Assembly: GCA_026395685.1 (NCBI GenBank)
Contig: JAPLYG010000008.1
Span: 15,225 to 79,224 of the forward strand
Source of the DNA: Candidatus Parcubacteria bacterium
Lineage (GTDB): Bacteria > Patescibacteriota > Patescibacteriia > CAIXNZ01
DNA length: 64,000 bases
Reading direction: 5' to 3'
Shown here: positions 1 to 64,000 of the stretch, piece by piece
Layout: each line of letters begins with the position of its first letter
Numbering within the stretch: position 1 is the stretch's first letter
Position numbers and translations under genes: made by a program
Notes under the pieces: generated by a model
Seen by the model: only the letters and a program-made list of their open reading frames with translations
Database searches by the model: none
What the model was told of the DNA's origin: nothing

Positions 1-339
1 CCTATATAACTGCCTGCCCGCCGAAGCGAAGCGTAGGCGGGAGCTACATGCCCGGATATTTATCAGTAAAATATAAAATTATCTTAGCAAAAAAAGACTG
101 GCAAATCAAGCCCCAAGCCTAAAGTTATTATTTTTTTACTTTTTCCTCAATCACCATTGCCTCATCAATAATCGCGCTCCAGACTTTATATAAAAAATGA
201 TTTGCTTAAGCCGTGCTTTTTTGCAAATTTGTCAAACTTTTTAAAAATTTCTAGCTCGCGAATGCTAATATCTAAAAGCTAAAATGTAGAATTCCCTATT
301 TCGAAAGTCAGCTTTAAACTTACAGAGCTAAGTATCTTA

Positions 340-1359
340 TTATTCTATAAAACCATGTATCTCACCGTCATTTCCTTTCCCTGATTGGTCTAAAACATTC
401 TCACCGTCATTTTTCTTCAAATCCCACCAGGCTAATAAACCCTCCTTATTATTAACATTCTTTTTATCATAAAATTCTTTAACTTCTTCAGCGGTTAAAG
501 CTCGTTCCCAGACGCTCACATGCTCAATTTCTCCCTGAAAATAATTAAAACAGCGGGTTCGCGGCAGATAATCTCCTAAATTCATCCCCTCAAAAAATCC
601 CTGCTGAACTTGGCTCGGTTGATAATATAAACAGCCAATATCGAATTTTACCTTACTGGTATCCTCAACGCCTCCGACGCTTTTATCAAAAAAGATGTTT
701 ATATTATTATTTCCTCTTTTATACACAGTATCAACTTCCTTGCCATTAATATATACTTTATTACCGCTGATATCTGTAGTATATGCGACCAAGTACCATT
801 TATTCAACTCGATATTATAAAGAATATCTAGACGATCACTATCATAATCTCCAACCCACTCAATATCTAATTTATCGCCCCCTTCAATATGACGCACGCC
901 CAGCCACATTCTGGAAACGTAAATGTCCTCTAAATTTTGGGCCGATAAAATATAGCTTCTTTCTGCTGGTATTTCTTCCGCCTTAAAAAAAGCCATAAAT
1001 GTACCGCTGGGACCGACCTGATTAAAAACATTGTCAGCAAAAGAAATATAATCATTGGCGCCGGAAAATCTCCAAATATCTTTTCTCCGGCTTGGCTTTA
1101 CTAAAGTTTTCTGCAAATTATCTGCTGATACGATATCGTTTATCAGACCATTATCATTTCCTACAATACTTTGCTTATCTTCCCGATTAATTATTAACTC
1201 CGACATACTTGATTTTGCTGTTTTTAACTGATAAATTTGGTACATGAAAAATACAGAGCTGGCAAGTAAAATTACAGAGATAATTATTAAAATATTTACT
1301 AAGCCATCAGACTGTTCTTCTTTTGTTTCTTCTAAGTAGGGCTTCAAATTGTTTGCCAT
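340..1359 (-). CDS. membrane-anchored LamG/concanavalin-A-like lectin domain protein (hypothetical)
   Basis: 339-aa ORF with an N-terminal TM helix followed by a beta-rich domain whose motif pattern (W..GV, NKWYLVAYT, VYINGKEV) resembles LamG jelly-roll domains; no SD. Confidence 0.55.
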   Translation of the reverse strand: MANNLKPYLEETKEEQSDGLVNILIIISVILLASSVFFMYQIYQLKTAKSSMSELIINREDKQSIVGNDNGLINDIVSADNLQKTLVKPSRRKDIWRFSGANDYISFADNVFNQVGPSGTFMAFFKAEEIPAERSYILSAQNLEDIYVSRMWLGVRHIEGGDKLDIEWVGDYDSDRLDILYNIELNKWYLVAYTTDISGNKVYINGKEVDTVYKRGNNNINIFFDKSVGGVEDTSKVKFDIGCLYYQPSQVQQGFFEGMNLGDYLPRTRCFNYFQGEIEHVSVWERALTAEEVKEFYDKKNVNNKEGLLAWWDLKKNDGENVLDQSGKGNDGEIHGFIE

Positions 1360-1470
1360 ATATTTTATTAATAATTACTACAACAAAACTTCGGACTTTG
1401 GACTTCACTATGTTATTATTATATCATAATTACGAACATTCGTACTTTCGTAAGATTACTATTAACCACT

Positions 1471-2607
1471 ATGAACAAAACCAAACTATCGTCCTACGAT
1501 TTTAATCTACCTAAAGAACTAATCGCCCAAAAGCCTGTATCACCTGCTGATACCTGTTGTCTTTTAGTTTTAGACCGCAAAACAAAAAGAATTATCGATG
1601 AAAAATTTTTAAATCTAACGAAATACCTAAATAAAGGTGATGTTTTAGTCTTTAATAATTCCAAAGTTTTGCCTGCACGTTTAATTGGCAGAAAGAAAAC
1701 TGGCGGTAAAGTGGAAATTTTGCTTTTACGACAGATCAAACCCGATACTTGGGAATGCCTGGTCGGCAATTTGCCCGTACACAAACAGGTCGGTACCTCG
1801 CTCCTCTTCTCGGGTAAACAAGAGCATGCTTCGACTAAGCTCAGTACAGGTCCGCTCTTGTCAGGGCAAATTGCCGCGCGAAAAAACAACATTGCTCAAA
1901 TCAAATTTAATTTATCCGGCAAAAAATTAATGGACCAAATATTTAAACTCGGCCAGACTCCTACTCCGCCCTACATTAAACGTCTTGCTAAAGCCACTGA
2001 ATATCAAAACTTTTTTGCCAAAAAGATCGGTTCTGTAGCCGCCCCAACGGCAGGACTACATTTTACTCCGCGAATATTCAAACTGCTAAAACAAAAAGGT
2101 GTGCAAATTGAATTTGTCACGCTTCATGTAGGTCTGGGCACTTTTGCGCCTATTAAATTTGAGGATATTACCAAGCACCAGATCCATTCGGAATATTTTG
2201 AGCTGGACAAGGCGACTGCTAAGCGACTTAACCAAGCAAAAAAAGAAGGCCGCCGCATCATCGCCGTGGGCACAACATCAGTTCGTGTTCTAGAATCATG
2301 TTCTCAATCCAAAATCTCAAAGGCTTCAAACTTCGGCTTGCCCGCCGAAGCTTTAGCGGAGGCGGGCCTTCGGCCATCGGCCTTTATGCTTAGAGCTAAT
2401 TCCGGATACACCGACATCTACATCTACCCCGGCTACAAATTTAAATTCATCGACTCCTTAATCACCAACTTCCACGTCCCTAAATCTTCTCTTCTGCTTT
2501 TAGTCAGCGCCTTGGCCGGAACAGAATTTATCAAAAAAGCTTACCAGTACGCAATCAGGAAAAAATACCGGTTTTATTCGTTCGGGGATGTCATGTTAAT
2601 TAAATAA
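1471..2607 (+). CDS. queA: S-adenosylmethionine:tRNA ribosyltransferase-isomerase
   Basis: N-terminal SYDFNLPKELIAQKP, C-terminal DIYIYPGYKF..LITNFHVPKSSLLLLVSA are QueA hallmarks; ~15-aa extra segment encoded by a GC-rich hairpin at 2341-2366. Confidence 0.85.
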   Translation: MNKTKLSSYDFNLPKELIAQKPVSPADTCCLLVLDRKTKRIIDEKFLNLTKYLNKGDVLVFNNSKVLPARLIGRKKTGGKVEILLLRQIKPDTWECLVGNLPVHKQVGTSLLFSGKQEHASTKLSTGPLLSGQIAARKNNIAQIKFNLSGKKLMDQIFKLGQTPTPPYIKRLAKATEYQNFFAKKIGSVAAPTAGLHFTPRIFKLLKQKGVQIEFVTLHVGLGTFAPIKFEDITKHQIHSEYFELDKATAKRLNQAKKEGRRIIAVGTTSVRVLESCSQSKISKASNFGLPAEALAEAGLRPSAFMLRANSGYTDIYIYPGYKFKFIDSLITNFHVPKSSLLLLVSALAGTEFIKKAYQYAIRKKYRFYSFGDVMLIK

Positions 2608-2661
2608 AAAAGACGCAGAATGGAATCCACGCCTTTAGCAGAAACTATTAGGATGAATGCA

Positions 2662-3021
2662 CTATTTAAACATTTCATCCGTTTCGGAATCGTCCGGTGG
2701 TTCAGGGGCTGGTGGAGCTTGCATATCAATGAGAAATTGCAAGCTAACGACCTCTGCATCGTCGGCCACATCATACTTGCGAAAATACTCGAGGGAACCT
2801 TCTACGTCGATGTCCCCCATCCTCTCAAGAATCTTACGACAAATATCCAGGTCCTTATCACCCGCTATTCCGGGGAAATCCCAGTCAATCTCGTTATCAA
2901 TAACTTTACCGTCTTTTACTTCAACTGCAGGCACATGGATCCAATTGCAACCTTCTTCGCCTTGAAGTCGGTCCACGAACTCTTGCCAACGAGGATGCTC
3001 AAGGGTCATCACGCTACTCAT
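2662..3021 (-). CDS. small acidic hypothetical protein (119 aa), SD-led
   Basis: Strong SD (AAGGAGGA, 7 nt before ATG) and sigma70-like promoter on minus strand; elevated GC; overlapping plus-strand ORFs lack signals. Confidence 0.55.
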   Translation of the reverse strand: MSSVMTLEHPRWQEFVDRLQGEEGCNWIHVPAVEVKDGKVIDNEIDWDFPGIAGDKDLDICRKILERMGDIDVEGSLEYFRKYDVADDAEVVSLQFLIDMQAPPAPEPPDDSETDEMFK

Positions 3022-3074
3022 TTTTGAATCCTCCTTAGGTTATTACCAGCCAAAGATCCGAAAACCTACAAATT

Positions 3075-3103
3075 ATAATACCATATTTACTTTTTCTTGT
3101 CAA
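3075..3103 (-). promoter_or_regulatory. sigma70-like promoter (TTGACA-17-TATTAT) for 2662..3021
   Basis: Minus-strand TTGACA (3103..3098) and TATTAT (3080..3075) with 17-nt spacer upstream of SD/ATG. Confidence 0.45.
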
Positions 3104-3124
3104 CCCCACTACCCTAGAGGTTTT

Positions 3125-6100
3125 TTATTTTGCCTGTAAAATTATTTTGCCGTTGGATTCACTGGCTGCAAACCCGAGTTCACCAATTTTGCTGCTTCTG
3201 AACAGTTCCACTATTTTTAGAGGCAATTTTTCTTCACTAAAAACTATAGGCATTTCAATATTTTTTTTCAGGGATAAATAATGTAAAATAGTTTCTTCTT
3301 GTTTAGCAGCAGGCACATTATTAAAAAACTTCAAAACTTCCACAATCACCTTGTCTTCTTCATTTTCTTTGCTTAAATAATCAGCCGCCAAAATATAGCC
3401 CAAAACTTCCTTTGCATCCTTGTTTTTTTCCAAAAAGACATTGCTGTGATTGTCGGGAAAATTCAAACCGCCATCCTCATCATCCTCCCCCTTGCCGATT
3501 TTATCCAAAATCGTCTGTGCTTCCTCGATTTCCGCTTTATTCAATTTTTTCAGCAAAGGAGACTCGGAAAAATTATAAATAGCCAGCCCCAGCAGATGCA
3601 GGCCGTCTTTATTTTTAGTATTCTCTGGATCATGAAGCACATAACAGCTCGAGTGTTCAAAGCAATCAGAATATTTCAAGGGCCTCACAGGCTCATATAG
3701 CATATTGGGATTTTCCAGTTCCCCCGTAACCAAACCGCCGTCATCATTATAGCTGGTGCCCAAAATAACCAATTTGTCGGAAAAATGCTTTTTAAAAAAA
3801 TTATTATAGGCTTTGGCAATGGCTGGCCTGTATTTTATGCCCCGGTTGGCAATTTCAATATTATCAACGGCCAAAACAGGGAAATCACGCTTCTTATCTA
3901 AATATTTTTTGTTTGGAATTTCATCCGCCTTAAGCTTGGCTGCAACTAAAACTGACTGGGCAATCATATCTTCCTGACCATATTCATCAACCACGGAAAC
4001 CGTAAAATAAGCAGTATCTTCATGGCTCATGTATTCATAATTAATATCTGTGCCATATCTCATGCAACAGTCTGTGAAATCGCCGGCCACCCAGCCTTTA
4101 GGGTCAGACTTTCTATGAATTTGTACCACCATTTTTTTGCCCTTGATCTCATATTTATTAAGTTTTAAAATATTACGAACACTTTCTTGATCTTCTTTCG
4201 GTATTTCTTCCGCTAAATAATCTGACACTATTTTTTTACCCTGATATTTATCTTTAATAAAGCTTGCCAAATCATTGTATAATTTTTTGGCCTGGCCTGC
4301 TGGTTGCGAGCCATTAATCCCCAAATCAATCAGCTTTAACAGCAGAGCAAAAACCTGCTTATTTTCCGAATCTTTATCTATTGCCAAATCATGCTTTTCT
4401 AAAAATTCATACAGCTTTTTATATTCCTTTTTCTTGAGTAATTTTAAGAAAAAATCCCTAAATGGCGAATCAAAATTCAAATTGAAGCTTTCCTCCTTAA
4501 TATTCTGCAAATTAATAAATTTCCCGCCTTCTTTCAAAATGGCTGATTTATTTAAAGCTACCTTGCGATCATTGCTTAATCTGATTTTTGCTTTTATTTT
4601 CTCCTGTTCGCTGATTGAGCCATCAATTTGAATCGCCTGCAAGCGCGGCTCAAAATCAGCCTTAATTTTTTCTTTACGGTCTTTGTCCTGCCATTCAATT
4701 AAATCAAAAATTGAAAAGTCACCCATAATGCTCGAGATTTTTTCATTTTTGATTAACTGGCCGATTACCGGAATTATTCTTGTTAATTCCTGGCTTGGAA
4801 GCGCATTTTTTACAATTTCATTTAGCGGTGTAATTTCGTATTCTTCCCTTAGCGGCTGAATCAAAGCTTTTTCATCTAAGCCGTCTTGATTTTCCGCCTG
4901 ACGTATGATTAAACCGCTTTTGACATCACGTTCAATCAACCCGATATTAATACCCGGAGCTTTCATCTCTAATATCTTTTCAACAAGTTCCGGCGATAGA
5001 TTATCAGGTAAAATTGAACCCAAGCCGATAAGGTCGATTTGATGCTTGAATTCGGCATAGCTGGCAAAATTATAATTTTCAATATGGTGCAGATTGCGTT
5101 CTTTCCTGGATTGCTGCTGCTTGGTAAAAAGTTCCGGAGAAAACTGATTCATCATTTCATGCAGTTCAAAGGGGTTAGGCGCCTGCTTTATTAAGGTGCT
5201 GAGTATTTCAGGGCTAAAAACATTTTTTTCTTTCAGGGAATCAACGAAAAGAAGTAAATCATGGGTTGAATGGCCCCAATGCTTACTTTTAAATTCAAAA
5301 AACTTTTTAAGGCCGATAATATTTTTCAAATACTCAAAATTTGCTCTTACCTGTCCGGCCCAGACACCTGCTGATAAAATTTTTACTGCCTGTTCATATT
5401 TGGCTTCCGAGGATAAATTTTTGAAAGTTTCCTGCTGATCCTTAATCGCGACAAATTCAGACCCGTTTACACCCAAGTCCTGGGCTAATTTCAGTAAATC
5501 ATCGGTAATTTTTCCAAATGATTCAATATTTTTAGACACAAAGTCAGCTGGCATATCCCAAGAATGCACTCCGTGTTCCAACAATTTAAGTGCAACCTCA
5601 TTATTTAAATGCTTGAATAATTCAAAGTTTTTTACTACCAATGCAATATTTCCATTTTTGATTGATATCAATGCGACTTTATTATGGTCTAAACCCTGAA
5701 ATTTTTCAAAATGAGCTATTATGTACGTTTCATTCATTCGCCGCTCAATAAGCAGATAGGCAATTTCCTGATCCAATGGACCCTGAAATTTGGGTAACAA
5801 TTCCGCAAATGTCCGTAAATTATCATTCTCGATTAACTTGAGAGCAAGGTCATTATCAAAAACCAAGCCCTGGAAGGTTCCCGGCTCTTTAATTGACCAA
5901 TGAGCATTGTGGCTTTCAATTAATTTAATTGCCACATCAGCATCAAGGCCTGTAAAGGACTTATAATAATTATCAACAACCCCGCCTTTTCCCGCTTCAA
6001 TCAATTTAAGAGCTACCTCTTTATCTAAAGAATCTTTAAACCGTGAAATATTATTTTGTAATGTTTCAATTTCTCCCAATTCAATTAATTTAAGGGCAAT

Positions 6101-7183
6101 TTCCTTATCAAAACCAACATTTTCAATGAGGAAATTATTGCTTAACACCTTTTTGCTCTGGCCCACCTCAATCATTTTAATAATTACCTCCTTATCAAGC
6201 CCCCGAAACCTAGCAATGTTATCCAGCAGTATCTCTGGCCTTTTGGCTTCAATAATTTTTAAAGCTATGCTTTTGTCTAAGGTGAAATTTTTAAATCTTT
6301 CCGGATGACCAACCACATACCAAATTTGACCGGATTCTATAAGCTTAAGCGCAAAATCTTTATCTAAACTATCAAATTTATCAAGAATTTTTTCTAGATC
6401 GTAAGCGGCAAACATACCCTTTACCAGCTCCCAGGCAACTTCATTATCCAGGCCGGAAAATATCTCCAGGTTCTTTACTATGGCCGATTTCTGATTATTC
6501 TGAATTAATTTAAGTGCTACATTTTTATCTAAATCTTTAAAGCTTTTAATATGTTCGGCTACCTTACTGCTATGCCCGTCTTCAATCAATTTAAGAGCGA
6601 TTTCTTTTTCAAGTCCGTTTAATTTATTCAGATACCAGCTTAAATCATAACTTCTGCCGGCTGCTATCATCTCTTTAGCGATTTCATTATGGCTAACACC
6701 ATCAAAAAACTTGAATTCCTTAAATAATGTATGGTAACAGGCTCCAGTTTTAATTAATTTAAAAGCAAGATCCTTTTTATCCAAGTCGCGAAATAGTGAA
6801 TCCAGATGTGAAGTCACATATATATCCAAATCGCTTTCAATAAGTTTATAGGCTATGCGCTTTAAATCCACATTTTTATAACTTCTAAGATCCTTTAATA
6901 ATTCATTAATATAGCGCCTTTTCTCAATCATCTTAAAAAAGACTTGCTCGTCCAAGCCACTAAAATAAGAAGCACGGTTTAAAATCAAAGACTCCTGATT
7001 ATGTTCAATCAGTTTGAGCGCAATTTTTTTATGAAATTCGGGCAAAATGTCTTTTAACTGTTCTAAATGAAATCTTTCCCCGGCTTCTATCTGCTTAATA
7101 ATTTGATCAACTGTCGGCTTTTTAAGAGCCGGCTCTTCAATATTATTATTTCCGCCAGCTGGGGGCTCTTCAATTTTTGGCAT
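3125..7183 (-). CDS. giant repeat protein (1352 aa): ~38-aa helical repeat array + C-terminal conserved domain with DCCM motif
   Basis: Long uninterrupted ORF; >15 repeats of pattern F.GLD.E.A.KLIE.G....V..N...F; C-terminal region homologous to 7197..11480 (SDPxxxxxGDxTxCCM). Confidence 0.8.
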   Translation of the reverse strand: MPKIEEPPAGGNNNIEEPALKKPTVDQIIKQIEAGERFHLEQLKDILPEFHKKIALKLIEHNQESLILNRASYFSGLDEQVFFKMIEKRRYINELLKDLRSYKNVDLKRIAYKLIESDLDIYVTSHLDSLFRDLDKKDLAFKLIKTGACYHTLFKEFKFFDGVSHNEIAKEMIAAGRSYDLSWYLNKLNGLEKEIALKLIEDGHSSKVAEHIKSFKDLDKNVALKLIQNNQKSAIVKNLEIFSGLDNEVAWELVKGMFAAYDLEKILDKFDSLDKDFALKLIESGQIWYVVGHPERFKNFTLDKSIALKIIEAKRPEILLDNIARFRGLDKEVIIKMIEVGQSKKVLSNNFLIENVGFDKEIALKLIELGEIETLQNNISRFKDSLDKEVALKLIEAGKGGVVDNYYKSFTGLDADVAIKLIESHNAHWSIKEPGTFQGLVFDNDLALKLIENDNLRTFAELLPKFQGPLDQEIAYLLIERRMNETYIIAHFEKFQGLDHNKVALISIKNGNIALVVKNFELFKHLNNEVALKLLEHGVHSWDMPADFVSKNIESFGKITDDLLKLAQDLGVNGSEFVAIKDQQETFKNLSSEAKYEQAVKILSAGVWAGQVRANFEYLKNIIGLKKFFEFKSKHWGHSTHDLLLFVDSLKEKNVFSPEILSTLIKQAPNPFELHEMMNQFSPELFTKQQQSRKERNLHHIENYNFASYAEFKHQIDLIGLGSILPDNLSPELVEKILEMKAPGINIGLIERDVKSGLIIRQAENQDGLDEKALIQPLREEYEITPLNEIVKNALPSQELTRIIPVIGQLIKNEKISSIMGDFSIFDLIEWQDKDRKEKIKADFEPRLQAIQIDGSISEQEKIKAKIRLSNDRKVALNKSAILKEGGKFINLQNIKEESFNLNFDSPFRDFFLKLLKKKEYKKLYEFLEKHDLAIDKDSENKQVFALLLKLIDLGINGSQPAGQAKKLYNDLASFIKDKYQGKKIVSDYLAEEIPKEDQESVRNILKLNKYEIKGKKMVVQIHRKSDPKGWVAGDFTDCCMRYGTDINYEYMSHEDTAYFTVSVVDEYGQEDMIAQSVLVAAKLKADEIPNKKYLDKKRDFPVLAVDNIEIANRGIKYRPAIAKAYNNFFKKHFSDKLVILGTSYNDDGGLVTGELENPNMLYEPVRPLKYSDCFEHSSCYVLHDPENTKNKDGLHLLGLAIYNFSESPLLKKLNKAEIEEAQTILDKIGKGEDDEDGGLNFPDNHSNVFLEKNKDAKEVLGYILAADYLSKENEEDKVIVEVLKFFNNVPAAKQEETILHYLSLKKNIEMPIVFSEEKLPLKIVELFRSSKIGELGFAASESNGKIILQAK

Positions 7184-7196
7184 AAATATAACTTTA

Positions 7197-10100
7197 TTAT
7201 TTTTTTATCTTCCTGAGTTCCAAACGATGGAATGTCTCGCCTGCTTCTTTCATTTTGGTATCAACTGCTATTTCATAATTATACTGGCCTGCATATTTCA
7301 TAATAATCGGATAAGATGTTGTTTCCCGGCACCTCATCACAATCGGCATTTTATTTAATTTATCATCATTTTCAATTTTTTTCATTAAACCCCAGGCCAG
7401 TTCCATTCCCACCCCTGTTTTCTGTTTGTCCGGATCTACCGCAATATCATGAAAATATATTTTTGTTTCATCCCTGCCTGGTTCTTTTGCCAAATAACCC
7501 AAAACATAGCCGTCTAAAACGCCAGCGTCAGTAAAATGACCTAGCGTCAGAGCATTTGTTTTTTCCTGTTCAGCTTGGAGATTGGAAGCAGTTAATATTT
7601 TCTGCATTGTCGTTATACCTTCAACTAAGGCGGGATTAGAGCCGTATATTTTTTCTTCCAGATAAGCGACCGGAAAAGTATCGCGCCAGCTGATATCCTG
7701 AATGCCAATTCTTTTAGCGCTGTCTTTTGGGGCACCTTCGGGTAATAATTCCAGACATTTGTCATGCAGATTATCAGAATAGCTGATTAGAGCCTGCGGT
7801 AAAAATTCATTGGGCGGTGTTGTTTTAATATTCTTTAAATAATCCAGATATCCCAGGCCAATAACAACTCTGCTATTTTCCATGCCCAATTGCTTTCGAT
7901 ACTCGTCAAAAAAGGCTTTATAAATAACCGATATAATGCTTTCATCATTTTTAATCAGGCGCTGGACCAGATTATTCTGGCCTTCGACATTATCGCAGGC
8001 AATTACATTTTGGCTGTTATAAAATTTTTCCAAAAAATCAGGTCCTAGTGTTTCTTGCAGATTTACCTCTCCGTGTAATCTTAAATCTGTGACTAATTTT
8101 TCAAATTTTTCTTTGCCTATTCCCTTATCCAGGGTCATAATGCTCTGGACTACGATTCTGGCTTCTTCAGGCGACTGGCCTGGCTGGCGGAAGCTCAAAG
8201 TCATGGCTCCGCATTGCGGGGAAAATAAATATACATTTTGTTTACCCGAGCCAAACGGCATACAGCAGGATGTGTCATCCCCGATTGTGGCATAGCGCGG
8301 ATCGCTGTGCGGCAAAATTTCCGCCCTCATAATTATTTCTTCTCCGCTATATTTCAGGCGGTGATCTTCAATGACTGCTTTCATATCTTCAATTAATATC
8401 TTCTGTTCTTCTGGTATTAAATTCTTAACTTCAAATTTTTCCCGTTTAGACTTAATTTTTTTAGCTAAAAATTCCGCCTTAATATCCTTACTCTCCAAAA
8501 TTTGCCGCCAAACTTTTTTAAGATCGTCTTTATCCTTTATTTGTGTTATTTGTTCCAATAAAGCCTCCGAATTATCGCCGAACTTTTTGCCGCTGACAAG
8601 CCCGGCTGCCCGTTCCTGAGTGTATTTTTTTAATTCCTCAAAATCCAAATTTTCAATTATTTTAAAAACTTCCAGGGACTTATTTAAGTCTGCGCTTAAA
8701 TACTGATTGCTGTCTGCCAAATATACTGTGATAAACTTTTCTAAGTTTCCTTCAATCTGCTTGGCTAAATGATCCAATTCTTTTTCTTTGTCCCTGGCCT
8801 CTTTGTTTTTCAAAATCATTGTATAATCTTTGCTATACGGTTTAAATGGTGACATTGTATCAATCTGCCCCTCAACTAACGCTTTAACAATATCCTCGGG
8901 TCTCAAAGCTATCGTATAATATCCGTCTCCCAATTCAGCCCACTGATTGGGCTCCAGTTCTGACTGCAGCTTCTTATTGGCATGGCTATCAGGCAGCTGT
9001 AAAAATCTCTCGGCATCAGTAAACAACATTAATGCCGGCCCCATACCCACTGTCGGATGGGCTATCAGTTTATTGGCATATTCATAAAGCTTGGGATTAC
9101 TTTCCTGCAAGTTATTTAAGGCTTCCTGCATTCTAGGGGTCATTTTTCTTCTCAGCTCCACTTTTTTTCTGAAAGTCTTTACATTTTTAAACCAGCCTTC
9201 TTTTTCAAATTCTTCCCGCCAGCCGGGCTGGAAATTTTTTACCGCATTAACCAAAAGCTGACGGCTATCCATGCCTTCAATACTTACAGCCGAATCCGAC
9301 GCAGTCTGAAGCAGTATATTTTTAAGTTCTTCCTTATTAGTAACTATTTGAAAAAGGTCGGGCAAAAAATACAAAGCATCATGGCGGTCACTGCCTTTGA
9401 TATATTTCCAGGCATTTTCCGTACCGATTAAAGAGGCAAGCTCTTTAAACCAGGCGCATATTTCCCTGTCCCAAATATACCCCGGATTATTTAAAAGAAA
9501 CTCAGCCACCTTATTGACTCTGTTTTTTTTATTTAGTTTTGAAAGCTCATCATAGTGCTCATTAATTTCCCAAAACTCCTTGTGTTCCAAGCCCAAATCT
9601 TTATAATAATTATATTTTTCTAAATTTAATGAAACTTTCTTTTCCTGGCAAAATTTTACCACCTTGTCAGCGCTGGGCATTTCAGCTAAAAGCGCCTCAA
9701 GAATTAACTGGTAATCTCCTCCTTTTAAACCGGTAAATTTTTCCAAATCATCAGCCACCGCCGGCCCCATACCATTATGAATAAGTGCCAAGGCAATCAT
9801 TCTATGATCCAAATCCACAAATTTATGTAAATTATCAAGAACTGTTGTTTCGAAATTTTTTATTATCAATGCTATGGCCACTTCATTATCCAAACCCTTA
9901 AAATAATCAAACTCGAAACTAAGGACCTCCGGAAGGTTAGCATTTATAAAAGCCAAAGCAACATCCTTATCCATTCCCTCAAATTTCGTTAAATTGTCTG
10001 CAACAGCCTTGCCTTGACCATTGGCAATAAGTCTAATAGCCATTGCCTTGTTATTCAGGCCGGGAAATCTATCTATTAGAGTGGCTACTGTATACCCTTC

Positions 10101-11480
10101 ACCGACCTCAATAATCTTATCGGCTATTTCCGCAGGGTCAATATCGCTAAATTTTTCTAAATGTATTACCACAGCAGCACTCTGACCTGCTTCAATCAAT
10201 TTGAAAGCTACCACTTTATCTAAATTATTAAATTTTCCTAAAAATCTTGCTACCAAATCTGCTCTATTTGCCTCAATTATCTTCAGAACTATTTCCTTAT
10301 GATCTAGCCCGATAAAGATGCCTAAATTGAAAATTAATGCATGAGGCCCATCAGCTACTTCAATAATTTTCAGGGCAATCTCACGATCTAAATCTTTAAA
10401 GTCCTCTAAATATCGCACAACCATGAAACCTTTTCCTTGCTCAAAAAGCATTAAAGCGATTTTTTTATAATCCAACTCTTTAAATTTTTTCAAATTCCTG
10501 ACAAGGGCAGAACTCCCAACAAGAGAAGAGCTCACATTATCCTGCATAATAAGCGCCTCAGCAACTTGCTGATAATTAACACCGTTAAATATATCCGGAT
10601 TCTCGGCGACCGGGATCTCCAGTCCTTCTTTAATTAATTTCAACGCTGTTTCATTATCCAGTTCATGAAACCTTCTTAAATATCCTTTTTCAGCGATATA
10701 AGTTTTTCCGCCTCGTACGTTTAATAAAGCTAATAATATTTGTTTGTGGCTGGCTGGATCAAATGCCTCAATTCTTCTTACCACATCTTCTGCCTTGTTA
10801 TTATTAATTAATTCTATGGCAATTTCCTTATGATTTAAACCTCTGAAATTCCCAAGATAGTTAGCCACATTCTCGCCCTCCCCTCTTTTTATAAGTTCTG
10901 AGGCAATTTCCTGATGATCCAACCCTATAAATTTCCCGAGATTTTGAGCCAGACTCCTGCCCTTACCGCTATCAATAAGTTTTGTGGCGACTTCTTTATG
11001 ATCAATTCCTTTAAACTTTTCTAAATAATCAGCAACAAACTCACCGCCTCCATACTCAAACATGGCCCAGACTATTTTCTGATAGTCCAGCCCCTTAAAT
11101 TCTTCTAAATTTGCAGCAACATCTTTACTTCTTCCAGCCTTAATAAGCAGCAACGCAATTTCTTGGTGAGCATGCCCTTCAAGCTTATCCAAATTATTAA
11201 TAATCACAATGGGCCTAATCTTCCAAATAAGACCGGAAATAATATCCCTAGTATTTTTTCCTTTATTATCCTTTATATATTTATCTAATACTTCTTCCTC
11301 CTGCTTTAGAGCTCTTAATTCTTCAACATATATATTATATTCAACTGGGTATTTTTCTTTCAGCTGAGCAGGCGTCAGCTTGTAGTCTTCCTCAGCAATA
11401 TCAAAAGGAACTCCTTTTTTAAATTTCAGAGCTTGATTTTCAAATTCTTCTTCTGATTTTAGATGTTTGAATTCAGGCAT
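7197..11480 (-). CDS. giant repeat protein paralog (1427 aa) with same repeat array, CCM-motif domain and C-terminal GNAT-like segment
   Basis: Same ~38-aa repeats (FKGLDYQKI..KLIE.G), shared SDPRYATIGDDTSCCMPFG motif, C-terminus IYFHDIAVDPDKQKTGVGMELAWGL resembles GNAT motif A. Confidence 0.8.
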   Translation of the reverse strand: MPEFKHLKSEEEFENQALKFKKGVPFDIAEEDYKLTPAQLKEKYPVEYNIYVEELRALKQEEEVLDKYIKDNKGKNTRDIISGLIWKIRPIVIINNLDKLEGHAHQEIALLLIKAGRSKDVAANLEEFKGLDYQKIVWAMFEYGGGEFVADYLEKFKGIDHKEVATKLIDSGKGRSLAQNLGKFIGLDHQEIASELIKRGEGENVANYLGNFRGLNHKEIAIELINNNKAEDVVRRIEAFDPASHKQILLALLNVRGGKTYIAEKGYLRRFHELDNETALKLIKEGLEIPVAENPDIFNGVNYQQVAEALIMQDNVSSSLVGSSALVRNLKKFKELDYKKIALMLFEQGKGFMVVRYLEDFKDLDREIALKIIEVADGPHALIFNLGIFIGLDHKEIVLKIIEANRADLVARFLGKFNNLDKVVAFKLIEAGQSAAVVIHLEKFSDIDPAEIADKIIEVGEGYTVATLIDRFPGLNNKAMAIRLIANGQGKAVADNLTKFEGMDKDVALAFINANLPEVLSFEFDYFKGLDNEVAIALIIKNFETTVLDNLHKFVDLDHRMIALALIHNGMGPAVADDLEKFTGLKGGDYQLILEALLAEMPSADKVVKFCQEKKVSLNLEKYNYYKDLGLEHKEFWEINEHYDELSKLNKKNRVNKVAEFLLNNPGYIWDREICAWFKELASLIGTENAWKYIKGSDRHDALYFLPDLFQIVTNKEELKNILLQTASDSAVSIEGMDSRQLLVNAVKNFQPGWREEFEKEGWFKNVKTFRKKVELRRKMTPRMQEALNNLQESNPKLYEYANKLIAHPTVGMGPALMLFTDAERFLQLPDSHANKKLQSELEPNQWAELGDGYYTIALRPEDIVKALVEGQIDTMSPFKPYSKDYTMILKNKEARDKEKELDHLAKQIEGNLEKFITVYLADSNQYLSADLNKSLEVFKIIENLDFEELKKYTQERAAGLVSGKKFGDNSEALLEQITQIKDKDDLKKVWRQILESKDIKAEFLAKKIKSKREKFEVKNLIPEEQKILIEDMKAVIEDHRLKYSGEEIIMRAEILPHSDPRYATIGDDTSCCMPFGSGKQNVYLFSPQCGAMTLSFRQPGQSPEEARIVVQSIMTLDKGIGKEKFEKLVTDLRLHGEVNLQETLGPDFLEKFYNSQNVIACDNVEGQNNLVQRLIKNDESIISVIYKAFFDEYRKQLGMENSRVVIGLGYLDYLKNIKTTPPNEFLPQALISYSDNLHDKCLELLPEGAPKDSAKRIGIQDISWRDTFPVAYLEEKIYGSNPALVEGITTMQKILTASNLQAEQEKTNALTLGHFTDAGVLDGYVLGYLAKEPGRDETKIYFHDIAVDPDKQKTGVGMELAWGLMKKIENDDKLNKMPIVMRCRETTSYPIIMKYAGQYNYEIAVDTKMKEAGETFHRLELRKIKK

Positions 11481-11639
11481 ATATTTATTTGTAATGTTGT
11501 CTTAATTTTAGCATAATTTTATGGGTAATTACAACCTAAAAAGCGGCCAGCCAGACAGTTATTTTAATTCCTTTATAACTGCGCTGCCATTTACTCAAAA
11601 ACCTTGATTTTTTGCTAATAATCAAGTAACCTTAAAGTA

Positions 11640-13154
11640 ATGACTGGCAAAAATTCCAACATCTTAATCACAGCTTTTCTAAAGGTTTTTAACCAAAACC
11701 CTGATTTTAAATTTGTTGATAAATTACTTAAAAAATTTCCAACAGCTGAAATATATCTGGTCGGCGGCAAAGTGCGCGATATTTTACTGCAAAGAGATTC
11801 TTATGATTATGATTTTGTTATCCGCAAAATCAAAGCCAAAGACCTGGAAACATTTTTAGCCCAAGAAGGCTCAGTCAATTTTGTCGGCAAGTCTTTTGGC
11901 GTATTTAAATTTGTTCCCAAAAAATATGACAGCCAAGAACCGATCGATATTGCTCTGCCCCGCACTGAACAGTCATTCATGACCGGCGGATATAAAGACT
12001 TTGATGTCCAGACTGATCCGGAACTGCCCTTGGAAAAAGATCTTGCGCGCCGTGACTTTACCATCAATGCCATGGCAGTAAATATTGCTACCGGAGAAAT
12101 AATTGATCCTTTTGACGGACAAACTGATTTACAGAATAAGCTAATCAGAACAGTAGGCCAGCCAGATGAAAGATTTCAGGAAGATTATACCCGCATGATC
12201 CGCGCCATTCGCTTTTCCACTCAACTATTTTTTAAAATTGACCAGCCGACTTATCTGGCTATTCAAAAACTGGCAGCCAAGATTAAAACCATGGCTACTG
12301 AGAGGCTGACTGAAGAATTTACTAAAATTATTATTTCTCCCAATGCCGAGTATGGGGTTCAAATTTTACAGAAATCAAATTTGCTGAAATATTATCTGCC
12401 TGAGCTGGAACAAGGCGTGGACGTCTCCCAAAACAAACACCACATTTACAGCGTTTTCACCCATAATGTTAAAGCACTCGGCTTTGCCGCTCAAAGAAAT
12501 TATAATCTTAATGTGCGCCTGGCAGCTTTATTTCATGACATTGCCAAACCCCAGGTCAAAGCCGGTGAGGGGCCGGATTCCACTTTTTACAACCATGACA
12601 TTGTCGGCGCCAAAATTACCCGCAAAATTTTACAGCGTTTGAAATATTCCAATGACATCGTTGATAAGGTTTCACATTTGGTAAGACACCACATGTTTTT
12701 CTACAGTTTAGGCGATATCACTGACGCTGCTGTCCGCCGCTTATTGGCGCGCGTGGGCAAAGATAATATCGGTGAAATAATCCAGGTCAGAATCTGCGAT
12801 CGTTTAGGCATGGGCCGTCCCAAAGCCAAGCCATTTAAGCTGATTGATCTGGAAAAACGTTTGCACGAAGTCCAGCTTGATCCGATTTCTGTTAAAATGT
12901 TGAAAATTGACGGCTCGGAATTAATGAAGATATTGGATATCAAACCCGGCCCTAAAATCGGTCTGCTTTTAAATGCGCTTTTAGCCGAAGTACTGGAAGA
13001 TCCCAAAAAAAACAAAAAAGCTTACTTACAAAAACGACTTAAAGAATTAAATAAGCTTTCTGACGACAAACTTAAAAATCTGGCGCCCCAGCTGGATAAA
13101 TATGAAGAGGAACGGAAGAAAGAATACTTTTCCCATGTTAAATGGGTGGAATAG
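11640..13154 (+). CDS. cca: CCA-adding tRNA nucleotidyltransferase (HD domain)
   Basis: YLVGGKVRDILL head-domain motif, HD domain LAALFHDIAKP; 504 aa. Confidence 0.85.
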   Translation: MTGKNSNILITAFLKVFNQNPDFKFVDKLLKKFPTAEIYLVGGKVRDILLQRDSYDYDFVIRKIKAKDLETFLAQEGSVNFVGKSFGVFKFVPKKYDSQEPIDIALPRTEQSFMTGGYKDFDVQTDPELPLEKDLARRDFTINAMAVNIATGEIIDPFDGQTDLQNKLIRTVGQPDERFQEDYTRMIRAIRFSTQLFFKIDQPTYLAIQKLAAKIKTMATERLTEEFTKIIISPNAEYGVQILQKSNLLKYYLPELEQGVDVSQNKHHIYSVFTHNVKALGFAAQRNYNLNVRLAALFHDIAKPQVKAGEGPDSTFYNHDIVGAKITRKILQRLKYSNDIVDKVSHLVRHHMFFYSLGDITDAAVRRLLARVGKDNIGEIIQVRICDRLGMGRPKAKPFKLIDLEKRLHEVQLDPISVKMLKIDGSELMKILDIKPGPKIGLLLNALLAEVLEDPKKNKKAYLQKRLKELNKLSDDKLKNLAPQLDKYEEERKKEYFSHVKWVE

Positions 13155-13250
13155 GGCGAAAACGCCTGCCTCAATGTCACCCTGAGGCTCTCGAAGGGTG
13201 GCGCTCATGGTTCGAGAACCTCACCATGACAACAAAGGGCGTTTTCGCCC
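13154..13250. repeat. 97-bp element bounded by perfect 14-nt inverted repeat GGGCGAAAACGCC/GGCGTTTTCGCCC with internal hairpins
   Basis: Seen directly; second family member at 22070-22156. Confidence 0.6.
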
Positions 13251-13297
13251 AAACTAAACTTCGGCCTTCGGACTTCATCCTTCGGCCTTAAAACCCT

Positions 13298-14218
13298 ATG
13301 ATTATAAAAATTAAACCCGAACAAGTTGACCAGCGTCTTGATAAATTTCTAACCAACAACCTGCCTATCACTCGCAGCCAAATCCAGAAACTGATCAAGG
13401 CGGGAAAAATTTTAGTCAATGGCGAACAATCTTCTGTCCATCGTTTTTTAAAAGGAAACGAAGTGATTAAAGTTGTCGCCAAAGATATTGATAAAATTAC
13501 TGAAATAAAAGAACTAAAGCCCAATAAAAGCGTGAAGTTTAAAATTATTTACGAAGATGATAATATATTAGTGATAGACAAACCGGCCGGTCTTTTGGCC
13601 CACCCCACAGAACAAATGGAGCCCAAAACCTTAGCCAGCGGCTTGCTTGCCAGATATCCGCAGATTAAAAATGTCGGAGAAAATAAACTGCGTCCCGGCA
13701 TTGTCCATCGTTTGGATAAAAATGTTTCCGGCCTGATTATAGTCTGCAAGACACAGGAGGCGTTTCATTATTTTAAAAAACAATTCCAAAAAAGAAAAGT
13801 CAAAAAAATTTATACAGCCTTAGTTCATGGTAAAATGGAAAAAAACGAAGGTACTATTGATTTACCGATTGCCCGTTCAAGCAGCAAAGGCAAAATGGCT
13901 GTAAAATCTCAGGCTCAAGGCGGGAAAAATGCCATTACGAAATATTGGCTCAATAAGCAATTCAATAATTTTGCCTTACTGGACATAGAAATTCTAACCG
14001 GCCGCACCCATCAGATCCGCGCTCATTTAAATGCGATCCAGCATCCGATTGTCGGCGACAAACTTTATACGCAGAAATGGGTAAAGGAAAAGCTGGAAAT
14101 TGATCGTCCGTTTTTGCATTCCAGCTATTTAAGCTTCAAAAATTTGGACGGAAAAACGCTGGAATTTAAATCAAAACTCCCTGCAAAACTAATTAAAATC
14201 CTGGAAAATCTAACATAA
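13298..14218 (+). CDS. rluD: RluA-family 23S rRNA pseudouridine synthase (RluD/RluC-like) with S4 domain
   Basis: HRLDKNVSGLIIV catalytic motif, N-terminal S4-like region. Confidence 0.85.
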   Translation: MIIKIKPEQVDQRLDKFLTNNLPITRSQIQKLIKAGKILVNGEQSSVHRFLKGNEVIKVVAKDIDKITEIKELKPNKSVKFKIIYEDDNILVIDKPAGLLAHPTEQMEPKTLASGLLARYPQIKNVGENKLRPGIVHRLDKNVSGLIIVCKTQEAFHYFKKQFQKRKVKKIYTALVHGKMEKNEGTIDLPIARSSSKGKMAVKSQAQGGKNAITKYWLNKQFNNFALLDIEILTGRTHQIRAHLNAIQHPIVGDKLYTQKWVKEKLEIDRPFLHSSYLSFKNLDGKTLEFKSKLPAKLIKILENLT

Positions 14219-14224
14219 GCATTC

Positions 14225-14370
14225 CCGAGAAATAACCAATCAACAATAATCTGCCTGCAGGCAGGTCAATCATCAAACAATTTCAAAAATCTAATATCAA
14301 AATTGGAAATTAGGATTTAGGTAATTAGATATTGTTTGAATATTGATGTTTGATTATTGATAATTATTAA
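14225..14370. repeat. AT-rich dispersed intergenic repeat (TGATTATTGAT/CAATCAACAATAATC motifs) with central CCTGCCTGCAGGCAGG palindrome
   Basis: Related copies at 16030-16140 and 22495-22620. Confidence 0.4.
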
Positions 14371-14411
14371 ATATTTCAGCCTTCATACTTTAGTCTTTAT
14401 ACTTTAGACTT

Positions 14412-14987
14412 ATGTATCAAATTATAACCATCTCAGGCACACCTGGCTCTGGCAAATCAACTATTGCCCAAAAACTCGCAGAAAAACTTAATGCCGAGCG
14501 CATTTATGTCGGCGCTATCCGACGCGAATTAGCCAGAGAAAAAGGTATTACTCTGGAACAGCTCAATGAATATGGGCTGACCCATCCGGAAACAGATGTA
14601 GATATTGACCAAAAAATTGCAATTGAGGCGCGTGAAGCCGCTAAAAAAGGCATAGTAATAGTTGAAGGCAGAGTCCAATTCCATTTTATTCCTGAATCAT
14701 TCAAGATCTTCATTCATGTTGCCGTGGAAGAAGGCGCCCGCCGTATTTGGAAGCAAATGCAGAATGAAGCTGACAAAAAAATGCGCAATGAAGGTGAAGT
14801 TAAAGACATCAATGCTTTGACCGAGGATATTAAAAAAAGGATAGCTAATGATAAAAAGCGCTATAAAAAATACTATAATCTGGACCATACCGACGGATCT
14901 CATTATAACCTTGTCATTGATACCACTAAAATAACCGCTGAGGCGGCAACCGCTAAAATCCTCAAAGCCCTGCCCAAACTTGACTAA
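14412..14987 (+). CDS. cmk: archaeal-type cytidylate (CMP) kinase
   Basis: ITISGTPGSGKSTIAQKLAEKL P-loop; KKRYKKYYNLD and overall 191-aa layout match Cytidylate_kin2 family. Confidence 0.7.
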   Translation: MYQIITISGTPGSGKSTIAQKLAEKLNAERIYVGAIRRELAREKGITLEQLNEYGLTHPETDVDIDQKIAIEAREAAKKGIVIVEGRVQFHFIPESFKIFIHVAVEEGARRIWKQMQNEADKKMRNEGEVKDINALTEDIKKRIANDKKRYKKYYNLDHTDGSHYNLVIDTTKITAEAATAKILKALPKLD

Positions 14988-15102
14988 TTTGACAGTTTGA
15001 GGTAATATTAGCTTACATAAATCCTTCCGGATTTCTTTTTAATTAAAGGGCTAAAACGCCCTAATTTCTTAATTCATACTTCTAACTTCATACTTCAATC
15101 AT

Positions 15103-15462
15103 ATGGCAACTTCAAAAGTAGCAGACAAACAACTCATTGATAAAACTCAAGTTAAACCGGGCATGGTTGTTCGTGTTTTCGTAAAAATTAAAGATGTAAA
15201 TGCCAAAGGCGAAGAAAAAGAAAGAATTCAGGCATATGAAGGCTTGGTCATTGCCAAGAAACACGGCAATGAACAAGGCGCAACAATTACTGTGCGCAAA
15301 ATCAGCGAGGGCATTGGTGTTGAAAGAATCTTCCCCATCCATTCACCCCTCATTGAAAAAATAGAGCTGGTTGACCAAAAAGTAATTCGCCGCGCAAAAC
15401 TTTATTACACGCGCACTTACAAAAAGAGACTTAAATCAATTTCTGAAAAAAAGCATAAATAA
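15103..15462 (+). CDS. rplS: 50S ribosomal protein L19
   Basis: IQAYEGLVIAKKHG..ATITVRKISEGIGVERIFPIHSPLIEKIELV is canonical L19. Confidence 0.9.
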   Translation: MATSKVADKQLIDKTQVKPGMVVRVFVKIKDVNAKGEEKERIQAYEGLVIAKKHGNEQGATITVRKISEGIGVERIFPIHSPLIEKIELVDQKVIRRAKLYYTRTYKKRLKSISEKKHK

Positions 15463-15466
15463 AAAA

Positions 15467-15503
15467 AGACGCCGTCCGGATCCACCGAACGGCGTTTTTT
15501 TGT
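15467..15503 (+). terminator. rho-independent terminator after rplS
   Basis: GACGCCGT..ACGGCGT stem followed by T7 run. Confidence 0.7.
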
Positions 15504-15541
15504 TTAAAAGACGAAGCAGGTGCTTCGCCTTGTTAGACTTA

Positions 15542-15730
15542 CTACCCGAAAACCGGGCAGGCCAGTTCCCTGCAGCTTTCACAGCAGTTCGGACCCTTGG
15601 GCGCACAATGGCGTTCAAAATACCCGGGCTGTCGCAAACTTTCCAGTTCGCGCTCAATCGCCCCTGGATCAAAATCTTCCACGTCACCGTTAGTGCATAA
15701 AATCAGATTATCATCTTTTGCTATGGGCAT
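15542..15730 (-). CDS. small Cys-rich hypothetical protein (62 aa), SD-led
   Basis: AAGGAGG 5 nt before ATG; 6 Cys; GC-elevated segment. Confidence 0.5.
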   Translation of the reverse strand: MPIAKDDNLILCTNGDVEDFDPGAIERELESLRQPGYFERHCAPKGPNCCESCRELACPVFG

Positions 15731-15977
15731 AATTTCCTCCTTTGTCTAAATGTTTTTCTGCGACCATGCGCCTAAGATCGTGATCCTTTGGTGTAAGCTT
15801 AGAATCGGGAATTATCCGCGGATTGTCGCATTGCGATTTATAATCAGGACCTTGAACCATGACTGTTTTGGGACCAATGACTTCAACCACTACTCCGCGG
15901 CGAGTCATGCTCGGATCTGCCACAAAAACCGCTTCCACAAAATCTCCCACTTTCACTACCGCTTTTTCGCTCAGCAT
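15711..15977 (-). CDS. small hypothetical protein (89 aa from second ATG), SD-led; overlaps downstream gene by 20 nt
   Basis: AAGGAGG then ATGCTGATG; start placed at the second ATG for SD spacing; ORF track's longer N-extension starts upstream of the SD (15984-15990) and is unlikely; VGDFVEAVFV...RRGVVVEV beta-barrel-like (KOW/Tudor-like) pattern is a guess. Confidence 0.45.
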   Translation of the reverse strand: MLSEKAVVKVGDFVEAVFVADPSMTRRGVVVEVIGPKTVMVQGPDYKSQCDNPRIIPDSKLTPKDHDLRRMVAEKHLDKGGNYAHSKR

Positions 15978-16146
15978 CAGCATCCTCCTTTGTGGCGATC
16001 TTAGATGAGACAATAACCTCTGTACTATAAACAATCACCAAACATCAATAATCAATTTTCAAACAAATCCTAAATCCAAATATTAAATAACCAATATTTT
16101 TAAACAATTGTTTGATGATTGATTATTGTTTATTGATTATTAACCA

Positions 16147-19023
16147 CTATATCATCTTCTTCAAAAACTGTCCTGTATAACTATTTTTTACTTTAATAAT
16201 ATCCTTCGGAGTGCCCTGAGCAACTATATATCCTCCCTTATCGCCGCCTTCCGGCCCCATATCAATCACCCAGTCAGCGGATTTAATAACATCCAGATTA
16301 TGTTCAATCACTAATATTGTATTACCCTTATCTACTAATTTTTGCAAAACGCCTAACAGCCGGTTGATATCGTCAAAATGCAAGCCGGTTGTCGGTTCAT
16401 CAAGAATATATAAAGTCTTGCCTGTGGCACGGCGTGATAGTTCAGTCGCCAGTTTAACCCTTTGCGCTTCGCCGCCTGACAAGGTCGTAGCGGGCTGTCC
16501 TAATTTAACATAACCCAAACCGACATCGCAGAGAATCATTAATTTATCATGAATAATTGGGATATCTGAAAAAAATCTTTTTGCTTCTTCTACGGGCATA
16601 TCCAAAACTTCGGCAATATTTTTGCCTTTATAATAAATCTCCAGCGCATCTTTAAGATAACGGCTGCCGTGGCATTCTTCACATTCAATATAAACATCAG
16701 GTAAAAACTGCATTTCAATGCGCACCAAGCCTTCACCGGCACAAGCTTCACAGCGACCGCCCACAACATTAAAGCTGAATTTCCCCGCATCAAACCCGCG
16801 CATTTTAGCTTCTGGAATTTGAGTATATAAATCGCGGATATAAGTAAAAACTCCGGTATAAGTTGCGGGATTAGAACGCGGTGTACGTCCAATCGGCGAT
16901 TGATCAACAGTAACAACTTTATCCAAATTGTCCAAACCGACAATTTCCTTATGTTCTGCAGGCTGCTCTTTAGCGCGGAAAAAATGTTTGGCCAAAGCAC
17001 GTGATAAAATATCGATAATCAAAGTGGACTTGCCTGAGCCTGACACGCCGGAAACAGCCACAAACTTGCCCAAAGGAATTTTGCCCTCTACATTCTTCAG
17101 ATTGTTTGCGGTCGCGCCTTTAATGGTAATAAATTTATTATTACCCTTGCGATAAACTTTGCGCGGTTCAATCTTATATTTCCCCGATAAATATAAACCT
17201 GTTAAAGATTCTTTATTCTTCTTAATTTTATCCATTGTGCCGATGTCAACCAATTGCCCGCCGTATTCACCGGCGCCGGGACCAATATCAACAATTAAAT
17301 CAGCTTCTTTCATAATCGCCTCATCATGCTCAACCACAATCACGGTATTGCCCATATCGCGCAACTTTTTCAAAGCATCAATCAGGCGCTTGTTGTCTCT
17401 TTGGTGCAAACCGATTGAAGGCTCATCTAAAACATAAATAATTTCCGTTAAAGACGAGGAAATCTGTTTTGCCAGACGTATTCTCTGCGCTTCGCCGCCG
17501 GCCAAGGTAGTCGCGCTCCTGTCCAAAGTCAAATAATCCAAAGAAACAGCATTTAAATACTCCAAACGTCGTTTAACTTCCTTGATTAACTGCTGAGCGA
17601 TTTTATATTCATTTTCTGTTAAGTTTAATTTCCCCTTATTGGCTTCCGTGCGATACAAACCAGCCTTAGAATTTTTTTCCACCAGATCAAAAAAATCATA
17701 AAGAGTCTGCAAATCCATATTAACCAATTCTGAAATATTCTTATCTAAAACTGTAACCGCCAGGCTTTCGGGTTTTAATCTTTTGCCCTGACAAGTGGGA
17801 CAAATTATTTCTCTCATATAATCCTCGATTTCTTTTTGCACATATTCCGAGTCTGTTTCCCTATATTTCTTTTCTAAATATGGAATAATGCCTTCAAATT
17901 CATGTTTTTTGCCTTCTATCTCAAATTCTTCTTCGCCCGTGCCATATAGGATAATATCAAGTTCTTCTTTTTTAATTTTTTCTACTGGCTTGTCCAGCGG
18001 CACTTTATAATTTCTAGCGACTGTCTGCAGTAATTTATTCATAATCGGCTGATTAGCAGTCAAGCGCGTCCAAACCTTAATCGCTCCTTGTTCAATTGTC
18101 AGACGAGGATTAAAAACCACCAAAAGCGGATCGATTTCCAAACGCACTCCCAAGCCGGTACATTTAGGACAAGCGCCGACCGGAGAATTAAATGAAAAGC
18201 TTCGCAATTCAATTTCCGGCAAATTAATATTGCACTTAGGACAATGCAAATGCTGGGAATAAGTCTGTTCCTGATTATTATCACGCCTTAAAATCGTGAC
18301 CATGCCATTAGCCAGATCCAAAGCTTTATCAACTGCCTGATAAAGCGCTGTTTTATGAATTTTTTCCAATGATGTCTTTTCTACAAAAACATAATCAATC
18401 AGCACATCCATATTATGTTCCGCCTCTTCATCAATCATCATTTTTTCCAGTTCATGCATGCTGAAAATTTTTCCATCTAAGCGCAATTGATAAAACTCAG
18501 CTTTTTTCATTTTTTTTATAACATGATCAAGCTTGCCCTTTTTGCCGATTATTATAGGCGCCAAAACAGCAACCCGAGTTTGAGGCGGCAATTCAAAGAC
18601 TCTTTCCACTATTTGTTGCGCAGTCAATTTTTTAATCGGCTGTCCGCACTTAGGACAGTGAACTATTCCGATTCTGGTAAATAAAAGACGGAGATAATCA
18701 TAAATCTCCGTAATAGTTCCAACGGTTGAACGCGGATTATTGGATGTAGTTTTTTGATCAATGGCAATAACCGGAGAAAGCCCTTCGATCTGATCAACAT
18801 CAGGCTTATCCATTACGCCGATAAACTGGCGGGCGTAGGAAGATAAACTTTCCACGTATTGCCTCTGCCCCTCGGCAAAAATCGTATCAAAGGCCAAAGA
18901 AGATTTGCCTGAGCCGGATAAACCGGTAATGACAATAAACTTATTCTTGGGAATTTCCACATTGATATTTTTCAGATTGTGGACGCGCGCGCCTCTGATA
19001 ATGATTTTGTCTTGTTTGGGCAT
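16147..19023 (-). CDS. uvrA: excinuclease ABC subunit A
   Basis: 958 aa; two ABC ATPase modules ([25 protein letters not shown]), zinc-finger cysteines, LSGGEAQRI signature. Confidence 0.95.
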
Positions 19024-19304
19024 AAAAAAATAGTTTAGAGTTCAAAATTTAAAATGCAAAATTACAATGTGTAGTTTAAAATTTATGTAGATTATTAAAA
19101 TATATATTCCAAAATTTTTAATTATTAACTGTCCCGAAGGGATCCCTTTGGGATAACTTTGCACTTTACACTTTGAACTTTTAATTCAATAAGCACCGAT
19201 TACAAACATTCTATCATGCCTGTCAAGACTGGTCAAGAGGGTAAGGGTAGAACGTGCAAAATAATCAAAAAACGCCCTGTTTTCATAAGGCGTTATCTTC
19301 TCCG

Positions 19305-19357
19305 GCTCTTACACTTTTTTATCCGCCATAGCTTTAGCGGAGGCGGAAGTGTAAGAG
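19305..19357. repeat. GC-rich hairpin element (TCCGCC-ATAGCTTTAGCGGA-GGCGGA core inside longer stem) in hairpin-dense intergenic region
   Basis: Member of the GAAGCTTTAGC-loop hairpin family (see 17-41, 2341-2366, 35399-35426). Confidence 0.5.
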
Positions 19358-19427
19358 CTTCGTACCTGAACACTAAAGTGTTCAGGCCTTTATTTTTCTT
19401 GGCCTTTTGCCTATTGGCTAATGGCAA

Positions 19428-20327
19428 TTACTTCAAATTATATTTGGCAATATTGTCATTGCAAATTTTCTGTAAAATTTTTATCTGTTCCGCTCCTTTC
19501 GGATCCTTGAACAAATGCTTAAACCTGGCGTGATACTTTAAATATTCATCAACCTTAGGAGCATCCTGAGGCACTTTCATGGAACTTACCAATTCCCCGT
19601 TGACAAATTCCACTACCGGGAAAAATCCTGTCTTTTGCGCCAATTTGCCTAGTTCAATCGCCTGATTATCCTCAATTCCCCAGCCTGGCACGCACGGCGT
19701 TAAAATATGGATAAACTTTGGGCCGGGTGTGTCCCAGGCTTTTTTTACTTTGCGTTTAATATCTTCAATATATCCTGAAGTAGTAGTTGCCACATAACCT
19801 ACTCGGTGCGCTAAAGCAATCTCCAACATATTTTTTTTAAACATTCTATTACCTAAAGATTTTTTACCTGGCCAGGTTGTGCGCGTAAAAGCGTCAAGAG
19901 GCGTAGCGCCTGAAGCCTGGTAGCCGGTATTGGAATAAACTTCGGTATCATAACAAACATATAAAATATTGTCCCCGCGCTCCCACATGCCGGAAATCAA
20001 ACCAAACCCAATATCAAAGGTGGAACCGTCACCGCCTTGCGCCAGGACTTTAACTTTTCCGTCCAGGCCTTTATGTTTTATAGCTGCTAAAATACCGGAG
20101 GCGACTGCTGAAGGATTTTCAAACAAAGAATGAATCCAGGGAACTTTCCAGCTTGAAGTCGGATGCTTTGATGTTGTCACTTCTAAACAACCCGTGGCAT
20201 TGGCAATAATTGTATCGGGACCGCAGGCGTCAATCACATGACGCGCAGCAATCAGCTGGCCGCAGCCCGGACAAGCAGTGTGGCCGGGATTGAGTAAGTG
20301 TTCGAATGGGTTAGTATATTTTGGCAT
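19428..20327 (-). CDS. porB: pyruvate:ferredoxin (2-oxoacid) oxidoreductase beta subunit (TPP-binding)
   Basis: CPGCGQLIAARHVI, GGDGSTFDIGF TPP motifs. Confidence 0.85.
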   Translation of the reverse strand: MPKYTNPFEHLLNPGHTACPGCGQLIAARHVIDACGPDTIIANATGCLEVTTSKHPTSSWKVPWIHSLFENPSAVASGILAAIKHKGLDGKVKVLAQGGDGSTFDIGFGLISGMWERGDNILYVCYDTEVYSNTGYQASGATPLDAFTRTTWPGKKSLGNRMFKKNMLEIALAHRVGYVATTTSGYIEDIKRKVKKAWDTPGPKFIHILTPCVPGWGIEDNQAIELGKLAQKTGFFPVVEFVNGELVSSMKVPQDAPKVDEYLKYHARFKHLFKDPKGAEQIKILQKICNDNIAKYNLK

Positions 20328-20491
20328 ATTATATATTTATACCCTGCTTTAGCAGGCAAACAATCTTTTAATGACTAATTTTTAAGTATTAATTTTTATT
20401 GAATTTTTAATGACTTTATTTCTAATTTTATTCATTATCATATTAAATCATTATTTAAAAATTATAAATTAAAAATTAATAATTAGACATA

Positions 20492-21649
20492 CTATCTTCC
20501 AACAAATCCTATTTTCCCAGTCTTAACCTTGGCCAAGTCAACAATGTCACTTATCATCTTTTCCGTAATATCACGTCCTCCCAAACCAACGACAAAGGAA
20601 CTTATCTGTGCTTTCAATTGCCCATAGCAGGCGCGCTTAATTTCAGTCGCTAAAATACCCTCAGTACCGATGGAAATGGCTTTATCTACTACGGCAACAT
20701 ATTTAACTTTGCTCAAAGCCTTAACAATCTCAACATCAGGAAACGGTCGGAAAGAAATTATTTTTAATAAACCAACTTTTTTTCCCTTGGTTCGTAATTG
20801 ATCAATCACCTCTTTAATTGTCCCGCAAACAGAACCCATGGCCACTAAAATGATATCAGCGTCTTTGGTTTTGTATTCTTCAATCAAGCCATTACCGATG
20901 CCACGGCCAAAAACTTTTTTAAATTCTGAATTTTGCCTGACAATTTCTTTTTTGGCAGCCGCAACATCTTCAAATAGCTCCTGACGGATTTCCAGATAAC
21001 GTTCTGGCGTAGCAAAAGTTCCCAGAGAACGTGAATTAGCAGTATCAAGGGTTGAATCTTTAGGAGCAAGGTAATCGGGCAGGAATTTCTTAATCAAACT
21101 TACTTCAGGGATTTCCACTGATTCAAAGGTATGAGTCAGCACAAAGCCATCCATATTGACCATAACCGGCAACATTAAACTCTCGGCCAGTTTATACGCT
21201 AAGATATGCAAGTCAACTGCCTCCTGATTTGTTTCTGCGTAAAGTTGCAGCCAGCCTGCATCACGGATGGTAACTGAATCCTGCTGATCATTCCAGATAT
21301 TTATCGGCGAAGAAATTGCGCGATTGGCACAGGTAACCACCACCGGCAAACGCATGCCGGCAATATTAAATAAAACTTCAGTCATTAAAAGAAGTCCTTG
21401 TGAAGAAGTTGCCGTATAAGTCCTGACACCGGTAGCGCTCGCGCCCAAAACCATGGAAGCAGCGCTAAATTCCGATTCCGCATTGATAAATTCAAAATCA
21501 GCCTCGCCATTATCTTTCATCTTGGCCAAGTCCTCCACAATATGCGTCTGAGGTGTGATCGGATAAGCCGCCACAACCGCCGGCCGCAAATTTTTCATAA
21601 TTTCCGCGACCGCATGGGATCCTTCGACGATTTGTTTTTTAGTATTCAT
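20492..21649 (-). CDS. porA: pyruvate:ferredoxin oxidoreductase alpha subunit
   Basis: 385 aa, typical PorA layout, operon context with porG/porD/porB. Confidence 0.85.
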   Translation of the reverse strand: MNTKKQIVEGSHAVAEIMKNLRPAVVAAYPITPQTHIVEDLAKMKDNGEADFEFINAESEFSAASMVLGASATGVRTYTATSSQGLLLMTEVLFNIAGMRLPVVVTCANRAISSPINIWNDQQDSVTIRDAGWLQLYAETNQEAVDLHILAYKLAESLMLPVMVNMDGFVLTHTFESVEIPEVSLIKKFLPDYLAPKDSTLDTANSRSLGTFATPERYLEIRQELFEDVAAAKKEIVRQNSEFKKVFGRGIGNGLIEEYKTKDADIILVAMGSVCGTIKEVIDQLRTKGKKVGLLKIISFRPFPDVEIVKALSKVKYVAVVDKAISIGTEGILATEIKRACYGQLKAQISSFVVGLGGRDITEKMISDIVDLAKVKTGKIGFVGR

Positions 21650-21779
21650 AATATTTTAAGTATGAAGTCCGAAGTACGAAGCTCGAAATTTAACTTCAGC
21701 CTTCATTAAAGCTTGACTTTTTTAAAAAATAGTAGTATATTTAAATGTTCCAAAAACTTAAGAGAAAGGAGCTTCCAAA

Positions 21780-21998
21780 ATGCCAAATGAACATGGTCAG
21801 GTTACCGTAGGCGACTTCAAAGCCCCTCCGGGTCAGTATCGAATCACTCGCGAAGACATGGAAGATGGCGCCCTGTACATCATCGCTGACATTTTCAACT
21901 ATGAGTGCGCGATTATAATTACCAACTGGCTGCGAGAGGAAGACGAAAACTCTGTCTTTTTGCTCTGGGATGATAAGGGCCAGGAAATTATCTGCTAA
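21780..21998 (+). CDS. small hypothetical protein (72 aa), SD-led, GC-elevated
   Basis: AAAGGAG ~11 nt upstream of ATG; sits between porA and porD on opposite strand. Confidence 0.4.
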   Translation: MPNEHGQVTVGDFKAPPGQYRITREDMEDGALYIIADIFNYECAIIITNWLREEDENSVFLLWDDKGQEIIC

Positions 21999-22069
21999 AA
22001 GAACCGTCATCAATTGACTTGCTCAGCGAAACAAAAGTAGCTGGGCTTTTTTATTTCTCGGGCGAAAAC

Positions 22070-22156
22070 GCCCGTTTTATTGCACCGATACGTAGAGACG
22101 CATTGCTATGCGTCTCTACCGTCCATCATCAAGGGCGTTTTCGCCCTTCAACCAGC
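22070..22156. repeat. 87-bp element bounded by GGGCGAAAACGCCC/GGGCGTTTTCGCCC inverted repeat with internal GTAGAGACGCA..TGCGTCTCTAC hairpin
   Basis: Same terminal IR as 13154-13250. Confidence 0.6.
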
Positions 22157-22200
22157 AACCTCATACAACATAATAAAACTTCTTATAACCTTATAAAACC

Positions 22201-22488
22201 TTATTTATAATCATTAATCATACTTATCGCGCTCACCGGGCATTCCTTAGCGCATAAACCACAACCTTTGCAATAATCCAAATCATTATCGTAAAAAATT
22301 CTGCCTTTGGAATTTTTCTCGCTGGTTGCAAAACAAACACCTTCAGGACAAACTTTATTGCAGGTGTCACAGCCAATACAGACCTCGTGATCAACCACAG
22401 GCTTAAAGGTTCGCCAGGTGCCAGTGTTATACTCTGTCGTTGTGCCGGGCTTGGCGTTTAATATGTTTTTCAATATTTTATTGGACAT
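22201..22488 (-). CDS. porD: pyruvate:ferredoxin oxidoreductase delta subunit (2x[4Fe-4S] ferredoxin)
   Basis: CIGCDTCNKVCPEG and CKGCGLCAKECP cluster motifs. Confidence 0.85.
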   Translation of the reverse strand: MSNKILKNILNAKPGTTTEYNTGTWRTFKPVVDHEVCIGCDTCNKVCPEGVCFATSEKNSKGRIFYDNDLDYCKGCGLCAKECPVSAISMINDYK

Positions 22489-22614
22489 AGCTTTTTAATC
22501 ATCAAACATCAATAACCAATCATCAAACAAATTCAAATCAACGAAATTCTAAATTGTTTGGTTATTATTGATTAAGCATTAGATATTGTTTGATTATTGA
22601 TGATTGATTATTGG

Positions 22615-23163
22615 TTATTTTACGTAGTCATATGCCGCTACCAGCGCCTTAATATTCTTCTCAATTATCTCCTTATCATACTTCTCCCCCAAGTGTTCGC
22701 TAATCGCATTTTTCGCCGCTTCTAGCTCAATCAATCCTGAAATTCTGGCAAAAGCTCCCAAAATTGCAGTATTGATAATCGGCTTGCCAATTATCTCTAA
22801 AGCTATTTTTAATACCGGTACGCAATAAATTTTTCCGCCGTAGCCTGGACAAACCTGATCAGGCAATTTATCTGAGTTAATAATGACAATAGTACTTTTT
22901 TTGGCGCCGTTTAAAACATTGGCAATCGCAACTAAGCTGGGATCAAGCACTATGATATAATCAGGCTCATAAACCTGCTCCCGGCTGCGGATAAACTTGT
23001 CATTAATCTTTACAAAGGCAGTAACCGGTGAACCTTTTCTTTCCACGCCGAAAACCGGAAAAGCCTGCACCTGCTTACCATTATAAAATGCTGCCATGGC
23101 AATCAGCTCAGCCAAAGTCACATTGCCCTGCCCGCCTCTACCATGAATACGAATTTCTATCAT
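22615..23163 (-). CDS. porG: pyruvate:ferredoxin oxidoreductase gamma subunit
   Basis: IRIHGRGGQGNVTLAELIAMAAF N-terminal motif of POR gamma. Confidence 0.85.
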   Translation of the reverse strand: MIEIRIHGRGGQGNVTLAELIAMAAFYNGKQVQAFPVFGVERKGSPVTAFVKINDKFIRSREQVYEPDYIIVLDPSLVAIANVLNGAKKSTIVIINSDKLPDQVCPGYGGKIYCVPVLKIALEIIGKPIINTAILGAFARISGLIELEAAKNAISEHLGEKYDKEIIEKNIKALVAAYDYVK

Positions 23164-23251
23164 ATATAAAGATTAATTTCGCAGGCCGAAGCTCGCTAGA
23201 GCGAAGGCCTGACCTCCTCTACCATGAATACGAATTTCCACCATATATAAA
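23135..23251. repeat. 36-bp direct repeat (copies 23135-23170 and 23216-23251) covering the porG start, flanking a GC hairpin (23183-23212)
   Basis: CCTCTACCATGAATACGAATTTC(T/C)A(T/C)CATATATAAA duplicated 81 bp apart; CAGGCC-GAAGCTCGCTAGAGCGAA-GGCCTG hairpin between. Confidence 0.6.
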
Positions 23252-23268
23252 CGATATATAAAAAATTA

Positions 23269-23973
23269 TTATAAACCTCTAAGCTCTTTATATTTATTAA
23301 TCATTTCCACAAAAGTCTCATAAGGTATTACGCCGCTTGGCAGTTTGCTGCCATTGATAAAGTATGTAGGAGTGCCTTCGACCCCCAAATTAATGCCTTC
23401 GCGCAAATCATCCTGCACTTCTACCAGATATTTTTGGCTGTCTAAACAAGTGGTGAATTTTTCCATATCCAATCCCAGAGTTACCGCTAAATCGTTGTAA
23501 AGAGTGTCCGCTAAATCAGACTGATATTCAAAAAGCAAATCATGGTATTGCCAAAAACGCCCCTGCTCATTAGCGCAATTCGCGGCTAATGCCGCCTTGA
23601 GTGCCGAGGGATGACTTATCAGGTTAGGAAAGTCACGAAAAATAATTTTAACTTCGGTGCCGTAATTTTCAATAATTTTACTCAATATCGGTACTGATTC
23701 ACGGCAGTAAGGACATTCAAAATCTCCAAATTCTACGATAGTAATCACGGGATTTTCAGCGCCGATAAAGGGGTCATCTTTCGTTTCTATGCTAATTGAC
23801 TTAGTGGTGTCCTCCTGGTAATTTCCCTTCTGTATTTCTTCATAATAATAAAAATAATTATAGATAAAAATTCCGCCAAAAATTAATGCGCCTGAAAAAA
23901 TCAGCAATAAAAAAATACCCCACCAGCGATTATACCATTTTCTTGATGCTTCTGTTTGATTTTCATTTACCAT
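23269..23973 (-). CDS. DsbA-family thiol:disulfide oxidoreductase, membrane-anchored
   Basis: N-terminal TM, thioredoxin-fold CPYC active site (FGDFECPYCRE). Confidence 0.8.
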   Translation of the reverse strand: MVNENQTEASRKWYNRWWGIFLLLIFSGALIFGGIFIYNYFYYYEEIQKGNYQEDTTKSISIETKDDPFIGAENPVITIVEFGDFECPYCRESVPILSKIIENYGTEVKIIFRDFPNLISHPSALKAALAANCANEQGRFWQYHDLLFEYQSDLADTLYNDLAVTLGLDMEKFTTCLDSQKYLVEVQDDLREGINLGVEGTPTYFINGSKLPSGVIPYETFVEMINKYKELRGL

Positions 23974-24124
23974 TGATTTTATCTTAAATTGGCATTATAC
24001 TTTTATTATAGCACATTTGTATTGACTTAATTAATTATTTCTGATATGCTAATATCAGTTTATTAATCTTCTTTAACGTTTTATTGAGTAAAACACGCTA
24101 AAATTGAACTAATTTTACACCTTT

Positions 24125-24334
24125 ATGATTTTAAACATAATTCAAATTATTATCTCTATATTACTAATCCTGGCGATTTTATTACAAAATCGCGGCGCAG
24201 GATTAGGCTCAGCTTTTGGCGGTGAAGGCAATATCTACAGAACTAAGCGCGGCGCCGAAAAATTTCTTTATTTTGCCACTATTATCCTGGTGATAGCATT
24301 CATGGTGACGGCCTTCATAAACATTATCTTTTAA
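24125..24334 (+). CDS. secG: preprotein translocase subunit SecG
   Basis: 69 aa, two TM segments, LLQNRGAGLGSAFGG motif typical of SecG. Confidence 0.7.
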   Translation: MILNIIQIIISILLILAILLQNRGAGLGSAFGGEGNIYRTKRGAEKFLYFATIILVIAFMVTAFINIIF

Positions 24335-24357
24335 TCTCTTACATATAAAAAACCCTT

Positions 24358-26184
24358 GTGTACTCTGTGATTAAATTCTTTTTGAATTTGAGCCAGTCTG
24401 CTAAAAATTATATACTTTTTTATTTGGCAAAATACAGAAATGAGAAAAAAATAAGTCAGCAGAAAGATCTTGATAAAAAAGTTCTTGCCGCTCTAAACGG
24501 CAAGAAGCTGCCAAATTTAAAACAATTGAAGAGACTGCCTCAAACATTAAATAAGCATGAAAAATTTATTTTAAAAGGCTTGATTCTAATCGCCCTTGTT
24601 ACTGGCGTGTTCCTTTTTTATAACGGATATTATAAAAATCTGATCAGCCTGCCTGCTACTGGCGGAGAGTTTTCTGAAGGCTTGATTGGTTCCCCTCTAT
24701 ATATAAATCCTATTTTCGCTTTTAATGATGCGGATAAAGACTTAAGCAGCCTGATTTATTCCGGCTTAATCGGCTATAATGAAAAATTAGAGCCTATCCC
24801 TGATTTGGCTGAGAGATATGAAGTTTCGGAAGATCAAAAAACTTATACTTTTTTCCTTAAACGAAATATTAAATGGCATGACAATAAAAACTTTACGGCA
24901 AATGATGTGCTGTTTACTATTTCTGCAATCCAGAATCCTAACTATAAAAGCCCTTATTCCCGCAGTTTTACCGGCGTCGGCGTGGAGCAAGTAGATGATT
25001 ATACTGTTAAATTCACACTCGAACAGCCTTATGCGGGATTTCTAAATATTTTATCAATCGGCATTCTGCCAAAAAATATCTGGGAGAATACTCCGGCAGC
25101 CAATGCCAAAAACGTAATTTATAATCAAAAGCCGATAGGAACCGGACCTTATAAATTTAAAAGCTTGGTGAAAGACAAAAGCGGACAGGTTAAATCTTAC
25201 GTTTTGGAAAAAAACAAAAATTATTACGCTAAAATTCCCTATATCAACAAAATAATTTTTAAATTTTATCCTGATTATGACAGCGCTACTTCAGCCTTGG
25301 CCAATAAAGAAGTACAGAATCTTAGTTTTTTACCCAAAGAAAACTTAGCCAAAATCAACAAGCGAGACATAAATATTCACAGCATTAATTTGTCGCAGTA
25401 TACTGCCTTATTTTTCAATACCAAAAACAGTGAGCTTCTAAAGGATAAAATAATCCGCGAAGCTTTAGCTTTGGCAATTGATAAAAATAAATTGCTGGAA
25501 GATGTCTTAAGTAACCAGGGAAAAAAGATTGACGGGCCAATTCTTGCTAATTTCCCGGGCTATTCTGAAGATATAAAAAAATACGAATATAATCCGCAAA
25601 AAGCATTAGAGATATTGACTGCTGACGGCTGGACAATTGATAATGAAAAATTAAAGAAAAAGGATGTTGAACTTAAAATTACCCTTACCACCGTTGAACA
25701 AAATGACAATATCAAAACAGCCAATTTAATTAAAGAATTCTGGGACAGTATCGGTATCAACGTAGATTTGCAAATTATTGCCAAAGACAAAATCCAAAGT
25801 GAAATAATAATGCCTAGAAATTACGAAGTCTTGCTTTACGGGGAAATAATTGGTTATGACCCTGACCTTTTCCCCTTTTGGCATTCATCACAACGTAATG
25901 ATCCTGGTTTAAATATGTCTTATTATTCCAATCGCAAGGTTGACCAATTATTGGAAGAAGCCCGACAAACAAATGATTTAAGCCAAAGAGCCGCCAAATA
26001 TCAGGAATTTCAGAACTTACTGATTGATGATTTACCGGCAGTCTTTCTCTACAGCCAAAATTATCTTTATCCGGCCACAAAAAAAATAAAGGGCATTAAT
26101 GTCCAAAGGATTGCATCACCGTCTGACCGTTTTATTAATATTGAAAACTGGTATATCAAGACCAAAAAACAATTCTTCAAATAA
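24358..26184 (+). CDS. ABC transporter substrate-binding protein, family 5 (peptide/nickel-type), membrane-anchored
   Basis: 608 aa, N-terminal TM, SBP_bac_5-like layout (GTGPYKF, DPDLFPFW...). Confidence 0.75.
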   Translation: MYSVIKFFLNLSQSAKNYILFYLAKYRNEKKISQQKDLDKKVLAALNGKKLPNLKQLKRLPQTLNKHEKFILKGLILIALVTGVFLFYNGYYKNLISLPATGGEFSEGLIGSPLYINPIFAFNDADKDLSSLIYSGLIGYNEKLEPIPDLAERYEVSEDQKTYTFFLKRNIKWHDNKNFTANDVLFTISAIQNPNYKSPYSRSFTGVGVEQVDDYTVKFTLEQPYAGFLNILSIGILPKNIWENTPAANAKNVIYNQKPIGTGPYKFKSLVKDKSGQVKSYVLEKNKNYYAKIPYINKIIFKFYPDYDSATSALANKEVQNLSFLPKENLAKINKRDINIHSINLSQYTALFFNTKNSELLKDKIIREALALAIDKNKLLEDVLSNQGKKIDGPILANFPGYSEDIKKYEYNPQKALEILTADGWTIDNEKLKKKDVELKITLTTVEQNDNIKTANLIKEFWDSIGINVDLQIIAKDKIQSEIIMPRNYEVLLYGEIIGYDPDLFPFWHSSQRNDPGLNMSYYSNRKVDQLLEEARQTNDLSQRAAKYQEFQNLLIDDLPAVFLYSQNYLYPATKKIKGINVQRIASPSDRFINIENWYIKTKKQFFK

Positions 26185-26282
26185 ATAATCGTACTCAAAT
26201 AATAAAATTTAACTCCTTAAAAACTAACTAAGGCTACAAACATACCGCAAAACGGCATTTATTTGTTAGCATTATTAAACTT

Positions 26283-28001
26283 ATGGTATTTAAAAAACCA
26301 CACATTCCCCATCGCGAGGGAAATTATTCAAAAGAACCCAAATTACGCATCATGGTTTTGGGCGGGCTGGAAGAAGTCGGCCGCAACATGACTGTTTTAG
26401 AATTTGGCAATGACATTATTATTGTTGACATGGGCCTGATGTTTCCCGAAGAAGACATGCCGGGCATTGATTATATTATTCCCAATATCTCCTACTTTAA
26501 AGGTAAGGAAAAAAATATTCGCGGCGTAATTATTACTCATAGCCACATGGATCATATCGGCGGCATTCCTCACATAATGCCCAAAATCGGCAATCCCATT
26601 ATTTATACCGCCAAATTATCAGCCGGTATTATTCAAAAAAGGCAGGAGGAATATAAGTCAGCTCCAAAACTCAAATTTTACATCATTGATGAAAACACCC
26701 ATTTGAAACTGGGAAATTTCAATGTAGAATTTTTCCGAGTTAATCATAATGTGCCTGACAGCTTTGGCGTTGTGATCAAAACTCCGATCGGAACTATTGT
26801 GCATACCGGAGATTTTAAAATTGATCATTCCCCTATTAATGACAAGCCTGCTGACCTGGGCCGCATTGCTCAAATCGGCTCCCAGGGAGTCTTGGCTTTA
26901 ATGGCTGATTCCACTGATGCCGAACATGAAGGCTATCAGATTTCTGAAGCCAGAGTCGGCGAAGAATTGGAAGGTATTTTTGAAAAAGCGACCAACCGCA
27001 TTATTATCGGCACGTTTGCTTCACTCTTAAATCGCGTTCAGCAAGTTATTACTATCGCTGAAAAATTCGGACGCAAAGTTATGATTGAAGGCCGCAGCAT
27101 GACAACCAATGTAGAAATTGCCCATCAGCTCGGCTATATGAAAATCAAGCCAGGCACTTTATTGGAAGCAGAACATTATAATGAAAAAAAATATCCTGAT
27201 GATAAAATTGTGATTATCGGCTCCGGCGCTCAAGGTGAACAAAATGCCTTTTTAGTACGCTTTGCAGAAGATGAACATCGTTTTTTGCATATTAAAGAGG
27301 GCGATACTGTTATTTTTAGTTCCTCGGTTATTCCCGGCAATGAACGCACGATTCAAAATTTAAAGGATACTTTTTATCGCAAAGGCGCCAGAGTTATCCA
27401 TTACAAACTTATGGATGTTCATGCCGGCGGACACGCCAAAAAAGAAGATTTAAAACTATTGATCCGTTTAATCAAGCCTAAATATTATTTTCCGATCGAA
27501 GCCAACCATTATATGCTGCGCTTAAATGGCGAAATTGCGGAAAGTTTGGGAATACCCAAGGATCATATTTTTATTGCTGAAAATGGACAAGTAGTAGAAT
27601 TTACCCACAATGCCGGACACTTAACCCCGGAAAAAGTCCCGACCGATTATGTAATGGTGGACGGACTGGGAGTCGGCGATGTATCAGATATTGTTTTGCG
27701 TGATCGTCGGGTCATGGCTGCTGACGGCATGATTGTAATTATTGCCACCATTGATCGTAAAACCGGAAATATAATCGGCAATCCTGATATTATTTCCCGC
27801 GGTTTTGTTTATATGAAAGAAAATAAAGAATTGATTGAAACGACCAGAATGAAAGCCAAAAAAATATGCGGAGACACCGATCCTAAATCACCGGCTTTCG
27901 ATGATTATATTAAAAATAAAATCCGCGATGATATTGGCCAGTATCTCTATATTAAAACCAAACGACGACCCATGATTTTACCCGTAGTAATTAAAGTCTA
28001 A
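26283..28001 (+). CDS. rnj: ribonuclease J (metallo-beta-lactamase/beta-CASP)
   Basis: ITHSHMDHIGGIP, beta-CASP motifs, 572 aa. Confidence 0.9.
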   Translation: MVFKKPHIPHREGNYSKEPKLRIMVLGGLEEVGRNMTVLEFGNDIIIVDMGLMFPEEDMPGIDYIIPNISYFKGKEKNIRGVIITHSHMDHIGGIPHIMPKIGNPIIYTAKLSAGIIQKRQEEYKSAPKLKFYIIDENTHLKLGNFNVEFFRVNHNVPDSFGVVIKTPIGTIVHTGDFKIDHSPINDKPADLGRIAQIGSQGVLALMADSTDAEHEGYQISEARVGEELEGIFEKATNRIIIGTFASLLNRVQQVITIAEKFGRKVMIEGRSMTTNVEIAHQLGYMKIKPGTLLEAEHYNEKKYPDDKIVIIGSGAQGEQNAFLVRFAEDEHRFLHIKEGDTVIFSSSVIPGNERTIQNLKDTFYRKGARVIHYKLMDVHAGGHAKKEDLKLLIRLIKPKYYFPIEANHYMLRLNGEIAESLGIPKDHIFIAENGQVVEFTHNAGHLTPEKVPTDYVMVDGLGVGDVSDIVLRDRRVMAADGMIVIIATIDRKTGNIIGNPDIISRGFVYMKENKELIETTRMKAKKICGDTDPKSPAFDDYIKNKIRDDIGQYLYIKTKRRPMILPVVIKV

Positions 28002-28149
28002 GACATAAATATTCCTAAAAAATTCCCCCTAATATGGGGAATTTTTTAATTATTAGTAGATTAGTATGGTATTAGTAAATTAGTAGCCTAACTAAACCGA
28101 AGCAATGCCCTAAAACCCTTTATTCTTAGCCAAAACCAGCCACTCAGCA

Positions 28150-28178
28150 TTGACAAAATCAAGTATTTATGCTAATAT
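28150..28178 (+). promoter_or_regulatory. promoter P1 TTGACA-N17-(TG)CTAATAT for GC-rich block gene A
   Basis: Perfect -35, 17-nt spacer, extended -10; same architecture at 30652 and 33386. Confidence 0.55.
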
Positions 28179-28359
28179 TCCCTATTAAAGTAATTATTTA
28201 AGCTATTGAAATAAGGTAATAATTGTTATCTTATTTTAGTAGCTTATTGCTGCTGAATTTGCGAAGGGAGAAACAATACCCTTTTCACATAGATAAAGTG
28301 TTTTTCAGACAAAGAACTTTGACAACTTTACGCATAACAACCAAAAAGGAAGGTGAAAG

Positions 28360-29838
28360 ATGGATAGGAAAAACCTGACGGAAGTGATTCCGGGAGTATT
28401 GTATGACACCACCGTAGGGGATGATTCTCCGCTGCTTTTCAAGACCCAACCCGACGTCCTGTACGACGATGAGGGCCTGGAAATCAGCATCATCGTTGGC
28501 GACTTTGAACTCAAGTGTAAAAGCGAAGAGTTCAACAATAAAACACAGCTCAATTTCCACGAACCACAGGAGCTGCAAGCCAACCTGACGACGATCCTTA
28601 CATCGATCGTTTTCAGTAACAACGCCGAAGACAGCGACCCAACGTGGAAGTACGTGAGTAAAGGAATGGTCGGGGAAATCAAAGGAACTGCCGCGTCCAC
28701 GGCCAAAGAAACCGAGGATGCCGCGCCCATTCCCATGCCCCCCCTGATTGCGGAGGAAAAACCCGAGGCCATTCCCGCTCCACCCGCCGACGAGGAAAAA
28801 AAACCTGAGCCGGCAAAAGACCCGGAACCGCCAAAGCCCTGGGACGAGGAAGAAGAATTTGAGGACTTTCCCGATTTCCCCGTTGACGAGGGGAAAAAAC
28901 CCGAGCCTGAAAAAGCTCCGGAATTCCCAAGGCCCGGGGAAGAAGAAGATCCTTTCCGTTTTGATGTACGAGAACCCGAGCCTGAAAGAGCGCCAATACC
29001 GCCGCGACCCAGGGAAGACTGGGATCGCCCCGCGGATGAAACAGACGATGACATTTTAAGCCATCGCCGCCCACTTCCCCGACGGGAAGAACCGCCTGAA
29101 GAGGAGGCACCGATGAAACGAGGGATTCTCACTTACATTTTGGCGGCAATCGGGATCATCCTGATTTCCGCAATGCTGATTCTTCTGGGTCTCTTTCTCG
29201 GAACCTGGTGGGGTCAAGCCGACATTGACCGCCTGAAGGCCGACAACGGGAAACTCCAGCAGGAGATGAAGGGACTGAAAGCCCTGAATCCGCAAATCAA
29301 AAAGCTGCAGGAGGACATAGTCATTCTTCAGCAGGATAACCGGCTCTACAAGCTGAAAGCGGACCGCTACAGCCAGATTCTCACGAAACTGCTGTGGCCT
29401 ATTCCCGATGACTCGGAGCTGCAAAACTTCGATGTCAACAATAATTTCTGCGCTAACTGGTGCCAGTGGTTGAAGGAGAGCCTTCCCCTGGTTCGCCAGG
29501 ACGCGAAGGCCAACTGTCCGGCATGTTCCAAGCCGGTTGTGCAATCTAGCCGCAACACGAACGTAAAAAAGGCAGTTGCGGCTTGCCCGACTTGCCCGCC
29601 GGCCACTTGCACGAATTGTGTGGAAAGGGATAAAATCTATCCGACGACTCCGCAACAAGTACAGACCCCACCGGAACAAGTGCAGTCCCCGCCGCCACCG
29701 CAGCCTCAACCGGCTACGGAAAACGGTCCGAGGACAAAAGTTTACCCCGGAACTCCGGCGCCCGGTCCTGTCCAACAGGCAAACGCTCCGGCTCCGGAAT
29801 CCAACACCACCGTCAGAACACAAACTATCGACCCCTGA
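28360..29838 (+). CDS. GC-rich bitopic membrane protein: cytoplasmic N-domain with Pro/Glu-rich PEP repeats, TM, coiled coil, Cys-rich region, Pro-rich tail ending TQTIDP
   Basis: 492 aa; TM GILTYILAAIGIILISAMLILLGLF; codon GC3 much higher than neighbours; antisense ORFs are artefacts of high GC. Confidence 0.7.
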   Translation: MDRKNLTEVIPGVLYDTTVGDDSPLLFKTQPDVLYDDEGLEISIIVGDFELKCKSEEFNNKTQLNFHEPQELQANLTTILTSIVFSNNAEDSDPTWKYVSKGMVGEIKGTAASTAKETEDAAPIPMPPLIAEEKPEAIPAPPADEEKKPEPAKDPEPPKPWDEEEEFEDFPDFPVDEGKKPEPEKAPEFPRPGEEEDPFRFDVREPEPERAPIPPRPREDWDRPADETDDDILSHRRPLPRREEPPEEEAPMKRGILTYILAAIGIILISAMLILLGLFLGTWWGQADIDRLKADNGKLQQEMKGLKALNPQIKKLQEDIVILQQDNRLYKLKADRYSQILTKLLWPIPDDSELQNFDVNNNFCANWCQWLKESLPLVRQDAKANCPACSKPVVQSSRNTNVKKAVAACPTCPPATCTNCVERDKIYPTTPQQVQTPPEQVQSPPPPQPQPATENGPRTKVYPGTPAPGPVQQANAPAPESNTTVRTQTIDP

Positions 29839-29876
29839 TCCCTTTAAGGGACAACTTCTTTCACAAGGAGAAAGAA

Positions 29877-30590
29877 ATGAAGAAATTTTTCTACGGCATC
29901 GTAATTCTGATGATCATCGGCTTCGTGTTCCCGGCTCTGGCTGACAGCAATGTCCCGAGCAGGGAATCCAACACGCCGATGGCCTTCCCCACGAAACCGA
30001 CCGTCACCTGGGGAGCGAACAACTACCTGAACGTGGCTCTCCCCGAAAACCCGAGCGTTCCCCTGGTGTTCGGCTACAACGGGAATGGATTTCCCGGCGG
30101 CACCAACTGGCAGATCACGGAAAAGCAAAACTCGCCGAGCGAGCCCCTGCTTTTCACCGTGGAAGTCCAGCTTCCGGGCAGCGCCTACACCGGCCTGACC
30201 CCGAGCATGCTGATCAACACCAGCAAAGCGAACGAGGGCGAAAGATCCGGAATCAACCCCTGGTCTTCCGCCGCCGGCCTGCCTGACAAAGCGCAGTGCC
30301 GGGTCAAAGACGGTCGCTTCCAGTGTCGCTCCGGCTGGGCTGGACAATGGGAAGACGTCAAGATGCCCAATGCCAATTCCGAGGACATCGTCATCTACGA
30401 GCGCGACGTCCCCGACCCCGAGCATCCCAGCCGGGTCGGTGGCAAACTCTGGGTGATCTACAACACCAAGACTGGTGAGACCATCGTGATTTATCCCAAC
30501 ATCACGGGCCTCTACCGTACCATCCGATACGGATTTGCCGCAACCGGCGGAACCATTCTGCTGTGCTTCGTGGCTTTCTTTGTCATTTGA
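29877..30590 (+). CDS. GC-rich secreted protein with MKKFF signal peptide and C-terminal hydrophobic anchor (GG-TILLCFVAFFVI)
   Basis: SD AAGGAG 6 nt upstream; signal peptide MKKFFYGIVILMIIGFVFPALA; 39-nt gap from gene A suggests co-transcription. Confidence 0.65.
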   Translation: MKKFFYGIVILMIIGFVFPALADSNVPSRESNTPMAFPTKPTVTWGANNYLNVALPENPSVPLVFGYNGNGFPGGTNWQITEKQNSPSEPLLFTVEVQLPGSAYTGLTPSMLINTSKANEGERSGINPWSSAAGLPDKAQCRVKDGRFQCRSGWAGQWEDVKMPNANSEDIVIYERDVPDPEHPSRVGGKLWVIYNTKTGETIVIYPNITGLYRTIRYGFAATGGTILLCFVAFFVI

Positions 30591-30604
30591 ACACAAATGA
30601 ATAC

Positions 30605-30641
30605 AAGCCGAGTATGCCTTTAAGGCAGCTCGGCTTTTTTA
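30605..30641 (+). terminator. rho-independent terminator after gene B
   Basis: AAGCCGAG...CTCGGCTT + T6. Confidence 0.65.
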
Positions 30642-30651
30642 TTTCAATTTA

Positions 30652-30680
30652 TTGACAAAAGTTATAGAATCTGCTAATAT
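30652..30680 (+). promoter_or_regulatory. promoter P2 TTGACA-N17-(TG)CTAATAT
   Basis: Same architecture as P1/P4. Confidence 0.55.
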
Positions 30681-30768
30681 CTTATATTAAACTATAAATT
30701 ATAGTTACTACGTACATTTATAAAATTTTAACCCTAAACACTTCCCTACGGGGAGCAAAGGAGTCAAG

Positions 30769-31467
30769 ATGAAGAAATTCTTTGTGATCATGTTTTTGCT
30801 GGTAGTAGGCTTTACGGTCTTGGCTCAGGCCGAGCCGGCACAGCCTCCGCCTGCGAGCAACCAGCCGGGCGTACTGCCCAATGTTAATGTCATTGTCCCT
30901 CCCTACTTATGGATTGATAACTTTGTAACCGGGGAAAATGGCATTCTGGAACACCATGTTGCCAACCTGAGACTTATTCAGGAATGGCTGCGTGATAATC
31001 CCTCCGACATTGCTGCTTTGATCGGCATGGTCTCTGACCTGAAAATCAGAGGCTATTGCTACTACAATTATTCAACAGGCTTTTATAGTCTGAAGTACAA
31101 TCAAGCCGGCAGTACTGTCAATCAGGGAGATCGAGTCTGCCAGGAAGCCCTGTCGCTCAGCCGGGCAATTTCCATCCGCAACTGGTTGCTTACGCCGCAA
31201 AACTGGCTAAAAGACAAACAGGGCAATCCCATTAAAATTGATGAGTTCCGTATCAGAATCCTGGATGTGAAAGCTCTGGGATTACGCGGGGGCGGCAACT
31301 TTCCCAACCAGTCAGTCGCTGTCTGGATGCTGTCTTTTAATCAGGCAAAGCAAGGTCCTGGCATTCTGACGCTGACGCAGGGCCCTCCTGCGCCCGTGCC
31401 AACGCCCGAGATAGCTCCTCGCAGGCGACCCAAGACAACGATCTATACTCAGAAAATTGACCCTTGA
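30769..31467 (+). CDS. GC-rich secreted protein with MKKFF signal peptide, Pro-rich tail ending YTQKIDP
   Basis: SD AAAGGAG; signal peptide MKKFFVIMFLLVVGFTVLAQA; C-terminus shares TQxIDP with gene A. Confidence 0.7.
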   Translation: MKKFFVIMFLLVVGFTVLAQAEPAQPPPASNQPGVLPNVNVIVPPYLWIDNFVTGENGILEHHVANLRLIQEWLRDNPSDIAALIGMVSDLKIRGYCYYNYSTGFYSLKYNQAGSTVNQGDRVCQEALSLSRAISIRNWLLTPQNWLKDKQGNPIKIDEFRIRILDVKALGLRGGGNFPNQSVAVWMLSFNQAKQGPGILTLTQGPPAPVPTPEIAPRRRPKTTIYTQKIDP

Positions 31468-31477
31468 TTTAAAATCA

Positions 31478-31510
31478 ACCGGGCAGTGAGTTTTCACTCG
31501 CCCGGTTTTT
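31478..31510 (+). terminator. rho-independent terminator after gene C
   Basis: CCGGGCAGTGAG..TCACTCGCCCGG + T5. Confidence 0.6.
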
Positions 31511-31836
31511 CTTTTCTAAATATTTGCTAAAATATTATTCGCACGGTATATTGCAACTATATGATAGGTAAGTATGCTTTTTACATTCTAATTTTGGCTA
31601 ACTTAGGATAATCCCTTAAAATATTGACTTTTTATAAAGCAAATGATAAACTCCCATATCAAGTAAGAATAAGCTTTTTAAAAGAATTCATTTGTCTAAA
31701 TTGATTCTTTCAAGCAGCTTAAAAGCTGTTGAGAATAATAGGTTGAGTTTTTTCCATAAACCAAAAGTGTTTTGTTATTTCACAAAAATTCTCCCTCACG
31801 GGAGACTAGATTTCCCTGAAGGGAAAGGAGGATCAA

Positions 31837-33183
31837 GTGATGATCAGAAATAAGATGACCTTGCTCTTGCTTTGGATCAGTTTTTTTGCCATTGGCGCCT
31901 CCGGGCAGTTCAACTGCATTGACGGTGATGTGCACGAAGGTGATAAAAACTACTATGGCGATCGTGATCCTGACGGCGACGGTTATAATAACCGAGTTGA
32001 TTGCAGTGATCAGGATCCCAATCGTTGGGTATTCATCATTGCATATCCTGACCATGATGGTGACGCTATGCCTGAACAAGGCCCGACCATTAATATCTGC
32101 TCCGGCACTACAACTCATGCCCCTGCGGGCTGGACTTTCAATGACTCACCAATGGATCCCTGCCCCAATGATCCCGAGAACATCTGCGGGGTAACAGTTC
32201 CATTTTGCCAGCTCGCTGGCGTTGCCAATGGCCATACGACTACCCTAACTGCCACAGCTACTTACACCAATGGCTCCTTTGACCGAGTGATTTTCTACGC
32301 AGGAAATATGGTGGTCAAAACTGATACCACTCCAGCTGACGGCTGGACTGCTATCCTAACCAATGTCCCCAACGGTGTTTACACCTACCATGCCATTGCC
32401 TTTGCCACTGACGGCAATTCTGCCTTGTCTAACTTTGTTACCATTACCATCAATGACACTGGCGCTTGTATGCCGACACTGACCATCACATGGGCTTATG
32501 CCATTGCTCCTGAGAAAACCTACTATGGTGGCTGGTTTGGTTCTTGCTTTACCAGCATTTTCGGACAAGATCCCTGGTGGCAGTTTGGACCGTTTAGCAG
32601 CTGCCATGAATGCAGCCAATCCGGCGTAGTTTTTCCCGGTAGTTTGAATTTGGGCTTTTGCGAATTCAGTGGCACTGTGCCCAGAAGCCTGAACGAAAAT
32701 CCAACAGCGCCCTTTACCACCGATCGCGGTGATATTGTGGACTATTTCATTACCGGCTATCCTGACGGACACATTTATAATGGCTTGGCTCCTGGATCGC
32801 CGGCAGCTTACTTCGACAACTGTGCCAGTATTATTCAGCTCTCAGTAGCTCAGATAAATCATCCGTGGGGTGCCAACTATTTCATTGCCTTTACTGCCCC
32901 GCTGGCAGGTAATACGGCTAATATCTTCGTTACCTCGCCGATTGACTCTGATAGTGACGGCTGGATGAATGCTTGTCCTCCCAACACAACTTGTCAGGCG
33001 GATAACTGTATCCGTTTTGAAAATCAGACCCAGCTGGATTCAAACAGCGATGGAGTCGGTGATGCCTGTACTGCCAATCCTGACCCGAATTTTTGGGATC
33101 AAGATAATGACTGGTACTTGGACGGACCCAATGTTGCGGAATCTGATCGGGATCATTACCCGACTGATAGAACCCGGCATTAA
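31837..33183 (+). CDS. secreted Ca-binding protein with thrombospondin type-3-like Asp-rich repeats and Ig-like domain (paralog D, moderate GC3)
   Basis: Signal peptide; DPDGDGYNNRVDCSDQD, DSDSDGWMNACP, DSNSDGVGDAC motifs; SD AAGGAGG; ends PTDRTRH. Confidence 0.8.
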   Translation: MMIRNKMTLLLLWISFFAIGASGQFNCIDGDVHEGDKNYYGDRDPDGDGYNNRVDCSDQDPNRWVFIIAYPDHDGDAMPEQGPTINICSGTTTHAPAGWTFNDSPMDPCPNDPENICGVTVPFCQLAGVANGHTTTLTATATYTNGSFDRVIFYAGNMVVKTDTTPADGWTAILTNVPNGVYTYHAIAFATDGNSALSNFVTITINDTGACMPTLTITWAYAIAPEKTYYGGWFGSCFTSIFGQDPWWQFGPFSSCHECSQSGVVFPGSLNLGFCEFSGTVPRSLNENPTAPFTTDRGDIVDYFITGYPDGHIYNGLAPGSPAAYFDNCASIIQLSVAQINHPWGANYFIAFTAPLAGNTANIFVTSPIDSDSDGWMNACPPNTTCQADNCIRFENQTQLDSNSDGVGDACTANPDPNFWDQDNDWYLDGPNVAESDRDHYPTDRTRH

Positions 33184-33196
33184 ATTTTAACTATTA

Positions 33197-33237
33197 CGGG
33201 CTGCGACTTAGACACATCTAAGCCAGCCCGTTTTTTT
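33197..33237 (+). terminator. rho-independent terminator after paralog D
   Basis: CGGGCTG-CGACTTAGACACATCTAAG-CCAGCCCG + T7; near-identical copy after paralog E. Confidence 0.7.
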
Positions 33238-33385
33238 ATTGAAAAAAGATCTCCAAAAATTACATTTCTTACCCTTTTATCCCTGTCTGCGAAATTACCC
33301 ATAAATACGCCTAAAACCACATTTTTAAAATTGCTTATTTTAGCTAATTTTACCCTAATTCTAGCCAAAATAAAACATCAACCTC

Positions 33386-33414
33386 TTGACATTTGCAAAA
33401 AAATATGCTAATAT
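33386..33414 (+). promoter_or_regulatory. promoter P4 TTGACA-N17-(TG)CTAATAT for paralog E
   Basis: Same architecture as P1/P2. Confidence 0.55.
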
Positions 33415-33660
33415 ACCCTATTAAACTAATCTTAGATAAAAGCCGAATTTAAGCTATTAAAAAGAGTTATATAATAATTAATTCTTTTTAGCAGCTTAAT
33501 AAGCTGTTTTGGATATTTAGAGAAATAAAAGCATGGACTTTAACTCCTGCTTATTGACATAGATGGTTAAGCATTTTTGGATAAAGGAATTTGTTTTTTG
33601 ACAACACCCTACTCTCCCCCAAAGGAGACGATTTTCCCCGCGGGGGAAAAGGAGAATACC

Positions 33661-35001
33661 ATGAACGCGAAAAGACTTATTACGGTTCTTCTGGTTCTCG
33701 GCTGTTTGACTTCGACCATGGGTGCGACCTGCATCGACGGCGACCTCAACGAGGGCGACAAAACCGTCATCAACAAAAACGACCACGACAACATCGACAC
33801 TGACGGCGACGGCGTGCTCGACATCAACGACTGCGCCCCGCTCGACCCGAGCAAGTGGGCCGAGAAAGATGCCCGCCCCGACACTGACGGCGATAACCTG
33901 CCCGAAAATGGACCGGCAATGCAGGTCTGCAGTGGGAACACCACCCCTGCGCCTATTGGCTGGACCTGGGTGGCTTCGCCGCTCGATCCCTGCCCCAATG
34001 ACCCGCAGAACATCTGCGGTACGGTCAATCCGACCTGCCAGATCACAGCGGTGGCCAGCGGCCACACTGTGTCCCTCACGGCGACTGTCGCTTACACGAG
34101 CGGCACTATCGCCCGAGTGGAATTCTATAAGGGTATCACGCTGATCGGGACGGACAACACAGCCAGCAATGGCTGGAATCTGACCTGGACCAACGTGCCG
34201 AATGGGACCTACACGCTTCAGGCCATTGCGTTTGCCTCTGACGGCAAGACCGCAACCTCTAACGAGGTCACGGTTACCGTCAATGTCGGCGCTCCGACAT
34301 GCGTGCCCACGCTGGCAATTAGCTGGGGCTATAACATTCCCCAGAACACGACCTACTACAACTCGTGGTATGGATCCTGTTTCACCACCTTCGACGGCCA
34401 GGACCCCTGGTGGCAGTATGCGCCCTATGGCTACTGCCGCGAGTGCGCTCAGGCTGACGAAGTGTTTGCCGGAAGCTTCAACGAGGGTTTCTGTGATTTC
34501 AACAACACGGTTCCCAAAGTGCTTAACGGCAACCCGCTCGCTCCGTTCACCACGGATCGTGGCGACATCGTTGACTATGCCCTTGTCGGTTACACTGACG
34601 GGCATATGTACAACGGTCTGGCCCGCATGCCGACTGCGACCTTCAACAACTGCATTACTACGGTCAGTCTGCCTGTGGTCCCCGTGAACCAGGCCTGGGG
34701 TGCGAACTTCAGGGTGTATTTTACGGATGCGGTCGATCCGATTGATGGGGACACCATCAACGTGATCGTCAGCACGCCGATCGATTCCGACAACGACGGT
34801 TTCCCGAATGCCTGCCAGCCCGGCACCACGTGTCAGGCCGACAACTGCATTCGCTTCGAGAATCCCGAGCAGACCGACACCGACCATAACGGCGTCGGCG
34901 ATGCCTGCACGAACCATGCCAATCCGGACGAGAACGATCCGGACAATGACTGGTTCATGAATTTCGAAGACGCATTTCCGTATGATCGGACGCGTCATTA
35001 G
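33661..35001 (+). CDS. secreted Ca-binding TSP3-like repeat / Ig-like protein (paralog E, very high GC3); start at MNAKRL
   Basis: Internal ATG with SD GGAGA 5 nt upstream and a signal peptide right after; ORF-track extension to 33577 reads through the leader; long minus-strand ORF 33517..35034 is a GC artefact; ends PYDRTRH. Confidence 0.8.
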   Translation: MNAKRLITVLLVLGCLTSTMGATCIDGDLNEGDKTVINKNDHDNIDTDGDGVLDINDCAPLDPSKWAEKDARPDTDGDNLPENGPAMQVCSGNTTPAPIGWTWVASPLDPCPNDPQNICGTVNPTCQITAVASGHTVSLTATVAYTSGTIARVEFYKGITLIGTDNTASNGWNLTWTNVPNGTYTLQAIAFASDGKTATSNEVTVTVNVGAPTCVPTLAISWGYNIPQNTTYYNSWYGSCFTTFDGQDPWWQYAPYGYCRECAQADEVFAGSFNEGFCDFNNTVPKVLNGNPLAPFTTDRGDIVDYALVGYTDGHMYNGLARMPTATFNNCITTVSLPVVPVNQAWGANFRVYFTDAVDPIDGDTINVIVSTPIDSDNDGFPNACQPGTTCQADNCIRFENPEQTDTDHNGVGDACTNHANPDENDPDNDWFMNFEDAFPYDRTRH

Positions 35002-35014
35002 AACTTGACTACAA

Positions 35015-35056
35015 ACGGGTTGCGACTTAGACAAATCTAAGCCAGCCCGTTTTTTA
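35015..35056 (+). terminator. rho-independent terminator after paralog E
   Basis: Same CGACTTAGACA(A/C)ATCTAAGCCAGCCCG hairpin as after D. Confidence 0.7.
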
Positions 35057-35311
35057 TTTATACGAATATTATTTTATATACAACGAATGGCAGATTAATC
35101 ATCTTAATTAACCTTGCGCAGAGTATCCTTATAAAATGTAATAGGTGAAGCTTTATTATGCGAATATTATTTTTATACTGCGAATAACTGATTTTGAAAT
35201 ACTCTTCCAATTACCAATGCCTAATGCCCAATACCAAATTACAGTCTATTTACAGCCAGAGTATAATTAAGTAGAATTAATATATTGTATATACTGGTAA
35301 CCAATCAAACC

Positions 35312-35340
35312 TTGACAAAACGCTAAAATTATAGTAAAAT
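35312..35340 (+). promoter_or_regulatory. putative promoter TTGACA-N17-TAAAAT for rnpB
   Basis: Located ~35 nt upstream of the predicted RNase P RNA 5' end. Confidence 0.45.
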
Positions 35341-35371
35341 ATCCATATAACTGAACACTATTGTTCAGTAG

Positions 35372-35968
35372 CTAAATATCCAAACAAGCAGATGATCACC
35401 CCTCCGAAGCTTTAGCAAAGGAGGGGAGGAAAGTCCGGACTTTATGCCCTGCTCCGCACCGGAGATTCTAAATCCAAAAATCCTAAATCTTAAACATTTT
35501 TTAATTTTGTTATTTGAACATTTGAATTTGTTTGAAATTTGGTGCTTGAGATTTGGTGCTTCCGTTGCGGAGCAACGGTAAGGGTAACGGGTAACGCCCG
35601 CCCGTTTAATAGCAATATTAAATGAGGACCAGTGCCACAGAGACAATTCTAGCGAGTCCCGCTTTGCGGGGCGGGGTTGACTCGGCGGCTTATAAGCCGC
35701 CTCGCCAAAGGTGAAAAGTATCTCGATGTTTTTTGTTCTCGAGACAAAAGGCTACGAGAATCGGCCTCTGGCAACAGAGTGTCCGCGGTAAACTCTACCT
35801 AAAGCAAGGACAAACCCACCCCAGCGCAAGCAACGGTGGTGACAAGTAGTCCGCTAGAGCTCGGCAGCAATGCCCAGCCCAGATAGATGATCATCCTTCG
35901 ACAACCTCAGGATAATCTCCTGATAAGTCGAGGACAAAATCCGGCTTATAGTTTGTTTGGATATTCAG
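35372..35968 (+). ncRNA. rnpB: RNase P RNA (bacterial type A) with large AT-rich insertion
   Basis: GGAGGGGAGGAAAGUCCGG (P4), GGGUAACGCCCGCCC, GACCAGUGCCACAGAGAC, AAGGUGAAA, ACAAAAUCCGGCUUAUAG match universally conserved RNase P RNA regions in order; P1 pairing AUAUCCAAACAA/UUGUUUGGAUAU. Confidence 0.85.
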
Positions 35969-35999
35969 CTATAATTTTAAATTTATAAAATATTCTATT

Positions 36000-37454
36000 A
36001 TGTCTAATATGTCCGCCAGAGGCGGAAAAAAGACAGCGCTGATTTTTACTATAATTTTATTGCCTCTTGATTTCCTGATGCTGATTTTTGCATCGTTAAC
36101 AGCCTACTCTTTACGTGTCGGCTCTTTTGTTACTGAAATTAGGCCGGTTATCTACACTTTGCAATTTTCCGAGTATCTATTTTACAGCATTCTGGTTTCT
36201 TTAATCTGGCTTTTTATCTTTGCCTTTGCCGGATTATATAAAATCGAAAGGCGCAAATTTAATGATGAATTTGTTAAAATTATCCTGGCTTGTTCCACCG
36301 GCATTTTGGCAATTATCGTGGCTATTTTTTTAAAAAGAGAATTATTTTCTTCCCGCTTTATTATCCTGGCTGCCTGGGGCTTGAGTATTTTATATGTAAC
36401 TCTGGGCCGTTTAATTATTTCTCAAATTCAAAAATCACTTTTGAAAAAAGGAATTGGCGCAAGAAAAATCGTAATCATAGGCAATGACAAAAACACCAAG
36501 ATTATTGGCGAAGAGATTAAAAATCACGCTAAATTAGGCTACCAAATAATTAAAACTTTTCCCAGCTATAATGAAACTATTAAAACTGAGTTGTTGAAAC
36601 TGATTAGCCAGGGACAATTAGATGAGATTGTCCAGGCTGATCCAAACTTGGACCGCCAGGCTACTTCTGATCTAATTGATTTTACTGAAGCCCACCACAT
36701 TACTTTCAAATTTACTGCCGATATTTATCGCACCAAAACTTCGCGCCTGGAAATCGACACTCTGGCAGGCTTGCCCATTTTTGAAATTGCAAAAACCAAG
36801 CTTGAAGGCTGGGGCCGAATTTATAAGCGAATTTTTGATATTATAACCGCCCTTATTTTGATTATTATATTTTCACCTATATTAATTATTACCGCTATTG
36901 CCGTAAAATTAAATTCCCGCGGACCAATTATTTATAAAAATATCCGCGTCGGCCAGGACGGCAAGGAATTCAATCTTTTCAAATTCAGATCAATGTATTA
37001 TGAGTTTAGTACTGGTGTCGGTAATCCGGAACAGCAACAAAAAGCCTTGGCTATGGAAAAAGAACTGATTGCCAAACAAAATGTACGCGAAGGCGCCTTA
37101 TATAAAATTAAAAATGATCCCAGAATAACAAAAGTCGGAAAATTTACCAGAAAATGGAGCATTGATGAGCTGCCGCAATTTTTTAATGTTTTATTTGGAC
37201 AAATTAGCTTAGTCGGGCCGAGGCCTCATCAACCCCGCGAAGTTGCCAAATATACGCAATCTCAATTACGAACTCTAGACATCAAGCCCGGGGTAACTGG
37301 TCTGGCGCAAATTTCAGGACGATCTGATTTGGATTTTGACGAAGAAGCTAAGCTGGATATTTACTATATAGAAAACTGGTCGCTTTGGCTCGACATAATT
37401 ATTTTGCTCAGAACTCCAAAAGTCGTGCTTTCCCCAAAGCGCGAAGCGCTTTAA
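36000..37454 (+). CDS. polyprenyl-phosphate sugar phosphotransferase (WbaP/exopolysaccharide initiating enzyme family)
   Basis: Multi-TM N-terminus; C-terminal bacterial sugar transferase domain (KFRSM, DELPQFFNVLFGQISLVGPRP). Confidence 0.85.
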   Translation: MSNMSARGGKKTALIFTIILLPLDFLMLIFASLTAYSLRVGSFVTEIRPVIYTLQFSEYLFYSILVSLIWLFIFAFAGLYKIERRKFNDEFVKIILACSTGILAIIVAIFLKRELFSSRFIILAAWGLSILYVTLGRLIISQIQKSLLKKGIGARKIVIIGNDKNTKIIGEEIKNHAKLGYQIIKTFPSYNETIKTELLKLISQGQLDEIVQADPNLDRQATSDLIDFTEAHHITFKFTADIYRTKTSRLEIDTLAGLPIFEIAKTKLEGWGRIYKRIFDIITALILIIIFSPILIITAIAVKLNSRGPIIYKNIRVGQDGKEFNLFKFRSMYYEFSTGVGNPEQQQKALAMEKELIAKQNVREGALYKIKNDPRITKVGKFTRKWSIDELPQFFNVLFGQISLVGPRPHQPREVAKYTQSQLRTLDIKPGVTGLAQISGRSDLDFDEEAKLDIYYIENWSLWLDIIILLRTPKVVLSPKREAL

Positions 37455-37702
37455 TTTCAGTCCTTCATTTTTCAATTTCGACATTCGCCTGCCTACCGAA
37501 GCCTAATGAACGAAGACAGGTTACGTTCAACGTTTGACCTGCCTGCCGTCAGGCAGGCGAAAAACATTACGCCAAATAAAACCTGTAAACGAATAACCAA
37601 TTTAACAGCCAACAGCTGTTTTTTTGATTGTCCAAAAAACTTGATATTTATGCTAAAATAGTTTAAAATATGGTTATTATAGTATTAAATACCTTGGCCT
37701 TT

Positions 37703-37730
37703 CCCGCGTAGCGGGATGCCGCTTCGCGGC
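37703..37730 (+). repeat. tandem hairpin motif CCCGCGTAGCGGG + GCCGCTTCGCGGC in 5' UTR of GT4 gene
   Basis: Near-identical pair at 55276-55303 upstream of DUF4349 gene. Confidence 0.55.
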
Positions 37731-37746
37731 TCAGACTTCAATTCCT

Positions 37747-38847
37747 ATGAAAGTAGCATTATTACATGATTACCTTAACCAAGCCGGCGGCGCAGAGCGG
37801 GTACTTTTAGCTTTGTCCAAACTTTATCCCGATGCACCGATATATACCCTGGTTCATAATCCCAAACAATTACATGGCTTTGAAGATAAAATTATCCATA
37901 CTTCTTTTTTACAGAAAATGCCCTGGGCCGGATCAAAAATCCGCTGGTATTTACCCCTCATGCCAACCGCAATTGAACAATTGAATTTAAGCGGATATGA
38001 TATAGTAATTTCCTCTTCCTCCGCCTTAATAAAAGGCGCAATTACCCCTCCGCAAACTATGCATATTTGCTATTGCCATACTCCGACTCGCTATTTATGG
38101 AGCGAAGCCCATTCTTATGCCAAAGAAATAAAAGAGGGAAAAATTGTCAAGTATTTCTTGCCTTTATTATTGAATTCATTGCGCAGCTGGGATCAGATAG
38201 CGTCGCAAAGAGTTGATCATTTTATTGCTAATTCCAAATTTGTCAGCCAGCGCATAAGAAATTATTATCACCGCGAGAGCGAAGTGATTTATCCGCCGGT
38301 TGATACTGAAAATTTTTATATCTCTCCAGAAATAGACAATTACTACCTGGTAATTTCCCGCTTAAAACCCTATAAAAAAGTTGACCTGGTCATTAAGGCT
38401 TTTAATAAACTCAACATGCCGCTGAAAATTATCGGCACTGGCGAGGAAGAAGCTCGGCTTAAAAAAATGGCCAAATCAAATATTGAGTTTCTGGGTCCGG
38501 TAAGCGAAGATAAAAAACGCGAATACCTCTCCAAATGCCTGGCCTTTATCAATCCCCAGGAAGAAGATTGGGGCATTACACCTGTTGAAGCCATGGCCTC
38601 CGGCCGTCCGGTTATTGCTTATGCGGCGGGCGGGGTTTTAGAGACTGTTATTGACGGCCAGACAGGAAAATTATTCACCGAACAAAGCTGGGAAGCCTTA
38701 ATTGATACGATTTTGAAATTCAAACCTCAGCAATATGATCCCCATTTTATTAAAAATCATGCTGATCAGTTTAATACTCGGCATTTTTACCAGAACATCA
38801 AAAACTTCGTAGATAACAAATGGGATGACTTTAAAAAAAGTGAATAG
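37747..38847 (+). CDS. glycosyltransferase family 4
   Basis: EDWGITPVEAMASGRPVIA GT4 C-terminal motif. Confidence 0.8.
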   Translation: MKVALLHDYLNQAGGAERVLLALSKLYPDAPIYTLVHNPKQLHGFEDKIIHTSFLQKMPWAGSKIRWYLPLMPTAIEQLNLSGYDIVISSSSALIKGAITPPQTMHICYCHTPTRYLWSEAHSYAKEIKEGKIVKYFLPLLLNSLRSWDQIASQRVDHFIANSKFVSQRIRNYYHRESEVIYPPVDTENFYISPEIDNYYLVISRLKPYKKVDLVIKAFNKLNMPLKIIGTGEEEARLKKMAKSNIEFLGPVSEDKKREYLSKCLAFINPQEEDWGITPVEAMASGRPVIAYAAGGVLETVIDGQTGKLFTEQSWEALIDTILKFKPQQYDPHFIKNHADQFNTRHFYQNIKNFVDNKWDDFKKSE

Positions 38848-38953
38848 TGAATAGGTAAAGAAGCTGGTAAATATATAGTTTAAGGCTAAAGTGTTAACCC
38901 AAGCACATTACCTCCGACACCTATTAGCATCTTAACCTTAACCTAACCCCCTT

Positions 38954-40096
38954 ATGCAAATAGCCATCGATATCCGTTGCCTAATGTCGCCAACTTACAG
39001 CGGAGTTGCCCAATATACCCATAATCTCCTCTGTAATCTCTTAAAAATTGATCGCCATAATCAATACAAGCTTTTTTATAATTCCGGCCAGGATGTAAAA
39101 AAAAATTTACCGAACTTCGATCAGCCAAACGTGGAAATTTATGGCTTTAACTACCCAAACAAACTAATAAATAGTTCCTTTTTATTTTTGAATTACCCGA
39201 AAATTGAAAAACTATTGCATGGTTGCGACTTATTTTTTATTCCGAATCTAAATTTTTGTGCCCTAGAATCTGCCACCCGAAAAATTATTACCATCCATGA
39301 TTTATCTTACGAGCTTTATCCTCATTTTTTTTCCGACAAACAAAGACTTTGGCACCAGCTTATTAGGCCTAAAAAATTAATAAGCCAATGCTATAAAATC
39401 ATTGCTGATTCTGAAAATACGAAAAAAGATTTGCAAAGAATTTATCAGCTACCCGCTGAAAAAATCAATGTGATTTATCCGGGCTTAAATCATGATTTTT
39501 ATAAGCTAATTGAACCAAACCACCCAAAATTTAAAATAATAAAAGAAAAATACAATTTGCCCGAAAAATTCATTCTGTATCTTGGAACAATCGAGCCCCG
39601 CAAAAATATTATCGGCATTATTGAGGCTTTTAATTCTTACCAGGCAAAAAACAACAGAACTGATTTAAATTTAGTTATTGCCGGCGCCCAAGGATGGAAA
39701 AATAATAATGTTTATAAGGCAGCGCAAAATTCTCCCTATAACAGCCAAATTATTTTTACTGGCTATATTGCGGAAAGCGACAAGCCTTATTTATATAGCC
39801 TGGCTGAACTTTTTGTCTTCCCCTCTTTTTATGAAGGCTTTGGCTTCCCGGTTTTAGAAGCGCAAGCTTGCGGCGTTCCGGTCATTGCTGCTCTAAATTC
39901 TTCATTCCCTGAAATTCTGGCTGACTCAGCAGCCTTAATCAATCCTGACAGCATCTCCCAGCTGGCCGTAGAAATCGAAACTATTTTAAATGACAGTATT
40001 TATAAGCAGTCTATAATTAACAAAGGGATAGCTAATTGCCAGCGTTTCTCCTGGCAAAAATGCGCCCAAGAAACTTTAAATCTCTTTTCACTTTAA
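38954..40096 (+). CDS. glycosyltransferase family 4
   Basis: EGFGFPVLEAQACGVPVIA motif. Confidence 0.8.
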   Translation: MQIAIDIRCLMSPTYSGVAQYTHNLLCNLLKIDRHNQYKLFYNSGQDVKKNLPNFDQPNVEIYGFNYPNKLINSSFLFLNYPKIEKLLHGCDLFFIPNLNFCALESATRKIITIHDLSYELYPHFFSDKQRLWHQLIRPKKLISQCYKIIADSENTKKDLQRIYQLPAEKINVIYPGLNHDFYKLIEPNHPKFKIIKEKYNLPEKFILYLGTIEPRKNIIGIIEAFNSYQAKNNRTDLNLVIAGAQGWKNNNVYKAAQNSPYNSQIIFTGYIAESDKPYLYSLAELFVFPSFYEGFGFPVLEAQACGVPVIAALNSSFPEILADSAALINPDSISQLAVEIETILNDSIYKQSIINKGIANCQRFSWQKCAQETLNLFSL

Positions 40097-40106
40097 TTTT
40101 TTCAAT

Positions 40107-41243
40107 ATGTCAAAAATCGGTATTGATGCCAGAATGTACGGCAAAGCCCAGTCCGGTATAGGTAATTACATCAAACAGCTTTCCGCTGAGATTTTCCTAC
40201 TGGACAAAGAAAACGAATATTATCTTTTCCTTTTGGAACCGATTTTTTCCCAATATCAAGCGCCTCATGAAAAGATCCATAAAATAAGAGTGACTTCTTC
40301 CTGGTACAGCCTGGCTGAACAAACCAAGTTCCTGAGAGAGATAAATAAATACAAATTAGACTTAATGCATTTTCCCCATTTCAATGCCCCGATTTTTTAT
40401 AATCGGCCCAGACTGGCGACTATCCATGATATTATTCCTCATTTTTTCCCGGGCCATAAACAAAAAACCTGGTACCGTAAAAAGGCTTATGAGCTGGTTT
40501 TACGATCAAATCTCAAAAAATCCGCTAAAATTATCACTATTTCGCAGGCAACCAAGAATGATTTAATGAAATTCTATAATCTCCCGGCAGACAAGGTGCC
40601 TGTGGTTTATTTGGGGATAGAAGCACACTTTATTAAAAGCGAAAATTATGCTAAAATAGAAGAGCTTAAACAACGCTTAAAGATTACCAAGCCATACATC
40701 TTTTTTCTCAGTGCTTGGCGCAATCATAAAAACTTTGAAGGGCTGATTAAAGCCTTTGAAATTATAAAAAAAGAGGCTGCAATTGACTGCCAATTAGTAC
40801 TGGGCGGACAGGAAGATCCGTATTATCCCGATATAAGCCAAACTATAAAAAAATCACCCAATCAGGAAGATATTATCACCCCGGGATTTATCAGTGATGA
40901 AGATCTCCCCTTATACTATAACGCGGCTGAACTTGTCGCTATTCCCTCCTTTTATGAAGGGTTCGGACTAATCGGCCTGGAAGCCATGGCCTGCGGTACT
41001 CCGGTTGCTTCCTCTAACGCTACCAGTTTGCCGGAAATTTATGGGGATGCCGCCCTATACTTTGATCCGCATGATCCCAATGACATGGCTGAAAAAATCA
41101 AACAGCTTCTTATTGATAAAAATTTAAAGGAAGACTTAATCCGCAAAGGCACAGAACAACTTAAAAAATATTCCTGGCAGAAATGCGCGCAGCAAACCCT
41201 GGGAATATATCAACAGATACTCCAAGCAAACCGTGCGAAATAA
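40107..41243 (+). CDS. glycosyltransferase family 4
   Basis: EGFGLIGLEAMACGTPV motif. Confidence 0.8.
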   Translation: MSKIGIDARMYGKAQSGIGNYIKQLSAEIFLLDKENEYYLFLLEPIFSQYQAPHEKIHKIRVTSSWYSLAEQTKFLREINKYKLDLMHFPHFNAPIFYNRPRLATIHDIIPHFFPGHKQKTWYRKKAYELVLRSNLKKSAKIITISQATKNDLMKFYNLPADKVPVVYLGIEAHFIKSENYAKIEELKQRLKITKPYIFFLSAWRNHKNFEGLIKAFEIIKKEAAIDCQLVLGGQEDPYYPDISQTIKKSPNQEDIITPGFISDEDLPLYYNAAELVAIPSFYEGFGLIGLEAMACGTPVASSNATSLPEIYGDAALYFDPHDPNDMAEKIKQLLIDKNLKEDLIRKGTEQLKKYSWQKCAQQTLGIYQQILQANRAK

Positions 41244-43875
41244 AAAGTTAAATCTACCTTACAAACCCATGCCCAAAATTAAAAAAACAAAAATTAAAAC
41301 CGCCTTAAAGAAGGCACAGAAAAAGACCATGAAAGCCAGAAAGCCTTCAAGACTTAGAGTTGCCTCCAGGATTAAAAAGCCGGCACTTTCAAGAAAAATA
41401 AAAAGGACATTAAGAATGCAAACAAAGTCTGAAATAATAGCTAAGCCCAAATTCATCCCCAAACCGGGCTATCTTGTTCCGCTTAATCCTTTGCCTCAAA
41501 GACTGGCTGCTCCTCCCAAACCGAAATTGATGCATAATAAAAATGGACAGCCTTCCCGACACGTATTAAATTTGAAAAAACTCGCGCCGCAGGATATAAA
41601 AGATGAGGCCATAGATCAAGATAATTACGAACATTTAATCAATAAATTTGCAGGCAAAAAGAATTTTAAAGCAAATTTTATACGAAAAGTCAGCCAGATT
41701 CAACAAACCATTACTACTCCAAAAAATAAAAGTGCTCGAACTCCTTTGGAAAAAAAAATTTCCGGTCCAATTATTCTGCCGCCAAGAGAACTAGTAACTC
41801 CTGATCTTACTTTGAAGTCAAGCCAAGAGACCAGAACCTTTAATAAATACCTGCCATTACGCTGGCCCAAGGCGATTTTAGCTTTTGTTATTTTCTGTCT
41901 GGTGATTGTGGCGCCTTTTCATATTTATAATTATTACCAAACGCTGCAGGGGAAAAAATCCGATGTCTTAGAACAAGCCAGCCAGGCGCTTATGCATTTA
42001 GCCACTTCTCAGAAAGCAGCTTCCGCGAAAGATGCTTATTATACGGGGATGGAACTGCAACAAAGTGCTGCCAATTTTTATCAGGCAAAATCAGATCTCG
42101 ATGATATTAATGTGCTGATTAAAGGCTTGATCAAACTGAGCCCAGAACTGGATAAGGAATTAACTACCGCCAATAATCTGGCTGATGCCGGAGAAAAGCT
42201 AGCCTCCAGCGCCGCTCTGCTTGCCAGCGCAGTCGATGAAATAAAAATTAATAAATCAGTTGATAAATTAAATTTAACTGACAACTTGGCTGTTTTAAAG
42301 GATAAATTAAATTTAATTTTACCTGACCTTGAGGCGGCAAATGAAGATCTTAATAATGTCGCCCTGGAAAAATTGCCGGAAAATTATCGGGATAAAGTTA
42401 TTACGCTGCAGGAAGCATTGCCGCTGATAATAAGTAATATTGATAATTTTATTAATTCTTCAGATCTTTTATTGAAAACATTAGGCCAAAATACAAGCCA
42501 GCGCTATATGATCCTTTTCCAAAATAACAATGAGCTTCGTCCGACAGGAGGTTTTATCGGAAGCTATGCGATTGTTGAAATTGATAAAGGAAATATTGTA
42601 AAGATTGATGTGCCTGGTGGCGGACCTTATGACTTAAAGGGCCAATTAAAAGCGACAATTGAATCTCCGATTCCCCTTCATTTGGTAAATACCAGATGGG
42701 AATTTCAAGATGGCAATTGGTATCCGAATCTGCCCACTTCAGCTGAAAAACTCACTTATTTATATCAAAAAAGCAGCGGCCCGACAGTAGACGGCATAAT
42801 CTTTATCAATGCAACTTTAATGCAAAAAATATTAACTATTACCGGCTCGATTGATTTGCCAGAATATAATTTAACTTTGGATGCGGATAATTTTATCTAC
42901 CAAATTCAAAAAAATGTTGAGCTGGACTACAACAAGGAAGAGAATCGACCCAAGGAAATTATTAATGATTTAATCCCCCAATTATTTACTAAATTGACAA
43001 ATTCTGATTCGGAACAATTCTTTTCTCTGCTTGATTTATTTATTTCATCTTTAAATGAAAAAGAAATACAGTTTTATTTTACTGATCCGGAGATGCAACG
43101 ATTTATCAATAAAAATAACTGGGGCGGGCGGATCAAGGATACTACGGGTGATTATTTAAATATTATCAGCACCAATATCGCCGGCGAAAAAACAGATGCC
43201 AAAATTGAGCAAACCGCATTTTTGGATGTTAACGTACAGCCTGACGGTTCAATAATTAATAAGCTGACAATTACCAAAAAACATAACGGCACTGAAGGTG
43301 AATTATTTTATGGCGTGCCTAATCTTGATTTTATGAGAATTTATGTGCCAAACGGCAGCCAGCTTTTATCGGCCCAGGGATTTGAAACAATTCCCTCTGA
43401 ATTTTTTCTGGTAACAAATCACGCTGTCTATGAAAAAGATCCCGATATTTCACAACAAGAAGTAACTAAAAACATTGACGGCCAAAGCGGTACGGAAATT
43501 TACTCTGAAGAGAATAAAACTGTTTTCGCTAATTGGTTTAAGGTAAATCCCCAGGAATCAAAAACAGCCTCAATCGAATATCAGCTGCCAATCAAGCTGG
43601 ATTTAACCAATAATACTCCGAGCAACATTCTGGAAATTATTGCCAGACAGCTTAATTTTAATCGTGACGATGTCTTGTCAGAAAAAACTTATTCCCTACT
43701 TTGGCAAAAACAATCAGGCAAACGAAATTTTAATATCCACGTTAGTGTCCACTTTCCGCTAGAATTAAAAGCAAAATTCATTTATCCGAATTATATTCAA
43801 AAAGATCTGCAAACCTTTACCCTGACCGATGAATTAAATATTGATAAATTCATGGCTATAAATTACAATGAGTAA
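41233..43875 (+). CDS. DUF4012-like membrane protein (basic N-terminus, TM, large extracytoplasmic domain)
   Basis: FQNNNELRPTGGFIGSYA motif typical of DUF4012 proteins in polysaccharide loci; alternative start at 41269 (MPKIKK). Confidence 0.6.
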   Translation: MRNKKLNLPYKPMPKIKKTKIKTALKKAQKKTMKARKPSRLRVASRIKKPALSRKIKRTLRMQTKSEIIAKPKFIPKPGYLVPLNPLPQRLAAPPKPKLMHNKNGQPSRHVLNLKKLAPQDIKDEAIDQDNYEHLINKFAGKKNFKANFIRKVSQIQQTITTPKNKSARTPLEKKISGPIILPPRELVTPDLTLKSSQETRTFNKYLPLRWPKAILAFVIFCLVIVAPFHIYNYYQTLQGKKSDVLEQASQALMHLATSQKAASAKDAYYTGMELQQSAANFYQAKSDLDDINVLIKGLIKLSPELDKELTTANNLADAGEKLASSAALLASAVDEIKINKSVDKLNLTDNLAVLKDKLNLILPDLEAANEDLNNVALEKLPENYRDKVITLQEALPLIISNIDNFINSSDLLLKTLGQNTSQRYMILFQNNNELRPTGGFIGSYAIVEIDKGNIVKIDVPGGGPYDLKGQLKATIESPIPLHLVNTRWEFQDGNWYPNLPTSAEKLTYLYQKSSGPTVDGIIFINATLMQKILTITGSIDLPEYNLTLDADNFIYQIQKNVELDYNKEENRPKEIINDLIPQLFTKLTNSDSEQFFSLLDLFISSLNEKEIQFYFTDPEMQRFINKNNWGGRIKDTTGDYLNIISTNIAGEKTDAKIEQTAFLDVNVQPDGSIINKLTITKKHNGTEGELFYGVPNLDFMRIYVPNGSQLLSAQGFETIPSEFFLVTNHAVYEKDPDISQQEVTKNIDGQSGTEIYSEENKTVFANWFKVNPQESKTASIEYQLPIKLDLTNNTPSNILEIIARQLNFNRDDVLSEKTYSLLWQKQSGKRNFNIHVSVHFPLELKAKFIYPNYIQKDLQTFTLTDELNIDKFMAINYNE

Positions 43876-45823
43876 TTTGACTGAACAAAATGAAATAAAT
43901 TCAACAGAGCAAGAAGCCAAGCAAACATCGAAGGAAAAAAATAAAGAAATTGATAAGGAGTTAAAAAATATTTACCGTGACAGCCACGGCAAAATGCCAA
44001 ATTTAACTCAGCTTGATTATTTGCTCCCAAACAGCAAACGCAATATCTTTATTGGTTCTGTTTTTGTTTTAGCTGTTTTTTGTCTTATTACTTTTTTTGG
44101 GTTTCTTGTTTTTAAAAATAATCCGAAATTTAGCAATAAAAAAGTAACGATGGAAATTAAAGCGCCCTTTACCTTAAATTCCGGAGAACTTATAAACTAC
44201 CACATTAAAATCACTAATAATGAAGGAATCAGCCTGACCAAAACACGACTTGATATTAATTTTCCGCTTAATTTTAGTTTTATTAATGCTAATTTGCCGA
44301 CCAGCGATACACCCGCAACCGGAAATAATATAAAAACTTGGAACATTGGGGATTTAATGCCTGAGCAGAGCGAAATAATCGATATTAACGGTTATCTTAT
44401 CGCCCCGCTTAATTCTAAGCAAGTTTTGGCGACGACCTTAAGCTACACCCCGACGAATTTCAGCTCAGAATTTCAAAAAAATGAAAATTTCACCACTGAA
44501 ATAATTAATAGCTTAATTAATATAGAGTCAGAATATCCGGCTCAGCTCGCAAATAAGGAGGTAACAGATCTCAAAATTAAAATTCGCAACAAGTCAGAAC
44601 AAACCGCGTTAACTAACCTCCAGGCAGAATTTGAATTTCCTCAGGAATTTTCTCTTTTAACCGGCCAAATTATGGCTAAAGGCCAAACCGCCAAGGATAT
44701 TATTATTCCCAAAAATAAAGAGCCAGAAACTTCTCCTTACATCTTAGAACTGGGCGGACTGCTGCCGCAGGAAGAAAAAATAATCATCTATCATGGTAAA
44801 TTTGAAGTTTCAGAAAGTAAAAAGCTAGACTTTAATCTGAGAGTAAAGCAAAAAGGATCAGCTGGTGAATATATACTGCAAAAAGAAGCACAATTTAGCA
44901 TGGAAATTATTAAAGGCGATTTATTAGCCAATCTTATAATCCAGGGATCAAATCAAAATAAGCCGGTAAATTTTGGCGATACTTTGAGTTTCTTAATCTC
45001 CCTACGGAATAAAAGCACTAAAGCGTTAGGAGATATAAAAGTGAGCGCCATCATAGAATCAAGCCAATTGGACAGGAATAGTTTTTCTGACCAGAATAAT
45101 GGCCGGCTTGATGGCAGCCAAATTCTTTGGACCAAAGAGCAGATTCCCGAATTAGCCTTGCTTTTGCCGGAAGAAGAAATAGAAATTAATTTTCAAATTA
45201 AAATTAAAGATTTTGAAAGCGCTAAGACGTATTCAGTAGAGGACCTGCAAATTAAAAGCTTCTTTGAGACTCAGGTTAATAAAATAAATAATGAGGAGAC
45301 AGAAGTTGAACTTGAAAGTAATATTATTATTAATGAAATAAATACTAACCTGGCACTTGAATCACAGGGACGTTATTTCGGCAATAACAGTGAAACCATT
45401 GGTTCTGGACCGCTGCCTCCGATTGTTGGCCAAAAAACAACTTACAAAATTTTCTGGAAGTTAACGAACTCACTTCACGAAATCAGCAATATTGAAGTTA
45501 AGACAAAACTTCCAGATTATATTATCTATGAAGGAAACAATAATTTGAGCGCCGGGACATTAATTAAAAACGGAAGCAATGAACTCGTCTGGCAAATTTC
45601 ACGTGTTCCTGTTTCGGTTAATGAAGTAACCGCTGAATTTGAAATATCATTAACCCCTAAATCCAACGATGTCCAAAAAGTACTTACACTAATGCAGGAT
45701 ATTTATCTTAAAGCTACGGACAACCAAACTAAAGGTGAACTTTTACTTAATGCCCCCGGGATTACCACTAATCTTGACACAGACCCCTTGGGCAAGGGCA
45801 AAGGCTTGATTCTGGCAGAATAA
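43868..45823 (+). CDS. membrane-anchored hypothetical protein with repeated beta-rich domains (DUF11/CARDB-like?)
   Basis: 651-aa ORF, N-terminal TM, 8-nt overlap with upstream gene; domain assignment uncertain. Confidence 0.55.
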   Translation: MSNLTEQNEINSTEQEAKQTSKEKNKEIDKELKNIYRDSHGKMPNLTQLDYLLPNSKRNIFIGSVFVLAVFCLITFFGFLVFKNNPKFSNKKVTMEIKAPFTLNSGELINYHIKITNNEGISLTKTRLDINFPLNFSFINANLPTSDTPATGNNIKTWNIGDLMPEQSEIIDINGYLIAPLNSKQVLATTLSYTPTNFSSEFQKNENFTTEIINSLINIESEYPAQLANKEVTDLKIKIRNKSEQTALTNLQAEFEFPQEFSLLTGQIMAKGQTAKDIIIPKNKEPETSPYILELGGLLPQEEKIIIYHGKFEVSESKKLDFNLRVKQKGSAGEYILQKEAQFSMEIIKGDLLANLIIQGSNQNKPVNFGDTLSFLISLRNKSTKALGDIKVSAIIESSQLDRNSFSDQNNGRLDGSQILWTKEQIPELALLLPEEEIEINFQIKIKDFESAKTYSVEDLQIKSFFETQVNKINNEETEVELESNIIINEINTNLALESQGRYFGNNSETIGSGPLPPIVGQKTTYKIFWKLTNSLHEISNIEVKTKLPDYIIYEGNNNLSAGTLIKNGSNELVWQISRVPVSVNEVTAEFEISLTPKSNDVQKVLTLMQDIYLKATDNQTKGELLLNAPGITTNLDTDPLGKGKGLILAE

Positions 45824-45837
45824 AGAACAATTATAAA

Positions 45838-45869
45838 ACCCCGCGCCGTTTCTGGTGCGGGGTTTTTTT
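45838..45869. terminator. bidirectional rho-independent terminator between convergent genes
   Basis: CCCCGCGCC..GGTGCGGGG flanked by A and T runs. Confidence 0.65.
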
Positions 45870-46779
45870 ATCTGGATTTTTTTAGCAATTTATATAATTT
45901 ATATTTTAATTCATTTATCGGCAATTCCCAAGCCCCCTGATAGTGCACTTCAAAGCCTCCAAATCCCAGTTTAAACCTGGTAACCCCCGGCCACTTTACT
46001 GGATCTATGCCCCAAAAATCATAATATTTATAACCCAGTTTCTTGGCGTTAACAATTTGTTCCCACTGCAATAGATGCGGAGCCATAATACTTTTGTCAT
46101 TAAAAGAAGATCCCCCGTGCAAATAAGTGGCTGTATCCCCATAAAAAATCATCATATTGGCGCATAAAATTTTATTCTGATATTCCGCAAAAAAAATCTT
46201 GGCCATATCTTGCTGATATAATTCATGGTAATATTCCCTGCTATGTAGACGTTTGCTTTTACGGCGATAAGTATCTAAAAGCAAATCATAAAAGGCGGTA
46301 AACTGTTCTTGCTGACACGTAACCATATGCACTCCTTTTTTTGCGGCTAAACGAATATTATAACGGGTCTTCTGATGCATCTCCGCTAATAATTCCTCTT
46401 CGCTTTTATTTAAATCAAGCATTAAAGTTTTTTCCGGCTGGACAGCTTTAACTTTTTCAAATCCCAAAACAGCCAAATCCTGTTTAATTGGCTCAGTCCT
46501 GATAAATAAGCTTTTTTCATTGCGGGCCAATTCTTTGATTACCTCAAGCTTGGGATTATCCAATTCCCAAAATATACGGGGAATGTATAAATAATTGTGA
46601 CCAAAAGGCAGAGACATTTTAATAACCAAAACATAAACACCTTCTAAATCAAGCCTCCAGATTTTGCGGTTTAACTTTTGCTGGAATCCCCCCCAATCCC
46701 AGGACTGCAAAAACTGAGCCTGCGATTGCTGGCTCATTTTTTGTTCCCATTGTTCTTTGTTAATAATTTCTTTAAGCAT
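45868..46779 (-). CDS. FemAB-family peptidoglycan interpeptide bridge aminoacyltransferase
   Basis: TYLHGGSS, FKLGFGG motifs of FemAB/FemX GNAT-fold family. Confidence 0.7.
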   Translation of the reverse strand: MLKEIINKEQWEQKMSQQSQAQFLQSWDWGGFQQKLNRKIWRLDLEGVYVLVIKMSLPFGHNYLYIPRIFWELDNPKLEVIKELARNEKSLFIRTEPIKQDLAVLGFEKVKAVQPEKTLMLDLNKSEEELLAEMHQKTRYNIRLAAKKGVHMVTCQQEQFTAFYDLLLDTYRRKSKRLHSREYYHELYQQDMAKIFFAEYQNKILCANMMIFYGDTATYLHGGSSFNDKSIMAPHLLQWEQIVNAKKLGYKYYDFWGIDPVKWPGVTRFKLGFGGFEVHYQGAWELPINELKYKLYKLLKKSR

Positions 46780-46782
46780 ATT

Positions 46783-47481
46783 TTAAAATGGCGGCGCTTC
46801 TAATTTTAAAAAGTTGGTGGAGCAAGTAGCCTTATCTTCATAATAATCGCATTTCTTAATAATTTTACTGGTGCCGGTTTTACGATCAAGTACATAAACG
46901 GTATTAAACCCGCCAGGTCCGTCACCGCCGCCGCATGAATATACTAAATTTCTTTCAATAAAGCCGTCTATGTGGCAAACTCCGATATCGCCCATTCCTA
47001 AATCATATTGTTTATCAAATAGCCATTTATTTTCGCCGGTTGCAGAATCTTGGGTAAAAAAGCCAACAATATTATTTTCCTTACCAAAATCTCCATACAT
47101 AATAAAAGCTTTATCGCCGCGATCAGAAATGCAAACCTGCTGCAGGCCTCCTTGGCCAAGATAATTCTGATAATCTGCTGATACCTTACTTAAATCCAAA
47201 TCAGGGAAAACTTCTTTTAATTCCAGCTGCTTAGGCCAATAACAGTAAGAAGTAACTCCGGCACCTTTGTCAGGCAAAGTATTTAAAATCTCCTCCCGTG
47301 ACTTTAGGTTCTCTTCTATTGTTTGTTTTTCAGTTTGAACTTTAGCTAATTGACTCTGTAAATCATTAAGCTGCTGAATCAAATCGTTTTGTCTTTCATT
47401 CTTAGGAGCAGCAGCAAAAGAGCAACCGCTTAAAAAAATTAAAATCCCCAGGCCAAAAATTATTACTAAAGATTTTTTCAT
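46783..47481 (-). CDS. lipoprotein, hypothetical
   Basis: Signal peptide with lipobox LSGC; coiled-coil then Cys/Gly-rich domain. Confidence 0.55.
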   Translation of the reverse strand: MKKSLVIIFGLGILIFLSGCSFAAAPKNERQNDLIQQLNDLQSQLAKVQTEKQTIEENLKSREEILNTLPDKGAGVTSYCYWPKQLELKEVFPDLDLSKVSADYQNYLGQGGLQQVCISDRGDKAFIMYGDFGKENNIVGFFTQDSATGENKWLFDKQYDLGMGDIGVCHIDGFIERNLVYSCGGGDGPGGFNTVYVLDRKTGTSKIIKKCDYYEDKATCSTNFLKLEAPPF

Positions 47482-47487
47482 AAATTT

Positions 47488-48060
47488 TTATTTACTTAAT
47501 AATTTTAAACATAATTTTAATTTTTCATCCATACCCAATTCCTTATCCACTTGCCTTAAGGCGCCCCGCGCCTGATCAGCAGAATACCCCAATCCGATTA
47601 AACCGTCAATTACATCCGCGTCGCTATTGTTCTTGCCGTTTAAGGAAGCGGGCGCTACTTTGCCTTTGTACTTGCTTTTTAACTCCAGGACAATCCTTTC
47701 CGCAGTTTTGGCTCCAATACCTGAAACTTTAGTCAAAACCGACACATCGTCATTAATAACTGCGGTTTCAATTTCCTCAATTGTCGCAGCTGATAAAACC
47801 CCCAAAGCTGTCTTTGGCCCAATACCCGAAACCCCGATCAATTTCTCAAATAATTCCATTTGCTCACGATTATCAAACCCGAATAAATCCAAAGCATCCT
47901 CGCGCACATGCTGGTGGGTAAAAATTTCCACTTCCTTGCCGACCTTAACTGAATTTAAAAAATCTTCGGTCACAAAAACTTTGTAGCCAATATTGTTTAT
48001 CGCCAGTTCAATGAAATTTTGACCAATGTATTGAATCGTACCCTTAAGATAACTAATCAT
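47488..48060 (-). CDS. ruvA: Holliday junction branch-migration complex subunit RuvA
   Basis: MISYLKGTI start, HVREDALDLFGF, GIGPKTAL HhH motifs. Confidence 0.85.
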   Translation of the reverse strand: MISYLKGTIQYIGQNFIELAINNIGYKVFVTEDFLNSVKVGKEVEIFTHQHVREDALDLFGFDNREQMELFEKLIGVSGIGPKTALGVLSAATIEEIETAVINDDVSVLTKVSGIGAKTAERIVLELKSKYKGKVAPASLNGKNNSDADVIDGLIGLGYSADQARGALRQVDKELGMDEKLKLCLKLLSK

Positions 48061-48135
48061 ATATTTTATTTATTCGGACAAAAACGCCCAGCAACCTTAT
48101 ATAACTTAATAAAACTTCATAAAACCTAATACAAA

Positions 48136-49377
48136 TTACCTCTTTTTGCGTAATATCGTCATTACGGGGACTTCTTTACTCAATTGTATCAAAATTGCCT
48201 TATCTTGTCCTCCATGGACTTCCTTAACAAACTTCTTCTCGTCTAAATCAAATATTTCAGGGATTTTAAATTTAAAATTTTCACCCTTAGGAACTATGGC
48301 CTCAACCTCATCTCCCTGCCGTATTACATTATGCACTTTAATTACCACTTTAGGACTTTCGACTTTAGACTTTAGACTTTTTATGATTTCACCGCAGAAT
48401 TCCACATCAGGCCGCACATACGGCGCATCATATTTCTGCATTTTAAACTTTTCCGTCCCAAAATAAAAACCTGTCGTAAATTCCCTGTTAGAAATTTTAT
48501 TCAACTCCTGAAATAACCTATTAATCATTACCTTTCGTATTTTCGTACTTTTTCGTACTTTCGTAAGATCAATACCCTGTCTATACACCTTCACCACATT
48601 CGCTAAGTACGAAATGCTCTTGGTCCTGCCCTCAATCTTAAAATGCTTAACCCCAGCTTTAGCCAGTTCATCCAGATACTTAATCATACAGATATCCTTA
48701 GAGCTCATTATATATGTCCCATTGTTATCTTCTTCAACCGGAATAAATTTGCCGGGGCGGGTTAATTCTTCCAGATATAATTTATAAGCCCAGCGGCAGG
48801 GATGAGAGCAATCGCCTAAATTCGCACTGCGCTGGTTAAAATAGGCAGACAATAAACAGCGTCCGGAATAAGAAACACACATGGCACCGTGGACGAAAAC
48901 TTCCAATTCCAATTGCGGGACTTTCTTATGAATCTCTGCAATTTCATTAATGCTTAATTCCCGGGCCAAAATTATACGCTTAACGCCCTGCTCATACCAA
49001 AACTTTGCAGCTTGCCAATTTGTGCAATTTGCCTGGGTAGACAAATGCAAATCGATTTTTTTCAGATATTTTTTAGCCAAGGCCAGAATGCCGGGATCGG
49101 AAATTATTACTGCATCAGGCTTTATTTTTGCCAATAACTGCAATTGTTTTTCAACTTTGGGCAAATGATAATTATGGGCATAAATATTAACCGTAACATA
49201 TACTTTTTTACTGCGCTGATGTGCATATTTTATTGCTTCTTCTAATTTTTTCGGGGTATAATCATTGACTCTGGCGCGTAAACTTAAATCAGGCAAACCC
49301 AGATAAACTGAATCTGCCCCGTATTCCAAGGCGTATTTCATTTTAATAAAGTTGCCGGCTGGCGCTAGTAATTCCAT
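48136..49377 (-). CDS. U32-family peptidase (RlhA/TrhP-like)
   Basis: MELLAPAGN..ALEYGADSVYLG N-terminal U32 signature; contains in-frame short tandem repeats. Confidence 0.8.
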   Translation of the reverse strand: MELLAPAGNFIKMKYALEYGADSVYLGLPDLSLRARVNDYTPKKLEEAIKYAHQRSKKVYVTVNIYAHNYHLPKVEKQLQLLAKIKPDAVIISDPGILALAKKYLKKIDLHLSTQANCTNWQAAKFWYEQGVKRIILARELSINEIAEIHKKVPQLELEVFVHGAMCVSYSGRCLLSAYFNQRSANLGDCSHPCRWAYKLYLEELTRPGKFIPVEEDNNGTYIMSSKDICMIKYLDELAKAGVKHFKIEGRTKSISYLANVVKVYRQGIDLTKVRKSTKIRKVMINRLFQELNKISNREFTTGFYFGTEKFKMQKYDAPYVRPDVEFCGEIIKSLKSKVESPKVVIKVHNVIRQGDEVEAIVPKGENFKFKIPEIFDLDEKKFVKEVHGGQDKAILIQLSKEVPVMTILRKKR

Positions 49378-49464
49378 TTGGATATATTTAGTGTCTTGAC
49401 ATTTTTTGCTATTTACAGTACTATACTTTTGTCCCCTTACAATATGATATTTGGAGGTTTTTAC

Positions 49465-49956
49465 ATGAAAACCAGGAAAAAAAGGTCGATGAAAGCAAAG
49501 ACAATTATCTTAGTCGGTATCTATGTTCATCCGGTCAAAGGACTTTTAATGATCCAGTCTCCCAGCGGTAACTTACTATTGCCCGGAGGGAAAATCAATC
49601 ATTCGATGCGTCCCCGCATGAGCCAGATCCAGAAAAGACGTGAAAATTTGAAGCTCCAGCAGACTACTTTTGAAAAAAGCGGGTTTATGCTTGATCCTGC
49701 TCCGCCTATAGTTCTTTATCCTATCAAGGGCATGCTTTATAAATGTTTCAGATTAATACAGAGTACTACCTTAAATTTGTGCTGGGCAATAAATCCCAAT
49801 TATAAAGCTATTTATCTGCAGCCTGATTTGGAGATGATTAATAATATGCCTGAAATTCCTGATGAAGATAAAAAAATTATCAATGATTTTTTGGGAAAAG
49901 GATCTGTCAAAAGCGCTGATTACGCCCAATCTGTCTGCAATATTGTTTCCTTATAA
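49465..49956 (+). CDS. hypothetical protein, SD-led
   Basis: GGAGG 7 nt upstream of ATG; upstream part of ORF-track ORF lacks start signals. Confidence 0.45.
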   Translation: MKTRKKRSMKAKTIILVGIYVHPVKGLLMIQSPSGNLLLPGGKINHSMRPRMSQIQKRRENLKLQQTTFEKSGFMLDPAPPIVLYPIKGMLYKCFRLIQSTTLNLCWAINPNYKAIYLQPDLEMINNMPEIPDEDKKIINDFLGKGSVKSADYAQSVCNIVSL

Positions 49957-49963
49957 GAAATTA

Positions 49964-49993
49964 CGCGTCCCGTATAGCGGGACGCTTTTTTTA
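49964..49993 (+). terminator. rho-independent terminator
   Basis: GCGTCCC..GGGACGC + T8. Confidence 0.65.
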
Positions 49994-51454
49994 TTTTAAT
50001 AATTTCAAAATTAAATTTACGCCAAAACCGCTGGAACCATGATTAAGCCATGATTTACTGCCATCTGACCAAGCTACACCGGCAATATCAAGATGACTCC
50101 AGGGATAATTAACAAATTCTTTCAAAAAAGCCGCGCCCGTAATGGCTCCGCCATATCTCGTAGTGGCAATATTTCTCACGTCAGCAATCTTACTTTTTAT
50201 TAAATCGCTATATTCATTATCTAAAGGCATTGGCCAGACTAATTCGTCAATTTCAATTCCCGCTTTATCAATCTGATTTATCAAAGCTTGATTATTGCCA
50301 AAAAGTCCGGCTCTCAAAGTACCCAAAGCCACCAAGCAAGCGCCAGTTAAAGTTGCTAAATCTATTACGAATTCCGGCTTATACTTTTGAGCATAGCTTA
50401 AAGCATCAGCCAAAATTATACGGCCCTCGGCATCAGTATTTAATACTTCAATAGTTTTATGGTTTGCCGCCAATAATATATCACCTGGCTTATAGGCTTT
50501 GCCTGAAGGCATATTTTCGCAGGCAGGTATCAAACCAATTACGTTAACTTTTAGACCCAACTCACAAATAGCTTTAAACGCGCCCAAAACTGAGCCGCCT
50601 CCCGCCATGTCCATTTTCATCTCATCCATATTATCACCGGGCTTAAGAGAAATTCCGCCTGAATCAAAAGTAATAGTTTTTCCGACAAAAACTTTGGGCT
50701 TAGCGCCTTTTTTTCCGTTCAAATATTCTAAAATAATAAACTGCGGTTTATGCTGAGAACCGGCTGATACTCCCAAAAGTCCGCCCATCCCCTGTTTAAT
50801 CATTTCAGTTTGAGATAAGATTTTAACTTCCAGATTTTTATGTTTCTTCGCCAAATCAGCTGCTTCATCCGCAAAATATTGCGGAGTAATCTTATTAGAC
50901 GGATGATTAACTAAATCTCGGGTATAATTGATTGCCTGTCCGATAACTTCCATTTCAGCTATAACTTTTTTCAATTTATCAGAAGCCGGGAGATTTATAA
51001 AATTTATTTCTTTAATAAAAGAGGCTTCCTTGCCTTTACTTTGGTAGGCAATAAATTTATAATTGGCCAGATTAAAATATTTAACCAGCATGGCCATTAT
51101 TTGCTCCCTATTTTTATATTTGCTGGCAGCGCCTTCCGGCCAATCCAGGTCAATTTGAGTAATTTTTTTCTTTTCCAAAGATTTTACCAAATTACCGATG
51201 GCCTTACCCAAAGTATGCTGAGTAAAATTTTCCTTTTCCCCCAAGCCAACCAGAATCAAGCGTTCTAACTTTTTACCGTCCATTAAAGGATAGCTAAAGA
51301 CTTCGCCTGCGCCTGCTTCAAATTCCTTATTGCTGATAATTTGCTTTAGAATTTTATCATGATCGGGGGAATTGAATTTCATTTCTTTCTCAAATGCAAA
51401 ATAGACAGTGTTGGAACTGATTTTTTGTTTATTGATGGTAAATTTAATAATCAT
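49991..51454 (-). CDS. pepA: leucyl aminopeptidase (M17)
   Basis: NTDAEGRIILADAL motif and overall M17 layout. Confidence 0.85.
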   Translation of the reverse strand: MIIKFTINKQKISSNTVYFAFEKEMKFNSPDHDKILKQIISNKEFEAGAGEVFSYPLMDGKKLERLILVGLGEKENFTQHTLGKAIGNLVKSLEKKKITQIDLDWPEGAASKYKNREQIMAMLVKYFNLANYKFIAYQSKGKEASFIKEINFINLPASDKLKKVIAEMEVIGQAINYTRDLVNHPSNKITPQYFADEAADLAKKHKNLEVKILSQTEMIKQGMGGLLGVSAGSQHKPQFIILEYLNGKKGAKPKVFVGKTITFDSGGISLKPGDNMDEMKMDMAGGGSVLGAFKAICELGLKVNVIGLIPACENMPSGKAYKPGDILLAANHKTIEVLNTDAEGRIILADALSYAQKYKPEFVIDLATLTGACLVALGTLRAGLFGNNQALINQIDKAGIEIDELVWPMPLDNEYSDLIKSKIADVRNIATTRYGGAITGAAFLKEFVNYPWSHLDIAGVAWSDGSKSWLNHGSSGFGVNLILKLLK

Positions 51455-51549
51455 AATGATATTTCTTAACCACAGATCAGACTCACAGATAACACAGATA
51501 TTATGGGCAATCAGTGTAATCAGTGAATAAAATCAGTGGTTCCGTTCTT

Positions 51550-54474
51550 CTACTTAATTATACTTATATTTATCTTCTGCCCGTTTATTTCCAATTCAAC
51601 CGTCCCCTTCCCTGCGCTCAATTTTTTCGTCAAAGTCGCGGTTTTAATTTCCTCACCAAATTTTGCCAAAGTATCTTTTAATTCATTTGATTCAGTTTCA
51701 TAAGCTACTTCAACCATATCGCCGATGGACAATCCCATTTCTTTTCTTTGGCTATTAATCTGACGAATCAATTCCCGGGCATTACCCTCCAGCTTTAAAT
51801 CTTCAGTCATGGTAATATCCAGGCAAACTTTGTAATTTTCATCAGCGCCAACTTTCAAATTATCGCCAGCCGGTAATTTATCAGTCACCACAATTTCTTT
51901 AACATTGACTTCATCTTTGATCAGATAGAATAATTCTTCGGGTAAAGACTTTTTAGTAATATATAATTTATCCAATGGCTGGCGCACTTTGAATCCGCTA
52001 GCTGCCCTGACTGACAAGGCTTGCTCGATAATCTTCCGGGCCACATCCATCTGTTCAATTAGCTTAGTATCAATCAAATCAGCGGAAACTTCAGGCCAGT
52101 CTTCCAGGTGAATACTCTCTTTAGGCGCACCTAATTTGCCGTATAATTCTTCGGAGATAAAAGGCAAGAAAGGAGCCGCTATTTTGCATAAATCAATTAA
52201 GACATAATTAAAGGTGGCCAAAGCTTGCTTTTTATCTTCCATATTATCACCTTTAAATCTATCGCGGCTGCGGCGCACATACCAGGTTGAAAGCTCATTG
52301 ATAAAATCGCCAATCGGGCGCGCAGCGCGGGTGAGATCAAAATTATCCATTTGTTCCGTCACTTCCTTTATTAACAAGGTAAACTTAGCCACAATCCATT
52401 TATCCAGAATATTCTGCAAATCCCCGGGCTTTAATTCCCTGTTAAATTCAATACTTGGTTCGTACAAGGCAAAAAAACTATATATATTATTCAGGAGCAT
52501 GACGGTTTTCCTCATTGATTCTTCGACTAAACGATCGCTGAATCTGTAATCCTCGCCGACAGGAGAAGAAGTCAGTAAAAAGAAACGGACAGCATCAACT
52601 CCGACTTTATCAAATAAAAGTCCTGGTTCAGTATAGTTCTTCAAACGTTTTGACAATTTCTTGCCGTCTTCGGCCAGAATCAAACCATTAACAATGACAT
52701 TCTTGAATGCCGGCTTATTAAATAAAGCCGTACCCAAAACATGCAAGGTGTAAAACCAGCCGCGGGTTTGATCCAAGCCTTCGGCAATAAAGTCAGCCGG
52801 AAAACCGGATTCAAATTTTTCCTTATTTTCAAAAGGATAATGATACTGAGCATATGGCATGGAACCGGATTCAAACCAGCAGTCAAATACTTCTTCTATA
52901 CGGCTCATCTGTCCGCCGCAAGCGCATTTAAAATGAACTTCATCAATATAAGGACGATGCAAATCTTTAATTTCTTCATTTCCTAATTCCTGTCGTGAAC
53001 CCACTACTTTAATTTGATTACATTTTTCGCATTGCCAGACAGGCAATGGCGCTCCCCAGAAACGATTGCGTGACATATTCCAATCTCGAGCGCCTTCCAG
53101 CCACTTGCCGAAACGTCCTTCTTTAATATGTTCAGGCACCCAGCGAATGCCTTTATGCTTTTTCCCATTCGGATCTTTCAGTTCCTTGCTGCTGTTATTT
53201 TTTATTAAATTGTCGGAAATTTTGGTTACCGTTACATACCAGGCGTCTAAGGCGTAATAAATAAGAGGGCTGTCACAGCGCCAGCAAAAAGGATATTCAT
53301 GTTCAATCGTTTCTTCCAGCGCTGAGATCAAAATTCCCCGTTCTTTCAAATCCGCCATTATCTTTGGATCAGCCGCTTTGACAAACATACCGGCATAATC
53401 CGTTACTTCAGGCTTAAATTTGGCTTCCAAATCAATAGTCATTAATGTCGGCAAATCATTTTTTTTGCCGACCTCCATATCATCAATGCCAAAAGCCGGA
53501 GCAATATGGACAATTCCGGTACCATCTTCTGTGGATACAAAATCAGCAGAAATTACATAATATGCTTTTTGCTTTAAATTCTTAGTATAATAATCAAAAA
53601 TCGGTTCATATTCCCAACCTAGCAAATCCTTGCCCTTGAAATATTCGACAAACTCAAAAGCATCAAAATATTTTTCAATTACCTCAAGCCGCGCCTTGGC
53701 CAAGATTAAAAACTCATTATTTACTTTAACTTTCACATATTCAATTTTTGGCCCGACTGCCAAGGCTACATTTGAAGGCAAGGTCCAAGGAGTAGTTGTC
53801 CAAACCAAAAAATATGTATTTTCCTGGCCTTTAATTTTCACTTTAAAATAAATTGAAGGATCTTTGGTCTTGGCATAACCCTGATTAACTTCAAAATTTG
53901 AGAGCGGGGTACCGCAACGAGGACAATAGGGAGTAACACGATAGTCCTTGTAAACTAACCCCTTATTATATAGCTCTTTAAAAGCCCACCAGACGCTTTC
54001 AATATATTCATTATTTAAAGTCGCATATTCATTGGTATAGCTAGCCCAACGTCCAATGCGCCTGAAAGTATCTTTCCATTCATCAACACAGGTAAAAACT
54101 GAGGCACGGCAAGCGTCATTGAAAACTTTAATACTGTTATATTCATTATCCGCCAAGCCCAAAATATCCTTCTTGGATTTAAGTTTCATTTGCTTCTCAA
54201 TCATATTTTCTACGGGCAATCCATGACAATCCCAGCCAACAGTTCTTTCTACTTTGTAGCCACGCATGGTCCAATAGCGGGTAACAGTATCCTTTAAAGT
54301 TGAAGCTAAAACATGGCCATAATGCGGGGAGCCAGAAGCAAAAGGCGGGCCGTCATAAAAACTAAAAACCGGCGCACCTTCGCGCTGTTTAACTGATTTT
54401 TCAAAAATTTTATTATCTTCCCAAAACTTGATGACTTTTTCTTCATTTTGGGCGATTTGACTCTTATTTTCCAT
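51550..54474 (-). CDS. ileS: isoleucyl-tRNA synthetase
   Basis: HYGH (HIGH) motif, KLSKRL (KMSKS) motif, 974 aa. Confidence 0.9.
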   Translation of the reverse strand: MENKSQIAQNEEKVIKFWEDNKIFEKSVKQREGAPVFSFYDGPPFASGSPHYGHVLASTLKDTVTRYWTMRGYKVERTVGWDCHGLPVENMIEKQMKLKSKKDILGLADNEYNSIKVFNDACRASVFTCVDEWKDTFRRIGRWASYTNEYATLNNEYIESVWWAFKELYNKGLVYKDYRVTPYCPRCGTPLSNFEVNQGYAKTKDPSIYFKVKIKGQENTYFLVWTTTPWTLPSNVALAVGPKIEYVKVKVNNEFLILAKARLEVIEKYFDAFEFVEYFKGKDLLGWEYEPIFDYYTKNLKQKAYYVISADFVSTEDGTGIVHIAPAFGIDDMEVGKKNDLPTLMTIDLEAKFKPEVTDYAGMFVKAADPKIMADLKERGILISALEETIEHEYPFCWRCDSPLIYYALDAWYVTVTKISDNLIKNNSSKELKDPNGKKHKGIRWVPEHIKEGRFGKWLEGARDWNMSRNRFWGAPLPVWQCEKCNQIKVVGSRQELGNEEIKDLHRPYIDEVHFKCACGGQMSRIEEVFDCWFESGSMPYAQYHYPFENKEKFESGFPADFIAEGLDQTRGWFYTLHVLGTALFNKPAFKNVIVNGLILAEDGKKLSKRLKNYTEPGLLFDKVGVDAVRFFLLTSSPVGEDYRFSDRLVEESMRKTVMLLNNIYSFFALYEPSIEFNRELKPGDLQNILDKWIVAKFTLLIKEVTEQMDNFDLTRAARPIGDFINELSTWYVRRSRDRFKGDNMEDKKQALATFNYVLIDLCKIAAPFLPFISEELYGKLGAPKESIHLEDWPEVSADLIDTKLIEQMDVARKIIEQALSVRAASGFKVRQPLDKLYITKKSLPEELFYLIKDEVNVKEIVVTDKLPAGDNLKVGADENYKVCLDITMTEDLKLEGNARELIRQINSQRKEMGLSIGDMVEVAYETESNELKDTLAKFGEEIKTATLTKKLSAGKGTVELEINGQKINISIIK

Positions 54475-54733
54475 AACTATTAAATATTATTAAATAAATA
54501 TTCAAATCTCTAATGCCTAATGCCAAATACCTAATACCCTTAATAACCTTATTTTAGCGAAAAACCACCTTTTTGTCAAAAATATAAATTACTCTAAATC
54601 TACTAGTTTATTTCATCAAATTGAATATTATTTTAACAAATAGTTCCTATTGACAAAATATTAATATTTTGCTAACTTTAAATAGAATCAAAGTTGTCAT
54701 TATTTTTTACATCACAAAAAAAAGGAGAGTGTC

Positions 54734-55120
54734 ATGGGAGGAGAGGATACTAAGAATTGGGACCTGAATAAAAATGCTTTAGTACGTCTGGGAGTCATTG
54801 CGGTTTTATTATGTTTGATGTTATTCCTTGGCTTTATTGCCGGATCTAACGCCTCAAAAGGAAAAGCAGGAACTTTGAAAGCCGGGGAATATCATGCTTA
54901 CAGCGTGCAAAAAGCTTTCACCCCGCAGGGGAACCCGATTTATTGGATCCTTGCTGAAGAGACAAAAGATGTGAATTTGTGTCCTAATGGAGCAGTTCCA
55001 GTTATTCAATCGGGAACACTGAAATTTTACGAAGTTCCTCGCGAACGTGTAACAAATCTTGAGTACGACAGCAACCCAGATCCAAAATTCAATTACCAGG
55101 GAGAAATCATCATAAAGTAA
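54734..55120 (+). CDS. small membrane-anchored hypothetical protein (paralog of 56504..56953), SD-led
   Basis: AAGGAGAG SD; shares KAGEYHA...KAF.P...P.YW...FY..PR.RVTNL with paralog. Confidence 0.55.
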   Translation: MGGEDTKNWDLNKNALVRLGVIAVLLCLMLFLGFIAGSNASKGKAGTLKAGEYHAYSVQKAFTPQGNPIYWILAEETKDVNLCPNGAVPVIQSGTLKFYEVPRERVTNLEYDSNPDPKFNYQGEIIIK

Positions 55121-55134
55121 TCCCCACCCCATCC

Positions 55135-55166
55135 AAAACCGCGTGCTGCTAGCCGCGGTTTTTTCT
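55135..55166 (+). terminator. rho-independent terminator
   Basis: AACCGCG..CGCGGTT + T6. Confidence 0.6.
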
Positions 55167-55240
55167 TTAAAATAACCATATTACTCAAATTCCCCCATTT
55201 TTGCTATACTTAATTTAATAAGGACGAAGTTTAAAGTATG

Positions 55241-55318
55241 AAGTACGAAGCCAAAAATTTCAAACTTCATACTTTCCCGCGTAGCGGGAAGCCGCTCCGC
55301 GGATCATTCTTCGTACTT
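55241..55318. repeat. IR-flanked (AAGTACGAAG/CTTCGTACTT) element containing tandem hairpins CCCGCGTAGCGGG + GCCGCTCCGCGG
   Basis: Same tandem hairpins as 37703-37730; flanks match the AAGTATGAAGTACGAAG repeat family. Confidence 0.55.
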
Positions 55319-55344
55319 ATAATTAAATAATTAATTCTCAATCT

Positions 55345-56310
55345 ATGGAAAACAATCAGATTGCCAAGCGCGGCTTGAGTTTAGTTAAAAAAATTATTAT
55401 TGCAGTAGTTATCGCAATTATCGTAATTATTGCCTTGTTTATCTTTGTTGTTTCATATTTTAGCAAAGACTTAGCTAGCCCGGATTATTCCAGCCAAAGT
55501 ATGGGGTTTGCCAGTGATTCATTCAGCGACTCAATATCATTATCTTCGGGTCAAAAAATGGCAAGGGAAGAAACTGCCACCCCGCCGTCAGCCGGCACCA
55601 CCTCTGCGCCAATTGACCAAAAAATAATAAAAACAGGCAGTCTAAATATTATGGTTGCTGAAGTGGAGCAGACAGTCAGTAAAATAACCAATGAAACTTC
55701 AGCCATGTCAGGTTTTGTACAAAATTCTAATATCAGCGAGACTACAACCGGTCAAAAATACGCCAATCTTGTAGTGCGTGTTCCTGCTGCCAATTTTGAC
55801 AAAATGATAACTAAAATTAAATCTTTTGCCCAGCTGGTTGAGCGCGAAGACATCAATGGACAGGAAGTAACCCAGCAATATGTTGATTTACAATCCTCGC
55901 TGACTCACAATCTGGCAGTTGAAGCTCAGTATCTGGAACTTTTAAAACGCGCTCAAAAAGTTGAAGAAATTATTGCCGTACGCGAAAAGCTGGATCAGGT
56001 TCAGGCGGAAATCGAGAATCTCAAGGGCAGAATTAGATATTTGGACAATCAGACTGAAATGTCCACCATTAGCATCAATATTTCCAGCGAAGCCAAAGTA
56101 ACTTTGCCGGCTGAGAAATGGCAGCCCTGGGAAATAGTTAAACAATCTGCGCAAAGACTGATTGTCGGCCTGCAAAATTTCATTAACTTTATTATTGTTC
56201 TAATCTTTACTTTAATTGCGCTCCTACCTTACCTGCTGCTAATTTATGTTATTTATTTACTGGTCAAAATGATTTACAAAAAGTTTAAAAAGCCAAAGCA
56301 ACTAAAATAA
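55345..56310 (+). CDS. DUF4349-like protein with N- and C-terminal TM segments
   Basis: VRVPAANFD, QEVTQQYVDLQSSL, coiled coil then MSTISINI pattern resembles DUF4349. Confidence 0.6.
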   Translation: MENNQIAKRGLSLVKKIIIAVVIAIIVIIALFIFVVSYFSKDLASPDYSSQSMGFASDSFSDSISLSSGQKMAREETATPPSAGTTSAPIDQKIIKTGSLNIMVAEVEQTVSKITNETSAMSGFVQNSNISETTTGQKYANLVVRVPAANFDKMITKIKSFAQLVEREDINGQEVTQQYVDLQSSLTHNLAVEAQYLELLKRAQKVEEIIAVREKLDQVQAEIENLKGRIRYLDNQTEMSTISINISSEAKVTLPAEKWQPWEIVKQSAQRLIVGLQNFINFIIVLIFTLIALLPYLLLIYVIYLLVKMIYKKFKKPKQLK

Positions 56311-56319
56311 CAGCCTATC

Positions 56320-56347
56320 AAAACGCCCCTTTAATCGGGGCGTTTTT
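56320..56347 (+). terminator. rho-independent terminator
   Basis: AAACGCCCC-TTTAATC-GGGGCGTTT + T run. Confidence 0.7.
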
Positions 56348-56503
56348 AGTATTGACCTAATAGAAATAATCTGCTATAATAATATATTAGAACTTAAGGT
56401 TAATTAATGTCTATTTATGAGGTAATTTTTTAATATAGGCAATGGTAGGCAAAGTATTCTTTGATAAAACTTACACAGCAATTATTTAAAAGGAGATGGC
56501 AGG

Positions 56504-56953
56504 ATGGAAAAAGAAAAAATTAACCACGGTAGAATGGAAGAGGAAAAAGATAACCATTGGAGGAATGAATTTACAGTGTTTATTGCATTAGTCATTGCCA
56601 GCTTATCCTTTGGAGCCGGAGCATGGTATGGAAACAATGTCGGCAATGGTCAACCAATATACAATGTAAAGGCGGGTGAATATCATGCTTTCTTAACTCA
56701 TAAAGCATTCAACCCTTACACCGGAGAACCTGTTTATTGGGTTATTGGCACTGAACTTAAACTAAAACTGATTCCTATAGGGAATACTACTGTTAATGCG
56801 GAGGTGATTCAAGAAACTATTCAATTTTACCAAATCCCACGCAGCAGGGTCACTAACCTGCCCCATGACGATCTTCTTAACGACATCTATGATCAGCAAA
56901 CCGGAGGATTAATTTCAAAATTTGATTACGAAGGGAAAATCACTGTAAAGTAG
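56504..56953 (+). CDS. small membrane-anchored hypothetical protein (paralog of 54734..55120), SD-led
   Basis: AAGGAGA SD; conserved blocks with paralog. Confidence 0.55.
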   Translation: MEKEKINHGRMEEEKDNHWRNEFTVFIALVIASLSFGAGAWYGNNVGNGQPIYNVKAGEYHAFLTHKAFNPYTGEPVYWVIGTELKLKLIPIGNTTVNAEVIQETIQFYQIPRSRVTNLPHDDLLNDIYDQQTGGLISKFDYEGKITVK

Positions 56954-56968
56954 TACTCTGTTTCCCAC

Positions 56969-56997
56969 GACCGCGGGTCCATCCGCGGTCTTTTTTT
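56969..56997 (+). terminator. rho-independent terminator
   Basis: GACCGCGG..CCGCGGTC + T7. Confidence 0.7.
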
Positions 56998-57036
56998 ATC
57001 GGGGAATAAAAAGCCCAGACAAATTCAATAAAATGT

Positions 57037-57072
57037 TTAAAAAAACACTCCGTTTAAACGGAGTGTTTTTTA
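57037..57072. terminator. bidirectional terminator hairpin (A-run/stem/T-run)
   Basis: ACACTCCG-TTTAAA-CGGAGTGT flanked by A9 and T6. Confidence 0.65.
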
Positions 57073-57091
57073 TTCTATATTATTTTAACAT

Positions 57092-58855
57092 CTATAAACA
57101 CTGACCTTTTACCGCAGAAATATTAATACATTGTTTGCATGTGGCGATACATTCTCTGTAGCTATAGCATGACGGGCTAATAGAATTACCATCTAAACAT
57201 CGATATCCGTCGCAACTATCAGTCGCATAAGTATATGGATCCGAACGACCAGCGTCCGGCCAAACCATATTTATGCCTGTACATTTAACTACGCAGGCTC
57301 CGTCATTACAGCCATTGGGGCATAAGAATCTTTGAGTGTTTTTTGTATAGTCTGTTTGGCTATTACATACAGTTTCAATTAAAGCAGTATTATCACAACT
57401 ATCATATTGCTCCAAAACATCAGGATTATTGGCATATATTATAGTTCCTTTTAAATAATAATCTATCCCGCCATCAGTATCTCGGCAGGTACTCACCTTC
57501 ACTGACGGCGTTTCTGGTACAACAGTTACAGGAGAATCTTCGGGAGTGACAATCAGAGACGGGGTTTTAGGAGTGATTGTCACAGGTTGCGTTTCGAGTT
57601 TACCCGGTCCATTCGGGTTATAGCCTTTCTCAATTTCTTCTTTATCTGGGTAACCGTCGCCGTCAGTATCAGGCTTTAAAGGATCAGTTCCATAAGTAGC
57701 TTCATAAGCATCTGGCAGTCCGTCAAGATCAGAATCCAGCATTGTTGAGTTGCCTTGCATCAAGCTCATGACTTTATCAATAACCTCTTTTAGTGTCATT
57801 ACATTTTCCGGTTCGGTAATGTCTATTTTCTGGTTAAAATCGGAAAACTCCTGCGTAAACTCCAAGCTGCCGACTTTCTTTTCAGCAGAATTAATCTCGC
57901 TGATCGCAGTATATTTATATAAAAGCTTATCCTTTTTTCCAATCCACAATTCGCCGGTTAGCCCTGTCACTGTTTTATCAAAATTCTCTGAAAATGTTTC
58001 TATTGCTTTATCAAAATTATCCAACATCTCTTCGGGTAAATTATCCTTAAAAATTGTAACGAATTCGATTAGAAACTTTTTAAACTCCTCTTTATTGAGC
58101 GTATATTTAAAATGGTATGTGTTGACATTATTTACGGCTTCATCCTTCAATTTCTCAACACCAAATAGTTGATATTTATTTATTAATCCTGCGATCTCCT
58201 TCAATTGTTCATCTGTTAGCTTCGTTTCAACTTCACCCTGAGACTTTTCTATTTCTTTAATATAATCTGCATATTGTTTTTCCAGCTCCGCAATATCAAT
58301 TTTAATCCATTGGTTTTCCAGAGAAACCAAATCAGGCGGGAGCATTTGTTTGTAAGCTGCTGGTAATTCCTGCATCCTGAAATAAGGCATTTTATTTACT
58401 ACTTTAACATCAAAAGCATAAGACGTATCAGCCTCGCCCAGGCCTTCGGTTTTGAAAGTTAAGGCCAAGTCAGCTTTCTTATTATTAGCATCCAAATTAT
58501 CTATTTTACCTAAAATATTTGCGTTAAATTTAACCTGATCATAATCAGGCGTAAAATTGAAAAAACCCGTATTAATGCTCCTGTCAGGAGCTAAAATGAT
58601 TATATCGGCATTAATCTTTGTCTGATACGATTTTACTTCTGCCATATTTGCCAACATTTGTTTAACAATATTTTCCGGGCTGTTGATTACCGCATAGTAA
58701 TAATAACCTGCGGAAACAATACCGGCCACGAGCAAGAAAATAACAACCCCCAAGACAATAAATAACACGCCTGACTTTCTTCTTCCATCTTCTGGCATAT
58801 TATAGATGTTTTGCGGATAATTATTTTGGCCAAAATTTGAATTTTGTTCGTTCAT
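57092..58855 (-). CDS. membrane-anchored extracytoplasmic protein with TSP3-like Asp-rich motif and Cys-rich C-terminal domain
   Basis: N-terminal TM; DSDLDGLPD...DTDGDGYPD; ~20 Cys in last 130 aa. Confidence 0.65.
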   Translation of the reverse strand: MNEQNSNFGQNNYPQNIYNMPEDGRRKSGVLFIVLGVVIFLLVAGIVSAGYYYYAVINSPENIVKQMLANMAEVKSYQTKINADIIILAPDRSINTGFFNFTPDYDQVKFNANILGKIDNLDANNKKADLALTFKTEGLGEADTSYAFDVKVVNKMPYFRMQELPAAYKQMLPPDLVSLENQWIKIDIAELEKQYADYIKEIEKSQGEVETKLTDEQLKEIAGLINKYQLFGVEKLKDEAVNNVNTYHFKYTLNKEEFKKFLIEFVTIFKDNLPEEMLDNFDKAIETFSENFDKTVTGLTGELWIGKKDKLLYKYTAISEINSAEKKVGSLEFTQEFSDFNQKIDITEPENVMTLKEVIDKVMSLMQGNSTMLDSDLDGLPDAYEATYGTDPLKPDTDGDGYPDKEEIEKGYNPNGPGKLETQPVTITPKTPSLIVTPEDSPVTVVPETPSVKVSTCRDTDGGIDYYLKGTIIYANNPDVLEQYDSCDNTALIETVCNSQTDYTKNTQRFLCPNGCNDGACVVKCTGINMVWPDAGRSDPYTYATDSCDGYRCLDGNSISPSCYSYRECIATCKQCINISAVKGQCL

Positions 58856-58971
58856 ATGATAAATTTCATAATTAATTTAACTCTTAGAAGGATTATACTA
58901 CTATTCTTGACTAAAATCCACTATTTTGCTATTATTAAATCAGTTCGAAAGAACTATTTTTATTTTAATCT

Positions 58972-59047
58972 GGGCCGGTAGCTCACCTGGTAGAGCGCCT
59001 CGTTTGCACCGAGGAGGTAGCGGGTTCGAGTCCTGTCCGGTCCACCA
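58972..59047 (+). tRNA. tRNA-Ala (anticodon TGC), CCA encoded
   Basis: Cloverleaf: acceptor GGGCCGG/CCGGTCC with G3-U70, anticodon loop TTTGCAC, T-arm GGGTTCGAGTCC, 3' CCA. Confidence 0.9.
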
Positions 59048-59054
59048 TCATTAG

Positions 59055-59080
59055 TTCCACCGAAGAGGTGGAATTTTTGT
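59055..59080 (+). terminator. terminator hairpin after tRNA-Ala
   Basis: TTCCACC-GAAGA-GGTGGAA + T5. Confidence 0.6.
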
Positions 59081-59326
59081 TTTGGGCGGGATGTGCTTGT
59101 TTGATGTGTTTGTTAGCGGTTTTGTTGATGGTGATGCGGTTCGAACTTTGGGTAGACCATTTGGCTGATTTTGGCGAATTGTAGAAATTTTGTGGCTTAG
59201 ATTAGGGGCAAAAGACCTTTTGGTTCGTGGTTCGAACGTTAAGAATGATGAAAATTGTTACTCGTCATTTTAAACCCAAAATATCCTATTTTGGGATAAT
59301 CCTATAATGGAATATATACTTTTTAT

Positions 59327-59545
59327 ATGAACAAATCTATTTATTCCAATGAATACAAAGGAATCATAGAGCGACTAAAAGCCGCTCGTATTGAAGCTGG
59401 ATTTTCTCAACAGGATGTGGCTAAGGAGCTTGGTAAGCCACAGTCTTATGTGTCGAAAATTGAATCTGGTGAAAGACGTCTCGATGTAGCTGAAATGAAG
59501 AAACTTGCCGTGATTTACAAAAAGGAGATTTCTTTCTTTATATAA
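59327..59545 (+). CDS. XRE-family HTH transcriptional regulator (controller C-protein-like)
   Basis: GFSQQDVAKELGKPQSYVSKIESGERRLDV HTH_XRE signature; directly precedes putative endonuclease. Confidence 0.7.
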   Translation: MNKSIYSNEYKGIIERLKAARIEAGFSQQDVAKELGKPQSYVSKIESGERRLDVAEMKKLAVIYKKEISFFI

Positions 59546-59549
59546 CAAT

Positions 59550-60245
59550 ATGGCTAAACAATCACAAAATTTACTTATCAAAACACTAGAACGCGTTGCT
59601 CAGCTGGCAGATAAGGGGCTTGGTCTTTCAGTTGAAGAAGTGCGAGTATTGATTAGTGATATTACAAAAATCACTAAAATTGTTTTGATTGCTGGAGGTT
59701 TTTCAGAACGTGATGTAACAAGGTTGACTACAAAATTGCGTGATGCGGGTCGACGCTCCCCTCCATGGACACCATATTCCGGTAGAGTACCGGGGAGACC
59801 TCAAGATGGTGCTGATGGAAATCGGCGCTTACGTTGGCTGTTTACAGAGGATCACAAATTTTATGCTGATGAAATTAATGCGACCCTTGTAGAGGTGAAG
59901 TATTATCTTCAGGTTTTATCAATGACGAATGCACCTTTACTGCCAGAAAATACTATTCAGGATAAATTCACATGGCTTGTAAAACATAGAATTATTCCTG
60001 GTGAATATAAAGATCCTATTCAATTAGTGCCCATCGATTTGCGATCCATTCTCTCTGATCTTAGAATTTTGCATTCTGGGCATTTGGTTCCTCTTGATAG
60101 AGGTGGTAGACATGAGCCTAAAAATACGTTCTTGGTTTTGGCCAGAAGCAATCAATTACAAGGTAATTTAACACTCGCTGAATTGCTTGTATTAATGAAC
60201 CAAATTGTTGAAAAGCACAACCGAGGGGAAGGCGATATTATATAG
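59550..60245 (+). CDS. putative HNH-family restriction endonuclease
   Basis: SGHLVPLDRGGRHEPKNTFLVLARSNQLQGN matches HNH (H...N...N) nuclease motif; R-M context. Confidence 0.5.
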   Translation: MAKQSQNLLIKTLERVAQLADKGLGLSVEEVRVLISDITKITKIVLIAGGFSERDVTRLTTKLRDAGRRSPPWTPYSGRVPGRPQDGADGNRRLRWLFTEDHKFYADEINATLVEVKYYLQVLSMTNAPLLPENTIQDKFTWLVKHRIIPGEYKDPIQLVPIDLRSILSDLRILHSGHLVPLDRGGRHEPKNTFLVLARSNQLQGNLTLAELLVLMNQIVEKHNRGEGDII

Positions 60246-62259
60246 CCAGTGTTTTCTCCAGCAATTCAATTCCAAGAGAAAGATTATCTATTGATTTTTG
60301 ACGCTCTTTTTCTCCATTTCTAATTGAGTTAACAATTTGTTCGAAGATTTTTTTATCTTTAGGAACAGGAATTTCTAATTTTCCGATATATTCAGGTGTG
60401 ATCTCATCGATCACAGAACCATAAACGCCACGGGCTATTATTTCTTGGGCGTATTTTGTTTTTAAAAAAGCAAATAGATACTCTGGGGCTAATTTATTTT
60501 TATCAGGCACTATTCTTATTACATGTTCAGAAAAAGCAAAACCATCCCATGCGATTGGAACGGTGGAAACAATGCCAACCGACCCGCTTCTTGTAATTAG
60601 TATCCAACCTTCTTTTACCTTTAATTCATCGACTTTGGGGCTATTTATTCCAATTCGTTTTTCTGTCCTTAATAATAACTGCGATATGTTTGTACCACCT
60701 AAAAAAGGGATTGAATCCACATCATTATTTACATAGTTCCGAGCAAACCTGCCAGGATAAAATATCTTACCGACAACATCTTTTACTTTAATATAATCCC
60801 AATCTTCATTTTTTTTATTATTACTAAAATGTTCCTGATTTATTTTATGAGATCGATAAAATCTGGCATCTAAACGTAAGTGTTGTTCATTCGCAATTTT
60901 TTCTGGGGTAATTACGAAACTTATCGATGAATTTTGTTCAATTTCTTCACCAGCTAAAAATGCAGAAAAATCTTTTTCAATAGTTGGAAAGTCTGTAAGA
61001 ATTTGATCGGTCGTAGAGCCGTCCTCAGCTTTTTTGTAAGTGGGATTTCCTCGTCGATCGTGTCCAATCCATTTTGGGGTAGACATGAATATTTTGCCAT
61101 CTTTGGATAAATCTACACTATCTAGAGCTTTTTCTCTTCTTTTTAGTACAAGTAGACTTGCCTTTGTCCCCGTGTGTGGCTGAAAAGTTTCTGGAGGCAG
61201 ATCAATTACCGCTAAAATCTCAGCGTGTTTCAATATCCACTGTCTTACAAACAATGTTTGTGGTCCAGACACGATTTGATATGGCACTACTATAGCAAGC
61301 CGCCCTGTTCCTGGTCTCAGTAATTTAATATTCTGTTCGATAAAGAGAATGTCTGGTGCTCTTTGGATAATTCTTGATTCTTCACCAAAAAGACCTTCTC
61401 TTGTATAGGTTTTTGCGAGTTCGTAACCCCCAAGAATTTCCGCATCTTTTATTGTTATTTTTGTGCCAAATGGTGGATTAGTCGCTAAACACAAATGAGA
61501 GTTATATTTTATATTATTGTTTGAGCCAAACACACTTTGGAGTATGGAATCACCACGATTAACTAAAGTAGATTTCGGCAATCCAAGCTGGAAAGCTATT
61601 GTTGAATTTGCTATATCAGCAAGCTCTTTATCAATTTCTTGCCCTAACAATGCTTTGCCTGCGATCTTGCGGGCTTTTTCTTCATTACCGTTAGCTAATT
61701 CCTTAATATGTTTTAATGCGGCAATTAAAAATCCGCCTGTTCCAGCACATATATCAATAAAATCATCTCCGTTTAAGGGATTAAATTGAAGCAATTTAAT
61801 CGCAAGTTGTGTAACTTTTTGATCTGTAAAAAATTGTCCTCCATTGGATTTCGCCCAATGAGATCTAAAAATTTCCATCGCGTCACCAAATACATCTCTT
61901 TGTGTTGTTGTGATTTGTATGTCGCATAATTTCCCACAAACAAATGCAATATTTGAATCCGTTAAATTAATATCATTTTCTGACTCATAAAATCTGGAAA
62001 GATCATTTGCATTTTTAAAACTTTGACGAATTAAAATTGCCACTTGTTTAATTATGTCTTTATCGTTTTCAAATTTGTTCTCCTTCAGTAATAAAAATAT
62101 TGCAGGCTTTTGCTTCTCATGTTCTTCAATATATGCCAATGATCGTAAAATTTTACCAACCTCTTTTGCTATAGCAGTTGGTATTCTAACGGGAGAATTT
62201 GCATATAAGTGATCGTATATTTGGTTGATCCTTGATTCGAGGTGAATGATTTTATCCAT
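60238..62259 (-). CDS. N6-adenine DNA methyltransferase fused to type-I HsdS-like target-recognition domain
   Basis: DICAGTGGFL (motif I), NPPFG (motif IV); C-terminal ~250 aa resembles an HsdS half (TRD). Confidence 0.8.
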   Translation of the reverse strand: MDKIIHLESRINQIYDHLYANSPVRIPTAIAKEVGKILRSLAYIEEHEKQKPAIFLLLKENKFENDKDIIKQVAILIRQSFKNANDLSRFYESENDINLTDSNIAFVCGKLCDIQITTTQRDVFGDAMEIFRSHWAKSNGGQFFTDQKVTQLAIKLLQFNPLNGDDFIDICAGTGGFLIAALKHIKELANGNEEKARKIAGKALLGQEIDKELADIANSTIAFQLGLPKSTLVNRGDSILQSVFGSNNNIKYNSHLCLATNPPFGTKITIKDAEILGGYELAKTYTREGLFGEESRIIQRAPDILFIEQNIKLLRPGTGRLAIVVPYQIVSGPQTLFVRQWILKHAEILAVIDLPPETFQPHTGTKASLLVLKRREKALDSVDLSKDGKIFMSTPKWIGHDRRGNPTYKKAEDGSTTDQILTDFPTIEKDFSAFLAGEEIEQNSSISFVITPEKIANEQHLRLDARFYRSHKINQEHFSNNKKNEDWDYIKVKDVVGKIFYPGRFARNYVNNDVDSIPFLGGTNISQLLLRTEKRIGINSPKVDELKVKEGWILITRSGSVGIVSTVPIAWDGFAFSEHVIRIVPDKNKLAPEYLFAFLKTKYAQEIIARGVYGSVIDEITPEYIGKLEIPVPKDKKIFEQIVNSIRNGEKERQKSIDNLSLGIELLEKTLAI

Positions 62260-62347
62260 AAATATATATTTGAATTGATTACTACTTGAAGTATAGCAGG
62301 CAAATTATGCGCAATGCAAATTTTGCATAAAAGTAAATGTGGACAAG

Positions 62348-62581
62348 TCACTTATTAACTTTATTACATGAATTAATTTGAGAATTCACCTCCTCCACAA
62401 ACTCCTCCACCATAGCCGTATTATCCTTCAGCCAGATATACCAAAACAAGAATAATTCCTCAGAAAGTCGCCAATGCACCCTAAGCCACACCTCCATCTC
62501 CGAGTCCAAAATGCTTGAAATTTGTTTAGAATCAGCCATTTCTTCCTCCGGCTGATGTGCTAAATATTCATCGACTGTCAT
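62348..62581 (-). CDS. small hypothetical protein (start at MTVDEY)
   Basis: ORF-track N-extension reads through a structured GC-rich region; weak start signals. Confidence 0.3.
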   Translation of the reverse strand: MTVDEYLAHQPEEEMADSKQISSILDSEMEVWLRVHWRLSEELFLFWYIWLKDNTAMVEEFVEEVNSQINSCNKVNK

Positions 62582-62777
62582 CCTTTTCTTTACCAACGCT
62601 TTGGTTTCCGGTTCGAATCGCGTTAATGACCCCCCACTGCACGAACGAGCCACTATAGTGGTTCGTTTTAGTTTCATAAAAATACAAACGATGCTTCATC
62701 CCGCCCCGCACTTGCGAAGCATAGTGCGGGGTCCGGTCCACTGCAAGAACGTTCCATGAAAGTGGGGCGTTTTTAGT

Positions 62778-64000
62778 TCAAATCAATTTTTCCTGCTCAA
62801 AACCCTTCCTTTCCTTGGGACTGAATATCTTAACAGTACCAAAAATCCCATCATAACCAGGCTCAATGAATAATTTACCTTCCCGCACCCGCATAATTCC
62901 TTCAACAATTATAGGTTCAGCTATTTTGATTAATTCCTCACGGCTTAAATCTAATAAAACTTTAAATTCTGAACCGCCTTTTTTGATAATATTAAAATAT
63001 TCTGCCTGGACTCTTTTTGAACCCTTGCCCACATCAAATGCCTCGGCAATAATTTCCTGCAAAGGCACAATGCTTTTATACGGGATATGATTATCTAATT
63101 CACCTTTATCACGATCAGCAATCTCAGCCACGCGATTTAACACACCGATGGTCATAGTTTTTTTACACACCGGACATAAGCCTTTATTCTTTTTTGTCTC
63201 ACTTGGATCCATTACTACTTTACAACTCGCATGACCGTCTAAATGATACTTGCCTTCCTCGGGAAAAAATTCAATTGTCGACAAAAACTTTTTCTTATCC
63301 TGATTTTTTAAAGTATTATAAAATTCATCATAACTTGGGCTCTCCCAATCAAACACATTGGCTTCTCTGCCAAGGTTGGCCAAGGAATGGGCATCGGAAT
63401 TTGAGACCAAAACAACTTTATCCAAAGCTGATAAGCGCCAATTCATAGGAGGATCGCTGGATAAGCCGGTTTCAATGGCAAAAATATTTTTGGCATATTC
63501 GCCAAAACACTCTTCAATAGAATCAAAGCCTGATTTGGAGCCGAAAATGGAAAACCAGGGAGTCCAGGCATGCGCCGGGATAATTATTGCCTTAGGATTT
63601 ATTTCTAAACTGATGCGAGCTAAATCCTTGGCAGATAAACCAATTATCGGCCGACCGTCTGATTTTAAATTACAGCCCATTTTCTCCAAAGTAGAATTAA
63701 AAGCCTCAACATCCTTAATCTCCGGAAAAAAGATATTTACATGAATACGACGGCATTTGTCGCCTTGTTTATAGATGCACGAAATCTCTGTCCCCAGAAT
63801 AAATCTTATATCCCGTTCATCCGAAGAAGCGATTTGCAAATCGCTTCTTCGGATGGAGGAATTTCCTTTTTTTAATGTAAAAAGACCATTACCCAATGGT
63901 TCCAACTGTTCTTTTATATGGCTAAACCAGGCCGGATGAGTAAAATCCCCAGTTGCCACTAAATCAATCCCCTTGTATCCGCACCATTCAGCAATTTTTG
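62778..64000 (-). CDS. PHP-domain / endonuclease-Q-like protein (TIGR00375-like), 5' end beyond window
   Basis: Frame stays open to window edge (..GIDLVATGDFTHPAW); C-terminal CPVC zinc-finger-like motif; family assignment from memory, moderate certainty. Confidence 0.5.
   Translation of the reverse strand, partial: KIAEWCGYKGIDLVATGDFTHPAWFSHIKEQLEPLGNGLFTLKKGNSSIRRSDLQIASSDERDIRFILGTEISCIYKQGDKCRRIHVNIFFPEIKDVEAFNSTLEKMGCNLKSDGRPIIGLSAKDLARISLEINPKAIIIPAHAWTPWFSIFGSKSGFDSIEECFGEYAKNIFAIETGLSSDPPMNWRLSALDKVVLVSNSDAHSLANLGREANVFDWESPSYDEFYNTLKNQDKKKFLSTIEFFPEEGKYHLDGHASCKVVMDPSETKKNKGLCPVCKKTMTIGVLNRVAEIADRDKGELDNHIPYKSIVPLQEIIAEAFDVGKGSKRVQAEYFNIIKKGGSEFKVLLDLSREELIKIAEPIIVEGIMRVREGKLFIEPGYDGIFGTVKIFSPKERKGFEQEKLI

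Follow-up and report, generated by a model that had tools for sequence, protein, structure and literature searches.

Two apparent start-site grammars in a Parcubacteria lineage: SD-less housekeeping genes and SD-led accessory genes

One small genome of a Candidatus Parcubacteria (CPR) lineage appears to use two start-site grammars, i.e. an SD-less one for housekeeping genes and an SD-led one for accessory genes. Four small ORFs, to which an earlier note had drawn attention, belong in our preferred reading, to which we give a probability of about 0.6, to a clade-wide, fast-evolving accessory compartment of this lineage. CPR bacteria have reduced, unusual ribosomes.

The window, i.e. the whole stretch of DNA that was analysed, is 64 kb of one Candidatus Parcubacteria MAG, in which 48 genes were scored; relatives were sampled over ~185 kb from eight related genomes, some loci being picked for containing an island. 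SD strength was taken as the duplex energy (dG) with ACCUCCUUU, using in the window a cut-off of dG ≤ -7, which 2.5% of random 17-mers reach. Secreted/membrane calls employed a crude hydrophobicity threshold on the N-terminal segment. No rRNA was found in the window or the eight loci scanned, and rpsU, rpsA, rpsR, rpsF and the 16S gene do not lie in the window or these loci.

Results

SD-led genes form a distinct class

Thirteen of the 48 window genes are SD-led, compared with about one expected by chance, as are 54 of 184 genes across the eight genomes. The distribution of SD strength among these 184 genes is bimodal, with 52 at dG ≤ -8 and 125 above -4, leaving only seven in between. The earlier note had described the housekeeping genes as lacking SDs, and dG is indeed about 0 for queA, cca, rluD, rplS, uvrA, porABDG, rnj and ileS, as well as for cmk. 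None of the 30 SD-less Pfam-annotated genes has a canonical SD, and SD presence is associated with absence of a Pfam hit (Fisher p=1e-6); giant, defence and restriction-modification genes are SD-less like the housekeeping set. The data from the window and the eight genomes support the suggestion of a distinct SD-led class, which lies in slots between core genes.

In the window the SD-led genes have a GC of 0.47 versus a non-SD median of 0.38 (p=8e-5) and a GC3 of 0.49 versus 0.38 (p=0.0012). The locally raised GC reported for the four small ORFs was reproduced (0.47, 0.52, 0.46 and 0.47). The same SD-led pattern had been claimed for a GC-rich block and for the genes starting at 49465, 54734 and 56504; all are SD-led, but the latter three have a GC of only 0.38-0.42, so that an SD goes together with raised GC only in part.

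The start regions differ with respect to sequence and predicted structure. U is present at -1 in 90 of 130 non-SD genes (69%) versus 5 of 54 SD genes, the G content of positions -20..-1 is 8% in non-SD and 29% in SD-led leaders, and no alternative motif was found in SD-less leaders over -20..-1. The start-region MFE is -3.8 kcal/mol for non-SD versus -6.2 kcal/mol for SD-led genes (p=5.5e-4), a modest gap of ~2.4 kcal/mol. The encoded proteins also differ, an N-terminal hydrophobic segment being present for 30 of 54 SD genes versus 23 of 130 non-SD genes (p=7e-7). SD-to-start spacing is 5-10 nt, with a mode of 6, in all 33 SD genes measured, and dG ranges from -8.2 to -11.8 for the four small ORFs, reaching -13.1 in relatives. 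Within coding sequence SD-like motifs are not depleted (GGAGG observed/expected 0.87, z=-1.5), so intragenic sequence does not independently point to an active anti-SD.

Features of the SD-led genes in the window (position 1 is its first letter)
Feature	Position	Strand	Remarks
Intrinsic-terminator-like hairpin and T-run after 119-aa gene	2609..2636	-	
119-aa acidic protein gene, pI 4.1	2662..3021	-	ORF; NCBI MCX6739949.1, hypothetical
SD AAGGAGG of 119-aa gene	3030..3036	-	8 nt before ATG; dG -11.1 kcal/mol
Predicted sigma-70-type promoter of 119-aa gene, TTGACA-N17-TATTAT with TG	3075..3103	-	11/12 positions
Strong terminator hairpin after 62-aa gene	15469..15495	-	11 pairs (8 GC)
62-aa acidic protein gene	15542..15730	-	C-terminal Cys motif C-x(4-12)-C-x2-C-x4-C-P
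SD AAAGGAGG of 62-aa gene	15736..15743	-	dG -11.8; within 3' end of 88-aa ORF
88-aa basic protein gene, pI 9.2	15711..15977	-	downstream of uvrA
SD AAAGGAGG of 88-aa gene	15984..15991	-	dG -11.8; conserved in L001, L003
Predicted promoter of 72-aa gene, TTGACT-N17-TATATT	21713..21741	+	
SD AAAGGAG of 72-aa gene	21765..21771	+	weaker, dG -8.2
72-aa acidic protein gene, pI 4.1	21780..21998	+	antisense between porA and porD; splits porGD/AB
Terminator hairpin after 72-aa gene	22021..22046	+	
Palindromic element, GGGCGAAAACGCCC (22060) ... GGGCGTTTTCGCCC (22146) around inner hairpin	to 22146	+	3' of the 22021..22046 terminator
GC-rich (0.49-0.58) SD-led block, five predicted secreted/membrane protein genes	28150..35001	+	genes at 28360, 29877, 30769, 31837, 33661
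163-aa SD-led gene	49465..49956	+	TTGACA predicted promoter 49396; GGAGGT SD 49452-49458
128-aa SD-led gene, predicted membrane-anchored protein	54734..55120	+	paralogue of 56504
149-aa SD-led gene, predicted membrane-anchored protein	56504..56953	+	paralogue of 54734, 36% identity

The four small ORFs

All four ORFs were recovered at the positions given in the note, with the SDs attributed to them, the motif of the 72-aa gene being the weaker one. Homology searches gave no family matches for the small proteins, and structure prediction succeeded for the 88-aa protein and failed for the 119-aa protein, the AF2 model of which is unusable (pLDDT 43). The predicted promoter of the 119-aa gene is the best match within 2400-22350; its product has a single homologue among 5.8 billion proteins (75% identity, matching length) and no family matches in Pfam, PHROGs or PADLOC. 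An antisense ORF overlaps this gene.

The model of the 88-aa protein is a confident SH3/Tudor/KOW-like small β-barrel with a C-terminal helix, and its family alignment contains conserved residues. The reported 20-nt overlap of the 88- and 62-aa ORFs, in different frames, is genuine, and the location of the 62-aa SD inside the 88-aa ORF suggests that the two may be translationally coupled. T-runs flank the hairpin that follows the pair on both sides, so that it probably also ends rplS. Homologues of the 62-aa protein occur in the relatives L001 (47%), L003 (33%), L005 and L012, with pN 0.39-0.41 versus pS 0.72-0.81; two paralogous copies of the 88-aa gene are present in L001, the overlap is absent from L003, and L005 and L012 have a 62-aa homologue but no 88-aa gene. 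A type II toxin-antitoxin assignment for the pair finds no support, there being no homology to a toxin or antitoxin family in Pfam or PADLOC and the partners not always occurring together.

The 72-aa gene has orthologues of 69% identity in the equivalent por slot in L004-L007 and of 58% identity in another context in L008, with pN 0.17-0.30 versus pS 0.81-0.93; its promoter -35 element and SD are conserved in L004 and L007. It splits porGD/AB in only some lineages, being missing from L010 and the nearest relative, from L003 and L011, where porD directly adjoins porA, and from L015, where a GNAT gene fills the slot.

Conservation and turnover

SD-led genes occupy a few slots between conserved core genes, both in the window and in relatives, and the slot contents turn over between species, with unrelated SD-led genes in equivalent slots elsewhere. 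Their proteins are 29-62% identical to those of the nearest relative, compared with about 85-91% for core proteins. The nearest relative has the 88-aa, 62-aa and 49465 genes as well as the GC-rich block in syntenic positions, and its loci are without the 72-aa, 119-aa, 54734 and 56504 genes. The block, which has three paralogous TTGACA-N17-TAATAT predicted promoters (28150, 30652 and 33386), retains its order, SDs and a GC3 of 0.58-0.77 there, at an identity of just 29-50%; the 163-aa orthologue in L014 is 30% identical, with promoter and SD conserved.

Syntenic orthologues exist for three of the four small ORFs, with 39-69% identity and pN well below pS (pS 0.70-0.93), and the family alignments contain conserved residues. 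These comparisons show coding selection on the small ORFs, and in the favoured reading all four are real protein-coding genes. Despite pS of 0.7-0.9, no orthologue of the 72-, 88-, 62- or 163-aa gene or of the GC-rich block has lost its SD, and high GC3 is likewise retained in orthologues with saturated synonymous sites. That the SDs persist under such saturation argues for a function of the genes as well as of the SDs, and against their recent arrival. The genes for PemK, SocA, GmrSD, an AAA ATPase and a methylase (L001), the GNAT gene (L015) and the type I RM gene of the window are SD-less and AT-rich; the fact that recognisable toxin-antitoxin, restriction-modification and defence genes in the same variable slots are SD-less and AT-rich implies that an SD does not generally mark DNA as foreign here.

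Discussion

In the reading that we favour, the default start route would serve the SD-less genes, through leaders that are A/U-rich, G-poor, weakly structured and usually have U at -1; this route would probably depend on accessibility and on U(-1):A37 pairing with the initiator tRNA, a quadruplet pairing for which there is precedent (PMC10018350). The accessory genes would be self-contained units, each with an AAGGAGG-type SD 5-10 nt from the ATG, higher GC and GC3 and a hairpin-plus-U terminator, and often with a promoter of the form TTGACA-N17-TAnnnT. SD/anti-SD pairing may recruit the 30S subunit to mRNAs with start regions too GC-rich and structured for the SD-independent route, in which case the lineage would keep a working anti-SD; that an SD helps initiation on structured leaders is described in the part of PMC3155529 drawn on here. 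The N-terminal hydrophobic segment in more than half of the accessory genes suggests secreted or membrane products, the remainder being predicted to be tiny acidic, Cys-rich or small-barrel proteins, and a role at the cell surface or in host/phage interaction is probable for these products.

The note had proposed instead that the SD-led ORFs may be horizontally acquired, as phage-derived or toxin/immunity-like modules, and recently arrived foreign DNA with donor SDs and GC still unameliorated would account for their raised GC and GC3, as well as for their organisation as self-contained units with promoter and terminator. The 72-aa gene is patchy with respect to the uvrA tree, on which the window and L004 have it and L011, L003, L010 and the nearest relative do not, and its altered context in L008 and the unrelated genes in equivalent slots of other species fit the same origin, as do the short matches (40-58%) between non-CPR bacterial proteins and the Big_7 and TSP3 domains that the GC-rich block encodes, the toxin-antitoxin-like overlapping two-gene layout of the 88/62-aa pair, and the small, acidic nature of three of the four small-ORF proteins. 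Recent acquisition is nonetheless unlikely, given syntenic orthologues with persisting SDs and high GC3 in lineages with saturated synonymous sites, the lack of full-length homologues outside a small clade in sets of 5.8 billion and 1.8 billion proteins, and the absence of integrases, tRNAs or direct repeats flanking the SD-led ORFs. The small ORFs neighbour queA, giant protein, rplS, uvrA and por genes, with no phage structural genes; no matches were found in Pfam, PADLOC, PHROGs, IMG/VR or GenBank phages, nor in a BFVD fold search at E ≤ 0.001, CPR phages being poorly represented in the phage collections. The phage and toxin/immunity proposals thus find no backing, the latter also in view of the 62-aa gene occurring without its partner and of recognisable mobile defence genes in shared slots being SD-less and AT-rich. 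What survives of the horizontal proposal is slot turnover over long times.

It is similarly improbable, though consistent with the strict bimodality of SD strength and the coherence of the SD-led set in protein type, that the SD marks mRNAs for ribosomes in a specialised state, comparable to the case of bS21-deficient ribosomes and rpsU in Flavobacteriia, such that surface/interaction proteins would be switched as a block, e.g. between free and host-attached cells. SD conservation under saturating divergence would fit such a translational regulon; there is a Bacteroidia precedent, at least in the portions of PMC9976891 and PMC13000453 drawn on here, and Parcubacteria often lack bS21 and have a shortened bS1 (PMC9297842). 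The SD-led fraction (~27%) is, however, far above that in Bacteroidia, and a simple constitutive SD pathway accounts equally for the data. We attach hardly any weight to the view that the small ORFs are not genes, with SD-like motifs and ORFs arising by chance in GC-richer intergenic or regulatory DNA. All are annotated just as hypothetical, and the 119-aa ORF lacks a confident structure and is overlapped in antisense, but the excess of SD-led starts, the orthologues under coding constraint, the conserved residues and confident fold of the 88-aa protein, the close 119-aa homologue, and the conservation of length, SD spacing, promoter and terminator are all contrary to chance.

A bolder form of the favoured two-grammar reading is possible but doubtful: there would be two separate initiation systems, an SD-independent U(-1)/accessibility route for all housekeeping genes and an SD route reserved for diversifying accessory genes, with a distinct GC3 regime maintained and the host-interaction repertoire regulated at the ribosome via heterogeneity or a conditionally exposed anti-SD. 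If true, two-route initiation would make that whole repertoire controllable at the ribosome.

The clade offers a natural contrast within single genomes, ~70% of genes being SD-less and ~30% having textbook SDs, and a two-model start signal is usable by gene finders on these MAGs. The SD-led set is also a compact list of candidate surface/interaction genes where most genes are unannotated. Whether the anti-SD is present and accessible, and whether SD-led translation is constitutive or switched, are testable questions. The combination of an SD and high GC should not be taken as evidence for recent horizontal transfer, since here these are stable class properties.

The SD-led compartment resembles hypervariable surface-protein loci and genomic islands in its fixed positions between core genes with diverged or replaced contents, its atypical composition and its mostly N-terminal-hydrophobic proteins. 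It differs from both in that neither integrases and tRNA targets nor flanking direct repeats were found, the atypical GC3 persists across saturating divergence, and what sets the class apart is a translation signal of which the other genes of the genome make no use. The 88/62-aa pair is like type II toxin-antitoxin systems in being small, overlapping and co-oriented with a terminator after the second gene, but the predicted 88-aa fold appears closer to Tudor/KOW-type barrels than to MazF/CcdB.

The Parcubacteria reported to be without a 16S anti-SD (Tsurumaki et al. 2022, PMC9297842) belong to the same phylum-level group, and the SD-less housekeeping genes here fit weakened SD reliance. About half of Parcubacteria reportedly have no CCTCCT motif, which counts against the favoured reading. 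That work describes no gene-class split within one genome, as seen here, and the presence on about a quarter of genes of SDs that are conserved and correctly spaced argues for retention of the anti-SD, unlike in those Parcubacteria.

The portions of the Bacteroidia literature drawn on here (Flavobacterium johnsoniae, Bacteroides) describe an SD-blind system in which bS21/bS18/bS6 sequester the anti-SD and rpsU carries an SD and, as here, nearly all housekeeping genes are SD-less, with A-rich unstructured leaders, and a minority has a strong SD. The present lineage is from CPR/Parcubacteria, not Bacteroidia, and, relative to those same portions, its SD-led share is ~27%, not ~3% or a single gene such as rpsU; its SD-led genes are accessory genes that evolve fast and often encode an N-terminal hydrophobic segment, where the exception in Bacteroidia is rpsU; and its strongest start-context signal is U at -1, not A positions. 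The theme of SD-poor genomes is already known from Bacteroidia, and we read this Parcubacteria clade as a variant of it.

Results

Two kinds of gene start in the window

The earlier note described four small ORFs, encoding proteins of 119, 88, 62 and 72 residues, that are led by Shine-Dalgarno (SD) sequences; the ORFs and SDs are all as it reported, and so is the overlap of the 88- and 62-residue genes by 20 nt out of frame. When the 17 nt ending 3 nt 5' of the start codon were duplexed against ACCUCCUUU, the four ORFs gave energies of -11.1, -11.8, -11.8 and -8.2 kcal/mol, and every housekeeping gene a value of ~0. Thirteen of the 48 curated window genes lie at -7 or lower, compared with 2.5% of random 17-mers, and a census of every SD-preceded start yielded no further intergenic SD-led ORFs. 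Within the window a Pfam match is absent for 12 of 13 SD-led and 5 of 35 SD-less genes (Fisher p=1e-6); the SD-led genes are also shorter, with a higher median GC (0.47 vs 0.38, p=8e-5) and GC3 (0.49 vs 0.38, p=0.0012). The GC-rich block (genes 28360, 29877, 30769, 31837 and 33661), the paralogues 54734 and 56504 (36% identical) and the 163-residue gene 49465 had been proposed to share the pattern; all are SD-led, but GC elevation is absent in 49465, 54734 and 56504. Canonical promoters lie 5' of 7 of the 13 SD genes in the window and 6 of the 35 others, which is only suggestive of a class marker, as many SD-less genes are operon-internal.

The housekeeping gene calls were borne out by Pfam, with support for queA, cca, rluD, cmk, rplS, uvrA, porGDAB, dsbA, secG, an SBP_bac_5 solute-binding protein, RNase J, glycosyltransferases, ruvA, a U32 peptidase, pepA and ileS. 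The sole Rfam match reaching its gathering threshold in the window is a tRNA-Ala, and Rfam revealed no rRNA there or in the eight relative loci scanned. A bacterial class A RNase P RNA scores 99.7 bits against a gathering score of 100 and is missed at the default threshold; a 93-residue ORF partly overlapping it is probably spurious. Two adjacent giant proteins of 1352 and 1427 residues, both SD-less, carry internal repeats of ~81-87 nt (~28 residues) and have no Pfam or PADLOC match.

Locations of features in the window and in loci from related genomes (L numbers)
Feature	Sequence	Positions	Strand
119-residue ORF	window	2662..3021	-
88-residue ORF	window	15711..15977	-
62-residue ORF	window	15542..15730	-
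72-residue ORF	window	21780..21998	+
por operon	window	20492-23163	-
por region of nearest relative	L015	3076-6761	
Giant proteins	window	3125-7183; 7197-11480	-
RNase P RNA	window	35523-35964	+
93-residue ORF	window	35365-35646	-
Conserved SD-led gene	window	62778-63959	-
Its counterpart	L014	4485-5714	
Paralogous 45-nt promoter regions	window	28150-28194; 30652-30696; 33386-33430	+
CCC(U)-loop-(A)GGG hairpins	window	29845-29870; 30745-30760; 31810-31830; 33635-33655	+
CCC(U)-loop-(A)GGG hairpin	L013	~6830-6850	
Palindromic element	window	22060-22146; 13154-13250	
Palindromic element, single copies	window	near 15048; near 48076	
Inverted 77-nt segment site	L004	10296-10398	
Inverted 77-nt segment site	L007	2677-2779	
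G-poor core-gene leaders	window	13258-13297; 14373-14411; 15073-15102; 21650-21700	
Example SD-less leader, ahead of rplS	window	15073-15102	
AT-rich TTGATTATTGAT repeats	window	14324; 16100; 22578; 35520	
~205-residue signal-peptide family	L001	11062-11679	
~205-residue signal-peptide family	L009	6316-6951	
~205-residue signal-peptide family	L011	7127-7753	
~205-residue signal-peptide family	L003	13915-14535	
~205-residue signal-peptide family	L012	530-1162	
~205-residue signal-peptide family	L013	7649-8272	
TrmB-family regulator	L001	16110-16850	
TrmB-family regulator	L003	11755-12507	
TrmB-family regulator	L004	3267-4004	
TrmB-family regulators	L009-L013		
TrmB-family regulators	L014	170-979; 7304-8101	

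The same division across the clade

Loci of related genomes were gathered via cluster members, small-protein homologues and a TrmB regulator. The nearest relative is one 196-kb JGI contig supplying L001, L014 and L015; L003 is a more distant JGI contig, L004-L007 represent a lineage called Uhrbacteria in NCBI, and L009-L013 represent five GTDB species that carry the labels Parcubacteria, Falkowbacteria, Buchananbacteria and Gammaproteobacteria. The last label, on L011 (CAYNWH010000001.1, titled 'uncultured Gammaproteobacteria bacterium'), is probably wrong, because its gene order and core proteins (70-90% identical) match this Parcubacteria clade. The relatives share the order cca-rluD-cmk-rplS-[island]-uvrA-porBA-porDG-dsbA-secG-SBP-rnj-[block].

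Across 184 genes from eight genomes SD strength is bimodal, with only 7 genes falling between -8 and -4, against 52 at -8 or lower and 125 above that range; SD-to-start spacing is 5-10 nt (mode 6). An N-terminal hydrophobic segment is found in 30 of 54 SD-led and 23 of 130 SD-less proteins (p=7e-7). The division seen in the window is a property of the clade.

The start context of SD-less genes is itself distinctive: U occupies position -1 in 90 of 130 SD-less and 5 of 54 SD genes, G makes up 8% of the last 20 nt compared with 29% for SD-led genes, and structure in the start region is weaker (median MFE -3.8 vs -6.2 kcal/mol, p=5.5e-4). Counted over the window with L001, L003, L004 and L009-L013, T at -1 ranges over 69-76% in SD-less and 6-9% in SD-led genes. 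Over -15 to -1, SD-less leaders hold only 3-8% G, with A maxima at -6 and -10/-11. The G-poor core-gene leaders contain the short repeated words ACTTCATACTT, CTTCGG and ACTTTAGACTT, which together with the AT-rich TTGATTATTGAT repeats form a family of intergenic motifs.

Orthologues of the small ORFs and turnover of their positions

Exact protein matches assign the window to an 83,201-bp contig from a MAG named 'Candidatus Parcubacteria bacterium', of the candidate phyla radiation. The four small ORFs correspond exactly to the hypothetical proteins MCX6739949.1, MCX6739956.1, MCX6739957.1 and MCX6739961.1, each a singleton in 90% clustering. An orthologue of the 72-residue protein, 69% identical, occupies the same porA|porD slot in L004-L007, and a homologue (58%) lies on L008 behind two other SD-led membrane-protein genes. 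Homologues of the 88- and 62-residue proteins lie directly downstream of uvrA in L001 (62% and 47%) and L003 (41% and 33%), the 62-residue gene also being present in L005 and L012. For these three genes pN (0.17-0.44) is far under pS (0.70-0.93), synonymous sites have reached saturation, as in core genes, and the SD is kept at the right distance in every orthologue while the flanking leader diverges. The 119-residue protein has a single homologue (75%) among 5.8 billion proteins, and the 88-residue family about five representatives among 1.8 billion.

Core proteins are ~85-91% identical to the nearest relative, compared with 62%, 47% and 30% for the 88-residue, 62-residue and 49465 proteins. 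Identity there is 29-50% for the five genes making up the GC-rich block, whose order, SDs and GC3 (0.58-0.77) are retained; the loci from this relative contain no equivalent of the 119-residue, 72-residue, 54734 or 56504 gene. One well-conserved SD-led gene (SD, GAAGGAG) shares 91% identity with its counterpart in the nearest relative, which matches Pfam MJ0043_C, so the SD class is not strictly confined to fast-evolving genes; the GTG start of the window copy may be mis-set.

In the window the por operon is divided into porGD and porAB by the antisense 72-residue gene. The porD|porA slot of the nearest relative holds a GNAT gene that is SD-less and AT-rich, and in L003 and L011 porD adjoins porA. 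On the uvrA tree the 72-residue gene is found in two different subclades, one of which has a sister without it. The queA|cca, cmk|rplS and uvrA|porB slots are occupied in other species by unrelated SD-led genes, and no homology was found between occupants of the same slot (119-residue vs L013 103-residue protein; 72-residue vs L009 73-residue protein). The picture is one in which genes are gained, lost or replaced over the long term at fixed positions, and in which individual genes stay in place for long periods.

The porA of the nearest relative encodes 702 residues, and its weak or faint Pfam matches to Hint, intein-splicing and LAGLIDADG domains suggest an intein insertion. The rplS-uvrA island of other species contains a ~205-residue signal-peptide family, absent from the window, with 36-52% identity between species and GC3 of 0.47-0.76, against ~0.3-0.4 for the genomes. 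SD-less TrmB-family regulators (63-89% identical) lie inside this island in eight genomes, with none in the window, and in the nearest relative they divergently adjoin other SD-led clusters; these positions make them candidate transcriptional regulators of SD-led genes.

Elements around SD-led genes

Three paralogous promoter regions of the GC-rich block comprise TTGACA-N17-TAATAT with TGC, followed by CCCTATTAAA; the SD-led genes downstream are 88-246 nt away, which points to long 5' UTRs. Short CCC(U)-loop-(A)GGG hairpins directly 5' of the SD in several island genes, e.g. TTCCCTGAAGGGAA-AGGAGG, could be processing, stabilising or SD-modulating elements. A dispersed palindromic element, GGGCGAAAACGCCC ... 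GGGCGTTTTCGCCC around a 61-77-nt inner hairpin, has 6 matches against 0.35 expected. Its 77-nt inner segment is inverted between L004-L006 and L007, in otherwise homologous contigs (73/77 nt match after reverse-complementing), reflecting either a DNA inversion between strains or a misassembly at the palindrome.

Discussion

The earlier note suggested that the SD-led genes form a distinct class, possibly horizontally acquired, such as toxin/immunity-like or phage-derived modules. The distinctness of the class and the turnover of slots bear out part of this proposal; recent arrival does not fit the syntenic orthologues, saturated synonymous sites and retained SDs of the 72-, 88- and 62-residue genes, and on this comparative evidence the small ORFs are real genes of longer standing. 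A toxin-antitoxin, defence or phage origin was supported by none of the tests run: the small ORFs have no match in Pfam, PHROGs or PADLOC and no relatives on IMG/VR contigs or in GenBank phages, and PDB sequence searches gave nothing credible. Matches of the 72-residue profile to OspA and a de novo TIM barrel, with zero significant stretches, were taken as compositional, and the structure model of the 119-residue protein (pLDDT 43) was set aside. All but one of the four proteins are acidic (pI 4.1-4.5), and a C-x(4-12)-C-x2-C-x4-C-P motif is conserved in the 62-residue protein. Recognisable mobile or defence genes in the same variable slots (in L001 PemK, SocA, GmrSD, an AAA ATPase and a methylase; in the window the type I RM gene) are SD-less and AT-rich, and thus foreign DNA in this lineage is not generally marked by an SD. 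The queA|cca slot, which holds the giant proteins in the window, is the site of that defence island in the nearest relative.

The evidence best fits a genome with two grammars of initiation. Most genes would use a default SD-independent route via accessible, G-poor leaders, to which U(-1) probably contributes, and an accessory compartment with GC-richer, more structured start regions would use the canonical SD route. Leaderless mRNAs were rejected as the cause of SD-less starts, as many leaders have no suitably spaced -10 box and the AT-rich hexamers stand too near the ATG; nor did a k-mer search for a non-canonical SD in core leaders enrich anything beyond A/U-rich words. U(-1) is able to pair with A37 of initiator tRNA (PMC10018350), and T at -1 in SD-less genes is compatible with four-base pairing including A37 as a start signal.

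For the SD route, the conservation of SDs under saturating divergence would imply a working anti-SD in this lineage; roughly half of Parcubacteria are reported to be without the CCTCCT anti-SD motif (PMC9297842). Avoidance of internal SDs was used as an indirect gauge of the anti-SD: against synonymous-codon shuffles, SD-like motifs in coding sequence occur at 0.87 (GGAGG) and 1.14 (AGGAGG) of expectation, and control motifs varied equally. Selection, biased gene conversion at recombination hot spots and repeated import are candidates for the lasting high GC3 of SD-led families. The closest known parallel to this two-grammar organisation is in Bacteroidia, whose ribosomes are described as disregarding the SD save in a specialised state (PMC9976891, PMC13000453); here the SD-led share is ~27%, and its make-up is different.

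Follow-up and report, generated by a model that had tools for sequence, protein, structure and literature searches.

Two adjacent giant repeat proteins of a Candidatus Parcubacteria bacterium share an uncharacterised alpha/beta domain and differ in their GNAT-like tails

GNAT enzymes carry a canonical motif A, Q/R-x-x-G-x-G/A, which lies between beta4 and alpha3 and forms the acyl-CoA pyrophosphate loop. Some enzymes and effectors contain two GNAT halves in tandem, including mycothiol synthase MshD, N-myristoyltransferase, Eis and Legionella VipF. In the tandem-GNAT enzymes, the inactive N-terminal half forms the acceptor-substrate site. Alpha-solenoid families are built from short helical repeats, and the periods of PPR, HEAT/ARM, TPR and ankyrin repeats range from 33 to 47 aa. 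CPR phyla are thought to be host-dependent and have small genomes.

We analyzed a window of 64,000 nucleotides from a Candidatus Parcubacteria contig, in which two adjacent genes encode giant proteins with a repeat array, a novel domain that we call CCM, and a GNAT-like tail. For the tail of the second gene (gene B), the closest known proteins belong to the GNAT superfamily, especially Naa10/Ard1, Naa50, RimI and AANAT. No description of this protein family was found in the CPR literature.

Two genes with diverged 28-aa repeat arrays

3125..7183, minus strand: gene A, ORF of 1352 aa (NTZ49_01840); order by domain HMMs: repeats, partial MID, linker, CCM domain, degenerate GNAT-like tail
7197..11480, minus strand: gene B, ORF of 1427 aa (NTZ49_01845), 100% match to the NCBI MAG protein; order by domain HMMs: N-terminal region, repeats, MID, linker, CCM domain, intact GNAT

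The coordinates and lengths of the two ORFs are exactly those given in the first-pass annotation, and 13 nt separate the genes. Both products are identical to NCBI hypothetical proteins encoded on one 83-kb Parcubacteria contig. When both full proteins were searched against Pfam, NCBIfam, PADLOC and PHROGs, only sub-threshold GNAT/rimI matches, chance beta-lactamase matches and one meaningless PHROG were returned. Neither CCM nor MID nor the 28-aa repeat matched anything known.

The C-terminal regions of the two proteins had been described as homologous. They are shared (BLASTP E 1.3e-5 over 112 aa), but they are only ~20–26% identical (alignment A1). Gene A and gene B belong to two different subfamilies, which excludes a recent tandem duplication. 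The tandem arrangement was absent among the closest relatives of each gene.

9726..11195, minus strand: gene B repeat array, aa 96–585, 28-aa two-helix units (HMM, AF2)
5570..7033, minus strand: gene A repeat array, aa 51–538, more diverged 27–29-aa units (HMM)

Each array has about 18 units. The repeat HMM matched 16 of them in gene B (i-E down to 1e-12; consensus NLxKFxGLDhxEIAxKLIExGxGxxVA) and 18 in gene A. The claim of more than 15 copies therefore stands, with 16–18 HMM-detectable copies per protein that carry the motif given there, far above chance. The unit length of ~38 aa does not. Compared with 300 shuffles, the autocorrelation of gene B showed a period of 28 (z = 12.9) and that of gene A a period of 27–29 (z 4.5–6.6; z 7.5 at lag 84), and z was about 0 at lag 38. 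The AF2 model of the gene B repeats has two helices per unit with pLDDT >87. A different repeat of roughly 38–39 aa, as judged by eye, is found in the relatives P0036–P0039 and is absent from the window.

TRF found no tandem repeats at the DNA level; the arrays are thus not an artefact of assembly but old and diverged. No Pfam repeat model matched either protein at E <= 1, and neither profile nor period placed the arrays in a known helical repeat family (HEAT, ARM, TPR, PPR, ANK, Sel1). The unit of 28 aa differs from the 33–47 aa of the known alpha-solenoid families, and the structural match to them is a generic one. The very regular relative P0002 passed several whole-sequence Pfam thresholds: Sigma70_r4_2 (42.6 bits vs 25.7), GIPC1_GH2 (33.1 vs 27), ACCA (29.8 vs 23) and NgoMIV_restric (28.7 vs 23.2). 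Because no single stretch passes alone, we treat these as summed low-level repeat matches.

The C-terminal core

8838..9536, minus strand: gene B MID domain, aa 649–881, all-alpha
5225..5401, minus strand: gene A partial MID, aa 595–653, including THDLLLF (HMM, BLASTP)

The MID domain of gene B contains an invariant H-D (RHDALYF) followed by further invariant His and Asp residues. Gene A matches just the first quarter of MID (i-E 1.9e-5, with the MID HMM built without gene A), and the BLASTP alignment between gene A and gene B extends through this segment.

7692..8339, minus strand: gene B CCM domain, aa 1048–1263, alpha/beta, uncharacterised (alignments A1 and A3; AF2)
8259..8306, minus strand: gene B CCM motif SDPRYATIGDDTSCCM, aa 1059–1074
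3584..4141, minus strand: gene A CCM domain, aa 1015–1200, core family invariants kept (alignment, HMM)
4061–4108, minus strand: gene A CCM motif SDPKGWVAGDFTDCCM, aa 1026–1041

The motif SDPxxxxxGDxTxCCM is present in both proteins, as had been noticed. It had been grouped with the GNAT-like segment in one module and sits instead in a separate domain upstream of the GNAT. In the AF2 model of gene B, the motif lies partly within a low-confidence loop (model residues 38–50, pLDDT <50). Of the two Cys in "CC", the second alone is invariant; several relatives have Ser in place of the first. The invariant set over 80 loci consists of one Cys, D-N-x-E, Y and Y-S-D. C29 is found in 79 of the 80 loci and D119, E122, Y143 and D192 in all of them, both genes included. 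In gene B the Cys is C1073, D1163/E1166 lie in the DNVE motif and S1235/D1236 in the YSD motif.

The first-pass annotation did not recognise the CCM module, and our profile searches of Pfam and PDB found no relative of it. When PDB sequences were searched by phmmer and by profiles with MID, CCM and the tails, no significant match was obtained apart from weak GNAT matches.

Compared by description, gene B is like the tandem-GNAT enzymes in that its active-looking GNAT is directly preceded by an alpha/beta domain. The order of elements predicted by AF2 for the CCM domain, beta-alpha-beta-beta-[insert]-beta-alpha-beta-beta-beta, would be compatible with a degenerate GNAT-like half. Unlike the tandem-GNAT enzymes, however, the two halves have no profile similarity (hhalign probability 0.4%), and in the comparison with PDB no tandem-GNAT chain spanned the two domains, the longest alignment being <=178 residues. 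The CCM domain also lacks a P-loop and has its own invariant Cys/DNxE/YSD set. Since profile and PDB support is absent, the idea of an acceptor-site half comes solely from position and secondary-structure order.

Type-2 tails contain a CCM-like domain (hhalign probability 68%, E 4.8e-5) but no GNAT, an argument for an independent function of the domain. The comparison of the CCM domain with type-3 tails (ADACW...RGxNPxEN) gave no support (hhalign probability 0.2%), and type-3 matched type-2 tails weakly (probability 9%, E 0.0036). For this reason we make no claim that all heads form one superfamily.

7203..7688, minus strand: gene B GNAT acetyltransferase-fold domain, aa 1265–1426
7407..7424, minus strand: gene B GNAT motif A QKTGVG, aa 1353–1358, presumed acyl-CoA pyrophosphate loop
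3146..3571, minus strand: gene A degenerate GNAT-like tail, aa 1205–1346 (alignment A1; column comparison, 75 loci)

The gene B tail has the conserved alpha/beta GNAT fold. The motif-A-like segment reported in this gene is QKTGVG; it lies inside the GNAT-like segment, follows a beta4-like IYFHDIAVD and fits the canonical pattern. In most family members the sixth motif A position is I, M or V, not G/A. The gene B GNAT scored below the PF00583 gathering score of 20.7 bits, reaching 16.6 bits with the full protein and 19.1 with the tail alone; the family relatives P0043 and P0044 scored 45.8 bits. A GNAT Pfam match at E <= 0.01 was found in 4 of 18 aligned family tails. By fold the tail fits a well-known enzyme superfamily, but it matches no specific housekeeping family.

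The GNAT-tail residues E14, Y64, D84, R124 and T127 are present in 75 of 75 loci. Gene B keeps all of them together with S128 and Y129, and the family-invariant E1275, D1345, R1385, T1388 and Y1390 of its tail are candidate catalytic residues. Against the same 75 loci, gene A has E14>N, D84>K, A86>F, R124>E, T127>L, S128>P and Y129>L, and keeps Y64. It lacks motif A, the aligned segment being KQEETI, and its tail had no Pfam match. Because motif A and most GNAT invariants are gone from gene A, the supposedly shared GNAT-like module is common to both genes in outline only, and gene A's copy is degenerate. Taken as a whole, the earlier interpretation is partly borne out; what falls is the repeat length, the placing of the CCM motif and the GNAT module of gene A.

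A modular family centred on CPR bacteria

The family comprises 771 clusters at E < 1e-3 and 371 at E < 1e-30. Its core is nearly always C-terminal in proteins of 1000–2500 aa. The order MID-CCM-GNAT is fixed wherever MID was detected (68 of 80 loci), and the remaining loci have CCM-GNAT. The MID-CCM-GNAT core is also found behind other repeats or without repeats, and the 28-aa array with other heads. About 100 of 185,579 species representatives carry the family, a lower bound obtained with a peptide pattern; its distribution is sporadic, not universal. Several genomes have more than one paralogue (the pair in the window; L029 and L064; L039 and L052). For the tails of P0014 and P0009, the latter resembling a kinase by eye, PDB contained no sequence relatives, so we make no claim on them. 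Some members lie on MAG contigs titled Gammaproteobacteria or Bdellovibrionota. The 28-aa repeat, MID and CCM lack a Pfam model and a solved relative.

Possible functions of the two proteins

We consider it fairly likely that both are modular solenoid plus MID-CCM-GNAT proteins, of which gene B is active and gene A non-acetylating. Both would be soluble, probably cytoplasmic members of one Patescibacteria (CPR)-centred family. The family is defined by a fixed C-terminal core, running from the all-alpha MID through the new alpha/beta CCM to the GNAT fold, and preceded by a lineage-variable alpha-solenoid, here of ~18 two-helix 28-aa repeats. The gene B GNAT is most likely an active acyl-CoA-dependent N-acyltransferase, as predicted from its fold and conserved residues. 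The solenoid would bind a macromolecule, either a partner or a substrate. CCM, which immediately precedes the GNAT and has many invariant polar residues, may provide the acceptor-substrate site; alternatively it may carry out a second, cysteine-dependent step. Judged by its sequence, gene A is of a different, older subfamily; gene A itself kept CCM and lost the acyl-CoA-binding and catalytic GNAT signature. It is probably a non-acetylating paralogue with a role in binding or regulation, or one exerted by the CCM domain alone.

The first-pass annotation suggested a host-interaction or effector role, for which we found no direct support. A secreted or contact-delivered effector or toxin is possible but unlikely; the solenoid would target a host protein and the GNAT, perhaps with CCM, would modify it as part of an episymbiotic lifestyle. 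Its analogues would be Legionella repeat-plus-enzyme effectors and GNAT toxins. The family is concentrated in CPR phyla, and the predatory Bdellovibrionota are named in the titles of some family records. As in polymorphic effectors, there is shuffling of heads and scaffold, and the multiple paralogues per genome and the sporadic distribution point the same way. However, that shuffling was the sole feature of polymorphic toxins or secreted effectors present. Neither protein has a signal peptide, a TM segment or a secretion or trafficking domain recognisable by Pfam, and there was no PADLOC match and no relevant PHROG match among defence and phage families. No neighbour was kept in more than 4 of 81 loci, and an immunity-like partner of at least 100 aa is thus lacking. 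The two genes have housekeeping neighbours in the window, namely QueA, CCA-adding enzyme, RluD-like, Cmk, L19 and UvrA. To our knowledge, CPR bacteria have no established mechanism of protein delivery, so the missing secretion signal is weak evidence. A precedent is VipF of Legionella, described as a tandem-GNAT acetyltransferase effector (PMC10936415).

It is rather doubtful that CCM, with its invariant Cys plus D-N-x-E, Q-S and Y-S-D, is a new enzyme domain which, together with the GNAT, performs a two-step cysteine-mediated acyl transfer aimed by the exchangeable solenoid at a host or partner protein. Type-2 and possibly type-3 tails would then be stand-alone versions of the CCM catalytic domain, and CPR bacteria would have in this family a protein-modification system of their own, with a bearing on their episymbiotic lifestyle.

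We regard as improbable a housekeeping N-terminal acetyltransferase directed at the ribosome or at proteins, either a single-chain analogue of NatA or an elaborated RimI. Gene B resembles NatA, which consists of the helical-repeat scaffold Naa15 and the catalytic subunit Naa10, in joining a long scaffold to a Naa10-like GNAT. This is an analogy only: unlike NatA, gene B is a single chain, its 28-aa repeat is unrelated to TPR, and there is no evidence of ribosome association. Against the RimI equivalog TIGR01575 it scored 16.9 bits, compared with a cut-off of 86.4. The structural rank of the tail does not on its own separate NATs from AANAT or EctA.

The degenerate GNAT of gene A and the sub-threshold Pfam score of gene B would also agree with two purely structural or adaptor solenoids whose C-terminal domains are non-catalytic relics. 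This is very unlikely, because motif A of gene B is intact and many polar residues of CCM and GNAT are under strong purifying conservation in 75–80 distant loci, gene B included.

A penicillin-binding or class A beta-lactamase-like CCM domain, with the GDxT...C strand as KTG and YSDN as SDN, is rejected as having next to no chance: the motif stretch marginally matched the KTG strand of the NMC-A, SME-1 and IMI carbapenemases (NCBIfam E 0.005; PDB phmmer E 0.33; profile searches E 0.018 and 0.005) and "YSDN" resembles their "LQYSDN", but SxxK is absent, the motif order is reversed relative to SxxK, SDN, KTG, and the fold is different.

One small, presumably host-dependent CPR genome gives 8.3 kb to two members of an unnamed family with hundreds of sequence clusters and three parts that have neither a Pfam model nor a solved relative. 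By defining domain boundaries, invariant residues and the contrast between intact and degenerate GNAT, this analysis leads to a concrete construct, gene B aa ~1030–1427, which contains the motif A residues Q1353/G1356. If the substrate of the predicted acyltransferase is neither a host nor a ribosomal protein, the family remains a divergent GNAT with accessory domains. If it is either of these, the family would amount to a protein-acylation system specific to its lineage.

Two adjacent genes and their repeat arrays

The first-pass annotation placed two adjacent ORFs on the minus strand, and we found both with exactly the coordinates and lengths it gave. The genes and their repeat arrays are as follows.

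3125-7183, minus strand: gene A, ORF of 1352 aa
7197-11480, minus strand: gene B, ORF of 1427 aa
Gene A aa 51-538, minus strand: repeat array, defined by the repeat HMM
Gene B aa 96-585, minus strand: repeat array, defined by the repeat HMM

On an 83-kb contig of Candidatus Parcubacteria bacterium, NCBI lists two neighbouring entries, NTZ49_01840 and NTZ49_01845, titled "MAG: hypothetical protein", to which the proteins are 100% identical. The gap between the genes is 13 nt, which suggests that they are probably co-transcribed. Their flanks are housekeeping genes for QueA, the CCA-adding enzyme, an RluD-type pseudouridine synthase, cytidylate kinase, ribosomal protein L19 and UvrA. The next feature downstream of gene A is a 119-aa minus-strand ORF (2662-3021), with a sigma-70-like site (TTGACA-17-TATTAT with extended TG, minus strand, 3103-3075, the best in the scanned region) on one side and a hairpin resembling a terminator (minus strand, 2636-2609) on the other. 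It is overlapped by a 135-aa plus-strand ORF (2620-3027). Since neither ORF has a Pfam match, either could be the real gene.

A repeat HMM was built from the highly regular repeats of the homologous protein P0002 (consensus NLDKFSGLDHKEIALKLIEAGxGxxVA). It detected 16-18 units in each protein, so the motif F.GLD.E.A.KLIE.G and the count of more than 15 copies reported in the first-pass annotation are real. The repeat length of ~38 aa given there was incorrect. Compared with 300 shuffles, the BLOSUM autocorrelation of gene B peaked at lags 28 (z = 12.9), 56 and 84. For gene A the peaks were at 27-29 (z 4.5-6.6), 56 and 84, whereas z was ~0 at lag 38; the unit is 28 aa. No tandem repeat was found at the DNA level, so the arrays must be old and diverged. 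An AlphaFold2 model with the last 3-4 units agreed with a helical repeat, each unit forming two helices, one of 9-10 and one of 5-6 residues, at pLDDT >87. No Pfam repeat family matched either protein.

A short motif, F.[IL].EED.KLT..ELKEKYGE.KY..Y..EL, lies N-terminal to the repeats in gene B (aa ~18-48, window ~11340-11430). It also precedes the repeats in P0006, a homologue whose tail is of another type, and in the orthologue of gene A, P0042. Gene A itself does not carry it.

Elsewhere in the window, positions 28000-36000 have a GC content of 0.47-0.50, compared with 0.34-0.41 in the rest. Long ORFs overlap there on opposite strands, as in the pairs 28360-29838 (+) with 28305-29132 (-) and 33577-35001 (+) with 33517-35034 (-). 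One of six ORFs tested had a Pfam match, to the bacterial Ig-like Big_7 domain, and the island may represent acquired surface-protein genes.

Domains of the C-terminal tails

The C-terminal region had been taken as a single module. The CCM motif and a GNAT are both present, but they belong to separate domains, and the region comprises three: MID, CCM and GNAT. Those upstream of the GNAT domain in gene B are listed here.

Gene B aa 649-881, minus strand: MID, all-alpha domain, upstream of a low-confidence charged linker
Gene B aa 1048-1263, minus strand: CCM domain, ~215 aa, alpha/beta, upstream of the GNAT domain

The AlphaFold2 model of gene B aa 1030-1427 (mean pLDDT 83.5, pTM 0.82) contains two alpha/beta domains. 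When this model was searched with Foldseek, the last ~165 residues showed a GNAT fold, with Naa10/Ard1 (E 7e-9, TMt 0.74), Naa50, Naa60, RimI and PaiA as top matches. Because NATs, AANAT and EctA score alike, the fold ranking leaves the substrate class unsettled. The family profile matched AAC(3)-I (E 0.003) and Naa10 (E 0.04) weakly; these matches are confined to profile positions 267-348, which identifies the last domain as the matching one. Gene B falls just below the Pfam GNAT threshold (16.6 to 19.1 bits vs 20.7), and relatives with the same tail exceed it (P0044, 45.8 bits). The superfamily is very well known, and the GNAT of gene B is divergent within it.

In the GNAT tail, E14, Y64, D84, R124 and T127 are present in 75/75 loci, and S128 and Y129 are also kept. 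Gene B has all family-conserved CCM and GNAT residues, and its motif A (QKTGVG, aa 1353-1358) is canonical. Gene A keeps only Y64 of this set, E14, D84, R124, T127, S128 and Y129 being changed, and has KQEETI where motif A is expected. Judged by sequence, gene B has an intact GNAT signature and gene A a degenerate one. The GNAT-like end proposed in the first-pass annotation thus stands for gene B, where the modelled fold agrees, and only in degenerate form for gene A.

The CCM domain had not been recognised in the first pass, and profile searches found no relative in Pfam, NCBIfam or PDB. Its motif overlaps the sole low-confidence loop of the gene B tail model (model residues 38-50). With numbering from gene B aa 1045, D119, E122, Y143, N180 and D192 occur in 80/80 loci and C29, Q68 and S69 in 79/80; many further residues are conserved across the 80 loci. 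Only one Cys of the "CC" pair is kept in this way, as the first is Ser in several relatives. Gene A retains the core conserved CCM-domain set.

The segment SDPxxxVAGNDTACCMPFGSGKNNVYMFNP (window 8259-8306 and 4061-4108, the CCM motif) repeatedly gave marginal matches to the KTG strand of class A carbapenemases (NMC-A, SME-1 and IMI; 27-residue segment), and YSDN in the CCM domain resembles their SDN motif. We reject a beta-lactamase-like reading, since the order of the two motifs is reversed, there is no SxxK and the fold is a different one. We judge the likeness to be chance or convergence.

MID contains an invariant H-D (RHDALYF) and additional invariant His and Asp residues. In gene B it was modelled well by AlphaFold2 (pLDDT 80-95), and no structural match to it was found. 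The MID match in gene A covers only the first quarter of the domain (i-E 1.9e-5).

The tails of genes A and B are ~20-26% identical, and gene A belongs to a distinct subfamily with GWVxG[DN][FY]TDCCM (P0028, P0042-P0044), so the pair did not arise by recent duplication. The closest relatives of each gene are not in tandem. By domain pattern (no MID match, split CCM match), loci L064 and L069-L080 of the genome scan fall in this subfamily, and a bona fide GNAT is present elsewhere in it. P0028 (1297 aa) has Trp where the family has Gly, for example in IEKWDWESV and in WKWEDDWDGW compared with GKGEDDEDGG in gene A. Its source is most likely an organism that uses code 25 (UGA = Gly; Gracilibacteria, SR1 or Absconditabacteria), the gene having been translated with UGA as Trp.

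A modular family with a fixed core

When GTDB species were scanned, each represented by one genome, 101 loci were recovered, a lower bound, and 80 were kept. The C-terminal order MID-CCM-GNAT is fixed in these (MID was detected in 68/80, the remainder being CCM-GNAT). An alignment of the tails of both genes and 16 homologues was used in a HMMER scan of 1.84 billion cluster representatives, which returned 771 proteins at E < 1e-3, of which 371 had E < 1e-30. The matching region is almost always C-terminal in proteins of 1000-2500 aa; the longest reach 7703 aa, and stand-alone versions have ~400-450 aa. The 28-aa repeat precedes the core in only ~1/4 of loci, and the rest have other repeats (~38-39 aa in P0036-P0039) or none. 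The family is therefore modular, combining an exchangeable alpha-solenoid with a fixed MID-CCM-GNAT core.

In other proteins the 28-aa array is joined to different C-terminal heads. One, LYLGNYCPCCICID...VIDNIEAN, can be aligned to the CCM domain so that the motifs coincide (hhalign probability 68%, E 4.8e-5); the protein ends with this head and has no GNAT. Homologues P0002-P0034 show at least four further kinds of module fused to the array: this CCM-related tail, a large tail family (SGHIADACWASKY...RGLNPIEN...TNRP...FNGYDI), the P0009 and P0020 tails, and a WCT...GDF.VYY domain, which is N-terminal and lies ahead of C-terminal repeats (P0022, P0024). No Pfam or PDB relatives of the fused modules were found. 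In CPR the array seems to serve as a general scaffold whose heads can be exchanged. The 28-aa repeat, MID, CCM and their fixed combination appear to be undescribed, with no Pfam models and no account of them in the literature searched.

No neighbouring gene family is common to more than 4/81 loci. At L015 and L016 (JAAZJX010000069.1), both ends of a 58.6-kb Magasanikiibacteriota contig carry one and the same 8.6-kb sequence in opposite orientation, each copy containing a truncated family member. The arrangement reflects either a terminal inverted duplication or an artefact of assembly.

Predicted function and taxonomic distribution

The GNAT fold in the model and the intact signature support the earlier reading of a scaffold plus acyltransferase for gene B. 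We infer that gene B is a predicted acyl-CoA-dependent N-acyltransferase whose solenoid would bring in a macromolecular partner or substrate. Inactive halves of tandem-GNAT enzymes shape the acceptor site. By analogy, the CCM domain may do the same, or it may carry out a separate cysteine-dependent step; that a CCM-like domain also occurs in a protein lacking a GNAT speaks for an independent function. The Legionella effector VipF is described as a tandem-GNAT acetyltransferase (PMC10936415). To go by its residues, gene A probably works without acetyl transfer.

An effector role, suggested in the first pass, or a toxin role would be compatible with the lifestyle of the lineage, with the way scaffolds and heads are shuffled, and with a distribution that is sporadic and multi-copy. 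However, neither protein has a hydrophobic N-terminus or a 19-residue stretch with a Kyte-Doolittle mean >1.5, so no signal peptide or membrane segment is predicted. No immunity-like neighbour was found in 81 loci, and no defence or phage association was seen. We consider this role unlikely. A NatA/RimI-like housekeeping role agrees with the best Foldseek matches and the local housekeeping neighbours but is quite improbable, given that the distribution is patchy and the gene context non-conserved.

Record titles are overwhelmingly from CPR: Buchanan-, Magasanik-, Morani-, Wolfe-, Sacchari-, Kerfeld-, Gracili-, SR1, Peri-/Peregrini-, Nomura-, Uhr-, Komeili-, Doudna-, Berkel- and Falkowbacteria. 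Other MAGs are, by label alone, Bdellovibrionota/Bdellovibrionales, "uncultured Gammaproteobacteria" and one Nanoarchaeota. Loci with non-CPR titles include L005, L009, L013, L014, L024, L027, L030, L061, L067, L068 and L077. L009 and L060, titled Gammaproteobacteria, have the CPR-type 28-aa repeat. If the non-CPR labels are right, the family would be common to CPR and other predatory or host-dependent lineages.

Follow-up and report, generated by a model that had tools for sequence, protein, structure and literature searches.

A hairpin-forming repeat family with a common frame and exchangeable interiors in CPR/Patescibacteria genomes

The window, a stretch of 64,000 nucleotides from a Candidatus Parcubacteria bacterium, contains two short elements bounded by inverted repeats. 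Copy 1 lies between the gene of the CCA-adding enzyme (cca) and that of an RluD-like pseudouridine synthase, copy 2 between porD and porA. Both are accompanied by a G-poor array of short period, and two single arms with arrays are found elsewhere in the window. The features are as follows.

11640-13154, + strand: CCA-adding enzyme gene (cca), upstream of copy 1
13154-13250: copy 1, whole element of 97 nt, frame with D-type interior
13154-13167: left arm of copy 1, GGGCGAAAACGCCT
13176-13230: D-type twin-hairpin module GTCACCCTGAGGCTCTCGAAGGGTG..CATGGTTCGAGAACCTCACCATGAC, also found without the frame
13237-13250: right arm of copy 1, GGGCGTTTTCGCCC
13251-13297: 7-nt periodic G-poor array (AAACTTC GGCCTTC GGACTTC ATCCTTC GGCCTTA) between copy 1 and the rluD-like start codon
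13298-14218, + strand: RluD-like pseudouridine synthase gene, downstream of copy 1
15048-15102: single arm GGGCTAAAACGCCC (15048-15061) and 7-nt periodic array (15062-15102), upstream of rplS
20492-21649, - strand: porA
21780-21998, + strand: 72-aa ORF with ribosome-binding site, converging on copy 2, then a hairpin and T6 at 22021-22052
22060-22146: copy 2, whole element of 87 nt, frame with A-type interior
22060-22073: left arm of copy 2, GGGCGAAAACGCCC
22092-22119: A-type module, 12-bp hairpin GTAGAGACGCAT-TGCT-ATGCGTCTCTAC, REP-like, with GTAG at the 5' end of either strand
22133-22146: right arm of copy 2, GGGCGTTTTCGCCC
22147-22200: approximately 10-nt periodic G-poor array (AACCTCATAC AACATAATAA AACTTCTTAT AACCTTATAA) between copy 2 and the porD stop
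22201-22488, - strand: porD (ferredoxin subunit), its 3' end facing copy 2
48076-48135: degenerate single arm GGACAAAAACGCCC (48076-48089) and an array resembling that beside copy 2

The arm sequences GGGCGAAAACGCC(C) and GGGCGTTTTCGCCC are present in both copies. A sequence-only reading of the window had announced two such elements, and both exist: copy 1 at exactly the position given, 13154-13250, copy 2 at 22060-22146 instead of 22070-22156, an offset of 10 nt. The perfect 14-nt terminal repeats attributed to both were observed in copy 2, where the pairing is 14/14, but copy 1 shows 13 perfect pairs and one G-T pair (13167/13237). The left arm of copy 1 overlaps cca by one base, its first G being also the final G of the TAG stop codon. 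The gene context, cca on one side and porD/porA on the other, had been correctly named, except that the 72-aa ORF between copy 2 and porA was overlooked; this ORF is on the + strand and copy 2 is therefore located between convergent genes. The single arms at 15048 and 48076, both degenerate, had also escaped notice.

The exact 13-mer of the arm occurred four times in the window, corresponding to the two inverted pairs. With up to two mismatches, seven matches were found for 1.41 expected, a number reached in 0 of 100 shuffles. The internal hairpins were as described earlier, CACCCT..AGGGTG at 13178-13200 and CATGGT..ACCATG at 13206-13228 in copy 1, and GTAGAGACGCAT..ATGCGTCTCTAC at 22092-22119 in copy 2. 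Secondary-structure prediction, which had been suggested as a check, gave folding energies of -48 to -56 kcal/mol and z-scores of -6.4 to -8.9 for the copies, and 0 of 200 shuffles was as stable. The minimum-energy fold of copy 1 is a single long hairpin, because the loops of its two inner hairpins are mutually complementary.

A search with the paired-arm pattern retrieved 18 loci from species genomes and 54 from metagenomes, approximately 55 of which were low-GC CPR contigs. More than 50 further copies having been found, the fear that the two sites were coincidental palindromes can be put aside. They are copies of a previously undescribed non-coding, hairpin-forming family of small repeats in a group of ultra-small bacteria, the CPR/Patescibacteria. 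The frame is made of two 14-bp arms, GGGCGAAAACGCCC and GGGCGTTTTCGCCC, pairing into a 14-bp stem as a REP doublet (REPIN) does. Each arm is itself a 5-bp mini-palindrome, GGGCG-AAAA-CGCCC or GGGCG-TTTT-CGCCC, the two arms being inverted. On either strand the A-loop arm always came first, and the same A-then-T order was seen in 11 of 11 bystander arm pairs not selected by the search pattern. The outer stem ended sharply at 13-14 bp, type C excepted. In the frame variant GGGCGAAAACGGCTG...CAGCCGTTTTCGCCC, the pairing between arms was kept by compensatory changes. The GGCTG variant has lost the arm's own mini-hairpin (the palindrome is broken), and the arm therefore need not act as a REP-type hairpin.

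The interiors at the approximately 55 low-GC CPR loci belonged to module types A-D. The type A interior of copy 2 is a GTAG...CTAC REP-like hairpin, with near-identical versions in L007 (framed) and L029 (unframed). The type D interior of copy 1 is a twin hairpin, GTCACCCTGAG.../...CTCACCATGAC, and D helices were 96-99% paired, with compensatory changes. The B hairpins showed at least 10 different stems, always perfectly paired, and invariant loops. Every type was also met by itself, types A, C and D outside the frame. A type D module is present in-frame within queA of L075, and D and C modules in-frame in queA of relatives add short peptide segments. The framed elements, on the other hand, were all intergenic, in contexts that included operon-internal and divergent spacers, and had no coding capacity. 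The combination of conserved termini and variable interior, aptly remarked upon in the sequence-only reading, defines the family, as it does REPINs (PMC3337134). Contigs of 300-860 kb carried three to four exact copies, and the window holds two full elements and two single arms per 64 kb. Single arms were rare in 650 kb of carrier DNA, although the pair-to-single-arm ratio is biased since most loci were chosen for their paired arms.

A link with RAYT genes was visible in the interiors. A gene at 1780-2319 of L007 scored 89.3 bits against the NCBIfam REP-associated tyrosine transposase NF047646 (cut-off 80) and also matched Pfam Y1_Tnp. Inverted ACAGACTTTAGTCTGT / ACACACTAAAGTGTGT hairpins border both this gene and the homologues in L078-L082, and inverted CTTTAG/CTAAAG hairpins surrounded the RAYT gene at five loci. 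Type B consists of the two flanks of a RAYT (Y1/HUH transposase) gene fused together, and the B1 interiors join the ACAGACTTTAGTCTGT / ACACACTAAAGTGTGT flanks. Within the clade of the L007 RAYT the Y-x3-NPV motif is invariant, with H-Y-Q instead of H-U-H, and the RAYT genes of related genomes showed a conserved gene order. A RAYT was present at 1 kb or less in 2 of approximately 57 frame-selected loci, and none in the 64-kb window. The RAYTs found in related contigs had the B-type REP or a different one on their flanks and not the GGGCG arm; a gene flanked by single GGGCGAAAACGCCC arms, and hence an enzyme for the GGGCG frame, was not found in the contigs examined.

The cca-rluD, cmk-rplS and porD-porA spacers of L073 and L074 are without elements, with the same gene order and cca genes 79-84% identical. 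PorA is 81.6% identical between L061, which has the element, and the empty L073. The orthologous spacer upstream of rplS contains a full C-type element and an array in L075, and neither in L073; similarly, the array beside copy 1 is missing from the empty orthologous sites of relatives. More than 30 pairs of elements had interiors 85-99% identical at unrelated flanks, some pairs lying within one genome, and the interior of copy 1 was matched at unrelated flanks with 92% identity in L010 and 89% in L063/L064. The elements are inserted DNA absent from orthologous sites, and the unit recurring at unrelated sites extends from arm to arm.

Such properties recall MITEs, an option raised by the sequence-only reading which stands in so far as the elements are non-coding, dispersed, insertion-polymorphic inverted repeats. 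A classical MITE would be the deletion derivative of a DDE-type insertion sequence, mobilized by cut-and-paste by a transposase binding the 14-bp terminal repeats in double-stranded DNA, and the arms GGGCGAAAAC...GTTTTCGCCC would be the termini that bounded the parent transposase gene. The size of 80-125 bp, the terminal inverted repeats, the non-coding intergenic nature, the presence or absence at orthologous sites and the existence of subfamilies with common termini agree with this description. However, no target-site duplication (flanking direct repeat) and no conserved target were seen among approximately 55 copies, and no longer element with the same ends was seen in 650 kb of carrier DNA, where no arm pairs were more than 124 nt apart. 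Moreover the arms are self-palindromic, and the interiors are REP-like and tied to a Y1 transposase instead of being remnants of a transposase gene. A classical MITE is therefore quite unlikely, and the missing target duplication, the self-palindromic arms and the REP-like interiors, one of them made of RAYT flanks, are better accounted for by a REPIN/BIME-like element.

A role as a signal for the host RNA machinery was also considered. The GC hairpin of the arm with its T-rich tail would be a bidirectional terminator, a 3'-end protector or an RNase III site, and the interior would be filler. In its favour, a stop codon precedes many copies by 0-8 nt, the first inner positions show an enrichment of T, folding is very stable, and the genes on either side of copy 2 are convergent. 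A consensus scan flagged the arm and tail as terminator-like in copy 1 (-), copy 2 (+) and the single arm at 15047. Yet no U run follows the whole-element hairpin, approximately 6 of 40 copies lie between divergent genes, and in L075 a full element separates a predicted promoter and conserved leader hairpin from the essential rplS. Close relatives are without the element at the same sites, and near-identical interiors at unrelated sites are not expected of mere filler. Nor did stability depend on the transcribed strand, 12 of 28 elements having the more stable fold on the sense strand (P=0.55). This makes an RNA signal unlikely as the explanation of the family. The related suggestion of a structured small RNA found no support, either in this comparison of strands or in the Rfam search, which returned no match at gathering thresholds in the window, the E-value mode giving only sub-threshold chance matches.

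The porD-porA site displayed the greatest variety. A framed element is present there in six lineages (the window and five others) with four different interior types. Every por spacer of the window holds an insert; the spacers measure 6 and 13 nt in one relative. In other lineages different small genes take the place of the 72-aa ORF. Between L023 and L065/L058 the interior is inverted, with flanks 98% identical over 4.5-8 kb. This situation evokes a site-specific recombination site. The frame would then serve either as a switch that can be inverted or, like attC, as a folded single strand at which modules and small genes are exchanged. The inversion between 98%-identical strains and the different interiors at one site are in line with it, as are the different small accessory genes beside the element at porD-porA and at the L007 RAYT, none being present in empty relatives; a stem that is conserved while the terminal structure varies is reminiscent of attC. 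On the contrary, the arms do not match the attC R-box consensus, the stem is without extrahelical bases, no integrase, invertase or cassette array was found nearby, and no gene has been added at the copy 1 and rplS sites. A flip changes little, given the near symmetry of what is conserved in the interior, and any inverted repeats can yield a single inversion by recombination or template switching. A site of this kind appears very improbable.

A more specific proposal, for which we see an outside chance at best, is that the GGGCG frame and the short-period array, always on one side, are not simply one more selfish repeat but form a dedicated docking hairpin, an attC-like cassette-exchange site for an unknown recombinase. 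It may be a single-strand recombination site of CPR bacteria or of their mobile DNA, at which modules and small accessory genes are exchanged again and again at fixed positions of the chromosome. This idea stems from porD-porA, where four interiors, four different sets of neighbouring genes and one flip were seen. The arrays accompanying the elements and the variable neighbouring small genes are left unexplained by a REPIN-like model.

We propose that the elements are probably REPIN/BIME-like mosaic selfish DNA, confined to a CPR/Patescibacteria clade and acting as single-stranded DNA hairpins. In this model, they would spread and be reshuffled as single-stranded DNA hairpins by a RAYT/IS200-type enzyme provided in trans. 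Either strand could be the substrate, because every conserved feature reads alike on both strands. Nested insertion may contribute to the reshuffling, as may recombination between the arms that elements share, or a template switch from one arm to another. Stable hairpins in intergenic transcripts, weak termination and protection of mRNA 3' ends would be effects on the host arising as a by-product or by later co-option. The movement of the elements is inferred from comparisons alone, no excision or insertion junction having been observed. Their copy number is low compared to the tens to hundreds usual for REPIN populations.

Work on REPIN-RAYT systems has been almost entirely limited to proteobacteria. 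Literature searches returned REPIN and RAYT papers without mention of Patescibacteria, and the present sequences in no paper. CPR/Patescibacteria genomes are tiny and streamlined and repeats are expected to be rare in them, yet they carry palindromic DNA in several layers, from the frame and the REP-like modules nested in it to RAYT genes and insertions that keep the reading frame of housekeeping genes. This DNA reshapes operon spacers. The fixed frame with an exchangeable interior offers a natural system for the targeting, replacement and flipping of hairpin DNA. As the elements create spurious ORFs and break assemblies, CPR annotation pipelines should recognise them.

Several known systems share part of this organization. 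Correia elements (Neisseria) and ERIC/IRU (Enterobacteria) have a similar size (approximately 100-150 bp), terminal inverted repeats, internal indel size variants, a location in operon spacers and polymorphism between relatives. In Correia elements, which come from a DDE-type system, the target TA is duplicated, whereas there is no duplication here; in ERIC the interior is conserved, whereas here it is exchanged wholesale. The D and C modules inserted in-frame in the housekeeping gene queA are reminiscent of Rickettsia palindromic elements (RPE), from which the family differs by its exclusively intergenic framed elements and the absence of a sequence relationship. As in integron attC sites, the paired ends are conserved, the terminal structure (57-141 nt) is variable and the function is proposed to lie in the folded single strand, but the present elements are found among housekeeping genes, with no bulged bases, cassette arrays or intI. 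As a candidate identity, attC was rejected: the arms GCGAAAAC...GTTTTCGC fail RYYYAAC/GTTRRRY at YYY and RRR and form a perfect 14-bp stem without bulges. BIMEs (E. coli) and SMAG/GTAG repeats (Stenotrophomonas) are also mosaics of small palindromes in alternating orientation with defined linkers, located in transcribed intergenic spacers, and GTAG-bearing palindromes are found in the A module. Neither group shows sequence similarity to the present family, in which the units are not clustered in tandem but enclosed by an outer frame that is fixed.

In REPINs, inverted REPs enclose a variable yet hairpin-forming spacer, with a preferred AA-TT/TT-AA configuration (PMC3337134). The REPINs/REPtrons of Pseudomonas and Enterobacteria resemble the present elements in their inverted short palindromic end units, variable hairpin spacer and size of approximately 90 nt, in the preference for one configuration of asymmetric loops, in the intergenic location and in the lack of target duplication. 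As in REPIN-RAYT systems, related genomes have RAYT genes flanked by inverted REP hairpins. In those systems the RAYT, usually present once, carries the REP of its own REPINs on its flanks, and replication is of doublets and not of singlets. The differences are that no RAYT with GGGCG-arm flanks was found, that one frame variant loses the arm's own hairpin, that the host, a CPR bacterium, has a genome of approximately 1 Mb and that the copy number is low. Finally, REPIN spacers are unique, whereas the spacers described here are drawn from a set of discrete modules common to several elements, and one such module is itself the REP doublet of another RAYT, nested inside the frame.

Two framed palindromic elements were present in the window, both intergenic and beside the genes named for them in the sequence-only reading: copy 1 after cca and copy 2 between porD and porA. 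Copy 1 lay as claimed at 13154–13250, its first base being the final base of the cca stop codon; copy 2, placed at 22070–22156 in that reading, spanned 22060–22146, 10 nt further left. The perfect 14-nt arms described for both were seen in copy 2, and those of copy 1 form 13 perfect pairs and one G-T pair. The exact 13-mer of the arm occurred four times in 64 kb, forming two inverted pairs, and with up to two mismatches the window held seven matches against 1.41 expected, a number reached in no shuffle. Fold energies were −48 to −56 kcal/mol (z-scores −6.4 to −8.9) for the hairpins formed by either strand of both copies. The elements are a real, non-random feature. Because the loops of the inner hairpins noted earlier in copy 1 are mutually complementary, its minimum-energy fold is one long hairpin. 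A 72-aa ORF on the + strand, with its own hairpin and T6, separates copy 2 from porA, so copy 2 lies between convergent genes.

Two single arms had been missed. Most elements, like both single arms in the window, had on one side an array of 7–10-nt units, 35–60 nt long, that is poor in G on the strand reading outward from the element. The unit sequence was locus-specific, the orientation was fixed relative to the element and not to the genes, and the arrays were missing from empty orthologous sites.

Single arms and short-period arrays in the window
15048–15061: single arm, slightly degenerate
48076–48089: single arm, slightly degenerate
13251–13297: short-period (7–10 nt) G-poor array
15062–15102: short-period (7–10 nt) G-poor array
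22147–22200: short-period (7–10 nt) G-poor array
48090–48135: short-period (7–10 nt) G-poor array
19154–19190: short-period (7–10 nt) G-poor array

Similar arrays stood beside another palindrome (19132–19153; also in the related contig L074) and beside a PDDEXK_3 gene in the relative L076. This palindrome, TCCCGAAGGGATCCCTTTGGGA, is made of two mini-hairpins whose GAA/TTT loops are complementary, a design as in the GGGCG arms, and recurs in L074 at another site, the cmk-rplS spacer. A perfect palindrome of 38 nt, CATCCGAAGAAGCGATTTGCAAATCGCTTCTTCGGATG, was observed at 63818–63855.

The outer frame is sharply bounded, the stem ending at 13–14 bp in most copies and reaching 20 bp in one subfamily only. 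Each arm by itself forms a mini-palindrome of 5 bp around an A4 or T4 loop, and the A-loop arm comes first on either strand, an order kept in 11 of 11 pairs that lay by chance in fetched flanks, independently of the search pattern. In the frame variant GGGCGAAAACGGCTG...CAGCCGTTTTCGCCC, compensatory changes preserve the pairing of the arms but the mini-palindrome is lost, which leaves GGGCGAAAAC/GTTTTCGCCC as the invariant core. The minimal element encloses a 16-nt loop only (L007, 7594–7637). Interiors of four types were distinguished: type A, in copy 2, is a 12-bp hairpin GTAG...CTAC; type B is a pair of hairpins whose loops, CTTTAG and CTAAAG, are invariant and whose stems, at least 10 different ones, are all perfectly paired; types C and D, the latter in copy 1, are twin hairpins based on GTCAYYCTGAG. 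The alignment of ten type D sequences supports both its two local stems (99% paired) and a loop-loop helix (97% paired, with three covarying pairs, equalled in 0 of 500 shuffles).

The family was searched with the pattern GGCGAAAACGCC-N50-80-GGCGTTTTCGCC on one-genome-per-species contigs (18 loci) and metagenome contigs (54 loci). A lack of further copies, together with no transcription, had been named in advance as speaking against such elements; the pattern search of other contigs found about 55 distinct ones, all at 32–46% GC. Their source records read Uhrbacteria, Falkowbacteria, Parcubacteria or Patescibacteria, with two labelled 'Gammaproteobacteria'. The GenBank titles of L005, L006, L012 and L015 (CAZPVP01, CAYNWH01) say 'uncultured Gammaproteobacteria'; these labels look wrong, as cca is 71–79% identical and gene order and low GC match the CPR window. 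A dozen or so high-GC matches were left out (L011, L013, L025, L033, L035, L043, L044, L057, L059, L062, L070, L071), as their GC content and unlike interiors make them probably unrelated; long palindromes that just happen to include the 12-mer account for several. With a cca protein up to 91% identical to proteins on CPR contigs, and por proteins at 71–88%, the window organism is, by protein comparison, a relative of the CPR bacteria carrying the elements. Exact-protein records were not found for the window RluD-like and PorD proteins. A block at about 28000–36000 differs in composition, with 47–50% GC vs 36–41% elsewhere in the window and long ORFs overlapping on both strands; three of the four ORFs tested gave no Pfam match and the fourth matched Big_7/Ig-like domains only. 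The block may have been acquired, or may be a large region of surface proteins.

Relatives' contigs with the gene order of the window were fetched via cca homologues, independently of the repeat. The cca-rluD spacer had no frame in any of four relatives: it measures 4 nt in L074, holds a lone hairpin only in L073 and contains unrelated small genes in L076 and L077. This site carries an inserted PDDEXK_3 gene (GxxExxY-type, nuclease-like) in L076, a relative at 88% identity, with inverted arrays of TACGAAA-type repeats on both sides (2891–2938 and 3287–3383). Of the cmk-rplS spacers, that of L073 is empty, that of the window has a single arm and array, and that of L075 carries a complete C-type element with an array. 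Near-identical interiors (85–99%) recurred at unrelated flanks in more than 30 element pairs, several within one genome, which makes the arm-to-arm unit a dispersed repeat. Taken together, the compared contigs show insertion and dispersal of the elements. Movement as a MITE of the DDE type is disfavoured: the flanks had no direct repeat and no clear target motif, only a compositional skew, and no parent element was found, with no arm pairs at long spacing in 650 kb of carrier DNA. Viral contigs gave 0 matches in pattern scans with two spacer ranges, and phage carriage is thus without sign. The elements are solitary and not tandem, which ruled out a CRISPR or TIGR array, and their density is far too low for a DNA uptake sequence.

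In the same cmk-rplS spacer, a conserved small hairpin with a T run, AAATCC(N4)GGATTTCTTTTT, was seen in the window (15016–15040), L073 and L075, 3' of a promoter-like site (14980–15008) and 5' of rplS. Candidate roles are those of an L19 leader, an attenuator or the terminator of cmk.

Turnover was seen between porD and porA, where six lineages carry a framed element (the window, L008=L023, L058=L065, L053, L061 and L017) with interiors of types A, B (two kinds), C and D. The porD to porA distance is 13 nt in L073. PorA of L061, which has the element, and of the empty L073 are 81.6% identical, the closest pair apart from the near-identical L023/L065 strains; clades are thus polymorphic for the element. 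L023 and L065/L058 share 98% identity in the flanks over 4.5–8 kb, yet the interior of one is the reverse complement of the other, at 97% identity. These comparisons show that interiors are exchanged and flipped. An inversion switch or attC-like site draws its support from a single flip and from the neighbouring genes, the content of the element-porA interval varying with lineage; the elements do not match attC in sequence or in structure. Extra small genes accompany the framed elements at porD-porA and beside a transposase gene of L007, and together with the arrays they leave room for a docking-site reading of the frame. AT-rich inverted-repeat inserts of about 110–125 nt (22497–22619, 20366–20490 and 16033–16141) occupy the porG-porD and porA-porB spacers and a spacer beside uvrA. 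The porG-porD and porD-porA spacers of L073 are only 6 and 13 nt, so that a palindromic insert of some kind has colonised each por-operon spacer of the window.

By rough gene calls, essentially all copies are intergenic, often a few bases from a stop codon, and mostly between co-oriented genes, with about six between divergent genes. A terminator or stabiliser RNA has some support from the many copies after stop codons and from the arm mini-hairpins and T-rich tails flagged by a consensus scan; such a role could still be a secondary effect. It is opposed by copies within operons and in an rplS leader, by relatives without the elements, and by the lack of strand bias: of 28 elements, 12 were more stable on the sense strand (P = 0.55). 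As all conserved features also read identically on both strands, the constraint appears to act on a DNA hairpin and not on an RNA gene. Rfam gave no family match, for the whole window at gathering thresholds or for both sites in E-value mode, where only sub-threshold miRNA/snoRNA-like chance matches appeared. The elements had no connection with tRNA or tmRNA.

Types A, C and D were also found without the frame. A whole D twin hairpin lies in-frame in L075 queA (63 nt, 9179–9241, translation VTLRLSKGGRNNVMVREPHHD); the same site has a single GTCATCCTGAGCATAGTCGAAGG hairpin in L073 (~9220–9250), nothing in L074 and another palindrome, GCCCGCCGAAGCTTTAGCGGAGGCGGGC, in the window. The window queA (1471–2607) has in-frame palindromic insertions at two hot spots, 1764–1876 and ~2330–2400, the second being the D hairpin site. 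Such in-frame insertions behave like the Rickettsia palindromic elements.

The type B interior is linked to a transposase gene. The gene of a 179-aa protein lies 242 nt from the framed element of L007; first reached via one of the matches, all weak, to approximate IS200 and IS608 TnpA queries, the protein was then confirmed with Pfam (Y1_Tnp) and the NCBIfam model of REP-associated tyrosine transposases (RAYTs; 89.3 bits vs a cut-off of 80). This gene and its homologues in L078–L082 share a conserved gene order, after a TP_methylase gene, and lie between inverted ACAGACTTTAGTCTGT and ACACACTAAAGTGTGT hairpins. Interiors of kind B1 (L002, L009, L016, L067, L072) correspond to both RAYT flanks joined, including the outer 10–13 nt, and in L079 the joined doublet also occurs without the frame. 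Module B was shown to be identical to the RAYT flanks. L014 has another RAYT, more distant from the first, at 893 nt from its framed element, but the REP bordering this gene is a different one. The window contains no RAYT. In the clade of the L007 RAYT (1783–2319), H-Y-Q replaces the H-U-H of HUH enzymes and is conserved in five homologues; the L014 enzyme has the canonical HFH.

We propose that the elements are most likely REPIN/BIME-like mosaic selfish DNA. As to how they move and which enzyme works on the GGGCG arms, we infer that a Y1 transposase supplied in trans would spread and reshuffle the elements in the form of single-stranded hairpins, and that nested insertion and, between the shared arms, recombination or template switching would contribute to the reshuffling. 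Their significance, now moderate, would be higher if the frame were a dedicated exchange site or its enzyme new. The elements were not described in any paper found by literature searches on sequence strings, peptide strings or keywords, and no earlier report of palindromic mosaic repeats of the REP/REPIN/BIME type from this phylum was found. REPINs are described as inverted short palindromes with a variable, hairpin-forming spacer, a preferred loop configuration and RAYT association (PMC3337134), and the layout of the present family fits this description.
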